From: Paecilomyces variotii | Lineage: Eukaryota | DNA length: 64,000 bases | Reading direction: 5' to 3' (one strand) | Assembly: GCA_004022145.1 (NCBI GenBank) | Contig: RCNU01000008.1 | Part shown: piece by piece, positions 1 to 64,000 of the stretch | Layout: every line of letters begins with the position of its first letter | Position numbering within the stretch: the stretch's first letter is position 1 | Program-made: the position numbers and the translations under genes | Notes under the pieces: generated by a model | Database searches by the model: none | The model's input: the letters and a program-made list of their open reading frames with translations, nothing else | What the model was told of the DNA's origin: nothing

Positions 1-946
1 ACAACGAGATTGTCAAGGAGACCTCCAACTTCATCAAGAAGGTCGGATACAACCCCAAGAGTGTCCCCTTCGTCCCCATCTCCGGTTTCCACGGTGACAA
101 CATGCTTGAGCCCTCCGCCAACTGCCCCTGGTACAAGGGTTGGGAGAAGGAGACCAAGGCCGGCAAGGTCACTGGTAAGACCCTCCTCGAGGCCATTGAC
201 GCCATCGAGCCCCCGGTCCGTCCCTCCAACAAGCCCCTCCGTCTTCCTCTCCAGGATGTCTACAAGATCTCCGGTATTGGAACAGTGCCCGTCGGCCGTG
301 TCGAGACCGGTATCATCGCTCCCGGCATGGTCGTCACCTTCGCTCCTTCCAACGTCACCACTGAAGTCAAGTCCGTTGAGATGCACCACCAGCAGCTCAA
401 GGAGGGTGTTCCCGGTGACAACGTTGGTTTCAACGTGAAGAACGTCTCCGTCAAGGAGGTTCGCCGTGGTAACGTCGCGGGTGACTCCAAGAACGACCCC
501 CCCATGGCCGCCGCCTCTTTCAACGCTCAGGTCATCGTCCTGAACCACCCTGGTCAGATCTCGGCCGGTTACGCTCCCGTCCTTGACTGCCACACTGCCC
601 ACATTGCTTGCAAGTTCTCCGAGCTCCTCGAGAAGATCGACCGCCGTACCGGAAAGTCCACTGAGGACCACCCCAAGTTCATCAAGTCCGGTGACGCTGC
701 CATCGTCAAGATGGTTCCCTCCAAGCCCATGTGTGTCGAGTCCTTCACCGACTACCCTCCTCTCGGTCGTTTCGCCGTCCGTGACATGCGTCAGACAGTC
801 GCCGTTGGAGTAGTGAGTACGTATTTCCCTTTAAAACCCAGAATTCGTGTTCAAAAACTAATAATTCCGTTACAGAGTCCGTTGAGAAGTCCGCCGGTGG
901 TGCCGGTAAGGTCACCAAGGCCGCCCAGAAGGCCACCAAGAAATAA
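1..946 (+). CDS. tef1: Translation elongation factor 1-alpha, 3' part (5'-truncated by the window); exons <1..816 and 876..946
   Basis: Translation contains [53 protein letters not shown]. Intron gtacgt(817)...tacag(875) restores [26 protein letters not shown]. Confidence 0.98.
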
Positions 947-3241
947 GCGGAGAAACACGGCAGAATACGGGAGACATGGGTCATGTGAATCATGTAATGA
1001 TCACGATGCAAAAACTCCGAGCTACTTCTGTAGAAGCTTAGACAATTATGAAATGATGTTTTCAATAATCCTTTTGAGACTTGAGTAGATTGTATTCGCG
1101 CGTAGACCGTAGCTAAGATTTGTCTCGGTGAGTAGTACAATTGTTAAGGTACATCATTACTATCATATATGATACGAGTACTTATGTGCTCCATGTGTAC
1201 GCCATGAGTTCCCATAAGAATAGCCTCGATGCTCAACTGCAGTCACACCCTGTATAGTAGGCTTAGTAGCTAGAGCAAGTAAATTAAATACTAGAGATTA
1301 ATCCCTGTAGATTAACCGGGTTTGAGTAATCTTGGAGCTAATGAAGATGCTTGATTGAGTTAACTACCTGTTATCTGGCCATTACTCTGCTGACTAAGCT
1401 GGCTGCTGGCGCTGGCGACCGCTACTGGAGCCCCCAGGGGCACCGAAATATCTTCTTATTTCTATGCGAATAAGTTGTATTAGAAGAACACAGAATCCAT
1501 TTCAAGACCTATTAATAGCATCCTCTGATACGGGCATGCATAGCCGTATTATAATGTCTTTCTTATCTTTTAACTGTCTGGTTAGACAGACCACCAATCC
1601 TGGAAGTTGCTCGTTTACATTGCCATTAAAAGCGTGCTCATTATGCGGATCTTGTACCGGCACAAGATCTTAGAGGAGTAATGCTATATATGTCCACAGT
1701 TACGTAGACGCGAATGGCTCACTAAAAGAAATGGTGAGGTCGGCAGACCAATGCGGAGCGGTCCCAGTTTGAGATCAGTTTCTGGCATAAGTACTATATT
1801 CGAGAACTTTTGTTAATAGTGAAACGGAATTAACAAATGCTAGTTATATGGCAAGTCTGACCTGTGGGCAGCATGGCAGGGCATGTTGGACGTTGCGACT
1901 GGTATTAGTTCCACTCGCGATATAATTACCTCGCCAAAATATATGAGTTCTTTACCTAGACTCCTTAATACAGAACTATTTGCATAAAGCTGTTACTCTT
2001 AGTCTACGATATTTCCAGTTAGGAGTAGTAGTAGCGCTCGATTTAGCTGCTCTAGCTACTCAGCTCGCTATAAGTTTTTCTCTCTTATGTAGTAGATCTA
2101 CAAGTAGCGTGATAAGTAGCAGTATATTCAAGACTGTACTGTACATACATGCATTGTTCCAGTCGCACTCTGCTGGTCACGTGACAGTTCCTTGTCGCCC
2201 TTGGGGCTAAGCCGCTCCGCGGTGCGATACCTCAGCTCTATATAGCGATATGGAGTGCGCTTTACATCGGGTGATATGTACTTCTTTCTGTTCGACGATC
2301 TCGAGAGTCTAGAATATATGCTTGTATTCTGGCTCTTCAACTATTTGCACATTTTGGAAACAGAGTGGGCAAAGATGAGTATAAGTCTGCGCAGTTTGAG
2401 AGAACACAACAAGGCAAGAACCGCCGTCGTTGGCACAATCGTTAAAGTTATGTCAAAACGTTCTACCACGCTCTAATCTGCTTCAGACCTTGGACTATTT
2501 GTGTATCTCTCCCCGACTCTTCTCTCTCTCTCTCTTTCTTTCCTTTCTTTTTTAACTGAAGGAGTGGGAGCTTATAATACCTAGGTACCTAACCTATTAG
2601 GGAAGAACACATAGTAGATGGCCCATACCACTAAAGCCACGACTAGCGCCAGGTAAGGAAATAAATCCTTTGAAGTCATAGAATAAATAGTTGATGTTGA
2701 AGGTACAGACTCTATCTGCGCCTGTTTCTGTTCAGATTGACAGAACCTACATTAATAGGTATGTATACTCATTTACCTTGTATAGATGTGCTAATGTCCG
2801 GCGCCGCTGACGCGTTCCATGTGGATGGATTGAATCATGCGCGAGACGCGTGATGGCAGACGCGCTTGCTTTCACCTTATGTCGAGTGTGCCAGTGCTTT
2901 CTTTCTTTCTCTCCTACCCACCCACTCCGTATTATATCTCTAGTCTCTCCCCGTGTACTCTGTTCTCTACTGTCGTCGTACGAAACGAGCGTTACCAAGT
3001 TTAATCACAAGAACCAACCTTTACTCTTCTGCTTACACCAATACACGCACGCGTCTGTTGATCTGTTTTCGATCTGATGAGAATCGATGACTCGCTGTCG
3101 CCAGAACACGAGACACACCAGATCGATACTTCGATTTGAAACTAGGTAACGTCTCAGGCTCTTCCGCGCCTATACTACTGCAGTATCACTATTACAATAA
3201 CATTAATCACAGGAAAAGGCTTACAGACCGTCTGTGTTCAA

Positions 3242-3329
3242 CCTTCTACCAGGGAGGTATCAAGAGAGATAGCTCTGTCTGGTGAAGGGTCAGATGGAAG
3301 CCGCCCGGGTGAGCCATTCTCACACCCAT
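3242..3329 (+). promoter_or_regulatory. Conserved structured leader element, copy A (upstream of GIY-YIG gene)
   Basis: ccttctaccagggaggtatcaagagagatagctctgtctggtgaagg...cccgggtgagccattctcacacccat is near-identical to the reverse complements of 16530-16619 and 22841-22931. It folds into a long hairpin plus a small hairpin over a GTGAGC donor-like site. Confidence 0.75.
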
Positions 3330-3896
3330 GATACTACTACTTTTTTTTTTGTTAGTCTTTCTATTCCTTTTTCCCCCTATGTTATTTTTGCAATTTGAGT
3401 CAGAAGAGATGTCATGCTACGTTACAATCATTCGTTCGAGTATAAGGTGAGGCTTGCCCGTACCTAACAAGTGAACATGGATCCTCTTATTTCTGGATAA
3501 CTGGCTGCACTGAATCATTCTTGGTTTACAATTTAGAGCGATACTACAATGCCTGTTGATCCGGACTTAGGTTGCTAGTGACGCATCTCCCTTTACCTGG
3601 ACCTTGAGAATCAGTGATCGAATAATTCACCGCAATGATGGAATTCCATCAAACATTTGGTAAGGCATAGCCCGACGAGCCAGTTAGAGAAATACTGAGA
3701 TTATATTATTTTTACAGAACCGATGGATAGCAGCAATATCGTCCACACGTGATGCTGCAGTTTTCTCTCCTCCTAATATGGAAGTGCCCCCACAGAGGCC
3801 GGACCCTCACTCTCTCCCCTCTTCTTCATCAAATCGACTTTCCCAGGTAGACAAGAGGTATCTCTCAATGCGACTTTCGTCTCAAACTTCATCATC

Positions 3897-5745
3897 ATGG
3901 CCGTCCAGATGCATGAAAGATTCCAGGAACGTGTTTTGCAAACTCTCAGTTCCCTCAGGAGCCTTGAAATGTCAGATGAGTGGAATATTACTCTACAAGT
4001 CTGGGACGATGAATACCTTCTCTCCTACTTCAATACATATACAGCAGAGCCTTTAAAGCACCTATTAGATACACATAGTCCTCCTACGTTTGAAGATTTG
4101 AAAACTCTCGACTGGCTGGATACTACTGATGCTGGGGTATATGCCCGTCTTATTTGGCCAACAATGGAAAAGTCCACTCCACATATCTATGTTGGATCAG
4201 CAACGTCTACAATGGGTGGATTATCGAAGAGGAAGTTAGATCATGAGTATCGTCCCATAGCACAACAGTAAGGATACTAATATATTATTTTGACTAATGA
4301 CTAACATTGACAGATGTGCATACTATAAGACATTGATGAATCAGCCCGGAGTTCCACGTACTTCCAAATTCGTTACAATATACACAATGGACTGGGGTTT
4401 ATGCTCAATTGATGATATAAATTTGAATCGAAAATTATGTTTGCTAGCAGAAGCTGTCTTTACTGCTATGCTGGGTGGATACATGCCAGTAGTAGACAAA
4501 CCTCTGCAACTGGCTTGCCCATATGGGGATCCCAAAACTGTATTCGACTGGAGGGGAACATGCACCCATTCTTCTCTCTCTGAAAGTCAGCGGCTTCTAC
4601 ACATACACAAAAAAGCGAAGAATTCCGCCAGTTCGAAACTCCCATGGTTCAAAGTGAGATCGGGAGCTCGGAGGAGGAAGGACCTTACTCCAGAAGAACT
4701 TCAAGCATGTCGAGAGAAAGACAAACTAGCCATGCGGGAATATCGAAAGAAGTTTCGACATCTACTCAAAGCAAGGAAAGCCAACCGTACCCCTCAGGAA
4801 ATAATAGAGCATAAAGAAAAAAAGAAGCTCTATCAACGTCGATACCGCAAGGAACATGCTATGGAAATTAAGGCGCGTGAAGCACTACTTCCTCCAGAGG
4901 TAAAAAAAGAACGTGCCGAAAGATCTAAACTTCGAACACAAAAGTCACGCTTGAAAAAACGCCTTGCAAACCCCAAACCTCCGCGGATCATACCTCCTCA
5001 CAGAGTTAAAAGAAACGCGGACCGGAAAAGACTGCGAGATGGTGACGTGGACTTTAAAAAGATCAGTATGCATGGAACTAGAGTCAAGCGCGCAAGAGAC
5101 GCTCTGAACAAGCTCAAAGTTGATGGTGTTGGTGGCAAGGAACTGGACGAAGCCAAGAAGAAATTCGCAATAGCATTCGTCGATCGGTACAACTTGATGG
5201 TCAACTTGGGGCGCCCTGTCAAAGAAAAGCCAAGTCAAGAGCAATTCGACCTAGCAGGACCCAGCGTGCAACCAAACAACAGCAAGTCTGCTGTTGTTTC
5301 TACAGGAGACGAAGTGGATGAATGTAGCGAAGAGGAAGACATCGATACGTCGGAGGAAGACATCGATACGTCGGAGGATGAAACTTCGGACAGCGAGGAT
5401 GAACTGGACACGGATGATGAGGAACTGTTTATCATTCCCCATGGACCCAACAAGGAAGGCAGCATACCCAAGAACGAATCCACCGTACCCCGCGATGCTC
5501 GAATTGACAATCATCTCGCCCCAGCCCCCGAAATGGTCAGTCCCTGGACGATAGCTGCCAAGACTACTGTCAAGAAGCAGGAAAAATCAAAGCCGTTCTT
5601 ACGCATGGCAAATGGTCCTGCTCTAAGCCACGAGATGACCACGCCCTGGACTATAGCGACGGACGCATTTCGCAGACAGCAGACGATCCTGGGAAGATCT
5701 CTCGTTAGGAACGAGTCTCCTTCGAGAAAACGAGTGAAACGGTAA
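3897..5745 (+). CDS. GIY-YIG family endonuclease (~600 aa); exons 3897..4267 and 4314..5745
   Basis: DAGVYARL...HIYVGSATSTMGGLSKRKLDHE matches the GIY-YIG core (GxY...YxG...R...H), with a downstream LAE that could supply the catalytic Glu. A 46-nt intron gtaagg...ctaac...cag joins the two ORFs in frame. K/R-rich helical repeats and an acidic tail follow. Start codon uncertain. Confidence 0.8.
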
Positions 5746-6779
5746 CGGTGGCAGTATGTTTGTGTCGGCTTTTTTTTTACACATGTATTTTACCGCTTTT
5801 GTACTACTTACGGCAAGGCCGGTCCAAACCTGCATATTGATATTATATCTTAATCTGAGCCAATCGAGTCCGGGAACGCACTTATATCCTAAGATCCCAG
5901 AAGGGGGAAGATGTAAAGAGCCGTCTGTATAGAACTGCTTTACTTTCTTATAGTAATGGTGTATATGAGTTGTCAACTTCGAACAAAGAAGTTTTGTGCA
6001 ACGGACAAGATGTGTCCGTCTCTCGGGAGCTCGCAGCGGGTAGGTTGTCGATTGATTAGTAGAATATAATATGTAATGCAGAATAACTGAAACTCGGTGA
6101 ATGAACATGTGTGAAGATCTAGGATGACGGAAGCAAAGATTCTGAGAAAGCATATGAAAAGGGAATGATCTCTGGATTGCTTGAAGAACTAATTGACTCC
6201 GAAATCTACCAGCTATTCATGCTCCTCGACTTTACACAAATGCCTCGGCTGTTCTGAACTGAGCTGAACACATAATTAAACTGATCCATGGTCCCTCTCC
6301 CGTCTTTAATGATTCCATGCAGGTCGATGCAGGCAGCTACCCGTTACAGCTGTTACCCTGTTTGCATAGGGGACACAGCAGCGGAACGCAGCAGGTTTGC
6401 AGCTCGCCCCTGCAGGAGACGCGGGATCTGACAACATGGAGCCAGTTCTTTGAACAGTGAAGATACAGCCGCCACTTACAGAGCAATTAACCGTAGCATT
6501 GGACATTGACGGTGACGCGAATTCCCTGCGTAATACCGAGTCAGAAGTGATTGTAAATGTGTGGTGCATTCATAAGATATTACCCCTCATTTACGGCTTT
6601 AAGAATCGCTAGTTTTTACACCAAATCTGACCTTCTCTTTCCCCAAACTTTATACTACGCTTTGAAGTTTGAGTGCATTATGACTCTTATATATATACAC
6701 CGTTCTATATACATACCAGCATCTTTATTAACTCTCTCTTTCAATACCTGAAGGTAGACAGTCAGCACTTCCTCACAGA

Positions 6780-8070
6780 CGGGTCCATTCTGGTCGAAGC
6801 CTTTGCAGTGTCATCACTATATTGGGGAGACTTAGAAGGTTATTCCCAGGGCCGGCACTTGCTATAAGCATAGGAGAGTTCGACGAGACAGTTTAGAGAA
6901 GGTAATTGCTGAGACTCTGCGAAGATAAATTACCAATGAGCATCGTTAACAAGGCCGCCGGTGAAGAAGGCAAACTATCTCTATAATGAAGATCGCGATT
7001 CAATGCATCCGGAATTGGTGACAGAACTGTTCTTCAACTTCATAAGGCCAGTGTCTGAGGATACTGAACCATCACGGATCTGGAAGAATATGTGTGGAGA
7101 AGTCATATGGCGCAACAACCGACTTCTATAGCACAGGTCTCCGTTATGGCTACTTGTTCGCGCTGGCATACGATTGGTTAGATAACGAATATCTGCGAGA
7201 ACGAGTTATCTTTATATTTATATTTCGAACATTAGCAGGCTGTCTAGTCAACGCTTTTATAAAATTTTTTGAAAGAGCCCTGAACGCTGGCTTCGAGGTA
7301 AGCAGAGAAAGCAAACGTTTCCCTTTTGATGTGCATAACTGACATATCCAAAGGATCAACCACGCATACTGTCAATTCGCCTGAATGTGACCACCGGTGA
7401 CTCTACTCTATTTAACTTGACATTAATCTTCACTTGCTGAGTTTACGCTCATTTGTACGAAGTTTCCATGGCTCTTCTAGCTCTACTGACTCGAGTTCAT
7501 TCACTTATCTATCAAGGGGAAACGCTGTCATCGTTATCGACCATTTCCTGGAAAATGTCGTCTTCCCCCTACACGCAAAGCATTTCAGAACTAAATTACA
7601 GATGTCGGGTTGGGATATCCCTCTGTACAATGACAATCAGACCTCACCGTCCAGTGATGATACTGGGAATATTGGAAACAGAAGAGGGTCCTCACATCTT
7701 GTCCTTGATATTCAATCACGTCGTGTTCCCACCAAAGCTTCCACCCAAGATAATCAACATGTCATTTCCTTCCTGTACCTGCAGAGGTACAATGAAGTCG
7801 GACACATAGTTCCTATAGACGATATTACAGAACCGAAGAGACATGAAGCTGAGCTCAGTCAATCATTAACTCTCGGACTGAACCAAATTAAGGATCACAC
7901 AGTGCAAGGTACGTATTTATTTTGCTCCCTATATTATCTATATTTAGTTCTTCTGCGCACAAGTTCTAATGCATCTTCTCTAGCTATAATGAGATTATAA
8001 ATAAAATAAGAGCGCGCCGTGGCCAACGAAGCTGAAGAAAGAGAAGTGCAACGCCCATATCTTCTTATCC
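6780..8070 (+). pseudogene. Fragmented relic of a large DUF6606/DUF3638/DUF3645-type fungal gene
   Basis: Motifs recognised across broken frames: GRLRRLFPGPAL, KKANYLYNEDRDSMHPELVTELF, EVIW..*HRSPLWLLVR (6780-7180); DHFLENVVFPLHAKHFRTKLQMSGWDIP (7540-7622); LIFNHVVFPPKLP (~7705-7745); *ERAVANEAEEREVQRP (~8007-8057). Family assignment is from memory of these motifs. Confidence 0.65.
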
Positions 8071-8149
8071 TCTATATACCACCTATTATCAAGAGAATGC
8101 AGCGCTTTAACTGTCTCACCTACTATTATATTCCCGAGTCTACCTATAG

Positions 8150-8720
8150 AATAACCCTCTATAGCTTCCTGTTAAAATTGGTATATTAATAAGAAAGAAT
8201 ATACTTTAAGCTTTTAAATATATAAGTTTAATAGATTGCTTTTAGTCTTAATAAACTAAAGTTAAAATATTGCTTAAATTTATCTAAGAACAGTATTTTT
8301 TTTATTGTTCTGGTTAAAATATCCTATATACCCTAATAAAATTTATATATCACAGTCTTCTATCTGACGCAGGCCAATATAGATAATAAATAGCCAACAG
8401 ATTTACCGAGGCGTTAGGATAGATTAAATCTAAGGCATTTCTCACAGTATTATGCTTTACGCTAAGGGGCAGATAGTATTGAATCGCTTTAATACCTCTA
8501 TTTCTGGAAATTATTTCAAAAATTTCAATAATGCGGCTTATACAGTTCCAGGGCGGGGGGTATAATAATATTAGACAAATTATACGCTCTAGTATCTAGC
8601 AAGATATCAACGCCTAATAAACAAGAAGGCCAAGGATACTCATATTATTTTAACAGATATACTTCGGCATTTTTACTATCCACATTAGACGATGTCCAAT
8701 GATAATTATAAATGATATAT
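8150..8720. other. AT-rich, TpA-rich patch typical of RIP-mutated sequence
   Basis: Runs such as cttttaaatatataagtttaatag and ataaactaaagttaaaatat; no open frames, unlike the GC-balanced flanking genes. Confidence 0.6.
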
Positions 8721-9084
8721 AAGACAGCCGGTCAGCAGCAGAAAGCTTGCGAAGAAGAAAAGAAAAAAAGGGTATTCCCCATCTCATATTCCAATACTAC
8801 ATTGTGCCTTTCTCCAGCAAGCTCACATAATGGTTTACAGGTCTCTTCTGGGCCAATGGGCCGGAAAGCCTGACGATTGCAGTTACTCACGCTCTCTATA
8901 CCAAAGGAAGATGCTCTTACATTGTAAGAGGCCATCTGCGGAGATTGATCTTGATCTTTTTTAAGACGCCGGGTCCGCTGTATAGACCTCCGAAAAGGTG
9001 ATTGTCCCCAAGGACGCAGCCTTAGCCTTTCTAGCTCTACTGATTCAAGCCTATTCATTTATCTATCGATATAAAAGGCAAACG

Positions 9085-9612
9085 GATCGTCTAATCTTTG
9101 AAGCGGCATCATAGTCGACTGTGGAGTCATCGAAGCTCGAAACTGGGACTTCTTCCTTCAAGCACACATTGCCGCCCTCTAAGGAACCGCGCGATCAGCG
9201 CACTACCACATCGTCCACGATGAGATATTCCACCCTGGAGCATTCACTATTCACGAGTGATAAGTCGACTTCTCGGAATCTCCCCTCAGTCGTTCGACTT
9301 TTCCATTTGTCTTATTATCACATCATGGGATTACCAGTTCTCAATGGATGCGGTTTGGTTTTCGTGCTTTAAATAAAACGTCCATCATTCGTACCACGAA
9401 TTTCATCGACTGTAACTAGGAGACTTTCGAGGCCAGGAGACTCGAACAAGGTTGTTCTTCCATTTCTTTCTCTTCGAAACCTTCCGACACGGCCGACGTT
9501 CTCGAGGATCTCACGCACAATATGTGCTATCTCTTCGACCGCGCTACCAAGGCCGTATATCTGCCCACCAGCATACTATACAGATCTGACCTGCGAGCGT
9601 GCCCAATGTTAT
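9085..9612 (+). pseudogene. Argonaute (PIWI domain C-terminus) pseudogene fragment
   Basis: IVDCGVIEARNWDFFLQAHIAAL*GTARSAHYHIVHDEIF (to ~9230) and ADVLEDLTHNMCYLFDRATKAV/ICPPAYYTDLTCERAQCY (9492-9612) match conserved fungal QDE-2-like PIWI motifs. One stop (CAA>TAA), one frameshift and ~260 bp of unrelated sequence lie between them. Confidence 0.9.
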
Positions 9613-10211
9613 GCCTGGGCTCCGGTCACGGAAGATGAGCTCTCATATATTGCCCTTGGTATTCAATCGCGTCGAGTTCCCACCAAACGTTCCAGGCACA
9701 TCAGACCATTTTGGGTTTGTTTGATTGCTTAATACATACAAGCAATGTGTTTAAGATGGTTAAAATCCTATCCTGCTAGCCGACTATTGATTTTTCCCTT
9801 ATATGGAAGACTCCCTCAATCATACTACCTGTTGGACACCGAACGGTAAAGTTCATAACTACTCCGATTCTCTCCTTATTCTTCGCGGAACATTAGCGTC
9901 ATATCAACGATGTTCTGAGAAAACAGTGACATCTCCATTCTGCCCGTATACTCCAGAATGTATCGCTTTGTGAGCAGTATAGTATATATGCATCCGAGTT
10001 AAAGAGAGTTCGGGGATCTTAGCAGACGAGCAGTATTATATTGTTGAGTCCGGTACATAGGGAGGAATCCGTCGAGACAATTCAAACAACTATGATCCGT
10101 TGTATTCATCTGGGATATGAGAATACCGCTGTTTTGATGTACAAATCTGTCGGCGTATGTTAAACATTCTCCTTATTTGTTGCCGTACCTCTGTTACCTC
10201 GTGAGCAACAT

Positions 10212-12023
10212 CTCTCGGAGGCACGCGAAGCTGAAGCTGAAGATGCTTAGATTCCTCTATGGGATCGAGCTCTGAAGCTCTAGCTAATCTATCTATCTGT
10301 GCGAAGCATTAAACCCGAAACGGAAGGAGGCAGGCGATACCTATCCGCCTGGCCCTACAGGCCCAAAGCACCCCCCTGGACGCCTCCTGAAGTCATAGGC
10401 AGTTCCTAATCCGGAAAATGGTCAATTATCTTGATGTTCGTTATGCTAATCCCCTGAGCCAACATGCTTAAGCTCAGATCTGTTTTAAGGTCTTATCCTG
10501 ACGGATTGAATCTGACCCAATTTAACGTCTGATCTGGACGGGTCTGGCTGTGATTTTGGCTGGTTAATGTCGTATCTTGATGGGGTGCTCGAGCGTTTCA
10601 TACGCGGAGGGGTCGTTGAATCTGATCTGGTTTGACGTCTGATTAGACGGGTCATTTATTCGTGAGGTGGTGATCGTATTTAACGTCTAGTTTGGACGGG
10701 TCGTTCGTTCAGTCGTCATCTTATTTAACGTCAGGTCAGACGGGTCGAATCTGAACCTGTTTAATGTCCGGTCAGGACGGGATGTTGAATTTGATGAGCT
10801 AGGGCGAGCCCTGCGAAGCCGTGAAAGCGATACTGATCTTTGTTGCTCGCTTATATTTGCTATTGGTTAGGTAGGTGCCATATATCGCTGTATGGCTTCT
10901 AACCTTGTGAGATCTCCTCCATCAAGCAGTAGCAGGTATCTGAACCGTAACCTGGTCTATAACAGTGTCCGCACTTCCCTATGATACAAAGCTTCCTATC
11001 GCGGAGCTCTCTGGTGTATTTGTAGGGGTCCTTCCCCTTTGGAGGACCTGCGCCATATTCTTTTGATATCTGGGACTTGTCTGGTGTTGCTTTGTTTGAT
11101 GTCGCTTCGCTAGATATCACTATTACCGCGGCGAGGTTTAGTTCACTTTTTTTTGCCTATATTAATGGCTTCACGACAGCGTTGTTGGAATTCAGACTTT
11201 GTTATAGTGGTGGACTTATCCTTTGGCCATAAGCAGTACTAAGCTATTGTCTAGTTGGGTAGTTCGTTCTCGAGTTCTTCAAAGAGGAGTATGGCGGCAC
11301 ACCACGGAGTGATGGTAAGGTTTAGCACGTTGCCAAGCGTCACGGTAGGCGATAACGAACTGTTCAATCGATCCATATTAATGTCGATGTGTTTTTACCG
11401 ATGCCTTCCAAACGGTGCGAAGTTTTATATGTCCCTCCCCCATCACGATTGTTTTTATCGCATTGATATATTCGTTGGTGTAGATCGGTTCATTAGGGAG
11501 CTGACGGAGTTCCTCTATGATCTCGAGGTCGAGCTGGGCTGTAATCTAACTTCTTATTGACAGAGACATCCTCCTCCACCTATTATACGCGTCTTGATCG
11601 GTACTGCTAGGGGTAGGTCTGGGACAGTAGAGTCAATAAGGTTCGAGCAGTCAACCGCTCGAAGGACATCCTTAACGAGGTAGAGCCAAGTGTCAAATTT
11701 GGTCTTCGTGGTGAGCTTTTGAATGCCGTCGATTTCCTCTGGCACCTTCTCTGGTAGGCCAGTTCCTGGATGAGCCAACTTCGAGGATAACTGGCGGGGT
11801 AGTAGTGCTGGTGTTCGACAGGTGGTAGGTAGGAGGGGCAGATCCTGCAGAAAGCAGGTCTGGTTCAAGAATATAGTCTCTGCGGTATCTAGAGCTGCTT
11901 TTAGTCATAAAAAAAATCATGAAAATGAAGCTATTCCGGGCGCATAACCTCTCCGAGGCACGCGAAGCAGAAGATGAAGACGCTTAGATTCCTCTATGGG
12001 ATTGAGCTCTGAAGCTCTAGCTA
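10212..12023 (-). mobile_element. Non-autonomous gag-only retroelement-like relic with 75-bp direct repeats
   Basis: Direct repeats 10212-10286 and 11949-12023 (5 mismatches in 75 bp). Internal minus-strand ORF pieces: copia-gag-like IQKLTTKTKFDTWLYLVKDVL...LIDS (11554-11868) and degenerate zinc knuckle KCGHCYRPGYGSDTC (10899-11120). No TG..CA ends or pol seen. Confidence 0.55.
10480..10785. repeat. Array of ~7 degenerate 23-24 bp repeats (TTTAACGTC-N6-7-GACGGGTC) with variable spacers
   Basis: Copies at ~10485, 10521, 10562, 10631, 10679, 10724 and 10760; the best-preserved copies contain an internal CGTC/GACG inverted pair. Confidence 0.8.
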
Positions 12024-12379
12024 GTCCTCAAAAAGTTGCCTATTAAAGGAACGTCCTGACTCTAAAGTACAGTGGCAATGATTTTGTGTATCATGTCTCG
12101 AACTATTGCAAACTTATACTTATCTTTCCCTACTCTGTTTCACATGTGTACATGGATGGAGAACTAGGATCCGAAGATACAGTTCATTCGTGGCTAACTA
12201 TCTCTGTCTGTAATATCTTAGACAGTGCTAGCTCCATACAGTCAATTTCCTCCGTTATGAACTGATCTTCTTTCCCGGCCCACAGGATCCATGTCAGTGT
12301 CGTTGATCCATCTCCAGTCTCATTCTCAGACCATCGCTCTTCTGCCTGTTTTTCGTCTTGCGTGGTGGTCCGCGTGTAG

Positions 12380-12421
12380 GTAGTCGGTAGTCGGTAGTCG
12401 GTAGTCGGTAGTCGGTAGTCG
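12380..12421. repeat. (GTAGTCG)x6 heptamer microsatellite just 3' of helicase 1
   Basis: Read directly from the sequence. Confidence 0.95.
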
Positions 12422-12477
12422 GTAGTAGGTGTACTCGGTTGTCGATCGTCCTTGTTGAGGTTACACTCATGGCCTAC

Positions 12478-15400
12478 CTACCACTTGGCGTCTGTCGCAT
12501 CATTGAACTTAGACTCCCACTTCGAGGCGTCATCCGGTTGCTGTGCTTCCTGCTCCCATGCACTATCCTGTTCCTGCAGCTGCGCGCCCTCCTGTGACTG
12601 CTCCTGCTCCTGCTCCTGCGCCTGTTCCTGCTCCTGCGCCTGCTCCTGCGCCTGTTCCTGCTCCTGCTCCTGCGACTGCTCCTGTTCCTGCGACTGATGG
12701 TGCACATACTCCGAGGTCACTGGATCTCCAGTGACCTCGTATACCGCATCTCGCTCGTATAGATGCTTCCAGTACTCAACAATCTCGATTGGCTTCTGTT
12801 CCGGCTCAGCGTCGCTATCCCTCTTTCTCTTCAGTTTCAGTGCACAGCCTGTGATGCAGCCCTTCCCAACCACGATGAGACATTCTTTCGCACGCGTAAT
12901 CGCCACATTGCAGCGATTGTTGTTCACGGTGAACCCAAGGTCCGCGATACGCTCGGCGCTAGTAACCACCCAGTCTAGGATCACGCATTCTGCTTCGTGG
13001 CCTTGCATTGAATCGACGGTCGCGACCTTGGCAATGTCGCGCCATGCAATACGTTTCTGTGTCGCGAAATTGATCAGAGCCGTCACATAACAAGAGCGCT
13101 GTTCTGAGTACGGGGTGATGATAGTTACATCACCACCCTGAGACAGTGCCTTGCTATCAAAAAGATAAGATAACAGCTCCATCACGACAGCAACGTTTTG
13201 CAGGTTGTATCGGGACTTGTTTCGAGGCTCGACCTTGTCCTCGCCATTCTTTACATCAAGGGCGATGAGATGTAGATCCGGCTCTCTGGATGGGGTGGGA
13301 CAGATTGTCCTCAACCAGTTAAGCAACCCAGTTTTCAATTCTGGGCGCATAGGATGATCCTCCAAGCCGCTCTCCGTCTTCATGAGCCCGTTGTAGGTAA
13401 AAGCGCTGGGAAATGCTGCCAGGTCGGGGTGCATGCGATGCTGGACGTTCAACATGCAAGAAGGAAATCCTGCTTGGAGAAGTCGGTCGAACAGCGACCT
13501 CCCCAGTTGTTCGCTGAACTCATTCAATCCAGGCGAGGTAAACGCGGACACAACAAGAGGCGGTAACTGGTGTCTGTCGCCTCCTCGGATCGTCCCTCGT
13601 ACCAACTGGGCCTGGTTCAGTGAAACGAGCGGTATCCAGGCATTGGGTTCCACTGCCTGTCCATCTTCGTCGGCTATGACGATGATACCTTTGCATGGAT
13701 TCGCAGGGTCTGCCGCGAAGTTCTTCCTGATCAGATCAGTGCCGGCCAGGTTGTCCGTACAGGACACGATCCATGCCTCCCTCACCACAACTTCCGAGAT
13801 TTCGTTGTACGCGCGTCGGAACTTTGCCTGTTCTTCCTTCCACGCAGCCAGTTCTCCAGTGGCGTTTTTGTCAGTGGGTCGCAGAGGAGGGTTGCAGAGA
13901 TAATTCCAGAAGTAGCTGTAGGCATCAAACTCGTCACCGGGAACGCCATCCACTTGTCGTGCTATCATGAGTTTCTCCCCCTTTGAGATGGCAGTCGTTG
14001 TGCGGCGCCTGACGTGCTCGAAGAAGGTGTACTTCGGGTCTCCCGCTATGCGTTTATGGTAGGATTCCTTGGCGTCTCGGAGCACGGCTGCAATGACAGA
14101 GTCCCTACTGGTCGGAGCATCCGGCGAAACTTCTTCGTGGTCAGGACCATCCGCCGACAGGACACCTTCCAGGCGAGCTTGACGAACTCGCACATAGTCA
14201 ATTGAGCCTTGAGTGAGACTGACCAGTCTCTGCGTAATTGCGTCTACGGACGCGTTGCTGGGACTGACGATCAGAACGTGGAGTCCGGCCAGGTGGTACA
14301 ATATCACGAGGGCCGCGAGGACCGTCGACTTTCCACAGCCAGGGAAACCTTCGACGAGACCGATCCTGGATGTGAGGTTGGCGGCCATATCGAAAACCTG
14401 CCGCTGCTGCTTATTCCAGGGCTTCAGGTGGAGTACCGCCTGGAGAGCCACCTGTACCTTCTGAGGGTCCAGGCCGTCAAAGGGGTTTGTCTTGCTGAGC
14501 AGACACGGCTCCTGGTTCAGGAAAGCCATGTGCCATGTTGGGTCTTCCCGTAAGTGTGACAGTGCGTTAATCTGTCGTCGGAGTGGCGCTTCATTCTCCT
14601 CAAACTTGAGCGATGCAGCCTGAATGAACCTGAGTCGCTGGCCAGGCACTGAGAAGATGTTCTTGTAGCGCAGTATCTGTTTTCCATAGATGGCGACATG
14701 GATCTGACCCTCACCGATCCCTGCGTGGTCCGGAACTACCAGACCGCGACAGACGATCGTGGACTCTTCACCTTCTGGCATAAAGGTGATCTCAACACGC
14801 GTGCTGTCGGCAATCATCAGGTCAGTTTGCTGGAGGGTCAAGGGGAGGAGGCCATCGTTGAGCTGCGATCGGTCGATGTAAACAACAGCGTATACAACTG
14901 AGTTATCGTAAACCACAAACGCAACCGACGCATTTGCGTTGACGACTCGCTGGAACTGCATAATACCCACACGATAGTCCAAGTCTGCACCGTAGGTGAG
15001 TTTCACGCTGGCTTCCTCAATATCATGGAAGTAGTTAGCAGCCGGAACTGCACAAAGCTGACCATTCCAACCTTCTGCGACCTGCGCTCTTGGCACTAGC
15101 TGTCCAGCCTGGCATCTGATGTTTCCCACCCTGGAGCGATAGGGAAACCATGCGCGGGTCCATGGCAAGTGCTCGGCGAATCCCTGAAGAACTTCGACGA
15201 AGTTTCCTGCGTGCTCAACCTCGTCCGGTTTGAGTGGAACCCGGACATGCACCTGCCTCCTTTCCCGTGAATGGGAGGAGGTGGCCGCGTACAGGAATTC
15301 CAAGAACGCGATCGTCAGCTCATCCATCTTATCCTTCTTCTCGTTTGTGAATTTCAGACCGGTGGAGATGCCGCCCGTCGTTATGAACTTCACGTCGATG

Positions 15401-16211
15401 TAGCAAGGGTCGCAGTATTCTCCGTTCTGGTCTCTCGAGAAGATGGGTCTGCACACGAGATCAGAGACCTCGCGCTTCTGGACATCCGGGCCTGCGTGTA
15501 AGTCGAAAACAAGTGAAGCCCTGTGAACAAGGTTCACAGGATGCCACAAGCCTCTCTGGATGTTGCGGGTGTTCCTGACGCAGATTTCGAAGACTAGCTT
15601 CGGTGCGACAGGGCCCCCAACTATCTCCATCGTCACACTTGCACCGTAGAGACTGGCTCCAGGAACAGTGGGGTACATTTGCCTGTTGTCCGCAAGGACA
15701 AACTGAACGTGTCGTTTTCTGGGCCCCAGGAATCCAGTGGACCGACGGTGCTCCAACGGCACGAGGACCCAGTCCTCCACAGACTTATTTCCAGCAGCGG
15801 GCTTGGTCCTTTCTGCCGGGAACGTACCCTGATAAAAGTTGCATTAACCCATGGTCTCTCAAATAAGCCAATCTATTGCACTTACCATCCACATATCACT
15901 GGTCATCACAGTGTCTGACGCTATATCCTACCCTATGTTAGATTTGCATAACATGATTTGAGTTGCCGACCATCCGTGAGAGCGTACCTTGCCGTTATCA
16001 GTAGAGGCACCGGTGTTAACAGGAACACCGGTATCAGCAGGTGATTCTATTTCCATTTCCGTGTTGTCCCATTCGCTTTGAATATGCTTCAAGAACATAA
16101 CATGTCAGTGTTTGCAAAATATAGAAATGACACACACAAGAGAAGGTTTCTGATGGTATAACATACCTGTTCCTGTTCCTGAGAGACATGACCATAATTA
16201 AAAGCATCCAT
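12478..16211 (-). CDS. Upf1/DNA2-NAM7-like superfamily 1B helicase (copy 1, apparently intact, ~1170 aa)
   Basis: Motifs EGFPGCGKST, VSPSNASVD, ADEDGQA, GGDRHQLPP, SLFDRL, QHRMHP, ITPYSEQ, TVDSMQGHE, RCNVAITRA. Predicted upstream exons 16211..16167, 16086..15988 and possibly 15927..15886 splice in frame to 15828..12478. C-terminal QE repeat. Confidence 0.88.
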
Positions 16212-16227
16212 TTTTGGTCTTGCTGAG

Positions 16228-16412
16228 AAGATGGGAGATGCTAGATGGGAGATGCTAGATGGGAGATGCTAGATGGGAGATGCTAGATGGGAGATGGGAG
16301 ACGGGAGATGGGAGATGGGAGATGGGAGATCGATGATGGATGATGGGTGATGGATGATGGGTGATGGGTGTAAGAAGTGAGAAGATGGAAGTGAGAAGAT
16401 GGAAGTGAGAAG
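16228..16412. repeat. Heptamer-based array (GATGGGA/GATGCTA/GAAGTGA) in the predicted leader intron of helicase 1
   Basis: Read directly; pyrimidine-rich on the sense (minus) strand, ending at the acceptor cttctcag (16223). Confidence 0.85.
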
Positions 16413-16529
16413 TGAAAAACGAGGGATTTAAGCAGGGGAAGACAGGGAGGACTGGCAGAAATAAACAAAGAAAATTTTTTGCACTGAAGTGTTTGTTGGA
16501 TTAAAAGAGTAAAGAAGTGAATTAGAAAA

Positions 16530-16619
16530 ATGGGTGTGAGAATGGCTCACCCGGGTGGCTACTCGCTGCCCCTCTTCACCAGACAGAGCTATCTCTCTTG
16601 ATACCTCCCTGATAGAAGA
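16530..16619 (-). promoter_or_regulatory. Conserved structured leader element, copy B (upstream of helicase 1)
   Basis: Reverse complement is tcttctatcagggaggtatcaagagagatagctctgtctggtgaaga...cccgggtgagccattctcacacccat. Confidence 0.75.
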
Positions 16620-18462
16620 TTGCCATGAAAGGCTAGAGCAGGTTTTACCGCTGTTTTAGTGATAGAGGCTGTTTTCTGTTATAGAAACTGTCGTATGGAG
16701 CTCTGCAGGAAAGGGGGGGTCTACATGCCTGACTGACTGCTCAAGACGAGGACACATATAGCGATGACGATTGTTTGCAGGTTGTAGTGATGGGAGATAG
16801 TGGTCCCTTCAAGACTTCAAGAAATAAGGGCATGCATTGATGTAGCGGATAAGGAGCCATGACTGCGACTGCCTAAAAGAATGGCAATACGTCGTGGCGA
16901 TCAATAGGCACTCGTTGGATGTATCGGGAGAGGTGAGTCGACGTTGGAGCTGGTCGACTTGATACCTAACTTGCAATCCATAATAAGGAGTTCGTCTTCA
17001 TAATGACTATAAACGCGCTCATTTGATGAAGATCAGACCAGGTTGTAATAGTAAAGAAAATTAGCAGCGGTAATGACCAGCACAAGAGGCTATTTAAGGT
17101 GAAAATTCGACGGAGTTCTCCGCAGGGTCCCCCCCCCCGAGAGGTTTTCGTAGTGAATTAGAGATACAATGAAAGGTGACGAACCTAGAAAGTTGTGGAA
17201 TGGTCTCAATTATACGGGGTAGTCCGATTCGCTCGAGCTTCACACCTGAGAAGCGTCTGTTTTTGGCCTTGCAGGTGTTTACGAGGTCTGGCGCGTGCTC
17301 ATAGTCTGCCCTGTCTTCGTGGAACTTCGTTCGTGGGAAGTCTCAACTGCTGGGCAGAGAAGGAGAAAAGTGGTATGTAGAAGTCTGTGTTTCTCTAATG
17401 CTAAAGGCCTCGCTACATACAGGAGGTCATGTGACATAAGCTCATGTGAAGGAGGGACGTAACGTCAACGCTTAATCCCACTTTTCGTGTACTTTTCTTA
17501 AGTAGACCTTAGCCAAAAAGTCTACACGATACAGCTAGGGAACTTCTAGTCGCCAGATTCAGTGATGAGAGATCTGGGAGCGCCCCTGCATCGTGCAATG
17601 AACTGAATACCAAATGATGATTAGGAAAGCCAATTGACTGGGGGTAAAGACCCGGCCTGACATAGCTCAAGCAGTCAATAGATTGCAACGAAAAGCAGCG
17701 AATCGCGATGACGACAAGATCACGGCAGCCAAACATCTATTTCGATGTCTAGGATAGCATACTGAATACGAGATCCTACACGGCAAATTGAAGTCTACGT
17801 CGATTCTAGTCATTAAGATAACCGGATAGGAAGTGGACGGAAGCACTTGTCATTCTATTCATGGGATTACCGATAAGCTGGTCTAGCAGGAAGCAACATG
17901 TTGTATCACCGTTTGTAATTTTGGTCGAATCCTGCGCTTGAGATTTCGTGATATTATATGTATAACTTGCATTATGATAATGCTTTCAGATAACCTCAAT
18001 CGCTATTAGACGAGGCTACTAATGTAAATACAGGATTGTATTATCGACGCTGAATTGTATATCAGAATAATTCGAAGTGATTGTTATTCAATAACTGTTC
18101 CAGTAAAGTAGAGTGGCCTTAGGATTTCCATAATGCCCATGTTGTCAATTTGATAATCGATCGTCTTGTCGCGATTTATTGAGATGAGCCTCAAACTGTA
18201 AGAACTTTCTAACAATAACTCGGGAGTACTAATTTATAGTGTGGTCGGGTCTACGTCTCGTTATTAGGAATAAACCACGAACGAGCTCACTGTTGGTTAG
18301 GATTGCATTTTATTGAACTTCAGACCTAACTAAAACGCTCGAAAGTTGCAACAGTCTGCCATACTGGTCCGTACTCCGGAGGTTTTCTCTGTTTGCACGA
18401 AGAGAGCCTAGATACCACCGACGCGCCACGCTTGCCGCCCTTTTCGTTCTTCTTCTTCTTCT

Positions 18463-18464
<2 letters not shown>

Positions 18465-18501
<37 letters not shown>
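18465..18501. repeat. Poly-T run (~37 nt; poly-A on the minus strand)
   Basis: Read directly; lies ~230 bp downstream of the helicase 2 ORF end. Confidence 0.9.
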
Positions 18502-18734
18502 CCCTCCTTCTTCACCCCATGACGGTTGTTTCAAAAGATCGATAGAGAAAACTCAGCAGCAAGTTCGCCTTGGTCTGTTCGGCCCGACCTTGATCCGCTT
18601 CAATAGATATCGGCGTCCCTCTGGTCCGCCCGTGTGTCCGCTCCAGAGATACCATCAGACGCTTCCTGAGGCTGGCCAAGATCCTGAGCTTGCTCATCTT
18701 GACGCTCAGCGTTCGCTGCTTCGTGTGTTTCGGC

Positions 18735-21700
18735 CTAGGTGTACTCGTCCGAGGTAGCCGGCTCTACATATACCGACTGAAGAGGGTAGCAAACATCCTT
18801 CTTAGCCAGGTAGCGCCAGAACTCCAGAACCTCCGGCGGCGGCTTCACATCACCCTTTTGCTTAGAATTGGCTTGCTGCTTGGAAGCATAATCACCACTC
18901 AGCATTCCCACGTTTCCCACATTGATAAGACAAGATCGCGCTCTGGTGATACCAACATTGCACCTATTGTTATCAACAGTAAACCCGAGATCGCTAGGTC
19001 TGACAGCCTGGGAAACAACCCAGTCGAAGATAACACAATCCGATTGATGCCCCTGCATTGAATCAACGGTGGCAACTTTCACCATGTGCTTCCACTGAAC
19101 TCCCTTTGTTGCAGCGAGCTCTATTAGGGCCTTGATGTACCTAGACCGCTGCTCGGCGTAAGGGGTGAGTATGGTGACTGAGTATGTAGTAAAGTCAAAC
19201 TTAGCAGCCATTAGGTGCCGGATGAAATCTACAACGACCTTACAATTGTGGCCATTGTACCTGGAGTTGCTAGCTTCTTCTATTCGATATACTCTGTTCT
19301 TAATGTTGAGAGCGATGAGCGACATGTTGTCATTAGCAAAAGCCATCTGGCAGCCCGCACGGGCGTTAATCTAACCTCGCAGGTTCTGCTCAAAGATGGG
19401 ATTGATTGTGAGATCATGCACCGATGGATCATCCTCCAACATTCCTGAGTATGTGAACTCGCATGGGAATCGGGAGATCTCGGGTCTCATCCTATGCTGC
19501 TTTCCGATAATGTAAGACGGAAAGCCGGTCCGCAGCAGACGATTATATAAAGAGCGGGTTAATTGATGAGAGAACTCATTTATACCTGGACTTTGGAAGT
19601 CTGAGACGACAAGAGGCGGAAGCTGATGGCGGTCTCCACCGCGGATTGAGGCCTTGACGAACTTTGCCTGATTGAGTGACACTATAGGAATCCACGTGTT
19701 TGGCTCAACTGCCTGGCTATCTTCGTCGCTGATGACGACGATACCTTTGGTGTCTGTACCGAAGTGCTTCCGAATTCGCGGTGAACCAGCCAGGTTGTCC
19801 GTGCAAGCGACGATGCGGGTATTCTTGACGATTTCGTTCGCGATAGCTTCATAGGCTTTGCGGAAACGTGATCGCTGTTCCTTCCATAAGTCCAACTTCT
19901 GGATTCGCTCGGAATTGCTCGGAGATTCAGGTTTTTCAGGAGGGCAATCAATCCAGTCACGGAACACGGAGTACGCTTCAATCACCTCACGTGTATCCTT
20001 CTCAGCGGACTCATCCTCGTCGTTGTGATCAGAACCGAGGGCAGGGTCCTCTTCCAATTCCTCATCTTCCTCCTGTCTGATACGTACAAGGAGCCTTTCT
20101 CCAGCAGCGAGTTGCTTCCTGGCGTGGCGGTCGACGTGAGAAAAGACTGAATACCTCAGATCGCCCTGTGCTTTCTGGTACTGGGAGTTTTTCAGAATCC
20201 CTAACAGATTGACAATCGAAGTTTTAAAGTCCTCTACCGATAGCTTATCGTCTTCATCGTCGACTTTCTTCCCAAATATGGACGTCCGTTCAATTGTTGC
20301 CTGCCGGATACAAACGTAGTCGATTTCGGGCGCCATCAACAGCAGTTCGGAAGTGAATGCGTCGACAGTAGCATTTGAGGGTGTGACGATGAGTATATGC
20401 AGTCCAGCCTTGTGGCACAGAAGGGCAAGTGCTGCAAGAACAGTGGTTTTTCCGCACCCGGGGTATCCTTCGATGAGTCCTACACCACCTCTCAGTTGCC
20501 TGATCATCTTGAACACAGCCAATTGCTGGTCAGTCCAGTTCTTCAGATGCAGAACCGCGTCGAATGCTGCCTTGACAGTGACTTCGTCAAGTTCAGCGAA
20601 AGGGTCAATGATCTCCATGCCGCTCAACTCCTGGTTCAGGAAGACAGAGGTCCAGAGGTGAGAAGCAGTATTGTGAAGGAGCTCGAGACAGTTTACCTGT
20701 CTCTTGATCGGAGCGTTATTGTCAGAGAACTCTACATTTCCAGTACACCAACGGAGTCGATCTCCAGGAGATGTGAGCAGACCCCTTGCCTTCTTGAAGA
20801 TTGATGTGCCGTGTATTGCGATATAAATATCACCCTGCTTGATTGACGCATAGTCGGGGATGACAATGCCGGCTACGGTCTTGTGGTTGAAACCTTCTTT
20901 GGGACAGAAGGTCACAGTCACTGGCGTGTTGTCGGGCACCACCACATCAGAGCCGCGCATGATCTCAGGGACAAACTTCTCATTGAGCCCTGCCTTGTCG
21001 ATCTTGACCACAGCAATGACAGACTTCCCAGAATACGAGACAAAACCGATCTTCGATTGTTTCTTCGAAAGTCGGTTCAGGTGAAGCTTTTGCACTCTGT
21101 CCTCCAGCACCGCGCCGTACGCGAGCCTAACATGACCGTCGTCAAGGTTATGGAAGAAGTCGCTTGCTGGGAACGCGACAGGGTTCCACCTCTGGAAGAC
21201 GTCCTGGCGAGATGCGAACTGTCCGTATATACATCGGATCAGATCGGACCTCGCGCAGTACGGGAAGAACGCTCGCTGTAGAGGTCGTTGGCGGCTGATG
21301 GATCGAAGGGCATCGCGCATACCCTTCAATCTGTCGCCAGCCACGTCCTCGGCGTCGACATACATGCGCACACGAAGAATCCGTGCTTCAGTAGACGTGT
21401 CATACGTGAAGCTGTTCATGTGGCGAAGAAGGTCCACCGTCTCGACATCGAACTGCTCGTTAGTGTGGCGTAGGCCACACGAAACGCCGCCGTTCGTCTT
21501 GAACTTGATGTCGATGTAGTTTGACTGCTCGGTCGTTTCTGTCCCTTCAGCGCCCGGCGCGGCAGATGTCTTGTCCTCCCACTCGAATTCGGAGACCTCG
21601 GATCGATGAGGGCCCATCATGCTCGAACGAGCAGGTGGGTGCAGATCGAACTCGAGGTATGCGGTGTGCATAAGGTTGATGGAGTGCATCAAACCTTTGC

Positions 21701-22281
21701 TTATGTCCTTGACGTTCCTGACGAAGACCTTGAATCGTATCTTCGCAGCCACAGGACGACCGACCACCGATATCCGAACGTCGCTTCCTTTGTCCTTGAT
21801 GAATGGTGTCTCTGGGATCAAGGAGCCGTCTTCTCTCACGAACTGGACAGAACGCGGCATCGGACCATCAAACAGGATGCGCTCTTCCGACTTCCTATTT
21901 CCGAGATCGCGGAGCATCTCCTCGTCCTCAGTTCCATCAAGACGCTGTAAGTTGTCAGTGGCAGATCTGTGGAGCATGTGTGTTTGGAAACTCACGGGGC
22001 CATTTTGTTCAATGACTGGATCTTGGACTAACTCTGCGGTATCCTGTTCGACGTGTAAGCACGATAGACCTATCTCGTTAACAATTTCTGCATGGGAACC
22101 TACCATTTGCATGGTTCCTGTCTCGACAGTTTCAGGTGCAGTCTCGGTCTGGGGAGCCTCAGTTTGGGGAGTCTCGCTTGGGATTTCCATATCCCATTCA
22201 GAAGTTCCAATCTGTTCGTGGTCTATTTAGTTTTGATCCATGGTGGATATGGAAAAGACTCTTGCTCACCGGATAAGCCAT
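18735..22281 (-). pseudogene. Upf1-like SF1B helicase (copy 2) interrupted by one in-frame TAG at 19373-19371
   Basis: Motifs EGYPGCGKTT, SDEDSQA, GGDRHQLPP, QHRMRP, LTPYAEQ, TVDSMQGHQ, RCNVGITRA. ORFs 19371..22190 and 18735..19346 are in the same frame; the TAG aligns with a Trp of copy 1. Predicted first exon 22281..22270 (MAYP), intron 22269..22212. Confidence 0.8.
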
Positions 22282-22325
22282 GATGTAGGATAAATTACCG
22301 GATAGTTCGCGAATGGAAAACCGGA

Positions 22326-22640
22326 GATGAAAGATGAAAGATGAAAGATGAAAGATGAGAGCAGAGAGCAGAGAGCAGAGAGCTGAGAGCAGAGAGCTGA
22401 GAGCTGAGAGCTGAGAGCTGAGAGCTGAGAGCTGAGAGCTGAGAGCTGAGAGCTGAGAGCAGGCAGATGAAAGATGAAGATGAAGATGAGAGATGGAAGA
22501 TGAGAGATGGAAGATGAGAGATGGAAGATGAGAGATGGAAGATGGAAGATGAGAGATGGAAGATGAGAGATGGAAGATGAGAGATGGAAGATGGAAGATA
22601 GAGATGAAAGATGAAGATGAGAGATGGAAGATGAAAGATG
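22326..22640. repeat. Heptamer-based array (GATGAAA, GAGAGCA/GAGAGCT, GATGAGA-GATGGAA) upstream of helicase 2
   Basis: Read directly from the sequence. Confidence 0.9.
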
Positions 22641-22840
22641 AGCGTTTCTAAGGGGAGACGACAGGGAGAGATGACAAAGAGAGACGAGAAGAGATGTAAC
22701 AAAGACGAGAAGACGCGAGGCGAAGAAGTGAGAAGTGAGGGATTTAAGCAGGGGAAGACAGGGAGGACTGGCAGAAAAAAGAGAATTCTTTGCACTGAAG
22801 TGTTTGTTGAATTGAAAGAGTGAAGAAGTGAATTAGAAAA

Positions 22841-22931
22841 ATGGGTGTGAAAATGGCTCACCCGGGTGGCTACTCCCTGCCCCTCTTCACCAGACAGAGC
22901 TATCGCCCTTGATACCTCCCTGATAGAAGAG
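22841..22931 (-). promoter_or_regulatory. Conserved structured leader element, copy C (upstream of helicase 2)
   Basis: Reverse complement is ctcttctatcagggaggtatcaagggcgatagctctgtctggtgaagag...cccgggtgagccattttcacacccat. Confidence 0.75.
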
Positions 22932-23759
22932 TGTCTTGAAAGACTGGAGCAGGTTTTGCCGCTATTGGTATCAGTGACGAAGGCTGTCTTCTCAAAGACT
23001 TCGCTATACGAACTATCGTATGTGGATTTGCGGCTGCGAGAATGACATACCTGAATAGCTGCTTGAGGCCTTTTCACGTTATGGATAGTGATCGTTGTTA
23101 AAGGCAACCGCAGTCGTTACTCCCATCTGTGGACTGTCTTGGATGAAGGTGATGGATTCTTCAGCCTTTGGGACGAGAAAATCATTGGTATCCTGTGGTT
23201 GCGAGGTCTAGGATAGGTGTCAGCTACAGCAAGAATATGGCTAATCGAGGGGGTAGCGACAGATGCCTTCTTAGATATATCTGACGAAGATCCCCTTTAG
23301 GGAACTGGGACACGAGGTTGTCAGAGGTTGAATCTTGAGAGGTGTGTCTCACCTCATAATCCAGCCAGCCCCCCCAAAAAGAGTGTAACCAGTCAAGCAC
23401 TTTCGACAATCAGGATGGTTTCAGCAGATCCGTTTGAAAACTATAAAGTTTAGAATTCAAATCATCCCATATGTGTACTCAGTGGCCACAGGTGGGGTCA
23501 GGTTGTAATGAGGCAGATGCACTGTGGTTAAAGGAGGTGGAAAGTTGAAAGAATTATGGATTCAGTGAGAGATATGCGAAGCAGGCACCGCTTCTACGGG
23601 GTTCTCCGCCCAGATTCTTTGGGAATATCCGCTTTGAGCAGTCTCGGTGAACGGCAGATCTTATTCACTCAAGTCCAATATCTGCTGGTGTCATTTCCAT
23701 TCATCAAGAAGCTTAGAGAGCATATATACGATGTTCTCTTCTACCTCTGGTGCCACTTC

Positions 23760-24341
23760 GTCTTCCAAACTGGCATGAAACTACTAATGCCGGGGTGCAG
23801 GCCCAACTCATCTGGCCTACTTTGGAAACTTCAACCCCACATATATATATATAGGATCAGCAACATCAATTATGGGTGGGCTGTCTAAGCGAAAAATTGA
23901 CCATGAAAGCCGCGAGATGGGAGCAAAGTAAGTACATTGTTTTGCCATAGAATAAGTTACTAATATGATATTTATAGATGTGCTTATGATAAGTGCTTAA
24001 TGCACCAGATTGGCATCCCACGGGACGCCAAATTCGTCACTCTATATAAAATGGATTGGGGCTTATGCTCTACGGATAATATCAACCTTAATCGCAAGCT
24101 GTGCTTGCTAGCGGAAGCTGTTTTCGCTAGTATACTTGGTGCATATATGGGAATAGTGAGTAAAGAGCTACGGATGACATGTCCGTACGGAGATCCCAAA
24201 ATAGTATTCGATTGGGCTGGGGCATGCACGCATTCATCCCTTTCAGAGTCGCAAAGACTTATAGGTAAGAATAAGCAACCAAAGGGCAGTACGCGTCAAC
24301 GCATACCAGGGAGTGACGAAAGAAAAACATCAGCAATATGA
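23760..24341 (+). pseudogene. Degraded paralog of the GIY-YIG endonuclease
   Basis: WHETTNAGVQAQLIWPTLETSTPHIYI/GSATSIMGGLSKRKIDHE, an intron at the same position (gtaagt...tag), then KFVTLYKMDWGLCSTDNINLNRKLCLLAEAVF...CPYGDPK...CTHSSLSESQRL. GVY has become GVQ, an (AT)n expansion gives a +4 frameshift, and the basic tail is missing. Confidence 0.9.
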
Positions 24342-25034
24342 TTCCATCATTGCAATCGGTCCTTGAGACGCATAAAGAACAAACAGATACTGATCCATGA
24401 GTGTTTCCTCTCATAAAGGAAAGTATTCGAAAAGAAAACGGGAGTTTTTGAAAAGCGCCTGACGCCTTGATCGTCTTGCAATATCGCATCAAGATAATTG
24501 ACCATTTTGGGCGCTCATTATAAGCAGAAGAGAATCCTGAACCTATTCTATATCCACTTGCTGCGGCAGCGCCTGCTAGATCATCTTCGCACTATACGAG
24601 CGAGCAAAAACGGCTCGTGTGGTTGGAGGAGTTGAAGGTGTGTATACCGTCCATACCTTGCCAGAAAGAACTTTCATGCTCTTGATGCGACAAAGCTGAC
24701 GAGCTCCCAGTCTGATTGCATGCAACTAAGAAATCATTGAACATGGGCTATGGTTCAGAGAAGTCGGTATTCTAGCACAGATACTAGGTATGGCAGTATC
24801 GAGAACGCTGAACGTGTACCCACCTTTGCACTGCCATTTCATGATATGTATTTAGTAGCAGCTCCTAGTATATCAGGGAAATTCAACTGCTTGACAGTAA
24901 ACCCTGCAGTTCATGATGCGAGATGTGCCAAAGTCCGGACTTGGTTCGTTTACCTTGCCTAAGTACGCGGACTTGCTCGAGCCACGAATGCCACGGGACT
25001 AAGTAGTTGCCGATACTTGACACACGGGTTACAG

Positions 25035-25316
25035 GCTACAACAGGTACAAGTCTACTCCTGACAATGCATTATTGAAAGTATCATTTTATGAAGTCTAAG
25101 CCTCTAGCTAAGTAGGTAGCTTAAAGCCTCGGAATCGTGATCGTCACATGACTCATATCTCCCCCATTCTGCCAGGTGTAACCGCTTATTTCTTGGTAGC
25201 CTTCTGAGCAGCCTTGGTGACCTTACCGGCACCACCGGCGGATTTCTCAACAGACTATAGAGAAAAATGTCAGTTTTTGAACACGAATTTGAGCGTTTGT
25301 AAAGGAAACTCACCTT
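25035..25316 (-). pseudogene. tef1: Inverted tef1 3' fragment (AAG + last intron + last exon + 3'UTR)
   Basis: Reverse complement reads AAG|gtgagt...aattcgtgttcaaaaactgac...tatag|TCT GTT GAG AAA TCC GCC GGT GGT GCC GGT AAG GTC ACC AAG GCT GCT CAG AAG GCT ACC AAG AAA TAA, with a 3'UTR alignable to 947-1110. Confidence 0.95.
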
Positions 25317-25712
25317 ATTGCAATTTATTATGTTACAGCGCCTTTTCTTTTCTTTTTGATTCTCTTTGCCGATCTGATGAAAAAGGTTTTCATCCAGCTA
25401 ATCTGACACCATACTTGAGTACTTGACCGATTGGTCGGCTCGTCTGGCCCGTGCGCGGATTCCAACATCGGGGAATCGCCGCCAGCTTAACATCACGTTC
25501 GGACGTTGTGGCATGAATTATGCTTTCCTTCATCTAATTTCGTCTAATTGGCAAGCACTGAATCACCAATTCATTCGACAATTGGGAGGAAGTTCTGCGT
25601 TCTGCTGCTGTGTAGGCTTGGGTTGTTTCGGAGCCTTCTGACGACGGACTCATTAAGGACCTTCGTGCATAGAACATGAGTCGTCTACTGACTTGGCGGC
25701 CTCTCCCCTACA

Positions 25713-27789
25713 ATGGAGACCTCGAAATACAAGTGTTCTATTTGTGGCAGGATTTACTCCAGCAAGAATCATATGCGGCGCCATGAAGCAACCCGTAAGT
25801 GCTCTCCGCAATTATTCGTCTCATAGTCCATATGAATAGCTAACAGGCTGAGTATCCAGACAGCAGCGAGACTCGTATTATCTGCGAATTCTGTTCTCGA
25901 GAGTTCCGTAGAAAGTGAGAAATCTTCAATGACCTCGACTGCATTCGAAAGTGTGGACTGATGCAGACAAGAGACGTTCTTCTGCGGCATTACAGGAGCT
26001 GTTCACACAGAGGTTCTCAACCAATCCCACAGGCTAGAAGACCAGGAAGACGTCGAAAAGCTTGCGATAGGTGCGCTAGAGCTCGAATCACATGCAGCGG
26101 TGAAATTCCTTGTGCTACCTGCAAGACCCGTGGCCTCTCCTGTACGTATCAGCGGCTTCGGAGTCCGGAGAAGGGTTCAGATTCATGGCTGGAAAGGAGT
26201 AGGGAATCAAATAACCACCGTCTTCTGAACGGAGCGAATGAGGAGACATGTCGTGTTGATGACAAAGTCCCCATTCCTTTCCTACTCAATTATACTCATC
26301 CGTCAAATCAGACACCCGAAACTTCAAATCGAGTACTCACAGAGTTCGGACCAGATGATGCCAACCACAGGTGTCCAGAGACCTCTGTATCTGATTCTGG
26401 TACTGATGCCATACTGGAAGACCTTTTCTTCAATGAGGCATGGGAAACCATATTTGATCCTCTAGCGACATTCGAACCACACAAAACCCCGTCTTCGCTA
26501 GGTCTAGAGTCCCCGCATCTATGCCAGCTAGCTGCTGACAGGATGGTGTCAGAACTCAAGGACGTAGCTTCAGCGCATCCAAGATACTTTGAGAAATTTG
26601 ACCCAGATCATGCACAGAAATTTTTCTGCTCTGAAAATGTGGCAGACTCCATAGGAGCCTATTTTCAGCGGGCGCATATACCAATTCGCATCATCCACAG
26701 AAGCTGCTTCTATCTTGAAACAGTCTCTACATCATTACTTCTTTCGGTATTCTTGATTGGTACCATATGCCAACCAGTGGAGAACCTTTCTCCGCTTACT
26801 ATACAATACGCGGATATAATTGAGTGGTCGGTATTTGAAGACCCTCAGTTCCTTCGTCTCATGTATATGAAGCAAGAGGAAAATCCTAGCCAGATTGCAG
26901 GCGACAAACTAGAGTTTGTTCAAGCTGCGCTTCTTGTGATCATCGTGCAATCAGCAAGTCCTAGTACCGAAGTCCGGCGTCGTATTCGCGTTGTGAGGGT
27001 ACCTGCCTTACTAGCAGTTGCTCGCGCTTTGTCCCTGACGAAGGTTCAGAGCAGATGGAATGATAATTATGCCCTTTTGGATCATCGCATCTTCATCGAG
27101 GATGAAACGCGCATCAGGTATGCGACTACATGCGAATTATTTGGCTACACACATACCAAGACTAATGCGTAATAGGACAATGTGCTTGGTTTTCGTCATG
27201 GATTGTCGGTTCGTCATGTTCTACAATAACCCGCCTTACCTCAACCCACTAGAACTACAGTTCGACTTGCCAGCGGGAGACGAGGGAATAGACATAGCGG
27301 ACGATAAATCATGGGAGCCTTGGGCGTTAGACCAAAGGTCGCATGGGCGACCCCCTTCGATGAATGAATTAATGCAGGCCTTGATGTGCAACCAATGGAC
27401 CGGCCCTGGTGATCCGCAATTTGGCAATTTGAGCATCTTCAACATGCTTCTACTTATGCTCGGTGAGATATATTCTGAATATATTCAGATGAAGACTAAT
27501 CGATCACAAAGGATTTCATTCTATAATATTCGGAATACGCAATAGCTTCTGTGACATGTCGAATGCTCGAATACAAGTTGACCGCAGCCTCACTCGATGG
27601 AAGGATCTATGGAACAGATGCCTGGAAAGGTCGAGTGCTGACCAGATCCGCCGAGCCGGGTTTATGGTCCAGGCAGCTCAGGACTTATGGCATTACGCGG
27701 GGCTCTTACTTCGAACACCGGCATCCAAGACTGGCCCCATTGCAAATGATACGATCACAAATGTTCATCGCGTGCTGAAAGAACCTTGA
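25713..27789 (+). CDS. C2H2 + Zn(II)2Cys6 fungal transcription factor (multi-exon)
   Basis: YKCSICGRIYSSKNHMRRHEATH, CEFCSREFRRKDVLLRH (after splicing), ACDRCARARITCSGEIPCATCKTRGLSC and a middle-homology-like region; introns have canonical signals. Confidence 0.88.
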
Positions 27790-27877
27790 CTCGACTGTCG
27801 ACTAATACTGATCACTCGAGATATCACAATTGAACTTATCTGGTAGCCCTTCTGTGTTTAGAAAATACCGATATTGA

Positions 27878-28597
27878 TCACTCAAACTTCCACAAAGCCA
27901 GCCCCAGTGAAGTACTCAGCGTGGCAACAGCCACAGCCCAAGCAGCATATTGAGCCTGCTTATTTCTTAGGAGGTATCCGCGGTCCCATATCAAATGCTT
28001 TGTCCCATTGAAACAGTGGTATGCAAAGGGCAACACAGCGCCAAACTTCACGGCGACCTTTGTTCCCGGTGGAAGTGACCCGAATGCCTCAGCTATAGTT
28101 GTCGAATCCAGATGGAGACCCAGCACTGGCGAAAGAAGGTACACAATTGCGAACCCATACAGTCCTCCTGTGAGAATACCACCGGTGATTCGATTCAGTA
28201 TGGATGCCAACGAGGTGTACCGCCACTTGTAGATGGTGAGATGGGGAGAGACCGGACGCTTAGTGCGTTGTACAGCGAGCCTAGCTTGCGCTTCTTGGGG
28301 TGTCATAGTTTTGAGAGAAGCAATATGGCTACTGTATCTGATTTGCATAGTCAGTCTTTGTAGCAAAGTCTAAGATAATGAGGTCGAGAGTTCGCACCTA
28401 ATGCCGTTATAATGACCCACGAATCTTAGAATCGTCGGGCTCCCGATAGGCCCATGGGCAACCGTTGGAGAGATGTGCAGAATAGCTACATGAACATGTC
28501 AGTCTGAAGGATATAACAAAGCGATAGAGCATAGTGATTTAAACTGATCAAGCTCCCAGAAGGTTCGCTGCATGGGACGTATGTACCTCGAGGACAT
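27878..28597 (-). CDS. Succinate dehydrogenase cytochrome b560 subunit (SdhC-like)
   Basis: QRTKRPVSPHLTIY, LNRITG, YHCFNGTKHLIWD. The 5' exons and start are approximate. Confidence 0.85.
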
Positions 28598-29883
28598 GTC
28601 TGTCCTAGCTTCCGGCCATGATAAAACATCAGAGCAGACATTGTAGATATTCACAACCTCCCGCAGGGAGAAAAGTCTAACGATTTGATTCTGGAGATAG
28701 CTCGATCACGGAAATCGAATAAAAAGAACAAGTCTATCATCCAAAGACTGGCAGGAAAATATGTACTTCTTGTTGGAGTGGGCCAGCGAAATACCCACCG
28801 ACTCGGAGAATACCCACATGGAAGCCGAAGATGGAATGCATTTCATATCTAACCAACTAAGTCGCGTCTTAAAGAGGCGAATAATTCAAAGAGGAAATAT
28901 TTTTGCTCAGTGGTGTCCTTGCACCAGGCACTTATCTGATCTCTTGATATCTAAGGCCATATCTCATGCACATCACGAGGCTGAGCAGTATAGAGAATCA
29001 GCCTCCCGTCACCAAGTATGCAGGTGCGATTCTCCCCGATAAGAACGACAGACACTCCGACGGCGGTACTACGAAAGAGCCTTAGTCTATATCGCCGTAT
29101 AAGCTACTGAAAGGGTAACAGTGAATGTTTCCGTTCGTGCTGCATACAATGCATTATTGCACTCGCTTGAGCCCCATGAACATGTAACCCATCAGCCACC
29201 ACCAACATAGAACTCTCAGATATTACTCGTCCATGAGAGACTACTCTACTTAGAGTAGTTATTATGCGCTGCAGGGCCGGCGATGATCAGCGTTTCTGAT
29301 CTGTTCGTGGCGCAAATCGCGATCTCTAAATGGTGCAGTTATCGCTGCAATCATCGAGCGGCGCTACTTAGAGATCCCAGATCTCTTGAACCTATCAGAG
29401 TAATGACTCCCTTTGAAATCGGCTAGCACAAGAAACAATAAGAAGAAACACATACAGTCGCATGATTTCCTCCTCGATACGCAACTACTGGAGTTCTGAG
29501 TGAACAGCCAAAAAAAGGTCTCTTATTGTTTCTTACTGTTGGTAATATGTCAGGGTGTGGTCGTTATCAGTGGCTACCTATATGGGTATTCTTCCGTTAT
29601 TTATGCGAACCCCTACCGACCATGCCATCATTTTGAGGCACAGCCACGACGATATCAAACTGCCGCAGCAGTTGCAGTTTAAGTGTGCCAGGGCCTCTTC
29701 TCTAGGCTGCAGGTGTTCTGGAAAATCATCATATAAGAATGGCTTCTTTCCAAAATATCTCTGGTGCTTTTGATGGGTATAGAAACATCAGCTAATATTC
29801 TCCACAAGACTCCAGTTAACTTGGAGAACATTTATCGATAAAGCCATATACTGAATCCTGTTCAGACACCAGCTACATCATCT

Positions 29884-31080
29884 ATGGCTTTCTACCGTGC
29901 CTCCCCCTCCCCCTCCCCCTATGACCTTCGATCAATCATCCAACTCTATCCAGAACAGGAGCCATGGTGTGTCGGATTTGCAGTCACCAGAGGCCGTCGA
30001 TGCCACAATCAAACCAGCGCAGTGAGCCGCGAAAAGGCGTGTTCCCTTCTGGACAGAGGCACCCGGGACCTTGCACAAGGTCTTGATATCAATGACCTCC
30101 TGGATCAGTTGGCACCCCTAGTTCTGTGCAAAAGATGGCATCAGTATGAGTGCCACGACCTGGTCAGCAGATGGGCACGGAAAGTTGAAGATTTCCAAAT
30201 GAGACAGAACCGAGCCTCTTCGATACGGACGACACCAACCAGAACAGTCAGTCGTTCGTCTTCGTCCTCGCCGTCTACTCTGGGATATCCGTATACGCCG
30301 GGATATTCTGAGACCAACCACTACAGACGGCATGGCTCACCGGATGAAATATGCAGCGCCCAGCGCATTAATGATCTCCTGCAAAGCATGAGTGATCGAC
30401 TCGACAGGGTGGTTGAATCGTTGGAAGATTCAGGCCAACCTTCTGTTCGTCAAAGGGACAACAGTGCACGTTCTACAGCGGGCAGACCCGCACAGCGACA
30501 AGCATCTAGTCTCGCCGCCGGTGCTGCTACATCAAGAAGCGCTTCACGAACTGTCGAACCAGATGATTCCTCAGTCCGAAACAGAGGCTCTACATCTACA
30601 TCAACCAGAACCGAAAGGATATCGGGGCGCACCAGAAACTCATCTGGAACAAGACAGTCCTCGTCCACCGCTACTACTAGAGAGACACCATCTACAACCA
30701 CAGTATCAGGACCTGACAACCTGCGTACAATTTCTCCTACACGGCCAACAAGAGTAAGAGTCTCGCTAGTAAGAGTACCAGAAGTCAACATCAGCAGAAT
30801 CACATCGACACCCACAACCACAAGACGCATCGTTACCCAGAAACCTATCGAGGGTGACTGCTCAATTTGCACAAACTCTCTTATCCACGAAGAAGACCAC
30901 TCCACTGAAAACAGTTCGGGAACAGAAAACGAAAGACAGTCATCAGGTCAACTCTCCTGGTGCAGGGCCCAATGCGGGAATAATTATCATAAGGAATGTA
31001 TTGATCAATGGCTTTCTACCTGTCGAGACATGTTTCGTAATCCGACATGTCCTTATTGTCGAGCGCAGTGGGTGGAGTGA
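29884..31080 (+). CDS. RING-finger protein with N-terminal Cys/His motif and S/T/R-rich linker
   Basis: C-terminal DCSIC...WCRAQCGNNYHKECIDQW...CPYCR; N-terminal CVG...RRC...LCKRWHQ. Confidence 0.85.
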   Translation: MAFYRASPSPSPYDLRSIIQLYPEQEPWCVGFAVTRGRRCHNQTSAVSREKACSLLDRGTRDLAQGLDINDLLDQLAPLVLCKRWHQYECHDLVSRWARKVEDFQMRQNRASSIRTTPTRTVSRSSSSSPSTLGYPYTPGYSETNHYRRHGSPDEICSAQRINDLLQSMSDRLDRVVESLEDSGQPSVRQRDNSARSTAGRPAQRQASSLAAGAATSRSASRTVEPDDSSVRNRGSTSTSTRTERISGRTRNSSGTRQSSSTATTRETPSTTTVSGPDNLRTISPTRPTRVRVSLVRVPEVNISRITSTPTTTRRIVTQKPIEGDCSICTNSLIHEEDHSTENSSGTENERQSSGQLSWCRAQCGNNYHKECIDQWLSTCRDMFRNPTCPYCRAQWVE

Positions 31081-31764
31081 GAAATGATTTTTTTTTTCTT
31101 GTGATTGGTACTTTCTGGCCTTTATTTCTTGATCGTTATTCTCTCCATTTCTTATTCGTGCTTCGTTATGATGCGATGTATATTATCATGCTTGTTGATG
31201 TTATAGACGTTTCTTGATGTCTTTTTCTTATATATGTTATGTCATGTTGGTTCCAAGATGTGATTTACCACTGTATGAATGATAGAGTATCAGAAGTTCA
31301 GCTTTAGGCAATTCTGCGATCAGAAGTGACTATGTAGCATCACGTAAGAGCGGTAGAATATAGTTACTGGAACAGTTGATCTTCTACAGTTGTTGTAGGT
31401 CTCTGAAAAGAGGTAATAGTGGGAGCCAGCTTATGGCAATTGATCTTTCGCTACAAATCCAACAGACGTGTCATGGTAGTTTCTTGACATTCATAAACAT
31501 CAAGTATATACATGGGATAAATGGGACGAGGATAATGATGAAGGGGTATGATGGGATAAATGGCGGTCGCGCTCGACTATTATGTCCGCCTTCGCGGCTA
31601 CTCGTCCGCCGGAGGCTACAGGCCTTTGTCAAGCGAAGTCTGCCAGTGATGACCTTGTCCTTGTATGGGTTATTTCACTATTACAATCGCCACAGGCAGC
31701 GAATCCGCCATTGGAGAAATCAGGTGTAGGTCTAGAAGTATCTGGTCATATCGCATTGCCTGGA

Positions 31765-34545
31765 TCAAGGCTCTGTCCAATCCACTTGCTCTGTGACCGG
31801 GTTACCTCCATCTTTTGAGTATGTTACACGCAGACGGAGACGAAGCTTTGGTGGGAGCGCCTACAAAGATAACAGTTAGTCAGACATCCTAGGACAGAGT
31901 CTATATGTTGTTTATGACTTACCCCACTAACAGCTGCCACCTTCATTCCCTGCGTTCCCTCCTCTCCTGCATCCAGATCGGGCTTGTTCATAGCGTTAAG
32001 CTGCAGACGCTGGCTCTTGGGCACTGCCGCCTGCAAACCCACACCGGTAAAACGGTCAAAGTTGGATGTGTTTCGGAAACGCGCTAGAATCTGCGCAGCA
32101 CCGCTTGCATTCCGCTGCACTTGCAGAGTGAGGACGAGATCATTCTTGTTAAATGCAGTATGGGCAGGGGGTGCAGACGACGGTGACGGAGTGGGCACTG
32201 GCGATGCAGCAGGAGCCGCTCCAAGACCAGCCAGCAGATCTTGGGAAGCAGAAGTAGATGGAGCAGGGCGGCTGGGCTGCGGTGTTCCGTTGCCACCAAA
32301 AAGATCCATGATCGCACTGGTGTTGGACGCAGGCGCAGGTTGAGGGGCAGGCGATGAGACGGTAGAGTCGCCTCCGAGAATATCAGCCAGCAAATCTGCT
32401 GTGTTCTGGGAGCCATTGATAGCTGTCGGCGTAGAGGGGACGTCGCTGCCACCCATCAAGTCGAGCAGCATATCCTGCTCGGTCTGCTTCGGTGCCTTCT
32501 TTGTCTTGTCTTTGAGGATTCTGCTTTGCCGCTTATTCGTCGGTTGTCCAAGCACTCTCTGCTCTTCGCGGATCTCCGGAGGCGGCATCTTTTCGAGGAC
32601 ACCACGGCGAATCTGATCGTAGCCGAATAGGTTGGTGTATTCGACAGCTCTCTGCTGGATCTCGACGCTGAGATCAGCAGTCCGGCTGCTGAGAAAGCGA
32701 CGTATCCGTTCAATCTGCGCAGGATCCGACATGCGCGTAGAGAGCTTCATGGAAGCTGTGATGATATATTCCGTGACGATTTGAGAGGCGTAGGTGCTGT
32801 TGAGAATGTTCAGGAAGAGGTCGATGATATCACTCTCCTTGACTTCCTTGACCAATTCTTCTTCCTCGTACTGTCCCCCACGGAGCAGATTATCACCATA
32901 TTCACCAATGACCCAGGCTGCCGCTAGAGTGAGACCTTCCTGAGAGATGTCTTCCTTTAGGGAGGCGTATAGCTTCTGCACAGAATAGGTCTGCAGTTCC
33001 GGTGTGGTCGCGATAAGCCGCACAAATGAGGACAGGATCTGCTCCTTCACATAGTTGCCTGCAAGTTTGAGCACCCTAAGCATCGTGTCAACGTGCCAGC
33101 GCTTGTTCGGTGCAAACCGGTCCGCGGCAATTCCAATCTGGGTAGTCATGACGGGCTTGAATTCATTGTCCGCTACCTCCAAGAAAGCAAGCAGTTCTCG
33201 CACCAGGACGCGGATATTACTCTCGTTGATCAAGGTAAAGCTGAGGTCGAGGGCACGGCGGCGAATGCTGATATCCGGGTCCCGCAGACATTCCAAGATA
33301 GTGTTGCGATGTCTCTGGACGGCATTGGGCTCTACCGCCACGACCTTGATGAGGGTGTTAAGAGCGACGTAACGAATGTTGTTGTCTTTGTTCGCAAGGA
33401 ATTTTCCAAGAATATTCACGCCCAAAACTCTCAGGCCCGAGTCTGCCTCGATGTCCAAGATCGTCAACACAGCTTCGTACAGAATGGCATTTCCAACGTT
33501 CTTTGACGACTCCGTGTTCGTTGCCACCTGGGCCAGAATATCGTTGATGAGCTCGCTGGTCGCTACATCGCCCCGGCCCAGGACGCGCAAGAATCGCAAG
33601 ATCTTCACCTGCAGGAACGGGTCTGTAATTCCTGAGACGTCGTGTTCAGGGGCGTATCCAGAAGTCGTCAAGCTCTTCAACGTGCGAACCAACCCGCCAG
33701 CCAGTGGCCGGAACGCTTCAATGACGCCTTCCGGGCCCTCCTCCGACTCCTCAGCTTCACAGAAATCTGTCGCCAGCGTCAGTCCACACAGCAGGACGCC
33801 GTGGTTCCGATCGGAAAGTAGCAACTTGGCTTTCTCCAAGAAGTGCTCCTGTAGATCGGGAACCTTGCGACAGATCCGCATCGCGCAAAGCGCAGCCTTC
33901 CGTCGAATATAGGGATTCGCCGTTGTAAGCAGAGATTCGATTTCGGGGAAAAGATCTCGGGACATCTCGACGGACGCGATATTACCTAGGGTGCAAAGGG
34001 CGAGACCGACGACGTATTGATTGGAGTGGTTCAAGTCGCTGCTCATGTCAATGTACCGCTTCTGGATATTTCCCGTAACACGGAGACTCACTTCTTTAGC
34101 GAATTCGTAACTAATGTCAGGACCTCCTGGTTCTCATCTAAAAGCAACATGGTCCCCAGATAACCCAAGCGCTTGTCTGCAAAGCGCGGAGACGCCAGCA
34201 ACTTCAGACATTCTATTTGACCAAAGTGCGTACGTTCTCCGAGGGTGAATAGATACAGTAGCTTCGCTACATTGTTCCTCCTGCGTTCCTGGTATGAGTC
34301 GCGGCTCCTATCCTGAATCGATAGACAACTAACCGTATGTTTGAATCGTGGCTCTCTTCTCTAAAGGAGGCACGGATGGCCGCACTCTCCTTCTGAACAA
34401 CTGCCCGCTCATCCGCGATCGTCTTTGCGGATCGGACATTGCGAATAAATTGCTTGACTGCACGCGTTGGTCAGCCTGGAGACTGCGGACGGGACACGGT
34501 GTAGAGGATAAGTGGCATTGTGGGGGAGTACGTACGAGAAGTCAT
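31765..34545 (-). CDS. apl4: AP-1 adaptor complex gamma subunit
   Basis: MTSL/KQFIRNVR...KESAAIR, VVGLALCTLGNIAS, YIRRKAALCA, PEHDVSGITDPFLQV, LRDPDISIRRRAL and a C-terminal ear domain (LQAAVPKSQRL); several introns. Confidence 0.95.
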
Positions 34546-35296
34546 TGTGGCTTCGAGCACCCCCGACGGGGTGAGACAACTCTGGGAACGTCACAGGGTA
34601 TTGAAGTCGAAACCAAGATAAATCCAGCAAGACAGTTCCGCACAGCCTGACGTCCTCCCCGATGCCGTGGCGGTTGGATGCTTGTTGATGCACGGAGAGA
34701 TGCTCGCACGATGCTTGTCTTGGCCCGCCTGGCTGGAGCACGGGGTCTGGGTAAGTTACGGGGACACGATACCGTATCAATACAGACCCCGTATCAGGAG
34801 AAATACGTGCTAGTCCATAATGATCTTAGCGTAAGGCGGTGAGCGTTTCGGGTTCCCGTGACATGGTCTTACATAATCTGGACCGCAGAGAGTTGATGAT
34901 TGATGAATCATCAACTAATCATTCCAACTTGCAGCTGTCAACGTCCTCCGCGCGATGCCGTACGGTAGAGCTGAATCGGATGCTTTGGATGTCCTTTCTT
35001 TTGCGGAGGCAACAATCCTGGAACTTCCGTCCTTCCGAGCAGCCGGTATACGGGTCGTTTACCGTCCGACGTGGCTCTTTCAACGGGCATTGCAAGTAGA
35101 TAGCGTCCGGTCGATCGCGCCCCCCGAGTCCGACCTCGAGGGGGCTGACGTAGTTTAAACAAATAACTATCTACCCCCCAACCCAAGGCAGCCCCCAATG
35201 TCGCAGCTTATATCTATCTATTAGCCACTGAACCCTTCCAACTACAGCTGCGCGAAGTCATCGTCTCGACTTCTAAAGAAGAGTTGAACCATCAAA

Positions 35297-37213
35297 ATGT
35301 CGACGTCGGTCGCAAATGGCAGTGCGACTGAAACACTACGGCCGCGTAACAAGGCCTCCAATAAACGGGAGGAGCAACCTCTACCGTCGCCTTTGGAGAA
35401 ACTGGCCACAGAGGAATCTAGGTACGTGATTGAAAGAAACACATGAATTCTCCCCTACTCATCAAGATACCGTCATAGTGGCACTTCAACCCCCGTGCCC
35501 GAAGATGCGCCTCCCTCCGTCCACTCCCTTTCTTCCGCCAGGAAACAGGTGCGAGCACGACGCCGTCTGTTCTATACCATCGACTACGTTCCCCGCGTTT
35601 CGCATTTCGATCCGGAGAGCGATTATCATGACTTCCACGGATTCTTTACTCTCTTCTGGATCGGTCTGTCCATCATGGTCGTGACCACGATGCTGCGAAA
35701 CATCAAAGATACTGGTTACCCACTGCGCGTCCATGTATGGAGTCTATTGACGGAGAACGTATGGCAACTGGCGCTGAGTGATCTGGCTATGGTGACCACG
35801 ACGGGGCTGACATTGCCATTACACCACATGTCGAGGAGAAGTAAAGGATGGCTCCGTTGGTCTCAGGGGGGCATGGTTATCCAGAGCTTGTTCCAATTTG
35901 CCTGGCTCTGTCTTTGGGTGAGGTAAGGACAACTATTTAATGGAGATCGAGGTCGGGTTAAATACTAACTACACCAGCTGGCCTTTTCTGCTCGACTGGG
36001 CCTGGACAGCTCAGGTCTTCTTCACCCTCCACACGTTGGTGCTCCTGATGAAGATGCACTCCTATGCCTTCTATAACGGGCACCTGAGCGAAACGCAGCG
36101 TCGCCTGGCTTCGTTGGATAAGCCCGAATCAGCATCGATGGACGCAGCTGTCCGATATCCGCGCGTATCGCGAGATGGACATGTTCGGTCAGAGTCGCAG
36201 GAACCACCGGCGTCGGTATCCAAGCTCCGGGAAGATCTGGCGACGGAGCTCACTTCGCCCTTGGGAAATGTCACATACCCGCGTAATCTGTCCGTCGGGA
36301 ATTACGTCGACTATCTGTTCTGTCCTACTCTCTGTTATGAGCTGGAGTACCCGAGAACTAACAAAATCCGCTGGTCAGAGGTCTTTTTCAAGACCTTGGC
36401 CGTATTTGGCTGCATTAGCTTGCTCACATTGATCACGGAAGAGTTTATGCTTCCAGTCCTCAGCGAGGCAAGCGTTCAACTGCAAATCCACAGCACTATG
36501 GCCGATAAAGCGTTGATCCTCGCCGAAACTATCAGTATGCTCCTGTTTCCGTTCATGCTAGCCTTCCTCTTGGTGTTTCTGGTCATCTTCGAGTATGTGC
36601 TGGGCGCCTTCGCGGAGATCACCCGTTTCGCAGACCGTCGCTTCTATTCTGACTGGTGGAACTCCTGTGATTGGTGAGACTTCTCCTTTGCCCTATCATC
36701 AATTGGAGCAATGCTAATTCTGTTGGCCAGGCTCGAGTTCTCTCGTGAGTGGAACATCCCAGTCCACCACTTCCTCCGACGCCATGTGTACTTTTCCTCA
36801 AAGACACACTTCTCAAGCTCTGTCTCCATGTTCATTACCTTCTTAGTCAGCTCCATCGCGCATGAACTGGTCATGGCTTGTATCACCAAGAAGCTGCGTG
36901 GCTATGGATTCCTCACCATGATGCTACAACTACCCATCATAGCTATTCAGAGGTCCAAGTTCATCAGGGGCCGGCGCGTCCTCAATGTAAGCTTGCCTTC
37001 TGTCACCCCCTACACTGACGAACCGAGTTACTAACCACTTTAATCAATAGAACGTCTGCTTCTGGTCCTGCATGATCATTGGGCTTTCGATGGTAAGTGC
37101 ATAGATCAATCCCCTTGGCACTTCTTAACCCTACAAGTTTCCACCAAGAGACTCGATCGAACAACAACTTATAATCTCTCTTCCAGATGTGCGCCCTCTA
37201 TGTCCTTGTCTGA
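35297..37213 (+). CDS. Sterol O-acyltransferase (MBOAT, Are1/Are2-like)
   Basis: MKMHSY, CPTLCYELEYPR, AEITRFADRRFYSDWWNS, EWNIPVHHFLRRHVY, SSIAHE; multi-exon. Confidence 0.93.
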
Positions 37214-38282
37214 ATCAAAAGACATCGGCAACCAGTCGAAATCTCACCATCTACATCTTATTCCCTGTACAATAGTTGCCCCCTACACTGTCGGTTAGTA
37301 TACCCGCATTACTCACGGTCGTACTTTGTTTCCGGAAAAAGCACAACCATCAACAACAACAATAATAGAACACACGGAAAAGGGCAGCACGGACAGGTCT
37401 TTTTCTTTCAAGAGATACCCACAAATACCTTTTTAAAAACCTATTACGCTTTCCCTAGCATTGACTTTAGGGTCCGGAGTCTAATTCATTGAGGAAGGGT
37501 TCTCCATATCCCATATCCACATCTCATCGTTTCGCTTCTATTCGATTCACTTCAACCAACTGTATTAAATACTGACCTTCCTTTTTTCCTTTCCCCCGAG
37601 CTTTCGATTTTGGCTTGTTTTGGTTATATTCGTGCAATTCAGTCTCTGTATCGATAATACTTAATTGTCTTCTTTCATGCCCTTGGACGAGCTTTTTTCG
37701 GCCAATGCTTGGCTAGAATGGATCATCGCATGTTTAGACGTTGTGTCCGCTAGGTCTTGAGTGCAGTAGAAATTCAATTGATGTATATAAGATCAAATAT
37801 TCTCTTCATTCATGATCTGTAGGCTATGTAGCAATGACTATATGTCGACGAGATAGTGGCAGATGGATGATAAACAAACAAGATGTAGTCAATGAACGAG
37901 ATGCGAGAGCATGAAACAATCGCTTTACCCGAACGCCAATCCTATGATGAAATGCGCAAAACGAAAAGTCTTCAAGTCACTTGAGCCCAAAGCGCCAGTC
38001 TAGAAAGTTCGGGAATAGGGCGGTCAACCCATTTCTGAGAAATCCAGTATTGAAACTCTTAACGGTTAGGTAGAAATACGACCTTTGGGATCATCTGGCA
38101 TGATGCTGTCTTGGGTGACTAGCGGAGTAGTCAATTTGGTCCTCTTGAGTATATATATCGGTCAACATCTGTGACATAGGCTCCCCAAAGAGTCGTTGAA
38201 GTCTTGCCGTAATGTATTCGTAGACTCAGAGTCACAAGGCAGGAGCACAGCTCCTGTAATATCCACTAAAATATGGCAGGGT

Positions 38283-39801
38283 TTAAATGTGCTCGATAGG
38301 CTCCTCGGGGAGCAATTCTTCCCTTTCTCTCCGGCTTCTGGGTATGCAGGCCTTCAGTGGCGGTCTCACAATGTCATTGAAGACAAAGGTGCCATAGACT
38401 AGCATGGCGAAACCAGCAACTTGAAGCCACTTGAACGTCTCCCATCCCAGACCAAGAGAGACCAGCCAGATAAACAGGGTACGACAAGTGTCGATGGTGC
38501 TGCGAGACGTAGCGGACACGGTTCGAGTAACGGAGAGACCAAAATAGTTGAAACCGCTGCAAAATAGATTGTCAGATTCAGGATGCAACTGGGAACTGGA
38601 AACGGTGGGAGACACATACCCGATACTAACCATGATGAGCACACTGGATACTGCGACAGCTCGATTGGTGGTGATTTCATGCCAGCCTTCCTTGAGATCA
38701 AAGTAGCCGTACCTGCCGGCTTCTGTCCGTCCGATGGCCAGGTGCAAGATGACCATACCCACAGCAGTGACAATAAACCCAAAGATACCTTCCCAGCCAA
38801 CAACCTTCAACGGTTCCAAAGCATAGTGCTCCAAAATCCACTCCTCGAGAACGAACTGGGTCGCAGTGAAAATCTGAGCGCCAGCGATCAAGAGCACGCC
38901 AATGATGGTGCGCACAGCCTCTGGTGTCCTGGCTGTGGCATGAACATCTTCCACTGCCCTCGAAACGACAGCCATGGCATTTCCTACCACATCATCAGAA
39001 GCCTCACCGCTATCGCTGAAGAGGGCACCAGCGAGACCAACGAGGCCTACACCAACAACCACGATCACCAGGGACAGCCACTGGTAGAGGTACAATTTCC
39101 TGCGAAGAAACAGGACGCTGAAGAGCCCGACAAAAAGGACGAGTGCTCCACGGGTCATCTGGTAGATGCTTGCCGCCACGAAGAGCAGGCCCACGTTCAT
39201 CAGTGTCGTTCCAGCGATGTCGCAGCACGCCGGCGCAGCCAGCAGAATAGTCTTCCATCCTTCAAGCCTTATTCGCGTTTCATCATTGGGAACAAGCGGC
39301 TTGTTGATGGGGTTTGGTCCACCTGGTCCTCCCAGGGTGCGGTCTTCGTCGTCGTCATCGGCAGCATCAACATTGTTGACCGGCTGATAACCGCCGGCTA
39401 GAAGAGGTGCAGTGTCGGCTGATCGGCGAGTAGTGTATCGAGAATATATCCAGGAGAGGAATACGACGAGCCAGGAGCCCATTTCTCCAATAAACATCTG
39501 GGCACTGTATTGAGGGCTCGGTCATTAACGTAGCTCAGGGTTCAAACAGACTGGAGCAGACGGGAGAAGCTTACGTCTGGATCACCGGCTGTTCGAATAA
39601 TTTCCGCTCTTTCGGGTCAGGAGAATGACAATTCCTGACACATTGCATGTCCTGAGATATCAACGTTAGCACTTTCTCCGCGTCTGACATCGGAGCAGCG
39701 GATTATCCCCAACGGACCTGGTACTTGCTCAGAAGAGTATTGCAGACGCCGGTCAGAAGCATCATCCCGACAAGGAACGGGATGAGTGCCTTGGGGGCCA
39801 T
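38283..39801 (-). CDS. SLC35F6/EamA-like drug-metabolite or nucleotide-sugar transporter
   Basis: PACCDIAGTTLMNVGL, ASIYQMTRG, TATQFVLEE, VGWEGIFG, SATSRSTIDTCRT; multiple TM segments; introns. Confidence 0.88.
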
Positions 39802-40725
39802 TTTGACTGCCGTTGCACTCAGCGTCGTAAAGAGGATACAATGGATGGCAAAGAGCTTCTTGGAGCTGGGAGCTCCTGTCGTCGAAGTGGAGCTTCGGAA
39901 GGTAGCAACTCCAGTGAGTTTGGAAGCCCTGTGCAGGAACGGTGTTATCTTAGTATAAGGATCTCCTTATCTGCTGTCCATCCTACCTGGCTGCGATACC
40001 AGGATACAGTTCCAACGACAAGAGATGAACCCTAGATGAGAGATGACGGGTTGCGGTGATGATACAGAAGGCCCATGGGTCTGGAGTCACGCGTCCGCCT
40101 TATCGGCTGATCGGCGGGTCTTGGCACTTTCATCGGAGATAGTCTTAAGTTATCCGTGTTATCCCGTAGCGTGATGGTACAGTACTACAAATGATAGTTA
40201 TGGGCCTTCGTTTTCATTTCTAGAAGTGCATCAACATAAGGTTGTACGTTGTTCCTATCTATAGTGGATCGAACGAGAAAATGAATACTGTTCCAGGCGC
40301 GCATAAATGGCATACTCTACGCCAACTCTCCATAATAACTGGCATAGAACGACATTGCAAGAAGACATAGCGATCAAGAACCTCAAAAAGTGTACAAAGT
40401 ATCCTTGGTATCATCGTAACCCGCAGGCATAAAATATTGGAACAAGAAAAGACAAAAGAAGAAGAAAAGAAGCCAAGATCATTCTCCCCATCTCCAATGC
40501 CCCTCAAAAGGTCAGCATCAAACTTTTCTGTCCCGCAAAACGCCCTCGCTCGATCAAGAGAAAAGTAAGACAAGGGAACACAATCCTGATGGAACAAACA
40601 TAGTCCTGGCCCAGAAGGTCTTGTAGTGTACAATCAGCATCTGTCCTCACGCCACAGAACGAAAAAGAGGCCACATAATCAAAAGCGCCACCGAGGTTGC
40701 TCTCCCTCAGATGGTAGGTGAGAGA

Positions 40726-43700
40726 TTAGATGGCATAGAGATCAATCGGTCCGCTATCAAAACTGAGCTCTGCGTCTTTATGATCGATAGTGTCCCAGTT
40801 GAGATCTTCCCATCGGTCATTCATCAACAGATCAAGTTCACCCTCAACGTGGCTAGGAAGATTTACCCAGTCAGCGGGAATCCAATTGTCGTCGCTCACA
40901 CCACTGATCTTAACGTCAACATCTTTGGATGGTTCAGCATCCTTAGGCGTCTGAGTAACCGCGCCCGTCTCAACCGAGTCCGGTGTGTCTTCCGCCGTGT
41001 TCTTGCTGAAAGCTTCTGAGTTGAGGAACTCCTCAAGTGGGTCAAAGCCCAACCCATGCAAGCTATCATCCCCAAAGTCCATGAATGTGTCATGGATAGC
41101 CTCAAGCGAGATCGTGCTATCCGCCCACGGGTCCTTGGTTGCCGCATCCTCAGCGGACGAAATCTGCACCGAAGTCTTGCCGCCCTCTTTCCTCTCTTCT
41201 TTGCCTCCAGTAGGTCTGCCAGCAGGCGGTTTACCGGATACGGTTCTTGGGGTTTGCAACTGATTGGATGCCGGGGATGTCGACTTGGGACCAACTTGGC
41301 TGGGTACACGGCCCATAGGGGTAGCCCCGACGGTTGCTGGGGTTGCCCCATCACCCTTGATATCCTGCTTCAGGCCAACAATACCCGGCTTACTAACAAC
41401 GCGCTGCATATCCGGTGCCGCAGCTGAGACCTTCGATTCCTGCACTGCTGGTTTTTCTTTGTCTTGGGCAAGAACCGTACGAAAGCTCTCCAGCGCAAAC
41501 TCCAAGGGATCGCCGATTTGCTCAACTTTGTGGCTTTCCTCGACATGCTTATCCAGTGCGGCTTGCGTCACAAAGCCCTTTTGGTGGTGCTCACATTCAA
41601 GCTCAGCACACTTGAATGGACCAACCAAACCAGCTGTGGCCTTGTTGACGTCGACAGGCGTTTGCTTGGCACCTTGCGCCTTCGATGCAGCAGTGGCGGC
41701 TGCTTGGCCCTGAGCTGGGGTACCAGGAGTTGTGCCATGGGACTGCTTTCTCTTCTTTGTCGGAGGCAGTTTCAGCTTGTCTGGGGTCAACCCTCCTGGG
41801 CCGTAGGCCTGAGGAACACCTTGAGGCGAAGGGGCACCCAAAGCAAAGGGAGCTTGTGGAGCTGTGGGTGCCGGAGGAACGCTCTGAATCGAAGCACGTC
41901 GGGCGCGTTGCAGGGCTTCTTCTTGTTGCTGAAGTTGCTGCAGATTGCTAGCGTTCAGCTTTGCCTGGGTGGCCGGCTGACCAGCAGAAGTAGTGGCAGC
42001 CGCCTGCTGTGCAGCTCGTTGAGCGGCAGGTTGGCTTTGCACCTTACTGATCATGGCAGTGAACAGCTTCTTGATGTAGGTGATCGTTTGCGCCAGAGAT
42101 TCAGGTGGTATGGTGAACTGGTCATTGATCGTCCAGTCTGGATCTTTGAATTGCCTCATGAGTTGAATGCGCTGTAGCTGTCATTAGCAGGGATGGCATC
42201 ATACGAAAAAAAAAGCAGTGAGATTTTACTTACCATACCAAGGAGACTCCGGACACTCTTCTCCTGTCCCGGAATCTTTGCGAACCATTGCACCAACGTA
42301 TCCATCCTACCTAACATATCTGTGCACTCTCTGAGTTGCTGGGCCATGACAGCCTTCTGCTCAGGAGGTATTTTCACAGGCTTGGGAGGGGGCGCATTTT
42401 TAGAAATCTCAGCATACAGAAGTCTAAGCTTTTCAGGAATATGGCCCCACGCCTCTTCCGCTGCAGCCTTTGTTATCGGGGCTCTGGTCTGTCTGCGCAT
42501 GTGAGCTTCCAATTGCTCACGCTGCTGCGGGGTCATAGCAGCCAACTGTTCACGGGTGAAATTAGGGCGCGCTGTGACCGCGGGGGCTTGGGAGGCAGGT
42601 GGTTGGGATACTGGCTGAACCTTAGGAGGTGGGACCTCTGTCACCTCATCACTAGGCCTCTTCTTGGAAGCCGCCTTCGCCGGTGACGCCTTTACATTCT
42701 TTGCTGCCGCAGTGGCCTGGCTCTTAGCATTTGCTTGCGGCGTCTGTTGCGGGACCGGTTGCTGTTGTTTCATGAGTGGTGTTGTCTGAGGAGCCGGCGC
42801 TGGTTGCTGTTGAGGTTGTTGCGCTGGTTGACCTTGGTTCAGTGCTGCCTGCTGCGCAAATGCTTGGGCTGCTGCAGATTTCTGAGCTTGCATTATCTGT
42901 TTCTGACGATTCCGATGCAGCAGTTCCCTTAGCTGTTCATCTGTGTAGTTCTGTGCCTGAGCACCTAGTCTCTGTCGGGCTATATGTATGTCATTTGCTG
43001 TAATTGGACGCATCGCTGCTGCCATATTGAACGGCGGATGTTGATGCTGGCCAGGCTGGAAGTTCTGCGGTGCCATGAATGGCTGCTGGTGCCCTGGGAA
43101 GTTCGTCATGGGCAGCCCATGGTTTTGACCGCCCTGCTCCGGGTTACGATTCGCATCCCTCCCCTGGGTCAGAGTCTGCGCAAGGTGAAGTCGTTGAAGA
43201 GTGAGCAACTTTGGAAGGTCTACACCCCCAAGAAGGTGGGGGTTCTGAGCTGCCCATTGTTTAAGCTGGCCCCACGTTTTAACAGTCTTTGGCACAGGTG
43301 AATTCATATTGTTTGAATTGAGGATCGACGGCGGGAAAGGCCAACGATCCATTTCCCTGACTTGTTCAGGAGTCATGTCTAGACCGCCATTCTGCGAGCG
43401 GAAGAATTGCAATTTCTGAAGATCGTTCTGTTGCTGTCGTTGCTGCAATGACATCTGCTGGCCTGGTAGCATCTGGTTCTGTGGTTGTGCACCACCCATC
43501 CCAGAAATCTGTTGCTGCAGGCCCATCGTTGCGCGCATGTTTGGGTCGTTAGACAGCTGACCGTTCGGCATTTGCGGAGTCTGGCCTGTGTGAGAAAGGT
43601 TCGGCTGCATCGACATAGACTGTTGAGCGGCATTTGCTCTTGCCATGACTTGATTGCGACGATTCATCAGAAAGGCGTTGATCTGCTCAGGCGTCATCTG

Positions 43701-45582
43701 AGACAATTGTTCCTGCACCGCAGGAGGCAAGCCGGGAGGTATCTGGCCTCGATTTTGCATAGCAGGCTGGCTAGGGATTGACTGGACGCCCGGAGGCTGT
43801 TGGCCCATACCAGGAGCTCGGGACTGTGGTCGAGGTTGAGCACCGACCTGGACCGGTGACATCTGCGGGCCCAGTGGTCGGTTCAGCATCGGCATGGCTG
43901 GACTGGGTTGGGCCATCGTCTGGGGAATTTGGGGATTGACCTGACCACCTTGCGACATGGCCATCTGCGCCTTTTGGGCGGCTTGGGCGCGAGCATGCGC
44001 TTGCGCTTGGGACTGAGCCTGCGACTGCGCCTGAAACTGTGCTGCTTGCTGGATCCGCTCCTGCTGCACATTATGGGAATTCTGGAGATGCTGCTGCTGG
44101 GCCAAGAAGTGAGGGTTCATGGATCGGTTGGCATTCGGCTGGCCATTCTGTCCGAGCTGTTGACCGCTTGGAAACATCCCCTGAGGCCCAGCAAATTGCT
44201 GTGGATTCATCTGAGAAGAGCTGGCAGGTACAACCAGCTGACCCGCTTCCTGCGAACGAAGACCGTCTGCCTGCTGTCCTTGGATGTTTTCGACGTTGCC
44301 GATAAATGATGTAGGATCAAGGTTTTGTTGAGCATTCATGGGAATCGCCGAATTTCGCTGAAGGCCAATCATATTTTGGACCATCTGTCGCTGTTGTGGG
44401 TTCATCATCGGGTCCTCCATCATTCCGCCACTGGGGTCAACACCTCCGTTTTGTGCGCGAGCCATCTCCATGCGATTCCGCTTATGTCTCCTCAGCTCCC
44501 TTAGAGCTTGTGAACGGAAGAAGTACGTCATCGGTTCGATATTCTTCCTTGCAAGATATTGTCTCTGCTCCTGGGTCATGTTCTGCAGGTTCATCTTGAT
44601 CTTCTCCATATCCTCAGGCGAGGTCTTCAGTAGCATTTGGTTGGCTAACCGACAGACCTGCTCAAACTCTTGAGGAGACAGCATGTTGAGATCATCGCGT
44701 AGTGGCACACCAGTGCCTTGTCGCTGCTGGGCCTGTTGCTGCTGCATGAATGCTTGCTGTGACTGCTGTTGTCGTTGTTGTTGTTGTTGTTGCTGCTGCT
44801 GTTGCTGTTGCATTGCGGCTTGTTGATTCGGGTCATTCATCCCCATCGCCATCTGCTGTTGGACTTGCATCGGTGACGCCTGCATCGGCCGGTTGATCTG
44901 TGGAGCGAAACCCGGCTGCATGAGGTTCTGACGAACACCGGCCATACCTGGACCGGCTCCTGCTTGTTGCATCATTCCGCCCTGCATCACTGCGGCCTGT
45001 CGTGCCCTAGTATCTCGGATGTGAACCAGTTTATCTGTACATTCCTTCTCGTAGTCAACCTGTTGCGCAAAGATATTAGAACTTCCAAGAGCGGGTCGCA
45101 CGGTTCTATGTCTTCTTGGGGCATTACCTTCTCCCTCGCATCCCTAAACGCTTTCTCCTCAAAGCTCAGGGCTGCCTGGACGGCACTCTGCAGCTCGATC
45201 CGGGGTTGAATCAGACGGAGGGACGATATCCTTGCGACAAAAATCAGTGATAAAGTACAAGCAAAAAGTAGCGAGAGAGAAAGTTGGGGAGTGCGCGGCA
45301 AGATCAAAGATGCGAGACACGGTCGTGGAACGGGTTGGAACCTGTCGCAACCCAAGGTCGCGCAAGAAAGTTAACTCACATTTGGTAGACCTTCATCGCC
45401 CGCTCCTGGATGGGCACCTCCGCCCGCCATCCTGCAAACGGGCCCTGCGACTGCAACGCTTGGGCGACATATCTCAAGATCACCTGCGCATTTTCGTTTT
45501 TCTGGGGAACTTGCACGGGGCCTGGCGGCTTGCCCGCGCCGGGCATGCCTCCGCCGACATTGGAAAAGCTTGCGGGATTCAT
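40726..45582 (-). CDS. med15: Mediator subunit Med15/Gal11-like, Q-rich coactivator
   Basis: N-terminal KIX-like segment (GWRAEVPIQERA...ALSFEEKAFRDA...YEKEC), a long Q/M/P-rich region, VKTWGQLKQWA and a C-terminal C2H2-like motif; ORFs 42156-45101 and 40726-42159 are joined by an intron near 42235. Confidence 0.8.
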
Positions 45583-48500
45583 ATCAGAAGCCCCAGTGAC
45601 GGGCAACTGGGGAGAGATCCGCGATAGTCGTCCTTTGACGTCAGCATTCGCTGAAGAGAAAAGCTCCTAAACCATACGGCGATGAAGTCCGAGGCCGCGA
45701 TGCGAGGTAACGACGGAAGGGATCGACCAGAGACACGGTCGACGAAAAGTGTATATCGCGGGTGCTGCGGCGGGTGGAAGAATCGCTTCCTGTCTGCAGA
45801 ATCATACACCCAGCAGGCTTCAGCGTCAGTGTTCGACCGCGCGAAGCAAGCAAGCAAGCAAGCGGAGAAAGACCAGCACAGCAAGGGTTGGCTTCGACGG
45901 GGGGGAATGAGCCCTTTGGGCTCCAGAGGCGGACACGGTCAAGTGGACTGAGTGTGGCAGAGTTCGAGTGAGGCGGCGTATGATTTTCTCTAGGTGGTGA
46001 CAGATGACAGGGGTGGGTAGACCCGAATTAGGCGTCAGGCCGCGCTGGGCGAAACGAACGGGTGGGTGTTGGGGAAGACAGAGAGAGGGAACGGCGTTGA
46101 GGTGAGGAAGACAGTAGAGTTGATTCCAGAAAAGGGAGACCAGTCAAAGGTCTGTGAAGCCGTGGATGACCAGTGCGAACCGTGTGATCGCGACTGCGAA
46201 GAGCGGGTTTGGTACCGGTGGAACACACGAAGACTGTCGGAGAGATGGTTTCAACACCAGAGAGGGGACGGTCGCGACTGTGTGGCCGGGGGGGAAGAAC
46301 AGCCGCGAAACGCACCTTTCGCAGAGACTCTCCGGGAAGGGGATTCTTTGCGGTGGTGGAGAGGAGAGGAGAGGAGAGGAAAGGAAAGGGAAGAGGGATG
46401 GTGGTGAGCTAAGGATCCATGGACGGACAGCAAGGGAGCAGATAGAAGAGTACCGTACCAGGATTAGAATCGAATAGGATTAGGATGAGGATCTGAAGGA
46501 TGGGCGAAGCATGCGGAAGGTCCTTGAAGATCTGTTTGGTCGTTAGCGGGCAAAGGACTAGCGACGGGAGCGATGGAGTCTGGTGGGACAGCCAAACGGG
46601 CCGGAGAAAGCACGGCCAAGGCCCAGCAATATTATTTATTATTTATTACGACGCTGTCTTCCTGCAATTGTTCGTGGTGACTCGTGTCTTTGGTTTCATG
46701 TTGCGCTGCTGCTCCTGGACTGCTAGATAGTTGATATTCTAATAATATTCTAATAAAATACGTGGCGATCGTGCGAGAAACCGTGATGCCAACAGGTCAG
46801 GTCAGGCCTCCAGATGCACCCAATCGAGTTCCCGATGCGCTTAGACCACGTGATCTGTCATCGACCGTCTTTTGTCTAGCCAAAGAATTCAATTATCATT
46901 ATTACAAGGACGACGTCGCGATCTCGGCCAAACTCCTCGTTAGACAAGCTCAGTCGCCTTTCAATGGAACTGACTACATACAGTATAGAGTAGTTAGTAG
47001 TTAGAAGTACGACAACAGGGAAATAATCCACCCGGGAAAAGCCGGTGTCCTCGCTGAAGGGATTGGGGAGCTCAACCATAGCAGCACCACGCCAACCAGC
47101 GCTGCTGCAGTGCGATGATCAAAACGCTATATAGACGCACGGACCAGCTCATTCGATTCTTCATTTCAACTCCTCTGGACACCGCCTTGTAGCTAGGTTG
47201 GCACAGGAACTCATCTCTACTGATCAAACCCAATGGCTAGTTAACTGCGGAGTATGGTAGTTTACCACCTCCGGTGTTCCAGGAACCACTGCAATTTTTG
47301 CATCTGGCCCTGGCCCGAAAGCTTCACATGACATCATCACCGTGTCTCGACCCCAGACCAGGTCGACAGCACTTGGTGGAATCCAGGAAATTAGGGCTAG
47401 TCTAACACCAGAGAACTCGTATTCATCGTTGCTTCGGTTTTTAGCGAGGTCCAGAACCGTCTCGAAGGGGTTGCCGCTCGTGAACTCACCCTTCCAATTT
47501 ACTCCAGTACGAAATCCATGTTTTGACAACCCAGCGTCAGAGTTGGGACGGTGAAGTATGCTTTCCAACTATGGTTAGGTTACTGCTTCTAACAAGCCAG
47601 AGACCAGTCACGATTTTATAAGAGAGCGCACCTTGCAAATTTGAAGAGAAGACGAGATGCTTGAGGTTTCGTTCATAAATCATGCAGACTCAGGATCCTC
47701 CGCTTTCCGGTCTATCTTTCTCATCCACATCAGCAAGCATTTCTTTGATTTTTCTCGATGAGCTTGCAGTCTTCGTCTTCCAAAAGCATCTAGGTTTCGA
47801 TGTCTTTCTTACCACGTTAGGTGTAACTCCATAGTATTCAGCAATCGGCATATATATAAGACGCAAAAATTGCAGACTGGATAACACAAATCAAGACATG
47901 CAACAATGTGATCTCATCAATAGATGTTGCCAGGAGGAGACAATTTCCTTGTCAAACAAGTTGAAACGCCGATGCAACGAGAAGCCCGCAGTATAATACC
48001 GGCTGTTAAGTTCCAAGAGCCGAATCCTCAGTAAGGACTTTATATCCGCAGTGAGCCTTCCTGGTAAATGTTAAACTACAGATATTCTGTGTTCTACGGT
48101 CGTACTCGTTTTCCAACTTCTCTGATCTTCTATCTGATAATCTTCAGTTGGCATTAGTGTCCTATATTTAGTTTCGGTTTCCGGTTTGGGAATGATGAAC
48201 TTGGATGTACACGCACTCGTCACGTGACTTTTCTTGGCTCCGCAACGGCTTATCGCATACATAAGCCGCATACGAATATCAGTGCGGAGTCTCATACAAC
48301 CTCAAGGCTCCTGAGCTATCACTCTCTTTTCTACTTGCCTCTTGCCTCTCCCCCTCTTATCCTCCTTATCCCACTTGCTACATACGTCTTCCTGCTACCC
48401 CTCGTTACCAGAGGGTAGTCTGTCCCTCTCTGACACCGCGAATTCCTCTCAAACAGATGTCGACCGGCCATTACGTGGCTTACGACTTGCCTCGAGCAAC

Positions 48501-50558
48501 ATGGTCTCCTCGTCGCCCGCTCCCGTCGGTTCCGGGATCTTCTTCGCGTTCGCCCTGGTAACCATATCCGTCTTGGTTCTACTCCTCCTGCGCCGTTTTC
48601 TGACGCTGCGCGCCACTCCCGCCTACATAATCGTCCCCGTCTTCCTTGCCCTCGCGCTCCCTGCCAGCGTCGTCTTACTCGTTCCGATCGACTTGACATC
48701 CAGCTCTCGAGCGAATGGCCGTGCGACGGGTATATGGTTGCCTGACCGGATGGTCCTGGTGTCATGGCGCATTGCATACTGGCTCATATTCGTCTTGACG
48801 TGGATCATCTTGCCTCTCCTGGGCGAGTTCGTTGATTCCGGATACCGTGATCCCAAAGGTCGCCTTATGTACTCGCTACGCTCGAATGGCCGTTATCAGT
48901 TGACAGTCCTTTGTTGCGGTATCGTGGGCTTGATTTACATTTCCATTCAGAATGGCTTCGACTTTACCTCCATCAAGGGCCTGGTCATGGCCCTTGCGTA
49001 CGTGTGGGGTCTCATCCTGGCCATCTATTTGATGGGCCACGGACTCGTCTCCATACCTCGCACTCTACTGCGAAATGCCAATGCGAGCGGCCGTCTCCGG
49101 AGAATACAGGCACGTGCTCCGAAGGTGCATGACCGTTTGATGGATGCGATCACCGACTTGGAGGAACTCGAAGCAACAGTCTCTCAGCTTCAGCGCCGCA
49201 AGACCGGCAGTGCGAGGGAGTTCACTGACTGGATCGAGGAACTGGCGGAAACTTGCAATTCTTCCGAATCGCAGCCTCTGGCTGGTCAATCTATCGCCGA
49301 GGCGACTGCGACGGTCCCTGCGGTTATCACTGAGCGATATATGGCGGATCTCACGAGGCGTCTTCAACGTGCGCGCCATCGCCGGGCTCGATTCCTCGAT
49401 GAGTGGGATCGTTTGGTGCAGTCGGCAGCAGAGACACAGGCAATTATTGACTCTTACGCCTCCAAGAAACTGGACTTCGGCCGAACATCTCCTCACGCTT
49501 CGTTTCTTTCCCGCGCAAAGTTTCTGACCCCATACATGCGGTATCATCTCCATGTGAATATCCTGCCAAGCTTACGACTATTGTTTGCTGGTATCTTTGC
49601 TGTCGCGTCGGTCTGTATTATTTGGTCCGAATTGATCAAGTCCTTTGCGCCGAAGCTTTCAGTCATCAGCCTTACTGTCGTACCACATTCGAGTGACCCT
49701 GGTGCGATCGGATTTGGAGGACAGGTCACCGCATCTGCCTGGCTATTATACATGTGCACTGCGGCTCTCGTTGGAATGTATGATGCAAAGGTCTGGGGTA
49801 ACCGTGCCTTGGTGCGTCGAAATACATATGGCGAGAGTGCCTGTTGGTACGCAGGACAGGTTGCCAAGCTCACAGTGCCGCTTTCTTACAACTTCCTCAC
49901 TTTCTTGCCAGAAGAAGTGCAGCGGAACACCACATTCTACAAGTTCCTTGGTCGTCTCATCAACTTGACACCGCTAGGAAAAGGCTTTGACTACTTCTTC
50001 CCAGTCTTCATCTTTCTTCCCGTATGCGCCACCATGTTCAACCTGTACGGGAAAATGAGAAGGATCTTCAGCTTTGGCATTTTGGAAGAGGATGACGATT
50101 CTGAAAATGACCCCAGTGGTATCGGCGCTGGTGGATGGAGAGAAGGTCGCGAGCTGATCGAGCGGGAGTTGAGCGGCCTCGGCTCGTTGGGGCTCGCGTC
50201 GAGGAACACAGATACGGTTGGTCTTCCTACGGGAGTCGCTCGAGGCAGGGCGACCAACCGAGCCGCCCTGGCCACATGGACTCCACCGGCTGAGGGATCT
50301 CGTCCCGCTCGCTCTACGCGGACTGCGGCGACTGCATCACGGACGGTCGCGCCAGAGCTCGATGACGAGGAGGAAGGCTTCTTCCAGTCGTTTTTCCATC
50401 GGGTCAAAAACACGTATGACACTTCCAACGTACCTCAGTGGTTTCAAGGGGACCAGTTCCCGCGTCCGAGATGGATGTCCGGTTCAGGTGCAGCTGAGGG
50501 TGGCGGTAGCGGCCTGGCGCGCTGGTTTGGGAAGCAGACTACGAGCGTAAGACTTTAA
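48501..50558 (+). CDS. LMBR1-domain membrane protein
   Basis: LLVPIDL, WIILPLLGEFVDSG, GHGLVSIPR, KLTVPLSYNFL; multiple TM helices; single exon. Confidence 0.9.
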   Translation: MVSSSPAPVGSGIFFAFALVTISVLVLLLLRRFLTLRATPAYIIVPVFLALALPASVVLLVPIDLTSSSRANGRATGIWLPDRMVLVSWRIAYWLIFVLTWIILPLLGEFVDSGYRDPKGRLMYSLRSNGRYQLTVLCCGIVGLIYISIQNGFDFTSIKGLVMALAYVWGLILAIYLMGHGLVSIPRTLLRNANASGRLRRIQARAPKVHDRLMDAITDLEELEATVSQLQRRKTGSAREFTDWIEELAETCNSSESQPLAGQSIAEATATVPAVITERYMADLTRRLQRARHRRARFLDEWDRLVQSAAETQAIIDSYASKKLDFGRTSPHASFLSRAKFLTPYMRYHLHVNILPSLRLLFAGIFAVASVCIIWSELIKSFAPKLSVISLTVVPHSSDPGAIGFGGQVTASAWLLYMCTAALVGMYDAKVWGNRALVRRNTYGESACWYAGQVAKLTVPLSYNFLTFLPEEVQRNTTFYKFLGRLINLTPLGKGFDYFFPVFIFLPVCATMFNLYGKMRRIFSFGILEEDDDSENDPSGIGAGGWREGRELIERELSGLGSLGLASRNTDTVGLPTGVARGRATNRAALATWTPPAEGSRPARSTRTAATASRTVAPELDDEEEGFFQSFFHRVKNTYDTSNVPQWFQGDQFPRPRWMSGSGAAEGGGSGLARWFGKQTTSVRL

Positions 50559-51311
50559 TTCGCTGCCTTCTGTTTTCAGTGTACATATATATACATCTTT
50601 TAATCACGCATGGCAATGGCGTTGGAGGGCACTGCTTGGGATATGGATATAGAGACAAGACCGACGGCAACCTCGCCATAGATCATGTTTCCCACTTGCT
50701 TAGGCAATCTTGCAATGAATAATATTGATAACCTTTCGAATCCGGTTTCTCATGAGCTTCTCATGAACCTGTTGTTCAGGCTTTCTTGGGTGGAAGGGTT
50801 TTCTAGCTCTTGACGGTCAATTCGCCTGTGTCTAGCGATCCAAATATATATATTGTGGCAGGTGCAGTATCCAAGGGAGCTTCACTCGACTGATTCCAAG
50901 GACGCGGGTCTTGTCAAGCGTTGAGCTTCATGGGGAAGCTCTAAAATAGTCCGACATCACCAGCAAGTCTAGGACCAGCGATTCAATCTTTTAATTCTGC
51001 ATACAATGCCCCTCAATGGGATCTGGGCGACCCCGCGATAAAAATAAAAAGAAACGCAGCAGCCGAGCGCCTACACAAAAAGCCGCGCGGCAAAGCAAGC
51101 ACCGACACTCCGCCTTGGGATTCTGCCTAAACTTCCAGGCCGTCTGAGAATCCCCAAAGGTGTTGCTGTCAAACTCCACCCAGAGCCCGTTTTCAGCTGT
51201 GCCACGCAGCCTCTTTTTCACCCCGGACCCTCACAGCTGGAAACAAGACAAGAAGGGAGAACCAAAGAAGATACAAGAAAAACCAAAAAGAGGCGGGGTG
51301 GGAATCGACCC

Positions 51312-52502
51312 ATGACGCCATCGTCGTCTCCCCTGCTTTTGCCTTCATTGGGTGAGACGTGCATTTCATATCTCGATTCCATCGCTACGAATCTGCCTGT
51401 CTCGCTGCGCAGTCTTCCCGACCGCTTCGCGAACCTTGCCTCTCGTTCGACGTACCTTGAACCGACCCGGAGCCTGCGCCTTTTCGTCCGGTTTCTCTCG
51501 GGAGAGAAAGACTCGACGCTGGTCTTTCATCACTCTCCTGCTATTGCCGCCTTCATCGCTACCATCGTTGCGTGCGTGCTTGCACTCGTCGCTATGAGTT
51601 GGCGCCAACCGTTCTCCAGTTTCTGGCGACGTCCCGAAGCCCCTCCGCGGGTGAGTGATGGCGATTATAGCTATCTCACCAATGACGACATCGGCGAGTC
51701 TGGTCGCGGTTATGCCGCGACAGGCGACAATGCGCCCGATACCATCTTCCTCGTGCACCTTCGCAACCAATACGAGCTGCACTTCCCGGCCTACTCTATC
51801 GATGATGGTCTGTTGACGGTGGGGCAGCTGCGGCAGCGCGCTGCAGAGGTGACAGGCGCCTCAGATGCCCGACGGGTCAAATTGCTGTACAAGGGGAAGT
51901 TGCTGGATGACGACTCGAAACCCTGCAGAGAAGAAGGCCTTAAGCAAGAATCGGTGGTGATGGCGGTGTTGCATACGCAGTCGAATGACACGACGTCCAG
52001 CGAGGCTTCAGGCAGTGAGGTGGAGAGAACCCATTCGGCTCATCATCATGGTGCAGATCATGAGCACCACACCCACGGCGGCGAGAGGAAGAAAAAGAAC
52101 AAGAAGAATAAGAAGAAAAACAAAAAGAAGGGCGACTCGAACAACAACCTGGCCCCACCGGCGGAGCAGCAACCGGTGCCATCTGGCGGTTCGTCGCTCC
52201 CTTCACCGGCCCCGAGTATAAAGAACATGAGCAGTCCACTTCAACAGGCGGATGCTCTCATGGAGTACCTGCGCAAGACTCTCATACCGCTCTGCGACGA
52301 GTTTGTCGCGAATCCTCCAGCGGATCAGAAAGCTCGTGAGTTTGAATTCCGGAAACTCTCGGAGACCATTCTGGCGCAGGTGTTGCTCAAAGCGGATAGT
52401 ATCGAGCCTGACGGAGATGAAAATGCTCGAAATGCACGCCGTGCTCTCGTCAAAGAGGCACAGGCCGCTCTGAACAAGCTGGACGAAGCCATTAAAGCTT
52501 AA
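51312..52502 (+). CDS. BAG-domain co-chaperone with ubiquitin-like domain and TM anchor
   Basis: RRVKLLYKGKLL (UBL-like); EFRKLSETILAQVLLKADSIE...RNARRALVKEAQAALNKLD (BAG). Confidence 0.88.
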   Translation: MTPSSSPLLLPSLGETCISYLDSIATNLPVSLRSLPDRFANLASRSTYLEPTRSLRLFVRFLSGEKDSTLVFHHSPAIAAFIATIVACVLALVAMSWRQPFSSFWRRPEAPPRVSDGDYSYLTNDDIGESGRGYAATGDNAPDTIFLVHLRNQYELHFPAYSIDDGLLTVGQLRQRAAEVTGASDARRVKLLYKGKLLDDDSKPCREEGLKQESVVMAVLHTQSNDTTSSEASGSEVERTHSAHHHGADHEHHTHGGERKKKNKKNKKKNKKKGDSNNNLAPPAEQQPVPSGGSSLPSPAPSIKNMSSPLQQADALMEYLRKTLIPLCDEFVANPPADQKAREFEFRKLSETILAQVLLKADSIEPDGDENARNARRALVKEAQAALNKLDEAIKA

Positions 52503-55304
52503 GAGTGCTTTCTGCTGAACTCCCTGGAGTGGGAACTGCATCGCACACGTAGCTGCAGGATTCTCGGCTACGACCTCGGGGTCATAAACTAGATGAATGG
52601 ACCTTTTTCTCTTTATTTTCGTTTTTCGTCTTGTTGGGCGTCGGAGATGGGTAGATATCTATAGATGTCGGAGACCTACATGGCCTATGTCCATTCGGTA
52701 CTTGCGTTTGCCCGGTCGATTTATTGATGACCTTCTGTACATTGCGTTGCTTGCATACTGGATGGCGTCTGTTTGTTTCTCATTTCTCATCATGCCCCGA
52801 CTACGCTACGTTCGCCATGTTCTCAGCCGGGCCCTGGGATCGGGATATTATTTACTTTCTCAACCTTATCGGGGAATGTGGCACACGTCCCATCCCTCGT
52901 CCGAACCTCAGCGTTCTAGAACTAGTAGTTCCCTCCCTGACAAGGCGATCCATCTGTTCTATGTACATCTGATCTGCCGTATATTAGCCGGTAAATAATA
53001 TTCAGTCCAGAATGCAGATTTCCTGTCGATCATATCATACGCTAGAAGCTCGAGAAGATTCTTCCATTCCCCAAAGTCCCCGCCCAGGAACACGTAAGGC
53101 TGGTTTGCATGAACAAGGCGCGAAAGCTGAAACAGCCTGCGCGAACCGATCGTCTAGTCTAGAGTAGGAGGAGCCTGGGGGAGGGAGGGATGTGATGGAC
53201 CCCGCTGGGAAAGGAAAGAGTAATTGCTCTTATTCTAGGATCGTTATTTTCTTCTCGTAGCACGTTGCAGTAGATAAGAAGAATAGAAAACAACAATGAT
53301 AGTATCAAGGTAGTTAAGTCGATGATTTTATTAGAGCGCGAAGGCAGGATATCGGATATCCTATCTGCAAGTGTTGGCCAGCATGAAGTCTGAACTAAAT
53401 ACTGGTAAACTGATTTAGAGTAAACGATGTATGTATTTAAATTGATTATTATTTAGTCTACAGGATAACTTTCCCGCAAACTTAACGGCAATAATAGCAT
53501 TGTGGAAATGGTGAGGTTCCGGTCCCACTGGGCTGGGTTTGTTGTTTTGTTGACCCGGCCGGGCCCTGTCTGCACGGCCATGGCTCTGTATTATTATTAC
53601 CATACATAGTATGTATTCAATATCCCATCCCGCTAGATGGGGAGCGGAATGAACGGGAGAGTACCTAGGGAAAGAAAGGAAGAGAGAACTGATTTTTAAC
53701 TCAAATGATGGTCGATGTTTGGTGATTATGGTATGATTTTGTTTGGATCTTGTACGACCGGGGGGGTTTTCCAACTCCAGACTAGTCTAACGAATCCTTA
53801 CGCCGTTCCCTAGTCTCTAATTTAAAGACGGGCTAAAAGGGGGGAGTGGACGAGAGAAAATCGCATCCCGGATTCCATTTGGATCCACGACGCCGGATGC
53901 TTTGCTGCTCCCCTCCACACGTTAGAGTCTTAGACGGGCTGGAAGCATCTTAGCTGTGAGATAGAGATGATCTTACTTGGTTTGACGGGACCAATCAGCC
54001 ATATCTGGAGTCTCCTGCCGATCCCCATCGTTGGCCGCCCTTTTTTTTTCTCTGTTGTTCACAAGCCGCGGGTGACAATCGGCTTTTCCCAGGCCAGATC
54101 CGTTGGAAGCAGCTAGTGACAGGATTAGTCTAGTTCTTTTTAGCCTCACGAACCAACTAGACCAGAAGAGAGAGTTAGCACTCGCATCCAGGGCCAGCCA
54201 GAACCCCCCCGGAAGGCTTCGACGCGTTGGCTGTGGCTTGTTCTCTCTCGCCCCTGGGACTGGCAGGATGGATATTAGCATGTTTGCTAGACGGAACTAC
54301 TGCCTCACCCCATCACGGACCCTTTCTCAGCCTTTCTTCCCTTGCCAGACTGTCTTCCCTTTGTCTCTGAACCTCCCTTTTTTGTTGTTTTTCCCTTTTG
54401 TATTCTCTCATCATCGGGGAATTCTTTTCCTGTAAGCTGCCGTGCAGTTCTGGACTGCGTGTTGGCATCCACTCCTTTTGAACTCCCCGCCAAACCCTTC
54501 GACGGTTGATCCCCTCCCGTCTGCATCCACATCTCCGGTCTCCTCTCCTATCAACCTACGCTTCTTTTCTCCTCAACATCTGTCTGCTACTGGACTCCAG
54601 AAAACGAGCTGATAAGATCGTGACGGTAAATAAGACCAAAAGAAGAACAAAAAAACATGTTGCCCTGAAGGAGAACGCTTTTACTAAAGGGTAACCAAAC
54701 TAGATTTCCCCTATAAACCGCCATCATCCCTCCCCCTCTTCCCTGGTTGAGCACGGTTGAGATCCAATCTCCGTAATAAAATCTCCGGCCAGCACTGTCA
54801 TCCCACGGTACCGAGATCCTGGACATCCGCATCCTATCCGTGGTTGCTTGCTGCACGAACCAAGCGACCGTTTCCCGAAAACGTTCTCCACCGGCGTGAA
54901 TTGACAAATTACTCCTTTTGGATTCCTCTTTTCCTCCTTTTACTGCGTCGCTTCTGATCTTCTGGTTATCCTCGTGCTTCTGGCACACGGAAACTTGATC
55001 TTGCTCCAAACCCCAGGAAGAACGTGGGCGTCTGACTCGTCTTCCTTGTTTTTATCACGGCCTTCGCACGGACTGAGTGTCCAAGTGATCGTCTTGACGG
55101 GAGTGAGAAGGAGCTATAACTGAGATTTTCTGGACACTGGGTTATGGGATTATTGGCATGATCGGTTAGGAACGAAACCTATTTACTGGCTTTGACGGTC
55201 TCCGGGAACCCCGGACGATCCTCAGCTGGAATACGGCTAGTTGAGGCGACTTTTAGCAGGATTGCAGTTGGTGTGTATCTGTTGCTACTGCTGCGGCCGA
55301 TAGG

Positions 55305-57144
55305 ATGGCAGGAGCAGCTACTGCAACGTACACCACAGAGGCTTTCATGTCTCCTGGCATGAATGGCAGCCAGCATTGGGACTATGCGGTGCCAATTGGC
55401 CCCGAGGTAGGTTTTGTCCTTTTTTTTTTATTCTTTTTTTATGGTTCCGCGTTGCCTCCCCGATAATCCATCATACGACCCTTCGTACGCTCTTCTGGAT
55501 TGCCTGATGTCCATGTTCGGCTGGTCGACGATGATGCCCTGCCTGGCTGGCCTTGCTAACAAGTGAGTGTCGTAGAACCACAACAAGGCGCGGAACTCGA
55601 ATGATTCGAACCACGTATACGGGAAATCGAACCGGGCAGTCTCTCGCAGTTCTTCGCGACGTTCGAAGCGTGCTCGCGCGAGAGGAGATACCGGTGAGAG
55701 CCGACCCGTCTACGATGGGGATGGCCCACTGGACTCCTACAGACGCGACTCGTCTGCAAGTAAAAACGCGGTGAATGGGTTAGATTCTGCAGGGCACCAG
55801 AATGGCTCGAAGAAAGGTCACTACGCGGATGGTATGAATGGACCGTATACAGAAGAGGAAATGAATGATGAATATTGGATCCATCGTGACAAGCTGGCAA
55901 AGATCGAGAGCGAGGAACTGCAGCAGGCCGCGATCAGGTTCCAGCGTCAGGCGCGAGCTGGTAGCAAGTCCAGCAGTAGACGAGGCCGGAGCCATGATCG
56001 CAACAGCAATGGCGTGAACGGTTCTCTCGTGACGACGCCGCAAGCGATAGAGCATACCGAGCCGTGGCCCAACATTCGTGATGAGAAACCGTCGGACTTC
56101 GACTTCTGGGGCAATGTCGGGAATGAACCGACAGAGGAGGAGAGGCAGAATTGGGATCTTCGTCGTCCGGAGGAGATCGCTGCGGACCAAGAAGCAGAGT
56201 CCTATGAGGACGGAGCATCCAAGATGTATCGAAACCCCGGGTTGAGGAAGAGTTCGTCACGGATACCAGTCCTGGCTACCAGCCCAGCGCCGATCTCGCA
56301 GGAGCATATAGAACGTGAGTTTCCTTTACTACGCCGACGTACCCAGGGCAGTGCGGATGCAGATAGTATATCCTATCCGAAGCCCGCTCGATCAAGCGAG
56401 TCGCCTGAAATTGACACACCTGAAGCTATCCCAACCGTCGAAACCACTACTCCTCCCCTCAGCACCAGCCGGCCCGTCAGTCGCGGCGTGTCGACGCAGA
56501 ACTCTCCAGTGAAGAAGACGCCGGGCAAGACATCGCCCTCCGGCTCTGGAACACGGAAGACGTCCGGTCAGCCGGCCACGAAGAAGACGCCACAGAAGTC
56601 GAGGGCAACATCCGGCAGCAGTACGCGGCCGACGACCAGAGGGGGAGAAGTCAGACCGACGACTGCCGTCAACCGCCCCGAAGGCGATCCTCCATGGCTT
56701 GCGACGATGTACAAGCCAGACCCTCGTCTTCCTCCGGAACAGCAGATGCTCCCGACTCATGCGAAGAGGATGCAGCAAGAGCAATGGGAGAAAGAAGGCA
56801 AGACGCCGTCTACATATGATCGTGAATTCGGTCCCTTGGCGGTTCGATCCGACGATAACAAACCGCCGCGAGTCAGCCCGGAACCGGCCAAGTCCAACTC
56901 GGAACAGGAGAAGTCTCCAGGATCAGAAGCGGAGTCGCCAGCATGGCCGCTCAAGTCTAAGAGCCCCGAGCCGAACCCTCTGACCAGACCGCCTACTGGC
57001 GGAACTGGATACAGTGCGATGCCGAAGGTGCAGACCACGCCGCCGATCGGTATCGCGCCCTCCCCGAGGGCGAACCCCCCCTGGCCCGAGCCCGAGCCCG
57101 AGAAGCCGACCAAGAAGGGCTGCGGCTGCTGCATCGTTATGTGA
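55305..57144 (+). CDS. teaR: TeaR/Mod5-like cell-end marker receptor, prenylated
   Basis: WIHRDKLAKIESEEL, NRPEGDPPWLATMYKPDPRLPPEQQMLPTHAKR and C-terminal CAAX GCGCCIVM; exon 1 55305..55406 splices in frame to 55576. Confidence 0.8.
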
Positions 57145-58716
57145 ACTACATTATCGCGGCATGGGTTCTTCATTATACCCCCGACTTTCGCTCTTTTATC
57201 TATCGTCATCTCCATTTTCATAAGCGGAGCTCTGCGTCTCCATTCTTGCTGGTCTGGGTCTTTCAACTTGTGCATTCAGCGTGTTTGGGATGACATTGTT
57301 TTACTGACATTTCCTTGATTGTTGCATATCGTATTGGGTGATTTGTGTGTTTTAGATTTTGCGTGAGATCTTCTGAGCGTCTTTTCCCGTCATTCCTTCA
57401 GAGATTCCCTTGCCGTCTGAGCTTCTGTTCCTGCTGTCAACATGCTCTTTGGTGCTTACAATCCTTTTTTCTACCTTCTGTCTACGGGCGCAGATATCAC
57501 AGAGGAAGAGGACGGCAAACATGGTTATCTACAACGCCCCTCTGACGGAACACCGCATTACCTTCCGCCTCGGCTCCTGACGACCTTTACGAATCATACC
57601 TTTTTATTTCCCCCTTCTATCTCATCATGCCGATACCTGGTTTATTTTCCTGTCCATCTCTGCCATTGTCTGTCTGTGTGTGTCCATCGAGTGCCTTGCT
57701 TCTTTCGCTTCGTGAGCGCGGCATGTCCAGCAGCCTCGACTCGAGCTACAAAACTTTTTACATAGCGCATTATTATTACTGGTCCAGATCACTCTCCCGT
57801 GCAGTGTCTCCGGCGTCTGCTTGGCAAGATGCCCGGATGACAACCCAGTATGGCTGGTCCGTAGGGAGGTGACGGTACATAATCGAGAGAAATATTACCT
57901 GAGGGTCTTGTGTTTATCCTACCGGAACTGATTGTGGTCATGGCGACGCGGAGTGCATACCCAATCAGAGACATTAATAATAAACATGATTTCTTCTAGG
58001 CGCGCGAATAACAACATCCAGGGAAGTTGAACTCATCCGGATGGAGGGTGTAATTGCGCCAGACTACGGTTAAGCAAAGACATTACCAGCTGTAACTGTT
58101 CCCAGCGATCATTTTGAGGGAAATAAATCTCAACTCGGACAGTATGGAGGGCAAGATGAGTATGCCTCTAGATCGAACTTGGGGGAGAATGAAGCAGCAA
58201 AGATGGCGACATGGTTCCTCATACAATGAAAACAGGCTTAGATAATCTCAGCCTGACATCACAGGTCCAGACCGAATCCCGGCTTGTTCCGTTAGTTATT
58301 TACGTAGTAATTACCTGTACTTACATAGTAGTTTACAGAAACTTGGCAAAAATATCAAATGTTTCCACCAGCATAATACGTACCATACCCGTATATACAA
58401 AACATAACACGGCCTACATCGGAGAAGCACGCCATAACTACCAGCCAGCTATTATACTACTCTAACTACTGATCCCCTCAACCGTCACCACCACCACCAA
58501 CCAACACCACCACCACTAACTATTATTACCGCTACACCCCTCCCTTCCTCCCCCCTCACCGGAGATAAATCGCAACTATAAAACCAGCCAACAGCACACC
58601 CACCTTTTTCCTTCCGGCCTCGAAAGCCATTCCCCCCAAACGAAAACTCGCCCACCATTTCGTTCATATTCGCTCGTCTTTTCGGCTCCTTTGCCGCTCC
58701 CCAGACTACAGCCGCC

Positions 58717-59371
58717 ATGTCCGCCGCAGCGAAGACGAAGGCTCAGAACCTGATTAATGAGAATGGCGTTGGTATGTACTGTATACTCAATGATTTCTTA
58801 TATGATGGGGATGGGGTTGGGGGTTGCGCTGCTGCAATTCTTGATTTGATTGGGATCATGCAGAACGCGACAAAGAAGATAACGAAGAGGGAACGAAGAA
58901 AAGCATAGCTAACAATAATTTCCGCGCGGTTTATAGTCGTCTTCTCGAAATCCTACTGCCCTTACTGCAAGGCTACCAAGTCGACTCTGAGCGAGCTCGG
59001 AGCCAAGTATACTGCTCTGGAGCTGGATCAGATTGGTTAGTTTGCCCTTCTTCTTCTTCCATATCCTCCTACCATACCATACCCTGCCATGGCAATATAC
59101 GTTTCTTGCTCTTGCTCTTCACTATCATGAGAAGAAAGAAAAACGGAATGAAAAGCATGAAACGAAATGAAATAGACATCCCTTACTAACGCTATATTGG
59201 TACGAAAAAACAGACGATGGAGCCGCGATCCAGGACGCTCTTGAGGAAGTCACCGGCCAGCGTTCCGTGCCTAACATCTTCATCAACAAGCAGCACATTG
59301 GAGGAAACTCGGACCTGCAGTCTCGCAAGGCGGAGCTGCCGCAGCTGTTGAAGAGTGCGGGTGCTTTGTAA
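58717..59371 (+). CDS. Dithiol glutaredoxin (3 exons)
   Basis: VVFSKSYCPYCKAT, QRSVPNIFINKQHIGGNSDL. Confidence 0.95.
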
Positions 59372-59760
59372 ATTGTTAGATAGATGTGATGGTGAATTAA
59401 TCAATTAGGGGATGATATGTCCTATTTTATTCTATCTTATTCTGTTCTGTTCTGTTCTATTCTATTCTAGCGTATGGCATCCTCTGATTGAGGATCGGGG
59501 TGGTGGTATTTGTAGAGGGATTGAGTTACTGGGTTGGAACGTAATTGATATTTGATTTATCGTTGCTTTGTTTTGGGGCATTTTTAGATGGATTTAGTAC
59601 TAAGCACGGAAGGAGGAGAGTTAAGATTGACTTGCAATTACTAGTTGAGACTAGGTATATAGTACATGAAGCTCATTTAGCGATAAAAAGTTTCCTGACA
59701 TGACGTGAAGCCTGGATTTCACGATCATCGTATTCGTCTCTTGTGTCTGTTATATCAGGT

Positions 59761-61047
59761 TTATACGACCTTCTGAACCATTGTCCCCACAGGCCGTTCA
59801 ACGATAGCCGTGACGCCGTCGACGACGCTCTGGCGGGCACTCTCGCTGGAGACATTCTTTCCAGCCAGGTAGTTCTCCCAGACGAGACGGCTGACGCGCT
59901 CATCCGCTACACGACCCAACCATCTGATGGGCTGCGCTGGATCAGGCTGGAACAGCGCGTCAAGAGCTCCACGCTCGTCACGCAGAAGGAAGAGAATCTG
60001 GCCTTTGGGGACATTCTTCCGCTGTCCTCCACCGAAGAGGGCCTTGAAATCAGCCATGGAATTACCAAACGATTCGTCTGAGAATTCGCTAGGCTTGTCG
60101 CTGCCAGACTCCTTGGCCTTCGCGGCAGCTTTCTGTGCCCGTGCCGTGATACCTCGAACCCAGCCATCTCTCAGATGCATGAAATCGGTGTTCCGCGTAG
60201 GCACGATGCGGAACGCGGTCCGTACGCCACCCTCCTTGAGAATCGAGTCCCAGACCTCCTCTCCCTTGGTAGGATCGAGGAGAAGTTCCCTCAGAGCTTG
60301 CCGTTCCGCAGGAATCAGAGATGTAGCAGCAACTGCACCCTCGCTCGAAGATGCACCGGGACCCTGAACAGCCGCCCGCACCAGCTTGTGCTGTAGTGCT
60401 GAAATGTCCGACTTGGCGACGTACAGACCCACGACGTACACCTGGATGGAAAGGAAGGAGACGGTTCGAATGCCCAGCCCCAGCAGCTCGTATTCCTCCT
60501 CTGCTTCAGAAGCCACGGAGATCTCATGTCCCGGTTGCAGAGACGTCGGATCGAATGACTTGGGAAGGGTGATTGTAGTCGGGAAGGTCGGAACCGCGCT
60601 ATTGCCCGTAGGGACCTCCTGGACACCATCGCGTCCATGAATCGGAATGACAGATGGATTGCTTGGGAATCCATTGGGTCCATCCAACTTCATGCTCCCA
60701 CTAGAGGAGCTCTTCTCGTGAATATTCTTCTTCTTTTCATCCGCCTGCGTAACCTCTTCCAGCCCGAAAACATCTAGCTTGATCACTCCATACATCGCAA
60801 CCGCGCAAGCTCCTATACCAGCTGCCGAGACCATGATCGAACGCTTGTACCTTGCCTGCTCATACTCCTTCGCGCGATTGGAAGCACGTAGCGGATTGTT
60901 CTTTGAAGCTGGTTTGGCTGCTTCCGCGGTCGATAGCAAGCGGCTGGAGTATCGTAGCGGGGTCGGACGAGCTCGTTGACTGCGGAGACATTGGCAGCAC
61001 TGCCTCCAGGCAGTGGGCGCCTGGAGGGATGTCGCATATAGCTTCAT
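59761..61047 (-). CDS. Mitochondrial chalcone-isomerase-fold protein (AIM18/AIM46-like)
   Basis: LLGLGIRTVSFLSIQVYVVGLY, RIVPTRNTDFMHLRDGWVR, YLAGKNVSSE; N-terminal presequence-like segment. Confidence 0.88.
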   Translation of the reverse strand: MKLYATSLQAPTAWRQCCQCLRSQRARPTPLRYSSRLLSTAEAAKPASKNNPLRASNRAKEYEQARYKRSIMVSAAGIGACAVAMYGVIKLDVFGLEEVTQADEKKKNIHEKSSSSGSMKLDGPNGFPSNPSVIPIHGRDGVQEVPTGNSAVPTFPTTITLPKSFDPTSLQPGHEISVASEAEEEYELLGLGIRTVSFLSIQVYVVGLYVAKSDISALQHKLVRAAVQGPGASSSEGAVAATSLIPAERQALRELLLDPTKGEEVWDSILKEGGVRTAFRIVPTRNTDFMHLRDGWVRGITARAQKAAAKAKESGSDKPSEFSDESFGNSMADFKALFGGGQRKNVPKGQILFLLRDERGALDALFQPDPAQPIRWLGRVADERVSRLVWENYLAGKNVSSESARQSVVDGVTAIVERPVGTMVQKVV

Positions 61048-61502
61048 GCTTGGGAGTGGGTGTCGATGAGAGAATCGATGCTGGAACAATTCGTTTGACG
61101 ACGCCGGCCGGAGCTGGAGCGGGAACGGCGTATGTAAATCATCTCACGGAACATTCAGTATTGTTAGCGGATAGTCTAGAATCCGGGGAAGGCGAGCACG
61201 TGATAGTCTCGATTATCATTAAAACCGGCGAATTATCTGCGAGACATTTCGCAACAAGTCAGGCTGAAAACTTGACAATTAGGCCATAATATTATATGAT
61301 TGCACGATTTTGAGTGATGTTCTAATTGTTTCGCTCTTTACCACCTCTCATTAACTCCATAAGCTGATACTGGTTGGAAACCTGTCAACACCGAGACAGG
61401 AAACTGAAAAGTCCATTTCCTAGAAACTCCGCACGCTCTGCTGACTCGTGATTATGTATGGCATTATGTACAGAAATAATATACCCCCTTATTATTCATT
61501 CC

Positions 61503-63083
61503 TTATGCCTGTTGCTCTTTCATTGGCATTCCATCCCGACAGCGAGAACACGCTATGAGACCACAGTTGTGACACCGCTGCATTGCTTGATCCTCACCGA
61601 CCCAGCACTCATCTCCGCTATCCTGTTGCTCATGGAGGGATCCTGTCTCCATTAAGGGTTGGACGCCTCGGTAATACGTAGGGAATGGTTGTGGGAAGAC
61701 CTTCTTCCAACAGCATTCGCAATCGTACTCCAGGTTCGGATCTGTATCATCGTCCGTGGCAGCCTCCCACGAGTGCTGGCAAGTCAGAGGATCAATGTAT
61801 TCACCATTTGGCTCCTCGCCCAAATCATATCCATAGTCTTCCCAGTCGCTTCCAGCATCGAAGTTTTCGCCGATACCAGTGTCAGTATCAGATGCTCTTG
61901 AATCATCTTCCTCTCCGTCTCTATCTTGATCTATACATCCCTCCTGATTGCATCTTTCTATCGGACCAGTGCACTCCCAGCACCACTGAGCACCACATCG
62001 ACATCGTATATGAGAGCATCCCCACATCCGTCGTACACCAGCGTGGCACTTCGGGCACCGCTTGTATCCCCATTTTCGAAGTGCACGCTCCAGCAACGGA
62101 TCGGTGTCTTGAACTTCAGGACAAGGGAATCCATCGTGAGCGAGCTGCTTGCATGAGCAGCATATGCTGGTCTCACATTTGGGACACAATATGGATGGAG
62201 CTGCTTGTGAAGAGTGCGGGGAGTAAGATCCTGGCGGTGTTGGGGGAGGAGTGTCAATTTCCACCTTCACGCTGGTTCCAACCATTGCTGTAGAATTGGG
62301 GTATTTGTCGACCGCCTGATTCTCTTTGGAATTGTCGGTGTTCCGTACTGGGACGGAGAAAAGACGATAAGGAATGAACGCGGAGCATGTGGGAACTGGA
62401 CAGTAGATACGATTCGGTGTGTTCCATTCCTCGTACTTTGCTTTGAAGAGACAGACTTCGACATCCGAGAGAACGGCACGGGCGAACGCCAACGGGATAG
62501 GCTTGCAACATCGGGGAGGCATATCTGATTCGCTTTTGCAGGCGTTCAGGAACATTTTTCGAATGCAGCTCTTGCAGCAGCCGGAGTCGCATCTCACACA
62601 AGGATAGAGCATATCCTCTTTATCCAAATTGATCATCTCGCTGCAGTAAGTGCATATCTTCTCTGGCGGATAATGCTTATTATGACCCGGCGCAGGCCCC
62701 GTAGATGCATTCTGAGTCATATCTGTTGTATTTGCGCTCATATCTTCAGTGGATAACTCCATTGTAGCTGTTGTGTCTCGGGTACTGGAAACGGGCGCTG
62801 GTAGTGTCGTCGCACTGTCTGCGTTGTTCACTTCGATATCATGGTGCATTTGTGCCTCTGGTGCTGTCTGAGCAGGTTGCGATTCTCTGGCTGGAATGGG
62901 TTCTGATTCTTGTTCTGTTGGAAGTGAATGATTGGGTTCAGGACCAGGAGTTGTCGCTGTGCAAGCGGAATGCGGTGTGGTTATGCTAATAGACAGCCTG
63001 GATGCTTGTTGAGCTGGTAAATCCCGCTGGAGCATTTGAGGTTGCGGTTCCTCCCCAGCAGGATGAGAGCTCGAACATCCCAT
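61503..63083 (-). CDS. IBR/RBR-type E3 ubiquitin ligase
   Basis: ESDMPPRCC, YCPVPTCSAFI, CPKC...CCSCKQLAH, KRCPKCHAGVRRMWGCSHIRCRCGAQWCWEC; starts MGCSSSH (possible N-acylation). Confidence 0.88.
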   Translation of the reverse strand: MGCSSSHPAGEEPQPQMLQRDLPAQQASRLSISITTPHSACTATTPGPEPNHSLPTEQESEPIPARESQPAQTAPEAQMHHDIEVNNADSATTLPAPVSSTRDTTATMELSTEDMSANTTDMTQNASTGPAPGHNKHYPPEKICTYCSEMINLDKEDMLYPCVRCDSGCCKSCIRKMFLNACKSESDMPPRCCKPIPLAFARAVLSDVEVCLFKAKYEEWNTPNRIYCPVPTCSAFIPYRLFSVPVRNTDNSKENQAVDKYPNSTAMVGTSVKVEIDTPPPTPPGSYSPHSSQAAPSILCPKCETSICCSCKQLAHDGFPCPEVQDTDPLLERALRKWGYKRCPKCHAGVRRMWGCSHIRCRCGAQWCWECTGPIERCNQEGCIDQDRDGEEDDSRASDTDTGIGENFDAGSDWEDYGYDLGEEPNGEYIDPLTCQHSWEAATDDDTDPNLEYDCECCWKKVFPQPFPTYYRGVQPLMETGSLHEQQDSGDECWVGEDQAMQRCHNCGLIACSRCRDGMPMKEQQA

Positions 63084-64000
63084 CGTGAATGCGCAGAAGG
63101 TGTGACTGATAGGTACTTGTCGCTTTAGCCCGCCTACAGTAATGGCAGAATCAAACAATAGAAAGCTAATGAGTAGAGGTCCCTACATGGGTTACAACGA
63201 GTGAAGAGTGATTTCTAGATTGAAGAAGTAGATAGAAGATGCGAAGATTCAGATAATTAATATGTGCTTATATACGGACTGGCGGTGCTGTGCTACCGAG
63301 CGTAGATTCTGAAACTGCAGGCAACAAGAGCCTAAAGCCAGCAGAAGTGGTTGAGTCACGGGAAGAGGATGATACATCATACAGCCATACCATACAATTA
63401 TGGAGATGATTTGCTGCAACAGAGTGGTGTGCCTTGGAGTCAGAGCAGTTAAGCAGTGTTGCAATAAGCGCTAATGAGCATAGATGTACGATTTTCAATA
63501 TGTATCGCTATGCATGAGTGGAAGCAGATAGACACTATCTACACTTAGTCAAGGCAGAATCATGGAGATCTTCCTGTTATGTCGTGGTTTAGGACTCTGA
63601 TGGACCCTTGGCGAACTGCTGCCTGCGTAAGTGCAGTACTTGCACCCAAGTGCGACGCTATCGACCATCAAAGCTAGTCATACAAGACAAGATCACTTTC
63701 GCTATTCAGTCAAAGGCTCAGCTAGACGGATGAACTGGTGACTCCATTCTTCGCGCAAGTCGATGTAATGCTCGACCATAATTGGCGCTCAATTCAATCA
63801 CGGCAATGAGTACACTCAAGTCCCTCCAGTCCCTCCAGTCCCTCCAAGACAACGAAGCAGTACTGCTATGTTTGCATTTTCTCTATGCATACGATCGCCT
63901 GTTCTAACTATTGTTGCCCTTTTAGGTCCCCGAATGACATTATTTCCCAGACCTAAACAATGAGGCGGAATAGCGCTTACTTGAACGCCCCATAATACGA

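Follow-up and report, generated by a model that had tools for sequence, protein, structure and literature searches.

A tef1-linked gene cluster of Paecilomyces variotii resembles a selfish homing element with a GIY-YIG nuclease

Why does a nuclease gene follow tef1, the EF-1alpha gene, in Paecilomyces variotii, and why does a second, inverted tef1 3′ end lie at the far side of the same gene cluster? We addressed this question in a window of 64,000 nucleotides (contig RCNU01000008.1, the whole stretch analysed), where the tef1-linked cluster has the look of a type of selfish homing element that has yet to be described from a nucleus. The 5′ edge of the window cuts tef1 within its penultimate exon (3..816, + strand), which was identified by translation, homologs and Pfam: positions 3-815 encode EF-1alpha ending in RQTVAVGVV, with homologs at up to 93% identity and matches to PF00009, PF03144 and PF03143. 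The last intron (817..875, +; phase 1) splits a Lys codon (A816/AG876-877) and runs from a GTACGT donor at 817 to a CAG acceptor at 873-875, junctions chosen because they are the sole splice that gives the usual EF-1alpha length. The last exon (876..946, +) includes the stop codon at 944-946 and is followed by a 3′UTR region (947..1094, +) that blastn and alignment found in common with the displaced copy. Strain comparisons drew on four runs, comprising isolate contigs (X2), raw reads (X20) and low-depth metagenome contigs from two studies (X1 and X3). The tef1 contigs of other fungi in X1 and X3 are without an intron at this position.

The displaced copy, or relic (25046..25317, - strand), consists of a Lys codon (25315-25317), an intron-like part (25257-25314), an exon (25186-25256) and a 3′UTR-like part (25046-25185), all on the - strand. 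A first-pass annotation had described it as an inverted second tef1 3′ end with homology from the last Lys codon and intron, and both points were borne out. Over 113 nt, arm 876-988 is complementary to arm 25144-25256 at 88% of positions, and blastn aligned 842-1094 with 25289-25046 at 76% over 256 nt (E 7e-41). By eye and global alignment, the likeness reaches back to GTGAGT (25309-25314) and the AAG before it (25309-25317 in all, on the inverted strand), and then ends. Judged from these alignments, the resemblance is far above chance, and an 18-nt intron block (842-859) is unchanged in the relic. The window yielded no further tef1-like piece. Between the relic and resident exons, 5 of 72 bases differ and all five changes are synonymous (under neutral decay, P is about 0.001, or 0.012 with C>T and G>A changes only), whereas the non-coding flanks differ at 50 of 194 bases (intron 17/58, UTR 33/136; Fisher p=5e-4 for the contrast with the exon). 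Since the exon changes are few and all synonymous, the divergence happened inside a functional tef1, and the relic is not an in-place duplicate.

The first gene after tef1, about 3 kb from it, is GIY1 (3897..5745, +; exons 3897-4267 and 4314-5745, intron 4268-4313), an intact GIY-YIG-like nuclease gene of 600 codons, as the first-pass annotation had proposed. Public gene models for P. variotii agree with its spliced product: P0156 (600 aa) and P0004 (593 aa, 98% identical). Sequence profiles gave little guidance to its family: Pfam returned no family at threshold for the GIY1 exons and no NUMOD or HTH module, PF01541 (GIY-YIG) matched 1 of 27 homologs under threshold (E 0.28), and DUF123, which we take to be a member of the GIY-YIG clan, matched 17 of the 27 weakly (best E 6e-4, under the cut-off). 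A search of the family profile against PDB sequences gave no GIY-YIG match, and Foldseek gave no significant match for the nuclease. The domain-only model of the homolog P0015 (pLDDT 91.6) was more informative, for its best match among 48,161 chains was the I-TevI catalytic domain (Z 7.3, rmsd 2.4 Å, 89/92 residues). Only two chains reached Z>=5; after I-TevI came T4 EndoII (Z 5.4), then the GIY-YIG domain of UvrC (Z 4.8) and R.Eco29kI (Z 4.2). The full GIY1 model matched I-TevI over residues 78-210 (Z 7.2), and its predicted domain has the three-stranded sheet and flanking helices of GIY-YIG nucleases (beta-beta-alpha-alpha-beta-alpha core). The motifs follow the superfamily order, with GVY at 80-82 and YVG at 98-100, then R112, H116 and E170. 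Across the 27 homologs, residues Y82, Y98, G100, R112, H116 and E170 show no variation or at least 90% conservation; the usual C-terminal Asn was not identified. On these models, GIY1 belongs to the GIY-YIG fold and is I-TevI-like.

Beyond the N-terminal catalytic domain, GIY1 is predicted to have a basic helical region (233-345) and a helical hairpin (residues ~345-430, pLDDT about 85-95; 4929..5186, +). The C-terminal hairpin (350-425 at a pLDDT of about 90) is hypervariable among strains and is a candidate specificity domain; it and the basic region are the candidates for a separate DNA-binding part, and neither Pfam nor structure matching assigned GIY1 a known DNA-binding family. Alleles were compared from P. 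variotii assemblies, at least 16 contigs in all; they vary at 30 of the 86 positions in residues 345-430 compared with 9 of 344 in residues 1-344. Allele P0005 alone has differences at 28/86 hairpin positions and 16/418 elsewhere (p=3e-13). Clustered at 50% identity, the wider family falls into at least 151 groups across Ascomycota; many of its members have HTH or Myb-like extensions at the N-terminus, and most members may have other targets or roles.

A second unusual feature lies in tef1 itself, where the last nine full codons before the intron (789..815, +) form a silently recoded patch, recognized by strain differences and codon usage, which is the candidate endonuclease target. Against the window, X2 and X20 have two listed differences in 1-788 and six in 789-809 (at 789, 791, 794, 797, 800 and 809), with the variant base at 789 in 40 of 40 X20 reads. 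The low diversity of 1-788 is expected anyway of the strongly constrained EF-1alpha gene. The codon changes (CGT>AGG, CAG>CAA, ACA>ACC, GTC>GTG, GGA>GGG) leave the protein unaltered, and random placement put six of eight SNPs inside 21 bp in none of 200,000 trials. X1 and X3 carry a third allele (789A, 791G and 797C, but 800C and 809A), so that the patch has three alleles in all, drawn from few genomes and from two metagenomes that may contain mixed strains. Non-optimal codons make up 12 of 262 upstream, as against 4 of 9 in the patch of the window (p=9e-4) and 6 of 9 in the X2 allele (p=3e-6). At the patch position, other fungi in the same runs have GGT GTC ATC AAG. Further 3′, X2 differs from the window at three positions in 810-919 and at least ten in 975-1077, a small sample.

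Between tef1 and the next housekeeping genes lies an island of about 24 kb with tef1 3′ ends on both sides; ordinary genes (a transcription factor, adaptin, Med15, LMBR1 and BAG) follow from 25.7 kb on. The relic sits at the far edge, with its putative cut-site end turned to the neighbouring gene. Near it is GIY2 (23768..24341, +), which is 66% identical to residues 124-234 of GIY1. The description of GIY2 as a dead paralog proved accurate, as a TA run inside the YVG motif holds a frameshift, and the sequence ends after about residue 234, with the C-terminal ~360 residues missing. Several P. variotii assemblies annotate GIY2 as short ORFs (P0008, P0163, P0164). The island also contains two SF1 helicase genes on the - strand: Upf1-like helicase 1 (12478..15780; intact ORF of 1100 aa; AAA_11 2.5e-22, AAA_12 1.2e-41), and helicase 2 (18657..22190), which is 40% identical to it and has its frame broken near 19347-19373. 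High-copy repeats at ~1372-1450 and 6110-6433 (depth ~8-10x single copy in X2 and X20) and minisatellites are also present.

Comparison of strains downstream of tef1, proposed earlier as a check, showed that nuclease copies vary in how many there are, which way they face and whether they are intact, and that island segments are present or absent by strain. One X2 contig has a + strand GIY copy at 4896-5776 (93% identical, its 5′ part under 80%) and a convergent second copy, truncated and inverted (3739-4952, 91%), that is joined towards 17600. In X2 and X20, helicase 1 is missing, with depth 0 over 12674-15341. Every run has GIY sequence, however, and no GIY-less (empty) allele was found in the four runs or in the P. 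variotii entries listed, all of which hold GIY1. In the sister species P. lecythidis, two GIY fragments lie on one contig, eight locus tags apart.

We lean, with little more than even confidence, towards reading the GIY1/tef1 cluster as an element like the WHO elements discussed below, or as an intronless-homing element, that uses a GIY-YIG nuclease. The 24-kb stretch would then be both the graveyard and the present home of a homing-type selfish element hosted by tef1. The GIY1 protein would recognize and cut the end of the penultimate tef1 exon (~789-816) in alleles that differ there from its own neighbour. In a cell with two alleles after mating, the break would be mended from the nuclease-bearing chromosome, carrying over the nuclease gene together with its cut-resistant tef1 3′ end. 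Repeated rounds, with selection on tef1 to escape while EF-1alpha stays unchanged, would produce silent changes at the target, several alleles of the nuclease, dead copies and displaced tef1 3′ ends. The first-pass proposal of an independent nuclear GIY-YIG homing system at tef1 thus gains from the selection on the relic, the patch, the copy polymorphism and the hypervariable hairpin, but it is weakened by the inverted relic and the missing empty allele. Simple WHO-type homing predicts direct fragments, and therefore a later inversion or a repair accident has to be assumed for the orientation of the relic. The homing model has no place for the two helicase genes, which that proposal had regarded as cargo.

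Several of these features could instead belong to a plastic accessory island, fast-changing and repeat-rich, whose nuclease and helicases have a cellular or transposon-related role. The tef1 pieces would then be by-products of inversions with duplicated breakpoints, and the patch would stem from a complex mutation or a short gene conversion that passed through selection on EF-1alpha. Staggered-break inversions do yield inverted relics, and in X2, X20 and X3 an inversion joint carries an extra 31-nt piece of the last exon (878-908), itself inverted; the high-copy repeats, minisatellites and variable segments point the same way. In addition, Aspergillus cavernicola, the sole relative with EF-1alpha placed, carries a truncated GIY homolog, 33% identical, on a contig other than that of tef1, contrary to the linkage that had been anticipated between nuclease homologs and tef1. 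We nevertheless judge this explanation rather unlikely, for the ~26% non-coding divergence predicts many non-synonymous changes in the relic exon and none of the five is of that kind. It also leaves unaccounted for three purely synonymous rare-codon alleles within 21 bp, a patch abutting the start of relic homology, and an I-TevI-like nuclease with a hypervariable domain as the next gene.

The helicases are given a place if the unit is a two-gene module of SF1 helicase and GIY-YIG nuclease, which could serve in defence or genome surveillance or could be a DNA element so far unrecognised. It would have been duplicated here, with tef1 as no more than a neighbour or preferred landing site. Helicase 2 and GIY2 are divergent neighbours, one P. 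lecythidis fragment joins a helicase-2-like piece to a GIY N-terminus (78% and 65% identity), and the helicase upstream regions are duplicated (16227-16677 and 22496-22992, 77%), with a 90-nt piece recurring upstream of GIY1 (3239-3329). The helicases also match MkoA of the Mokosh defence system (E 1.4e-45 and 5e-13), although through the generic Upf1-like core only, and GIY1 matched none of the PADLOC models. Moreover, no helicase adjoins the intact GIY1, two runs lack helicase 1, and repeat and Pfam scans of the window revealed no terminal repeats, target-site duplication or transposase. As the relic and the patch would also go unexplained, we regard such a module as improbable. It is harder still to credit that a mis-join in the assembly produced the inverted copy or the arrangement of the island, since 99-100% of the words of 700-6000 recur in the four runs, and in CBS 101075, as in at least three further assemblies, 4-5 accession numbers separate the GIY1 and GIY2 models. 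With 24% divergence from the resident tef1 end, the relic is not a collapsed repeat. Repeats do break short-read contigs here, and no support for a mis-join was found.

Starship giant transposons are well studied in P. variotii, and the tef1 island resembles them as a strain-variable, multi-gene insertion in the same species. It was rejected as a Starship on the absence of a DUF3435 tyrosine recombinase 'captain' from the 20 largest ORFs of the window by Pfam, and it differs in its size of only ~24 kb and in having tef1 3′ ends as borders. T4-like phages have free-standing GIY-YIG homing endonucleases, the Seg proteins, which are associated with 'intronless homing'. GIY1 is likewise a free-standing GIY-YIG gene between genes, with a conserved neighbour as proposed target and a catalytic domain whose fold is nearest I-TevI; by analogy, its target would be cut in genomes without the nuclease, and it would spread by co-conversion. 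Unlike the phage genes, it is nuclear and eukaryotic, has a spliceosomal intron and yielded no NUMOD or HTH DNA-binding module; we know of no displaced host-gene ends as a phage feature. In fungal mitochondria, homing endonuclease genes bring a replacement 3′ end to atp6, atp9, rps3 or cox genes: a GIY-YIG or LAGLIDADG ORF lies near the host 3′ end, and the old C-terminal piece is left downstream. The tef1 island shares the nuclease ORF near the host-gene 3′ end and, on the homing reading, would share the new C-terminal coding piece and the old one left behind. The mitochondrial genes are organellar and usually fused in frame, whereas GIY1 is nuclear, stands 3 kb away from tef1 and is interrupted by a spliceosomal intron of its own.

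The WHO elements of Torulaspora and Lachancea yeasts, hosted by FBA1, encode LAGLIDADG nucleases with a C-terminal zinc finger, and positive selection on the FBA1 protein has been reported (PMC7282813; 10.64898/2026.08.13.744650). Both systems have an independently transcribed endonuclease gene just 3′ of an essential, highly expressed host gene, isolate-variable clusters of intact and dead endonuclease genes in either orientation, and an extra host-gene 3′ part that starts at a defined point; in both, sequence is far more diverse on the 3′ side of that point than on the 5′ side, and a short site in the host gene changes fast. The tef1 nuclease is of the GIY-YIG type and is not LAGLIDADG or HO-related, and the cluster therefore lies outside the WHO family, to which it may at most be analogous in function. 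The tef1 island further departs from WHO elements in its filamentous Eurotiales host and its host gene, and in its inverted relic and helicase genes. The changes in its patch are all silent, in contrast to the positive selection on the FBA1 protein, and, with its putative site at an intron boundary ~130 nt short of the stop codon, the element would replace only 24 codons.

The window opens within tef1: translation of 3-815 yields EF-1alpha up to RQTVAVGVV, the last intron (817-875, 59 nt) splits a Lys codon, and the last exon (876-946) codes for 23 residues. This gene is separated from a series of ordinary genes by an island of 24 kb (about 1.1-25.3 kb) with reduced G+C. The first-pass annotation had described an intact GIY-YIG gene downstream of tef1, a dead paralog of it and a second, inverted tef1 3′ end, and each was recovered. 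The intact nuclease gene, GIY1, has two exons (3897-4267 and 4314-5745), and its product matches gene models from numerous P. variotii assemblies, such as P0156 and P0160, except for known allelic differences, and P0004 at 98%. The dead paralog, GIY2 (23768-24341), carries a frameshift in its YVG motif and is missing the C-terminal 360 residues. The inverted 3′ end, hereafter the relic, occupies the island's extreme edge on the minus strand (25046-25317) and spans the final intron and exon of tef1 plus about 140 nt of 3′UTR; no further tef1-like piece was found elsewhere in the window. Also in the island is a pair of minus-strand genes for SF1 Upf1-like helicases with a mutual identity of 40%; helicase 1 (12478-15780) is intact and helicase 2 (18657-22190) is interrupted. 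From about 25.7 kb onward follow a C2H2/Zn2Cys6 factor and gamma-adaptin-like, MBOAT, Med15, LMBR1 and BAG genes.

No Pfam family was recognized in GIY1. Word-based protein searches for relatives gave three matches (through low-complexity words), or two for residues 1-232, and an exhaustive HMMER search was preferred, which returned 151 clusters at 50% identity (E ≤ 0.001), 50 of them with E ≤ 1e-10. Ten members that were looked up came from Aspergillus, Stromatinia, Phyllosticta, Boeremia and one unnamed source, and others occur in Paecilomyces lecythidis and Talaromyces islandicus; full-length Aspergillus and Talaromyces members include KAL4880082, KAL3477915, CEN60042, KAL4911554 and CRG85867. 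An alignment of 27 members showed GVY (80-82), YVG (98-100), R112, H116 and E170 to be invariant or conserved in at least 90%, and sub-threshold matches to DUF123 (17/27) and PF01541 (1/27) were seen. The AlphaFold model of GIY1 has a pLDDT above 90 across residues 10-210. When the model of a short homolog, P0015 (pLDDT 91.6), was compared with 48,161 chains, the top match was the catalytic domain of I-TevI (Z 7.3, rmsd 2.4 Å, 89/92 residues), followed by T4 endonuclease II (Z 5.4) and the UvrC GIY-YIG domain (Z 4.8); two chains only reached Z 5 or more. Foldseek against PDB found nothing at E ≤ 0.001, with the UvrC GIY-YIG domain at rank 2-3 (E about 0.5), and the ESM Atlas offered, as a lead only, one GIY-YIG cluster at 0.86 besides unnamed Ascomycota clusters. 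GIY1 is accepted as a GIY-YIG nuclease, and its nearest solved relative by predicted fold is a homing endonuclease.

Comparison of the relic with the resident tef1 revealed 17 differences in 58 aligned intron bases and 33 in 136 UTR bases (plus 18 gap positions) vs. only 5 in 72 exon bases (Fisher p = 5e-4). The exon changes are synonymous without exception, an outcome with a chance of about 0.001 under neutral decay, or of 0.012 when C>T/G>A changes alone are counted. Since decay in place should have given many replacements at this degree of divergence, we conclude that both 3′ ends diverged within functional genes and that the relic formerly belonged to a working tef1. Divergence while functional is what a swapped-in 3′ end would predict, and it seems hard to reconcile with a simple duplication at a rearrangement breakpoint. 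Repeat-induced point mutation (RIP) was rejected as the source of copy divergence, with TpA/ApT at 0.5-1.1 throughout the island segments and 89 transitions vs. 97 transversions between GIY1 and GIY2. The relic's homology to tef1 starts at 811-817, immediately 3′ of a patch of tef1 codons that differs silently among strains.

This patch emerged when four public runs (isolate contigs X2, raw reads X20, and metagenomes X1 and X3) were mapped onto 1-20000. Relative to the window, X2 (a 2778-nt contig over 1-919) and X20 show two listed tef1 differences in 1-788 (at 284 and 362) and six packed into 789-809, with X20 raw-read support at 789 of, for example, 32/32 and 8/8 reads. The changes in the patch (CGT>AGG, CAG>CAA, ACA>ACC, GTC>GTG, GGA>GGG) leave the protein unaltered, and a cluster of six of the eight differences inside 21 bp arose in 0 of 200,000 random placements. 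A third allele, changed at 789, 791, 797 and probably 794 and identical to the window at 800 and 809, was found in low-depth metagenome contigs from two studies (X1, depth 10.8; X3, depth 7.9). Codons that tef1 otherwise avoids make up four of the nine before the intron in the window and six of nine in the X2 allele, compared to 12 of 262 upstream, where any 9-codon window holds three at most. The more abundant fungi of the same runs read GGT GTC ATC AAG at this position without an intron; their tef1 contigs in X1 and X3 join the exons directly (805-880), indicating that the last tef1 intron is absent there. Divergence is still raised 3′ of the patch: 810-919 contains three differences, and 975-1077 a minimum of 10 listed ones. 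A multi-allelic, purely synonymous hotspot is the footprint that would be expected from selection on the DNA sequence itself, and the next gene after the patch encodes a nuclease of site-specific type. The widely used reverse primer EF1-2218R presumably binds where the patch lies.

Variation in the nuclease itself is concentrated in a single domain. In an alignment of eight P. variotii protein forms of GIY1, representing at least 16 contigs, variable positions numbered 1/77 in residues 1-77, 7/155 in 78-232, 1/112 in 233-344, 30/86 in 345-430 and 19/163 in the acidic tail. A single allele, P0005, differs at 28 of 86 positions in residues 345-430 vs. 16 of 418 elsewhere (p = 3e-13). Residues 350-425 form a confidently predicted helical hairpin that matched no known DNA-binding family and is a reasonable candidate for the DNA-reading part of the protein. 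In the acidic tail (~5330-5372), a 21-nt tandem duplication adds an extra EEDIDTS in the window, P0156 and P0160; it is absent from the GIY contigs listed for X1, X2 and X3 and from the other five of the eight forms. P0160 (CBS 101075, 704 aa) extends beyond the stop used by the seven other forms, probably as an annotation artefact.

Structural variation was also observed in the nuclease cluster. A 7243-nt contig of X2 begins with the 2198-3794 region at 99% identity to the window, continues with a GIY copy that is under 80% identical in its 5′ half and 93% in its 3′ half (4896-5776), and then carries a second GIY copy, inverted and truncated (3739-4952, 91%), before a join toward 17600. Over helicase 1 and a number of further segments, depth falls to zero in both X2 and X20. 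In X2, X20 and X3, an additional 31-nt piece of the last exon (878-908) lies between 1612 and 1125 (other strand), a second rearrangement with its end at the intron-exon border. X3 is nearly identical to the window across most of the island (three to eight differences per 1-2.6 kb), and this near-identity is broken by 46 sites in a 2-kb GIY1 segment, 30 sites in 18672-20000 and the tef1 patch, which shows the haplotypes to be mosaics. In CBS 101075, and likewise in three or more further assemblies, accession order sets GIY1 and GIY2 4-5 genes apart; P. lecythidis has two GIY fragments, one fused to a helicase-2-like piece, at a distance of eight locus tags. In the strain comparison downstream of tef1 that had been proposed on first inspection, the copies and orientation of GIY and the presence of helicase 1 differ among strains; a GIY-free allele was seen in none of the runs or assembly listings.

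The fold of the nuclease, the gene order, the relic, the signatures of selection and the polymorphism were established, whereas cleavage, its target, homing itself and the event that inverted the relic are inferred. GIY1 would cleave tef1 around 789-816 in alleles unlike the one beside it, and repair after mating, templated by the nuclease-bearing chromosome, would copy both the nuclease gene and a resistant tef1 3′ end. An arms race may follow at the last exon junction, in which tef1 escapes through silent codon changes and the nuclease follows by altering its hypervariable reading domain, while older nuclease genes and displaced tef1 3′ ends would decay downstream. The last tef1 intron may be part of the target's protection. 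As a speculation, recombination between the inverted tef1 ends that bracket the island could turn it around and thereby change the 3′ end that tef1 employs.

We lean modestly toward the view that a homing-type element with tef1 as its host gene produced the island. The homing interpretation of the first-pass annotation is upheld in part and was strengthened: selection on the relic, the patch and the strain polymorphism speak for it, whereas the lack of a GIY-free allele in the genomes surveyed and the inverted orientation of the relic, which turns the presumed cut end to the neighbouring gene, speak against it. Also counting against homing, the two helicase genes have no explanation in that reading, and the patch alleles come from few genomes, two of which are metagenomes. 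The large size of the GIY family weighs the same way, as does Aspergillus cavernicola, the source of the only distant relative that could be placed with respect to tef1 (10 EF-1alpha clusters read), where the GIY relative and tef1 lie on different contigs. The EF-1alpha search had neither the P. variotii nor the P. lecythidis protein among its matches (best 93%). In metagenome contigs, a narrower-alignment scan for GIY-tef1 linkage gave 35 pattern matches with none confirmed, and searching with a DNA pattern built on the last exon of tef1 produced no match.

The tef1 island resembles fungal mitochondrial endonuclease genes that provide atp6 and comparable genes with a replacement 3′ end, and also the intronless homing of free-standing GIY-YIG genes in T4-like phages. 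The closest system is that of the WHO elements of Torulaspora, whose architecture and population signatures are alike (PMC7282813; 10.64898/2026.08.13.744650). In WHO elements the nuclease is of the LAGLIDADG type, the host gene is FBA1 and the fragments are direct, whereas the tef1 island has a GIY-YIG nuclease, tef1 and an inverted relic; lacking the defining nuclease, it is an analogue rather than a member of WHO. The latter source gives all known homing endonucleases of eukaryotic nuclear genomes as LAGLIDADG (10.64898/2026.08.13.744650), and a literature search (outside supplements and subscription journals) turned up no description of a GIY-YIG homing element in a nucleus, nor of any such element at tef1. 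It is conceivable, although we stop just short of favouring it, that this is the first GIY-YIG homing element of a eukaryotic nucleus and an independent filamentous-fungus counterpart of WHO, engaged in an arms race at the last tef1 exon junction. So far WHO elements have been a curiosity of yeasts; a GIY-YIG counterpart in Eurotiales, if true, would mean that replacing the 3′ ends of essential genes is a general strategy with more than one origin. Such an element would further offer a natural nuclear system akin to a gene drive, in a fungus amenable to laboratory crosses, and a clear example of selection at synonymous sites. As tef1 is a standard gene for fungal barcoding and phylogeny, replacement of its 3′ end would give that part a separate history. 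Among other known systems, a Starship was rejected on the absence of a captain gene from the window ORFs scanned, and a likeness to Mokosh defence (PADLOC) was rejected as the helicases match MkoA in the generic helicase core only.

Several smaller features of the region were also recorded. At 279-287, tef1 has another short run of non-optimal codons (GGA ACA GTG), and 284 A>T, one of just two upstream strain differences, falls within it. The end of helicase 1 encodes a long Gln/Glu repeat (QEQEQ..., 12547-12708) from a 6/12-nt tandem array. In helicase 2, a stop at 19347-19373, either premature or part of a small intron, separates same-frame ORFs at 19371-22190 and 18735-19346. Upstream of both helicase genes are G/A-rich minisatellites (16222-16416 and 22296-22642; 7- and 14-nt units, GAGATG... 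and GAGAGCT...), after which the two share a 450-nt segment (16227-16677 vs. 22496-22992, 77%); a 90-nt part of it recurs inverted at 3239-3329, upstream of GIY1. Segments 1372-1450 and 6110-6433 reach about 8-10x single-copy depth in X2 and X20 and show numerous loose ends; they resemble fragments of a small transposon or high-copy repeat within the island. Finally, the relic lies in the promoter region, about 400 nt upstream, of its neighbour gene (25700-27172), which encodes a C2H2-like motif at its start together with Zn2Cys6 and fungal transcription factor domains.

Follow-up and report, generated by a model that had tools for sequence, protein, structure and literature searches.

The analysed window, a 64-kb stretch of DNA from Paecilomyces variotii, carries an accessory island of roughly 24 kb, on which two helicase genes and three copies of a short conserved element are located. 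Helicase 1 (12478..16211, minus strand, start codon 16209-16211) is an Upf1-like SF1 helicase according to its Pfam matches (AAA_12, 1.3e-41; AAA_11, 2.3e-22), and its three short 5' introns were placed by eye. Its N-terminal domain is rare, as matches were found in only 53 clusters of 1.84 billion representatives. Helicase 2 (18657..22281, minus strand, start codon 22279-22281) is a paralogue of helicase 1, with 39% residue identity over 869 aa; it is also an Upf1-like SF1 helicase, with a match to AAA_11 (1.8e-23) and an AAA_12 domain interrupted by an in-frame stop at 19371-19373. Of the sampled words from 13000-22999, a fraction of 0.70 was present in metatranscriptome run X4 and 0.65 in run X7, and the helicase region is therefore expressed, at a resolution that is regional and not element-level. 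A helicase-based locus search in metagenome contigs gave 346 pattern matches, four of which were confirmed (24-41% identity over 54-126 residues), and none of these had a usable upstream region.

On the plus strand, a gene of two exons (3897..5745, intron at ~4269-4315) matches a 593-aa hypothetical protein without a recognised domain. The first-pass annotation called this gene a nuclease, a label that received no support from sequence searches of Pfam, NCBIfam, PADLOC, and PDB; for either exon, Pfam returned nothing at E up to 10. The Atlas leads, to Eco29kI and GIY-YIG clusters, reached only 0.78. No profile match to the GIY-YIG family was found, and the likeness in motifs is a by-eye reading. 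The single-sequence AlphaFold model had pLDDT <50 over residues 1-216, with a mean of 48.4 for the N-terminal domain. A decayed paralogue of the same gene (23769..24341, plus strand) is divergent from helicase 2.

The three copies of the element, each ~90 nt long, were present at the positions described earlier and are far above chance. Copy A (3239..3330, plus strand) consists of a hairpin (3242-3288), a variable linker, and a second module, hereafter module 2 (3304-3329). Copy B (16529..16622, minus strand) has its hairpin at 16573-16619 and module 2 at 16530-16555, and copy C (22839..22931, minus strand) has them at 22884-22930 and 22841-22866, with two loop bases altered. Two core patterns, 38 and 26 letters long, each matched precisely copies A, B, and C with at most three mismatches allowed, and none of 100 shuffles gave any match. 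In a search of the 64 kb, a covariance model derived from the three copies scored them at 114-126 bits, the runner-up had 9.4 bits (E 0.9), and no fourth copy was detected. No copy was found in 39 kb of housekeeping genes, and metagenome contigs scanned for an exact core pattern of 23 specified bases gave zero matches. The dataset is one genome window with effectively two independent element sequences, and is not generalisable beyond the window.

Each copy lies in sense orientation 300-600 bp upstream of a gene, as had been claimed: the gaps from element end to start codon, read from the sequence and compared with the annotated protein, are ~568 nt for A, 319 nt for B, and 560 nt for C. The orientation toward the downstream gene is identical in all three copies, which equals only two independent cases; copies B and C count as one evolutionary sample because both sit in a homologous 5' flank of ~330-515 nt. 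As the decayed paralogue and helicase 2 are divergently oriented, the intergenic region that the two genes have in common contains copy C. The element is without a matching family in Rfam (zero families over the whole window at gathering scores; for 3150-3450, the region of copy A, zero even at E up to 10), and ARAGORN predicted no tRNA- or tmRNA-like gene. A coding function was rejected, since copies B and C differ from A by a 2-nt indel that shifts the sole open frame; among proteins of 46-147 aa searched with an 84-aa query, no gene call elsewhere was found to translate across the element.

Identity between the flanks of B and C is 95% in the element and 92% over the following 120 nt, and it falls to 78% between the element and the TATA-like box and to 59% farther upstream, a gradient which suggests constraint, not a single conversion tract. 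A recent segmental duplication behind this likeness was rejected, because the coding regions are merely 39% identical. Over ~90 nt, copy A is 89% identical to B and 86.5% identical to C, while its flanks are unalignable and its downstream gene is unrelated. Between A and B, substitutions occupy 4 of 73 module positions and 6 of 17 positions of the linker (Fisher p 0.0026); between A and C, they occupy 7/73 and 6/17 (p 0.015), and for both p values the module and linker boundaries were set post hoc, after the data had been seen. The clustering of changes in the linker between two near-invariant modules points to constraint, not to a young repeat.

The 47-nt hairpin folds in all three copies as the first-pass annotation described, with energies of -22.3, -18.3, and -18.3 kcal/mol and z values of -3.9, -2.9, and -3.3 for A, B, and C, respectively, and only 0-1 of 200 shuffles were equally stable. 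The sense strand (-18.3 to -22.3 kcal/mol) folds better than the antisense strand (-10.8 to -19.2 kcal/mol) by 3-7.5 kcal/mol. In being stabler than shuffles and strand-specific, the hairpin has the thermodynamic properties of a structured cis-acting RNA. For the entire 90-nt element, the fold z is only -1.35 to -2.1. The changes in copy C are located in the hairpin loop, as previously noted, and every stem change retains pairing. The second hairpin, in module 2, is weaker than proposed: its fold, with a 7-bp stem, has only -7.5 kcal/mol, another pairing is best in copy C, and the hairpin is absent from the RNAalifold prediction.

Of the 18 stem pairs, the compensatory changes reported earlier involve a single terminal one (C-G vs U-A), together with one C>U change that keeps a G-U pair, and 16 pairs are invariant across copies. 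The lone double-changed pair lies on the margin of the conserved block, next to the 2-nt indel. With 1/18 pairs changed on both sides, covariation is not significant among these three sequences, two of which are non-independent; at least as much covariation arises in 167 of 500 shuffles. RNAalifold on the three copies counted zero compensated pairs. The evolutionary sign of a structured cis-acting RNA, significant covariation supporting its helices, was not observed in this set. What stands of the proposed shared cis-acting signal is constraint, seen in conservation above that of coding sequence, in changes that avoid the modules, and in the better folding of the sense strand.

Copies B and C are embedded in extended 5'-flank blocks on the minus strand, 16407..16701 for helicase 1 and the homologous 22723..23026 for helicase 2. 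Within these conserved blocks, a TATA-like hexamer lies 64 nt upstream of B (TATAAC, 16678-16683) and 77 nt upstream of C (TATAGC, 23003-23008), and an A+T-rich run is found 35-50 nt upstream of copy A. Downstream of GTGAGC, B and C have a branch-like motif (CTAAT or TTAAT) and then a CAG, which delimits candidate introns of 67 nt (16484-16550 and 22795-22861). A crude intron pattern (5' splice site, branch motif, and 3' YAG within 45-90 nt) is passed by B and C, and by only 53 in total among the 314 hexamers of the window that resemble a 5' splice site; A fails it, its sole candidate intron being 47 nt long with a poor branch site. The first coding intron of helicase 2 also opens with GTGAGC, according to a reading of the sequence by eye. 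A second TATA-like motif occurs ~100-110 nt downstream of each element (TTAAAT at 16426-16431 for B, its counterpart in C, and TATAAG at 3441-3446 for A).

The interval from block B to the helicase 1 start codon holds a C+T-rich heptamer microsatellite (16226..16406, minus strand), and that from block C to the helicase 2 start codon holds several of this kind (22296..22722, minus strand); the sense strand of all of them is without ATG. In the stretches that separate the element from the helicase start codons, zero ATG triplets were observed vs 3.0 and 4.1 expected from composition, a lack that is partly due to a G content of 11%. From copy A to the downstream start codon, 13 ATG triplets were counted vs 10 expected, and copy A is therefore unlikely to be in the working leader of that gene. 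Given these ATGs and the antisense position of copy C upstream of the decayed paralogue, the nuclease link is weak. In filamentous-fungal promoters, transcription usually starts in C+T-rich tracts; their position immediately ahead of the helicase start codons would place the element in untranscribed promoter DNA.

The block probably serves as a common control signal. Our preferred explanation, to which we assign a probability of about 0.4, is that it represents a cis-regulatory cassette preserved by selection where the helicase transcription units begin, with a hairpin-bearing non-coding first exon and a GTGAGC 5' splice site, and not a dispersed repeat. Transcription would start 60-80 nt downstream of the conserved TATA-like hexamer, approximately at the 5' edge of the element. 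The element would then form a non-coding first exon of ~66-69 nt, whose initial 47 nt would be a cap-proximal hairpin, and the GTGAGC 5' splice site would open the 67-nt intron. The invariant 26-nt module 2 would span this splice site and be able to pair weakly over it. The hairpin, together with a factor binding module 2, would set translation or correct splicing of the helicase mRNA, and both diverged helicases would thereby share one control. Copy A would be a detached cassette before an unrelated gene, a relic of rearrangements that duplicated parts of the island; it may drive an upstream transcript and not belong to the mature leader of that gene.

Nearly as likely as this transcript-start reading, and likewise tentative, is an untranscribed promoter module, a DNA element that activates or represses from upstream and whose two imperfect palindromes a dimeric factor would bind (e.g., through the CCCGGG core of module 2). 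The block would lie ~130-400 nt upstream of starts in the C+T-rich tracts and place the helicases and the former or present neighbour of copy A under common control. The C+T-rich tracts between element and helicase start codons agree with this, as do the TATA-like motifs ~100-110 nt downstream of every copy, the start-codon distance that varies from 319 to 568 nt, and the ATGs after copy A. In addition, copy C's intergenic region is shared with a divergent gene remnant, as in bidirectional promoters, and a Zn2Cys6 transcription factor gene adjoins the island at 25919-27172. However, the 73 near-invariant positions are far above the need of a usual factor site, and in duplex DNA the bulges and G-T positions of the 47-nt dyad would disrupt a precise spacing of half-sites. 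Pairing survives the C>T changes on the sense strand only (-18.3 vs -11 kcal/mol antisense), and 3/3 copies have the same orientation to a gene, although these are only two independent cases.

It is rather unlikely that the block is a functionless fragment of a mobile element or repeat (solo LTR, MITE-like foldback, or gene-conversion tract) too short for repeat-induced point mutation (RIP). Short repeats escape RIP, there are three copies with edges fairly sharp in A, and the island holds other short repeats and an A+T-richer stretch. RIP is active in the species that bears an identical protein, according to the available part of PMC6300479. Divergence is nevertheless uneven (linker 6/17 vs modules 4/73), and B-C identity is graded. 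The inverted repeat is confined to the 5' half, the first 47 of ~90 nt, no target-site duplication is common to the flanks of A, B, and C, no further copy occurs within 64 kb or in the 39 kb of housekeeping genes, and the exact core is missing from the metagenome collection. Without unit-spanning terminal inverted repeats, target-site duplication, or extra copies in the window, the idea that the element co-mobilises its neighbours was not borne out. In the A+T-richer stretch (5.6-12 kb), seven ORFs examined for transposon domains gave zero Pfam matches, no Starship captain gene was present among the ORFs scanned, and the Starship literature held nothing specific to this locus. The available parts of the literature joining GIY-YIG, helicase, and Pezizomycotina described no such element. 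It is very improbable, too, that the hairpin and the module 2 splice site form a new island-private leader-RNA control read by the island's Upf1-like helicases (autoregulation by unwinding), or else a DNA cut target of the neighbouring GIY-YIG-like protein, with repair keeping the copies alike while the genes diverge. The least probable reading is an independent gene for a small RNA of ~90-110 nt, with 5' and 3' hairpins and a T-run terminator, that is merely upstream of the genes. The 3' edge of B/C conservation coincides with a five-T run, a run of about ten T (3341-3350) lies ~11 nt past the end of copy A, whose edges are sharp, and TATA-like motifs are found 35-77 nt upstream. Against it, the Rfam searches (whole window and copy A) and ARAGORN were negative, internal A or B boxes were not spotted by eye, and B-C conservation continues at 92% for 120 nt beyond the T-run.

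Should the block prove to be a functional leader or promoter cassette, it would show that two helicases now only 39% identical remain under one common control, and it would offer a handle on when a rare helicase family is switched on, as well as one more conserved 5' hairpin motif beside the few known in fungi. As a repeat fragment, it would be ordinary.

Among known systems, the fungal hairpin motifs of SDC, ies6, hexA, and SART-1, located in 5' UTRs or near splice sites, are close in form; according to the available part of PMC5640933, their proposed role is the control of translation or alternative splicing, and some overlap the splice-site consensus. Like the present element, they are short conserved hairpins just upstream of a particular gene family. 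Unlike it, they have 12-34 examples from many species with covariation in that text, whereas here two effective sequences from one genome show no significant covariation; helicases have zero occurrences in the available text, and the present element has no Rfam match. Fungal TPP riboswitches, which govern 5' splice-site choice in leader introns and are given as the one RNA-switch class with established control of splicing in fungi (PMC3597705, PMC5882874, available parts), share with the proposed cassette a structured leader RNA that adjoins or pairs with a 5' splice site. The element differs from them in having no TPP aptamer, as it is Rfam-negative, has no junction like a ligand pocket, and consists of one 47-nt hairpin and a weak 7-bp stem. 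A MITE, foldback, or solo-LTR fragment is likewise short, repeated, non-coding, and close to genes, and has an inverted repeat inside it, but the repeat of the present element is not end-spanning, has no target-site duplication, and diverges unevenly, and within the window its copies are in the island only. Finally, the element resembles the cassettes that duplicated genes share as promoters or leaders and that selection or gene conversion keeps alike, in that the 5' flanks of the paralogues are far more alike than their coding regions. Compared with such cassettes, the contrast between 95% nucleotide and 39% protein identity is unusual, and the 90-nt core is also present in the flank of an unrelated gene.

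Three copies of a roughly 90-nt non-coding element, which consists of a 47-nt hairpin, a 17-nt linker and a 26-nt second module, are present where the first-pass annotation had placed them: copy A at 3239-3330 (+), copy B at 16529-16622 (-) and copy C at 22839-22931 (-), preceding a so-called nuclease gene, helicase 1 and helicase 2, respectively. Core patterns of 38 and 26 letters each matched these three sites exclusively (<=3 mismatches), with matches in 0/100 shuffles. A covariance model trained on the three copies and run unfiltered across the whole 64-kb window scored them at 114-126 bits and found no further place, the runner-up site reaching 9.4 bits (E 0.9).

The helicases, the nuclease-like genes and all element copies lie in one ~24-kb island. 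One of its borders is marked by the tail (3' end) of an EF-Tu/eEF1A-family gene (825-1094, +), the other by an inverted copy of this tail (25046-25308, -; 76% nucleotide identity, 54% over 70 aa); ~2.1 kb separate each tail from copy A or C of the element. The right-hand 39 kb of the window carry housekeeping genes and no element copies. A Zn2Cys6 fungal transcription factor gene (25919-27172, +) adjoins the island and is a candidate regulator. The stretch 5800-12400 is A+T-richer (G+C 0.41-0.47). Long ORFs are absent from it, direct repeats of short length occur several times (10200-10289 with 11937-12026, 88%; 7466-7743 with 9020-9694, in pieces), and seven ORFs yielded no transposon domains.

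No other sequence common to the duplicated parts of the island comes close to the element in conservation: its copies show 87-95% identity, compared with 76% for the gene-tail pair, 67% of nucleotides for the nuclease-like pair and 39% of residues for the helicases. The likeness of copy A is limited to the ~90-nt core (89% with B, 86.5% with C), and its flanks are unalignable. Between A and B, 4/73 positions changed in the hairpin and second module, two of them indel columns, and 6/17 in the linker (Fisher p 0.0026); between A and C the figures were 7/73 and 6/17 (p 0.015), with the module and linker borders for both tests set post hoc, on an alignment already seen. Uniform similarity would be expected of a recent copy or of one conversion tract; the differences are uneven, and the block is therefore read as constrained. 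Copies B and C do not count as two samples. Their flanks are alike from about 16741/23063 to the start-codon region, with identity of 59% far upstream, 78% from a TATA-like hexamer to the element, 95% in the element, 92% over the following 120 nt, and 74% in the C+T-rich heptamer microsatellites beyond. The element is a real conserved non-coding block, probably with a function, and is linked chiefly to the two helicases.

The first 47 nt of all three copies fold into the bulged hairpin that had been described, with energies of -22.3, -18.3 and -18.3 kcal/mol for A, B and C (z -3.9, -2.9 and -3.3; equally stable shuffles 0-1/200), and the whole 90-nt unit shows modest extra stability over shuffles (z -1.35 to -2.1). 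The sense strand of the hairpin is more stable than the antisense by 3-7.5 kcal/mol, because C>U changes retain G-U pairs. The compensatory changes proposed for this stem did not hold up: 16 of the 18 pairs in the 47-column alignment are invariant, one has a one-sided change (C-G to U-G), and both sides are altered only in the terminal pair (C-G against U-A), at the margin of the conserved sequence and adjoining a 2-nt indel. The observed covariation was matched by 167/500 shuffles, and RNAalifold found no compensated pairs in the 100-column alignment. A second hairpin (GUGAG/CUCAC), proposed to pair over the 5' splice-site-like motif GTGAGC in the second module, is weak (-7.5 kcal/mol); it is missing from the RNAalifold structure, and in copy C, with its C-to-U change, the best fold is another pairing.

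The two helicases are SF1 proteins of the Upf1-like type; each carries AAA_11 and AAA_12 domains, and they share 39% identity over 869 residues. Their N-terminal 470 residues represent a rare family, with matches in 53 of 1.84 billion representative clusters at E <=0.001 and in four at 1e-30. In helicase 2, one in-frame stop (19371-19373, -) falls between the two helicase domains, where helicase 1 is open. Helicase 2 may be a pseudogene; its 5' flank is nonetheless 92-95% like that of helicase 1. Long C+T-rich heptamer microsatellites (16226-16406 and 22296-22722, -), which differ in unit sequence and lack ATG on the sense strand, occupy the gap between the block and the helicase start codons. 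A tract with 12- and 18-nt periodicity (12543-12716, -) codes for the Q/E-rich repeat at the helicase 1 C-terminus. Relatives of helicase 1 in databases (69-76% identity) are short mosaics fusing N-terminal to C-terminal helicase pieces, and look as if gene copies that were rearranged or had decayed in related genomes gave rise to them. When 31-letter words of 13000-22999 were sampled, contigs (DNA or RNA) labelled as two other organisms contained fractions of 0.55 and 0.31 of them; thus, by word matches, near-identical island parts putatively exist under at least two species labels.

The gene behind copy A (3897-5745, one intron) encodes a 593-aa hypothetical protein of Paecilomyces variotii (100% identity across the region searched). 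The protein had no matches in Pfam, NCBIfam, PADLOC or PDB sequences, Atlas gave sub-threshold leads only (0.78, GIY-YIG-type clusters), and the N-terminal domain of a single-sequence structure model was unusable; 'nuclease' is therefore a guess. With 13 ATGs also lying between copy A and this gene's start codon, the claim that the element is tied to a nuclease is unsupported. A decayed paralogue (23769-24341, +; 67% of nucleotides, 66% of residues over 114 aa) is divergent from helicase 2, so that copy C falls within their common intergenic region, antisense to the remnant.

Our tentative main reading, to which we give a probability of about 0.4, is that the element is a transcribed leader exon of the helicase transcripts. 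It is favoured by TATAAC 64 nt upstream of B and TATAGC 77 nt upstream of C, conserved and both inside the block of likeness around these copies, by an A+T-rich run 35-50 nt upstream of copy A, and by the greater stability of the sense strand. No ATGs occur between the element and the helicase start codons, against 3.0 and 4.1 expected. In B and C, a branch-like motif and CAG come after GTGAGC, giving candidate 67-nt introns under a crude test passed by 53/314 of the window's candidate 5' sites. Copy A does not pass this test, and together with the 13 ATGs behind it this speaks for an untranscribed promoter module, a somewhat unlikely alternative which nevertheless fits almost equally well. 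C+T-rich tracts usually mark transcription start in filamentous fungi, and such tracts stand immediately before the helicase start codons; each copy is also followed, ~100-110 nt downstream, by another TATA-like motif.

RIP has a length threshold that short repeats fall under. It is active in the species with the identical 593-aa protein (PMC6300479). A 90-330-nt repeat could therefore survive in a setting that degrades longer duplicates. A functionless repeat or conversion tract is still improbable: the inverted repeat is confined to the 5' half of the element and there is no target-site duplication, unlike in a MITE. An independent small RNA gene is very improbable; the element matched no Rfam family and no tRNA-like genes are present. 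For 13000-22999, RNA runs contain a share of 0.65-0.70 of the words sampled, and the helicase region is thus expressed in food-fermentation metatranscriptomes, although this share roughly equals the fraction of the stretch that is coding and is uninformative on the element.

Fungal TPP riboswitches, described as steering 5' splice-site choice (PMC3597705), are close in kind to the element, which lacks their aptamer and a comparable breadth of evidence. Comparative genomics has also described conserved 5'-UTR hairpin motifs in fungi; that study does not mention helicases. Some of these motifs overlap the splice-site consensus, and they are the nearest known kind to the element (PMC5640933).

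Follow-up and report, generated by a model that had tools for sequence, protein, structure and literature searches.

The window, a stretch of 64,000 nucleotides from Paecilomyces variotii, opens inside tef1, the gene encoding EF-1alpha, and carries a second copy of the 3' end of this gene (hereafter the orphan) that lies 24 kb away and is inverted relative to tef1. The features that concern both copies and their surroundings are listed below.

3..816 (+): large penultimate exon of tef1 (EF-1alpha), truncated by the window start; its translation is EF-1alpha
817..874 (+): putative last intron of tef1, with 5' site GTACGT, branch CTAAT and 3' site CAG
875..946 (+): last exon of tef1, consisting of the AG of a Lys codon, 22 codons and TAA
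947..1122 (+): proximal tef1 3'UTR, the portion still alignable with the orphan, without homology beyond
1123..25009 (no strand assigned): block between the inverted copies, holding a pair of divergent SF1 helicase genes besides ORFs that match no Pfam family
12478-15843 and 18735-22226 (both -): SF1 (AAA_11/AAA_12) helicase genes, 39% identical to each other
25010..25185 (-): orphan 3'UTR copy, from alignment to the tef1 3'UTR
25186..25254 (-): orphan last-exon copy, peptide and stop unchanged, five silent differences
25255..25313 (-): orphan intron copy with consensus-like signals GTGAGT, CTGAC and TAG
25714-27545 (+): transcription factor gene, C2H2-like finger first, then Zn2Cys6 and Fungal_trans
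Genes right of the orphan: zinc-cluster factor, sdhC, RING protein, adaptin, MBOAT, sugar-nucleotide transporter, Med15, LMBR1 and BAG

The frame at 3-815 encodes 271 residues with 91–93% identity to named Talaromyces, Aspergillus and Penicillium EF-1alpha sequences (Eurotiales), the closest EF-1alpha representative being 93% identical and no Paecilomyces member occurring among the 10 clusters listed. The 22 codons and stop of the last exon occupy 878-946(+), and the last intron is of phase 1, splitting a Lys codon. Joining GTACGT at 817 to CAG at 874 would be the sole choice that preserves VVK (AVGVVK/SVEK), and we infer this splice because the joined peptide matches the AVGV[IV]K that directly precedes the tail at all of 70 other fungal tef1 loci. 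Two 5' splice-site motifs overlap at the exon-intron junction within window positions 813-822, GTGAGT at 813-818 and GTACGT from 817. Val codons in the large exon are GTC (23), GTT (6), GTG (3) and GTA (1), and codons 270-271 (region 807-816), directly before the splice site, are the only GTA and one of the three GTG codons. Since the rarest Val codons occur here together with the overlapping second motif GTGAGT, the tef1 junction looks remodelled.

The homologous unit measures ~300 bp and pairs ~813-1122(+) with 25010-25313(-), covering the last intron from the shared GTGAGT, the last exon and ~175 nt of 3'UTR. Homology ends sharply, near the exon-intron junction on one side and ~175 nt past the stop on the other, and local alignments beyond the unit were no better than shuffles, as 146 of 200 shuffled sequences upstream and 52 of 200 downstream attained the observed score. 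Self-comparison of positions 1-3000 with the rest of the window returned a sole pair, 824-988 against 25308-25144 (82.9% identity over 170 bp), and no second breakpoint duplication was found between 1-3000 and the remaining window. A tblastn search of the 271 residues against window positions 1001-64000 detected no other EF-1alpha piece (best E 0.86). Given the lack of homology outside the unit and the blank tblastn search, the orphan is a ~300-bp fragment that no other tef1 relic adjoins. 813-1122(+) and 25010-25313(-) form the only inverted unique pair bounding one segment, which is the arrangement of an inverted breakpoint duplication. The segment is a 24-kb block that starts at the last intron of tef1 and has the orphan at its distal end. 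The orphan intron signals set phase 0, compared with phase 1 in tef1, and thus misfit the present end of the penultimate exon. A processed pseudogene or retrocopy was rejected, as the orphan retains the last intron and lacks a run of A where homology stops near 25010.

Both exon copies, 878-946(+) and 25186-25254(-), encode one identical 22-residue peptide followed by a stop. The differences between them amount to 5 of 69 bases, all at third positions and all synonymous, with no indel, and at every one of these sites tef1 has C or G and the orphan T or A:

880 / 25252: tef1 TCC, orphan TCT
889 / 25243: tef1 AAG, orphan AAA
922 / 25210: tef1 GCC, orphan GCT
925 / 25207: tef1 GCC, orphan GCT
934 / 25198: tef1 GCC, orphan GCT

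The intron copies showed 4 mismatches in 51 aligned columns and 16 gap columns, and the 3'UTR copies 28 mismatches in 138 aligned columns and 23 gap columns, so that 32 of 189 aligned non-coding flank bases differ (about 1 in 6, ~17–20%) alongside 39 gap columns. Transversions form the majority of the flank mismatches (12 of 32 are transitions; 11 of 28 in the UTR), and in the UTR, G/C of tef1 faces A/T of the orphan at 8 sites while the reverse holds at 12, giving no GC->AT excess. On account of these mixed and unskewed mismatches the flanks look old and unbiased, whereas the exon has only silent changes of the C/T type. These comparisons agree with the preliminary description, which had listed the five third-position differences (TCC/TCT, AAG/AAA and GCC/GCT three times) with an unchanged peptide, at exon coordinates that are exact, and had held the intron and 3'UTR to be the more diverged parts. 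A 32-base block identical in orphan and tef1 (25211-25242 / 890-921) coincides with the ends of contigs from public de Bruijn assemblies at 25240, 25213 and 25249, and the duplicate probably causes short-read assemblies to break at tef1.

The mutational space of the exon comprises 207 possible single-base changes, 52 of them synonymous. The probability that five of five changes are synonymous was 0.001–0.0024 for transition:transversion weights of 1–4, 0.0038 when only transitions were allowed and 0.0083 for GC->AT transitions only. In simulations in which a neutral orphan branch was given half the flank divergence (0.085 per site), peptide and stop remained intact in 1.1–1.9% of runs, and an intact peptide with at least four changes arose in at most 0.3% of simulations at every rate and spectrum tried. 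Zero replacement against five silent differences (neutral P 0.001–0.02) is the pattern of purifying selection, as read from only five sites and from a silent-only pattern that was singled out because it looked odd. Gene conversion from tef1 fails to restore neutrality in that differences arising on the orphan after conversion would still be about three-quarters non-synonymous, and placing the four silent changes all on the tef1 branch needs more time than the flanks permit. A mutation process specific for CC to CT that hits third positions was rejected, being at odds with flanks without a C-to-T excess. In an uncertain alignment with four distant outgroup UTRs, the tef1 and orphan copies had 24 and 23 matches in 40 invariant columns, and the polarisable UTR differences were split 8 to 8 in the same uncertain alignment, which weakly suggests that neither copy is much faster-evolving.

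RIP in Neurospora has a length requirement, and the ~300-bp orphan repeat is short for it. In P. variotii RIP is active, producing only C-to-T and G-to-A changes with a preference for CpA and hitting 18–20% of bases in a 780-bp repeat, according to PMC6300479. A CpA context was present at 1 of the 5 exon changes, and with 12 transitions among 32 flank mismatches and no GC->AT excess, RIP was rejected as the cause of the exon differences. Active RIP in the genus argues against a long-lived complete second tef1. The preliminary description had reasoned that a RIP-mutated or dead copy would not stay silent-only, and this reasoning is borne out by the low neutral probability (P ~0.001–0.02) and by the absent RIP signature. 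Its larger claim, that the orphan was once a working allele, stands in part: the silent-only pattern is improbable under free decay and RIP is unfit to explain it, but the pattern comprises five sites, and a plain inversion-breakpoint duplication explains the layout without a once-working copy.

Other fungal tef1 loci were surveyed by means of tail peptide patterns. A degenerate pattern of the full tail peptide had no match in metagenome contigs or prokaryote genome contigs, nor did a shorter tail pattern in viral contigs; a looser tail pattern yielded 76 metagenome loci, 71 with the full last exon and 70 with at least 120 nt upstream. No close relative was found among the 76 loci, the best being 92.9% identical over 212 coding bases without an intron or UTR match; these loci were used solely for statistics on codons and intron position. 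EF-1alpha lay directly upstream in all 70 loci with enough sequence, six contigs beginning inside the exon and being uninformative. In each of these 70 loci, 17 of them on contigs longer than 10 kb, AVGV[IV]K runs straight into the tail with no intron at this site, and the last intron of tef1 is therefore lineage-specific. The intron predates the duplication, and a donor, if there was one, must be a close relative. GCT was found at the three differing Ala codons in 36, 10 and 36 of 71 loci, where it alternates freely with GCC, so the GCT codons of the orphan are ordinary for a working tef1. AAA at Lys codons within the tail is rare (2–7 of 71 loci), and among Ser codons in this tef1 there is 1 TCT against 14 TCC. 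At several metagenome loci, with tails that we take to resemble yeast EF-1alpha (Saccharomyces TEF1/TEF2), contigs start or end 15–16 nt from the tail pattern, and these ends are probably assembly breaks at two-copy genes. A literature search of titles and abstract openings found no report of a tef1 3'-end duplicate.

Present use of the orphan was addressed with contigs of three metatranscriptome RNA runs and one DNA run (divergent strain X11), placed on 24400-26100, with thin RNA coverage. The upstream frame in SVEK phase has a stop 28 codons before the orphan GTGAGT and no ATG after this stop, and no ATG-initiated ORF of at least 50 aa overlaps the orphan exon on either strand. No splice joint 25255/25313 was found in the three RNA runs, in which coverage there is thin or absent. 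Neither an in-phase upstream exon with a start codon nor a splice joint, as expected of a functional terminal exon, was thus seen. One 3x contig of RNA run X17 spans 25249-25474 unspliced and stops where words become common to tef1; this run had no coverage at 24400-25197, and its RNA library may contain DNA. The three RNA runs, which reach the orphan exon only through this contig, speak neither for nor against expression. An Rfam search of 24000-26000 gave one chance-level match (E 0.5) at 25523-25610, outside the orphan. The possibility raised beforehand, that the fragment is spliced into another functional transcript, consequently gained no support: the three thin RNA runs showed no joint, and an in-phase ORF was lacking.

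In strain X11 the orphan is present, and its flanks on either side agree with those of the window as far as 25490. Over 24400-25490 this strain differs from the window by 10 substitutions and 6 indels, of which 5 substitutions and 2 indels fall inside the ~300-bp unit, corresponding to 5 substitutions in 304 bp inside the unit compared with 5 in 787 bp outside. In the orphan 3'UTR the strains differ at 25097, 25130 and 25177 and by indels at 25044 and 25111. Within the exon, position 25243 is polymorphic, the orphan codon being AAA in the window strain and AAG in X11, and the remaining four exon differences are common to both strains. All 23 Lys codons in the large exon of tef1 are AAG, and since AAA is private to the window strain and avoided by tef1, it is a recent strain-level change. 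The four differences common to both strains indicate that the orphan state is older than the strain split and that the copy now drifts. As far as seen, the orphan is not used today, is part of no recognisable gene and is drifting. An 8-bp tandem duplication (tcaagtac-type) at 25412-25419 is present in the window and absent from X11 and from the strain of run X17. To the right of 25490 the X11 contig departs from the window with at least 30 unrelated bases, which do not occur in the window even when up to 3 mismatches are allowed, and this points to a structural difference in the promoter region of the transcription factor.

The zinc-cluster factor gene itself is expressed and spliced, with RNA contigs giving joints 25794/25860 and 25914/25972 (introns 25795-25859 and 25915-25971), and one RNA contig at this gene starts near 25487. 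A Pfam scan of the block covered 10 of the 12 stop-to-stop ORFs of at least 150 aa, the other 2 overlapping scanned genes on the opposite strand, and no recombinase or Starship-type captain was present in the 10 scanned. The frame of the second helicase (18735-22226) is broken between 19370 and 19371. In P. lecythidis, nine locus tags separate the LMBR1 orthologue from a helicase homologue of that contig, which is 49% identical to one window copy and 38% to the second; the LMBR1-like protein is 100% identical to one database record and 95% identical to that of P. lecythidis, with next matches at 70%, which places the organism in Paecilomyces. Because this homologue is near LMBR1 and yet only 49% identical, the block is not a recent insertion and evolves fast. 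The lowest G+C in the window (0.358) was found inside the block at 8001-9000, a stretch that may be a decayed repeat.

The contrast between a silent-only exon and diverged non-coding flanks makes selection on the peptide the most likely history, and we tentatively favour a history in which selection maintained the peptide of the orphan exon through most of the divergence, the exon being cut off from its gene only late. Past selection, like the splice sites and the rearrangement behind the layout, we infer from the sequence. The orphan exon once would have been, or would have alternated as, the tail of a working tef1, which may have belonged to a paralogue, to an allele or lineage that had diverged, or to the opposite end of an invertible block, and orphaning would have been late, yet before the two sampled strains split. 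Five silent differences out of five, an exon without an indel against 39 flank gap columns, the kept intron signals, the ordinary GCT codons and, weakly, the equal conservation of the two UTR copies all speak for past selection, towards which we lean with reserve. AAA is the only clearly non-preferred change and is polymorphic, which is what recent drift following a loss of function would produce. Against past selection, the four fixed differences are all C in tef1 and T in the orphan, which is also expected from mutational decay, TCT is rare in this tef1, and either a complete second tef1 or repeated inversions are required. Other exons or relics, as expected beside the remnant of a complete second tef1, were not found next to the orphan (tblastn best E 0.86; 146 of 200 shuffles reaching the upstream score). 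Further points against past selection are the phase 0 of the orphan, which misfits the phase-1 exon, the sharp ends of homology, and RIP in the genus (PMC6300479), which should not tolerate a long second tef1.

A somewhat less probable, though serious, alternative is that the duplicate was dead on arrival. One inversion or repair event with staggered breaks around the tef1 3' end would have copied ~300 bp in inverted orientation to the far end of an inverted 24-kb block, tef1 surviving with the full copy attached, and the exon would be silent-only by chance, to which gene conversion or uneven rates may have contributed. One event suffices here without a second tef1, nothing else is duplicated, the orphan is now unused and polymorphic, and the one inverted pair of ~300 bp (82.9% identity over 170 bp) has the layout described for Drosophila inversions in PMC1885836. 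The price is a coincidence of ~0.2–2%, which conversion does not relieve, as later orphan differences would still be about three-quarters non-synonymous, and there is no sign of slow orphan evolution in the strain comparison (5 substitutions per 304 bp inside against 5 per 787 bp outside). That the orphan is still used, as a terminal exon or terminator served by a divergent promoter shared with the zinc-cluster factor gene or as a spare tef1 end, we consider unlikely. Its consensus-like splice signals, a 3'UTR that keeps a deeply conserved TAGA..TGTAG element and the 3x X17 contig at 25249-25474 would suit such use, but this contig is unspliced and from an RNA library that may hold DNA, an in-phase stop lies 28 codons upstream with no ATG after it, the 8-bp indel at 25412 is polymorphic, and neither an overlapping ATG ORF of at least 50 aa nor an Rfam family was found. 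Equally doubtful is an origin of the two ends in different species or lineages, one replacing the other by transfer or introgression. Such an origin would account for the orthologue-like divergence (silent exon, diverged intron and UTR), and the block is unusually divergent from P. lecythidis (49% identity for the helicase, compared with 95% for the LMBR1 protein nine genes apart); however, the helicase family is fast-evolving anyway, as the window copies are 39% identical, simple replacement would not place the former end in inverted orientation at a distance of 24 kb, the ORFs scanned include neither a recombinase nor a captain, and with the intron absent in 70 of 70 other fungal tef1 loci the donor must be a close relative with the intron. 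Less likely still, the 24.5-kb block could be an invertible cassette with a tef1 tail (intron, last exon and terminator) facing inwards at each end. Exchange between the tails would flip the block and leave tef1 intact whichever way the block lies, selection would act on the two tails alternately, resulting in a silent-only orphan, and the fast-diverging helicase genes would sit inside a region of suppressed recombination.

If, as we tentatively favour, the orphan truly was the end of a working tef1, it bears witness to a rearrangement or exchange at one of the most widely used fungal barcode genes, and such a duplicate stands in a genus where RIP should forbid duplicates. Should it instead be a simple breakpoint duplicate, then an inversion left it as a commonplace side product whose substitutions happen to form an unlikely-looking pattern. 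Primers for tef1, read mapping and barcoding could also be misled by a second tef1-like 3' end. In summary, the orphan tef1 tail, though small, is a genuine anomaly.

Phages and ICEs that insert in tRNA genes carry a replacement 3' end of the target gene, and their ends are direct repeats beside an integrase gene. The present locus resembles them in that a working gene end adjoins the insert and a displaced similar end is found at its far side. A site-specific integrating element of the Starship or ICE type was nevertheless rejected, as the tef1 tails are inverted rather than direct and no recombinase was present in the 10 of 12 block ORFs scanned. RIP-mutated duplicates of P. variotii, as described in PMC6300479, belong to the same genus and match the C-to-T/G-to-A type of all five orphan exon differences, but the orphan differences are rarely at CpA and its flanks are unskewed.

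In the Drosophila melanogaster group, the breakpoints of 17 out of 29 inversions carry unique sequence duplicated in inverted orientation, with a median of 321 bp and an identity of ~88%, and in 12 inversions only one breakpoint region contributed the duplicated sequence (PMC1885836). These staggered-break inversions are alike in having a few hundred bp of unique genic sequence twice, inverted, at the ends of a segment, often from one breakpoint and with identity in the 80s per cent; those duplicates decay freely, in contrast to the silent changes only of the tef1 orphan exon, and the inversion of the block here is putative. Partial gene duplicates and gene relics offer the remaining comparison, as the orphan is likewise a fragment of a housekeeping gene without upstream exons, polymorphic and, as far as seen, unspliced. 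It differs from them in being free of replacement changes, frameshifts and stops in 23 codons despite a flank divergence of ~17–20%.
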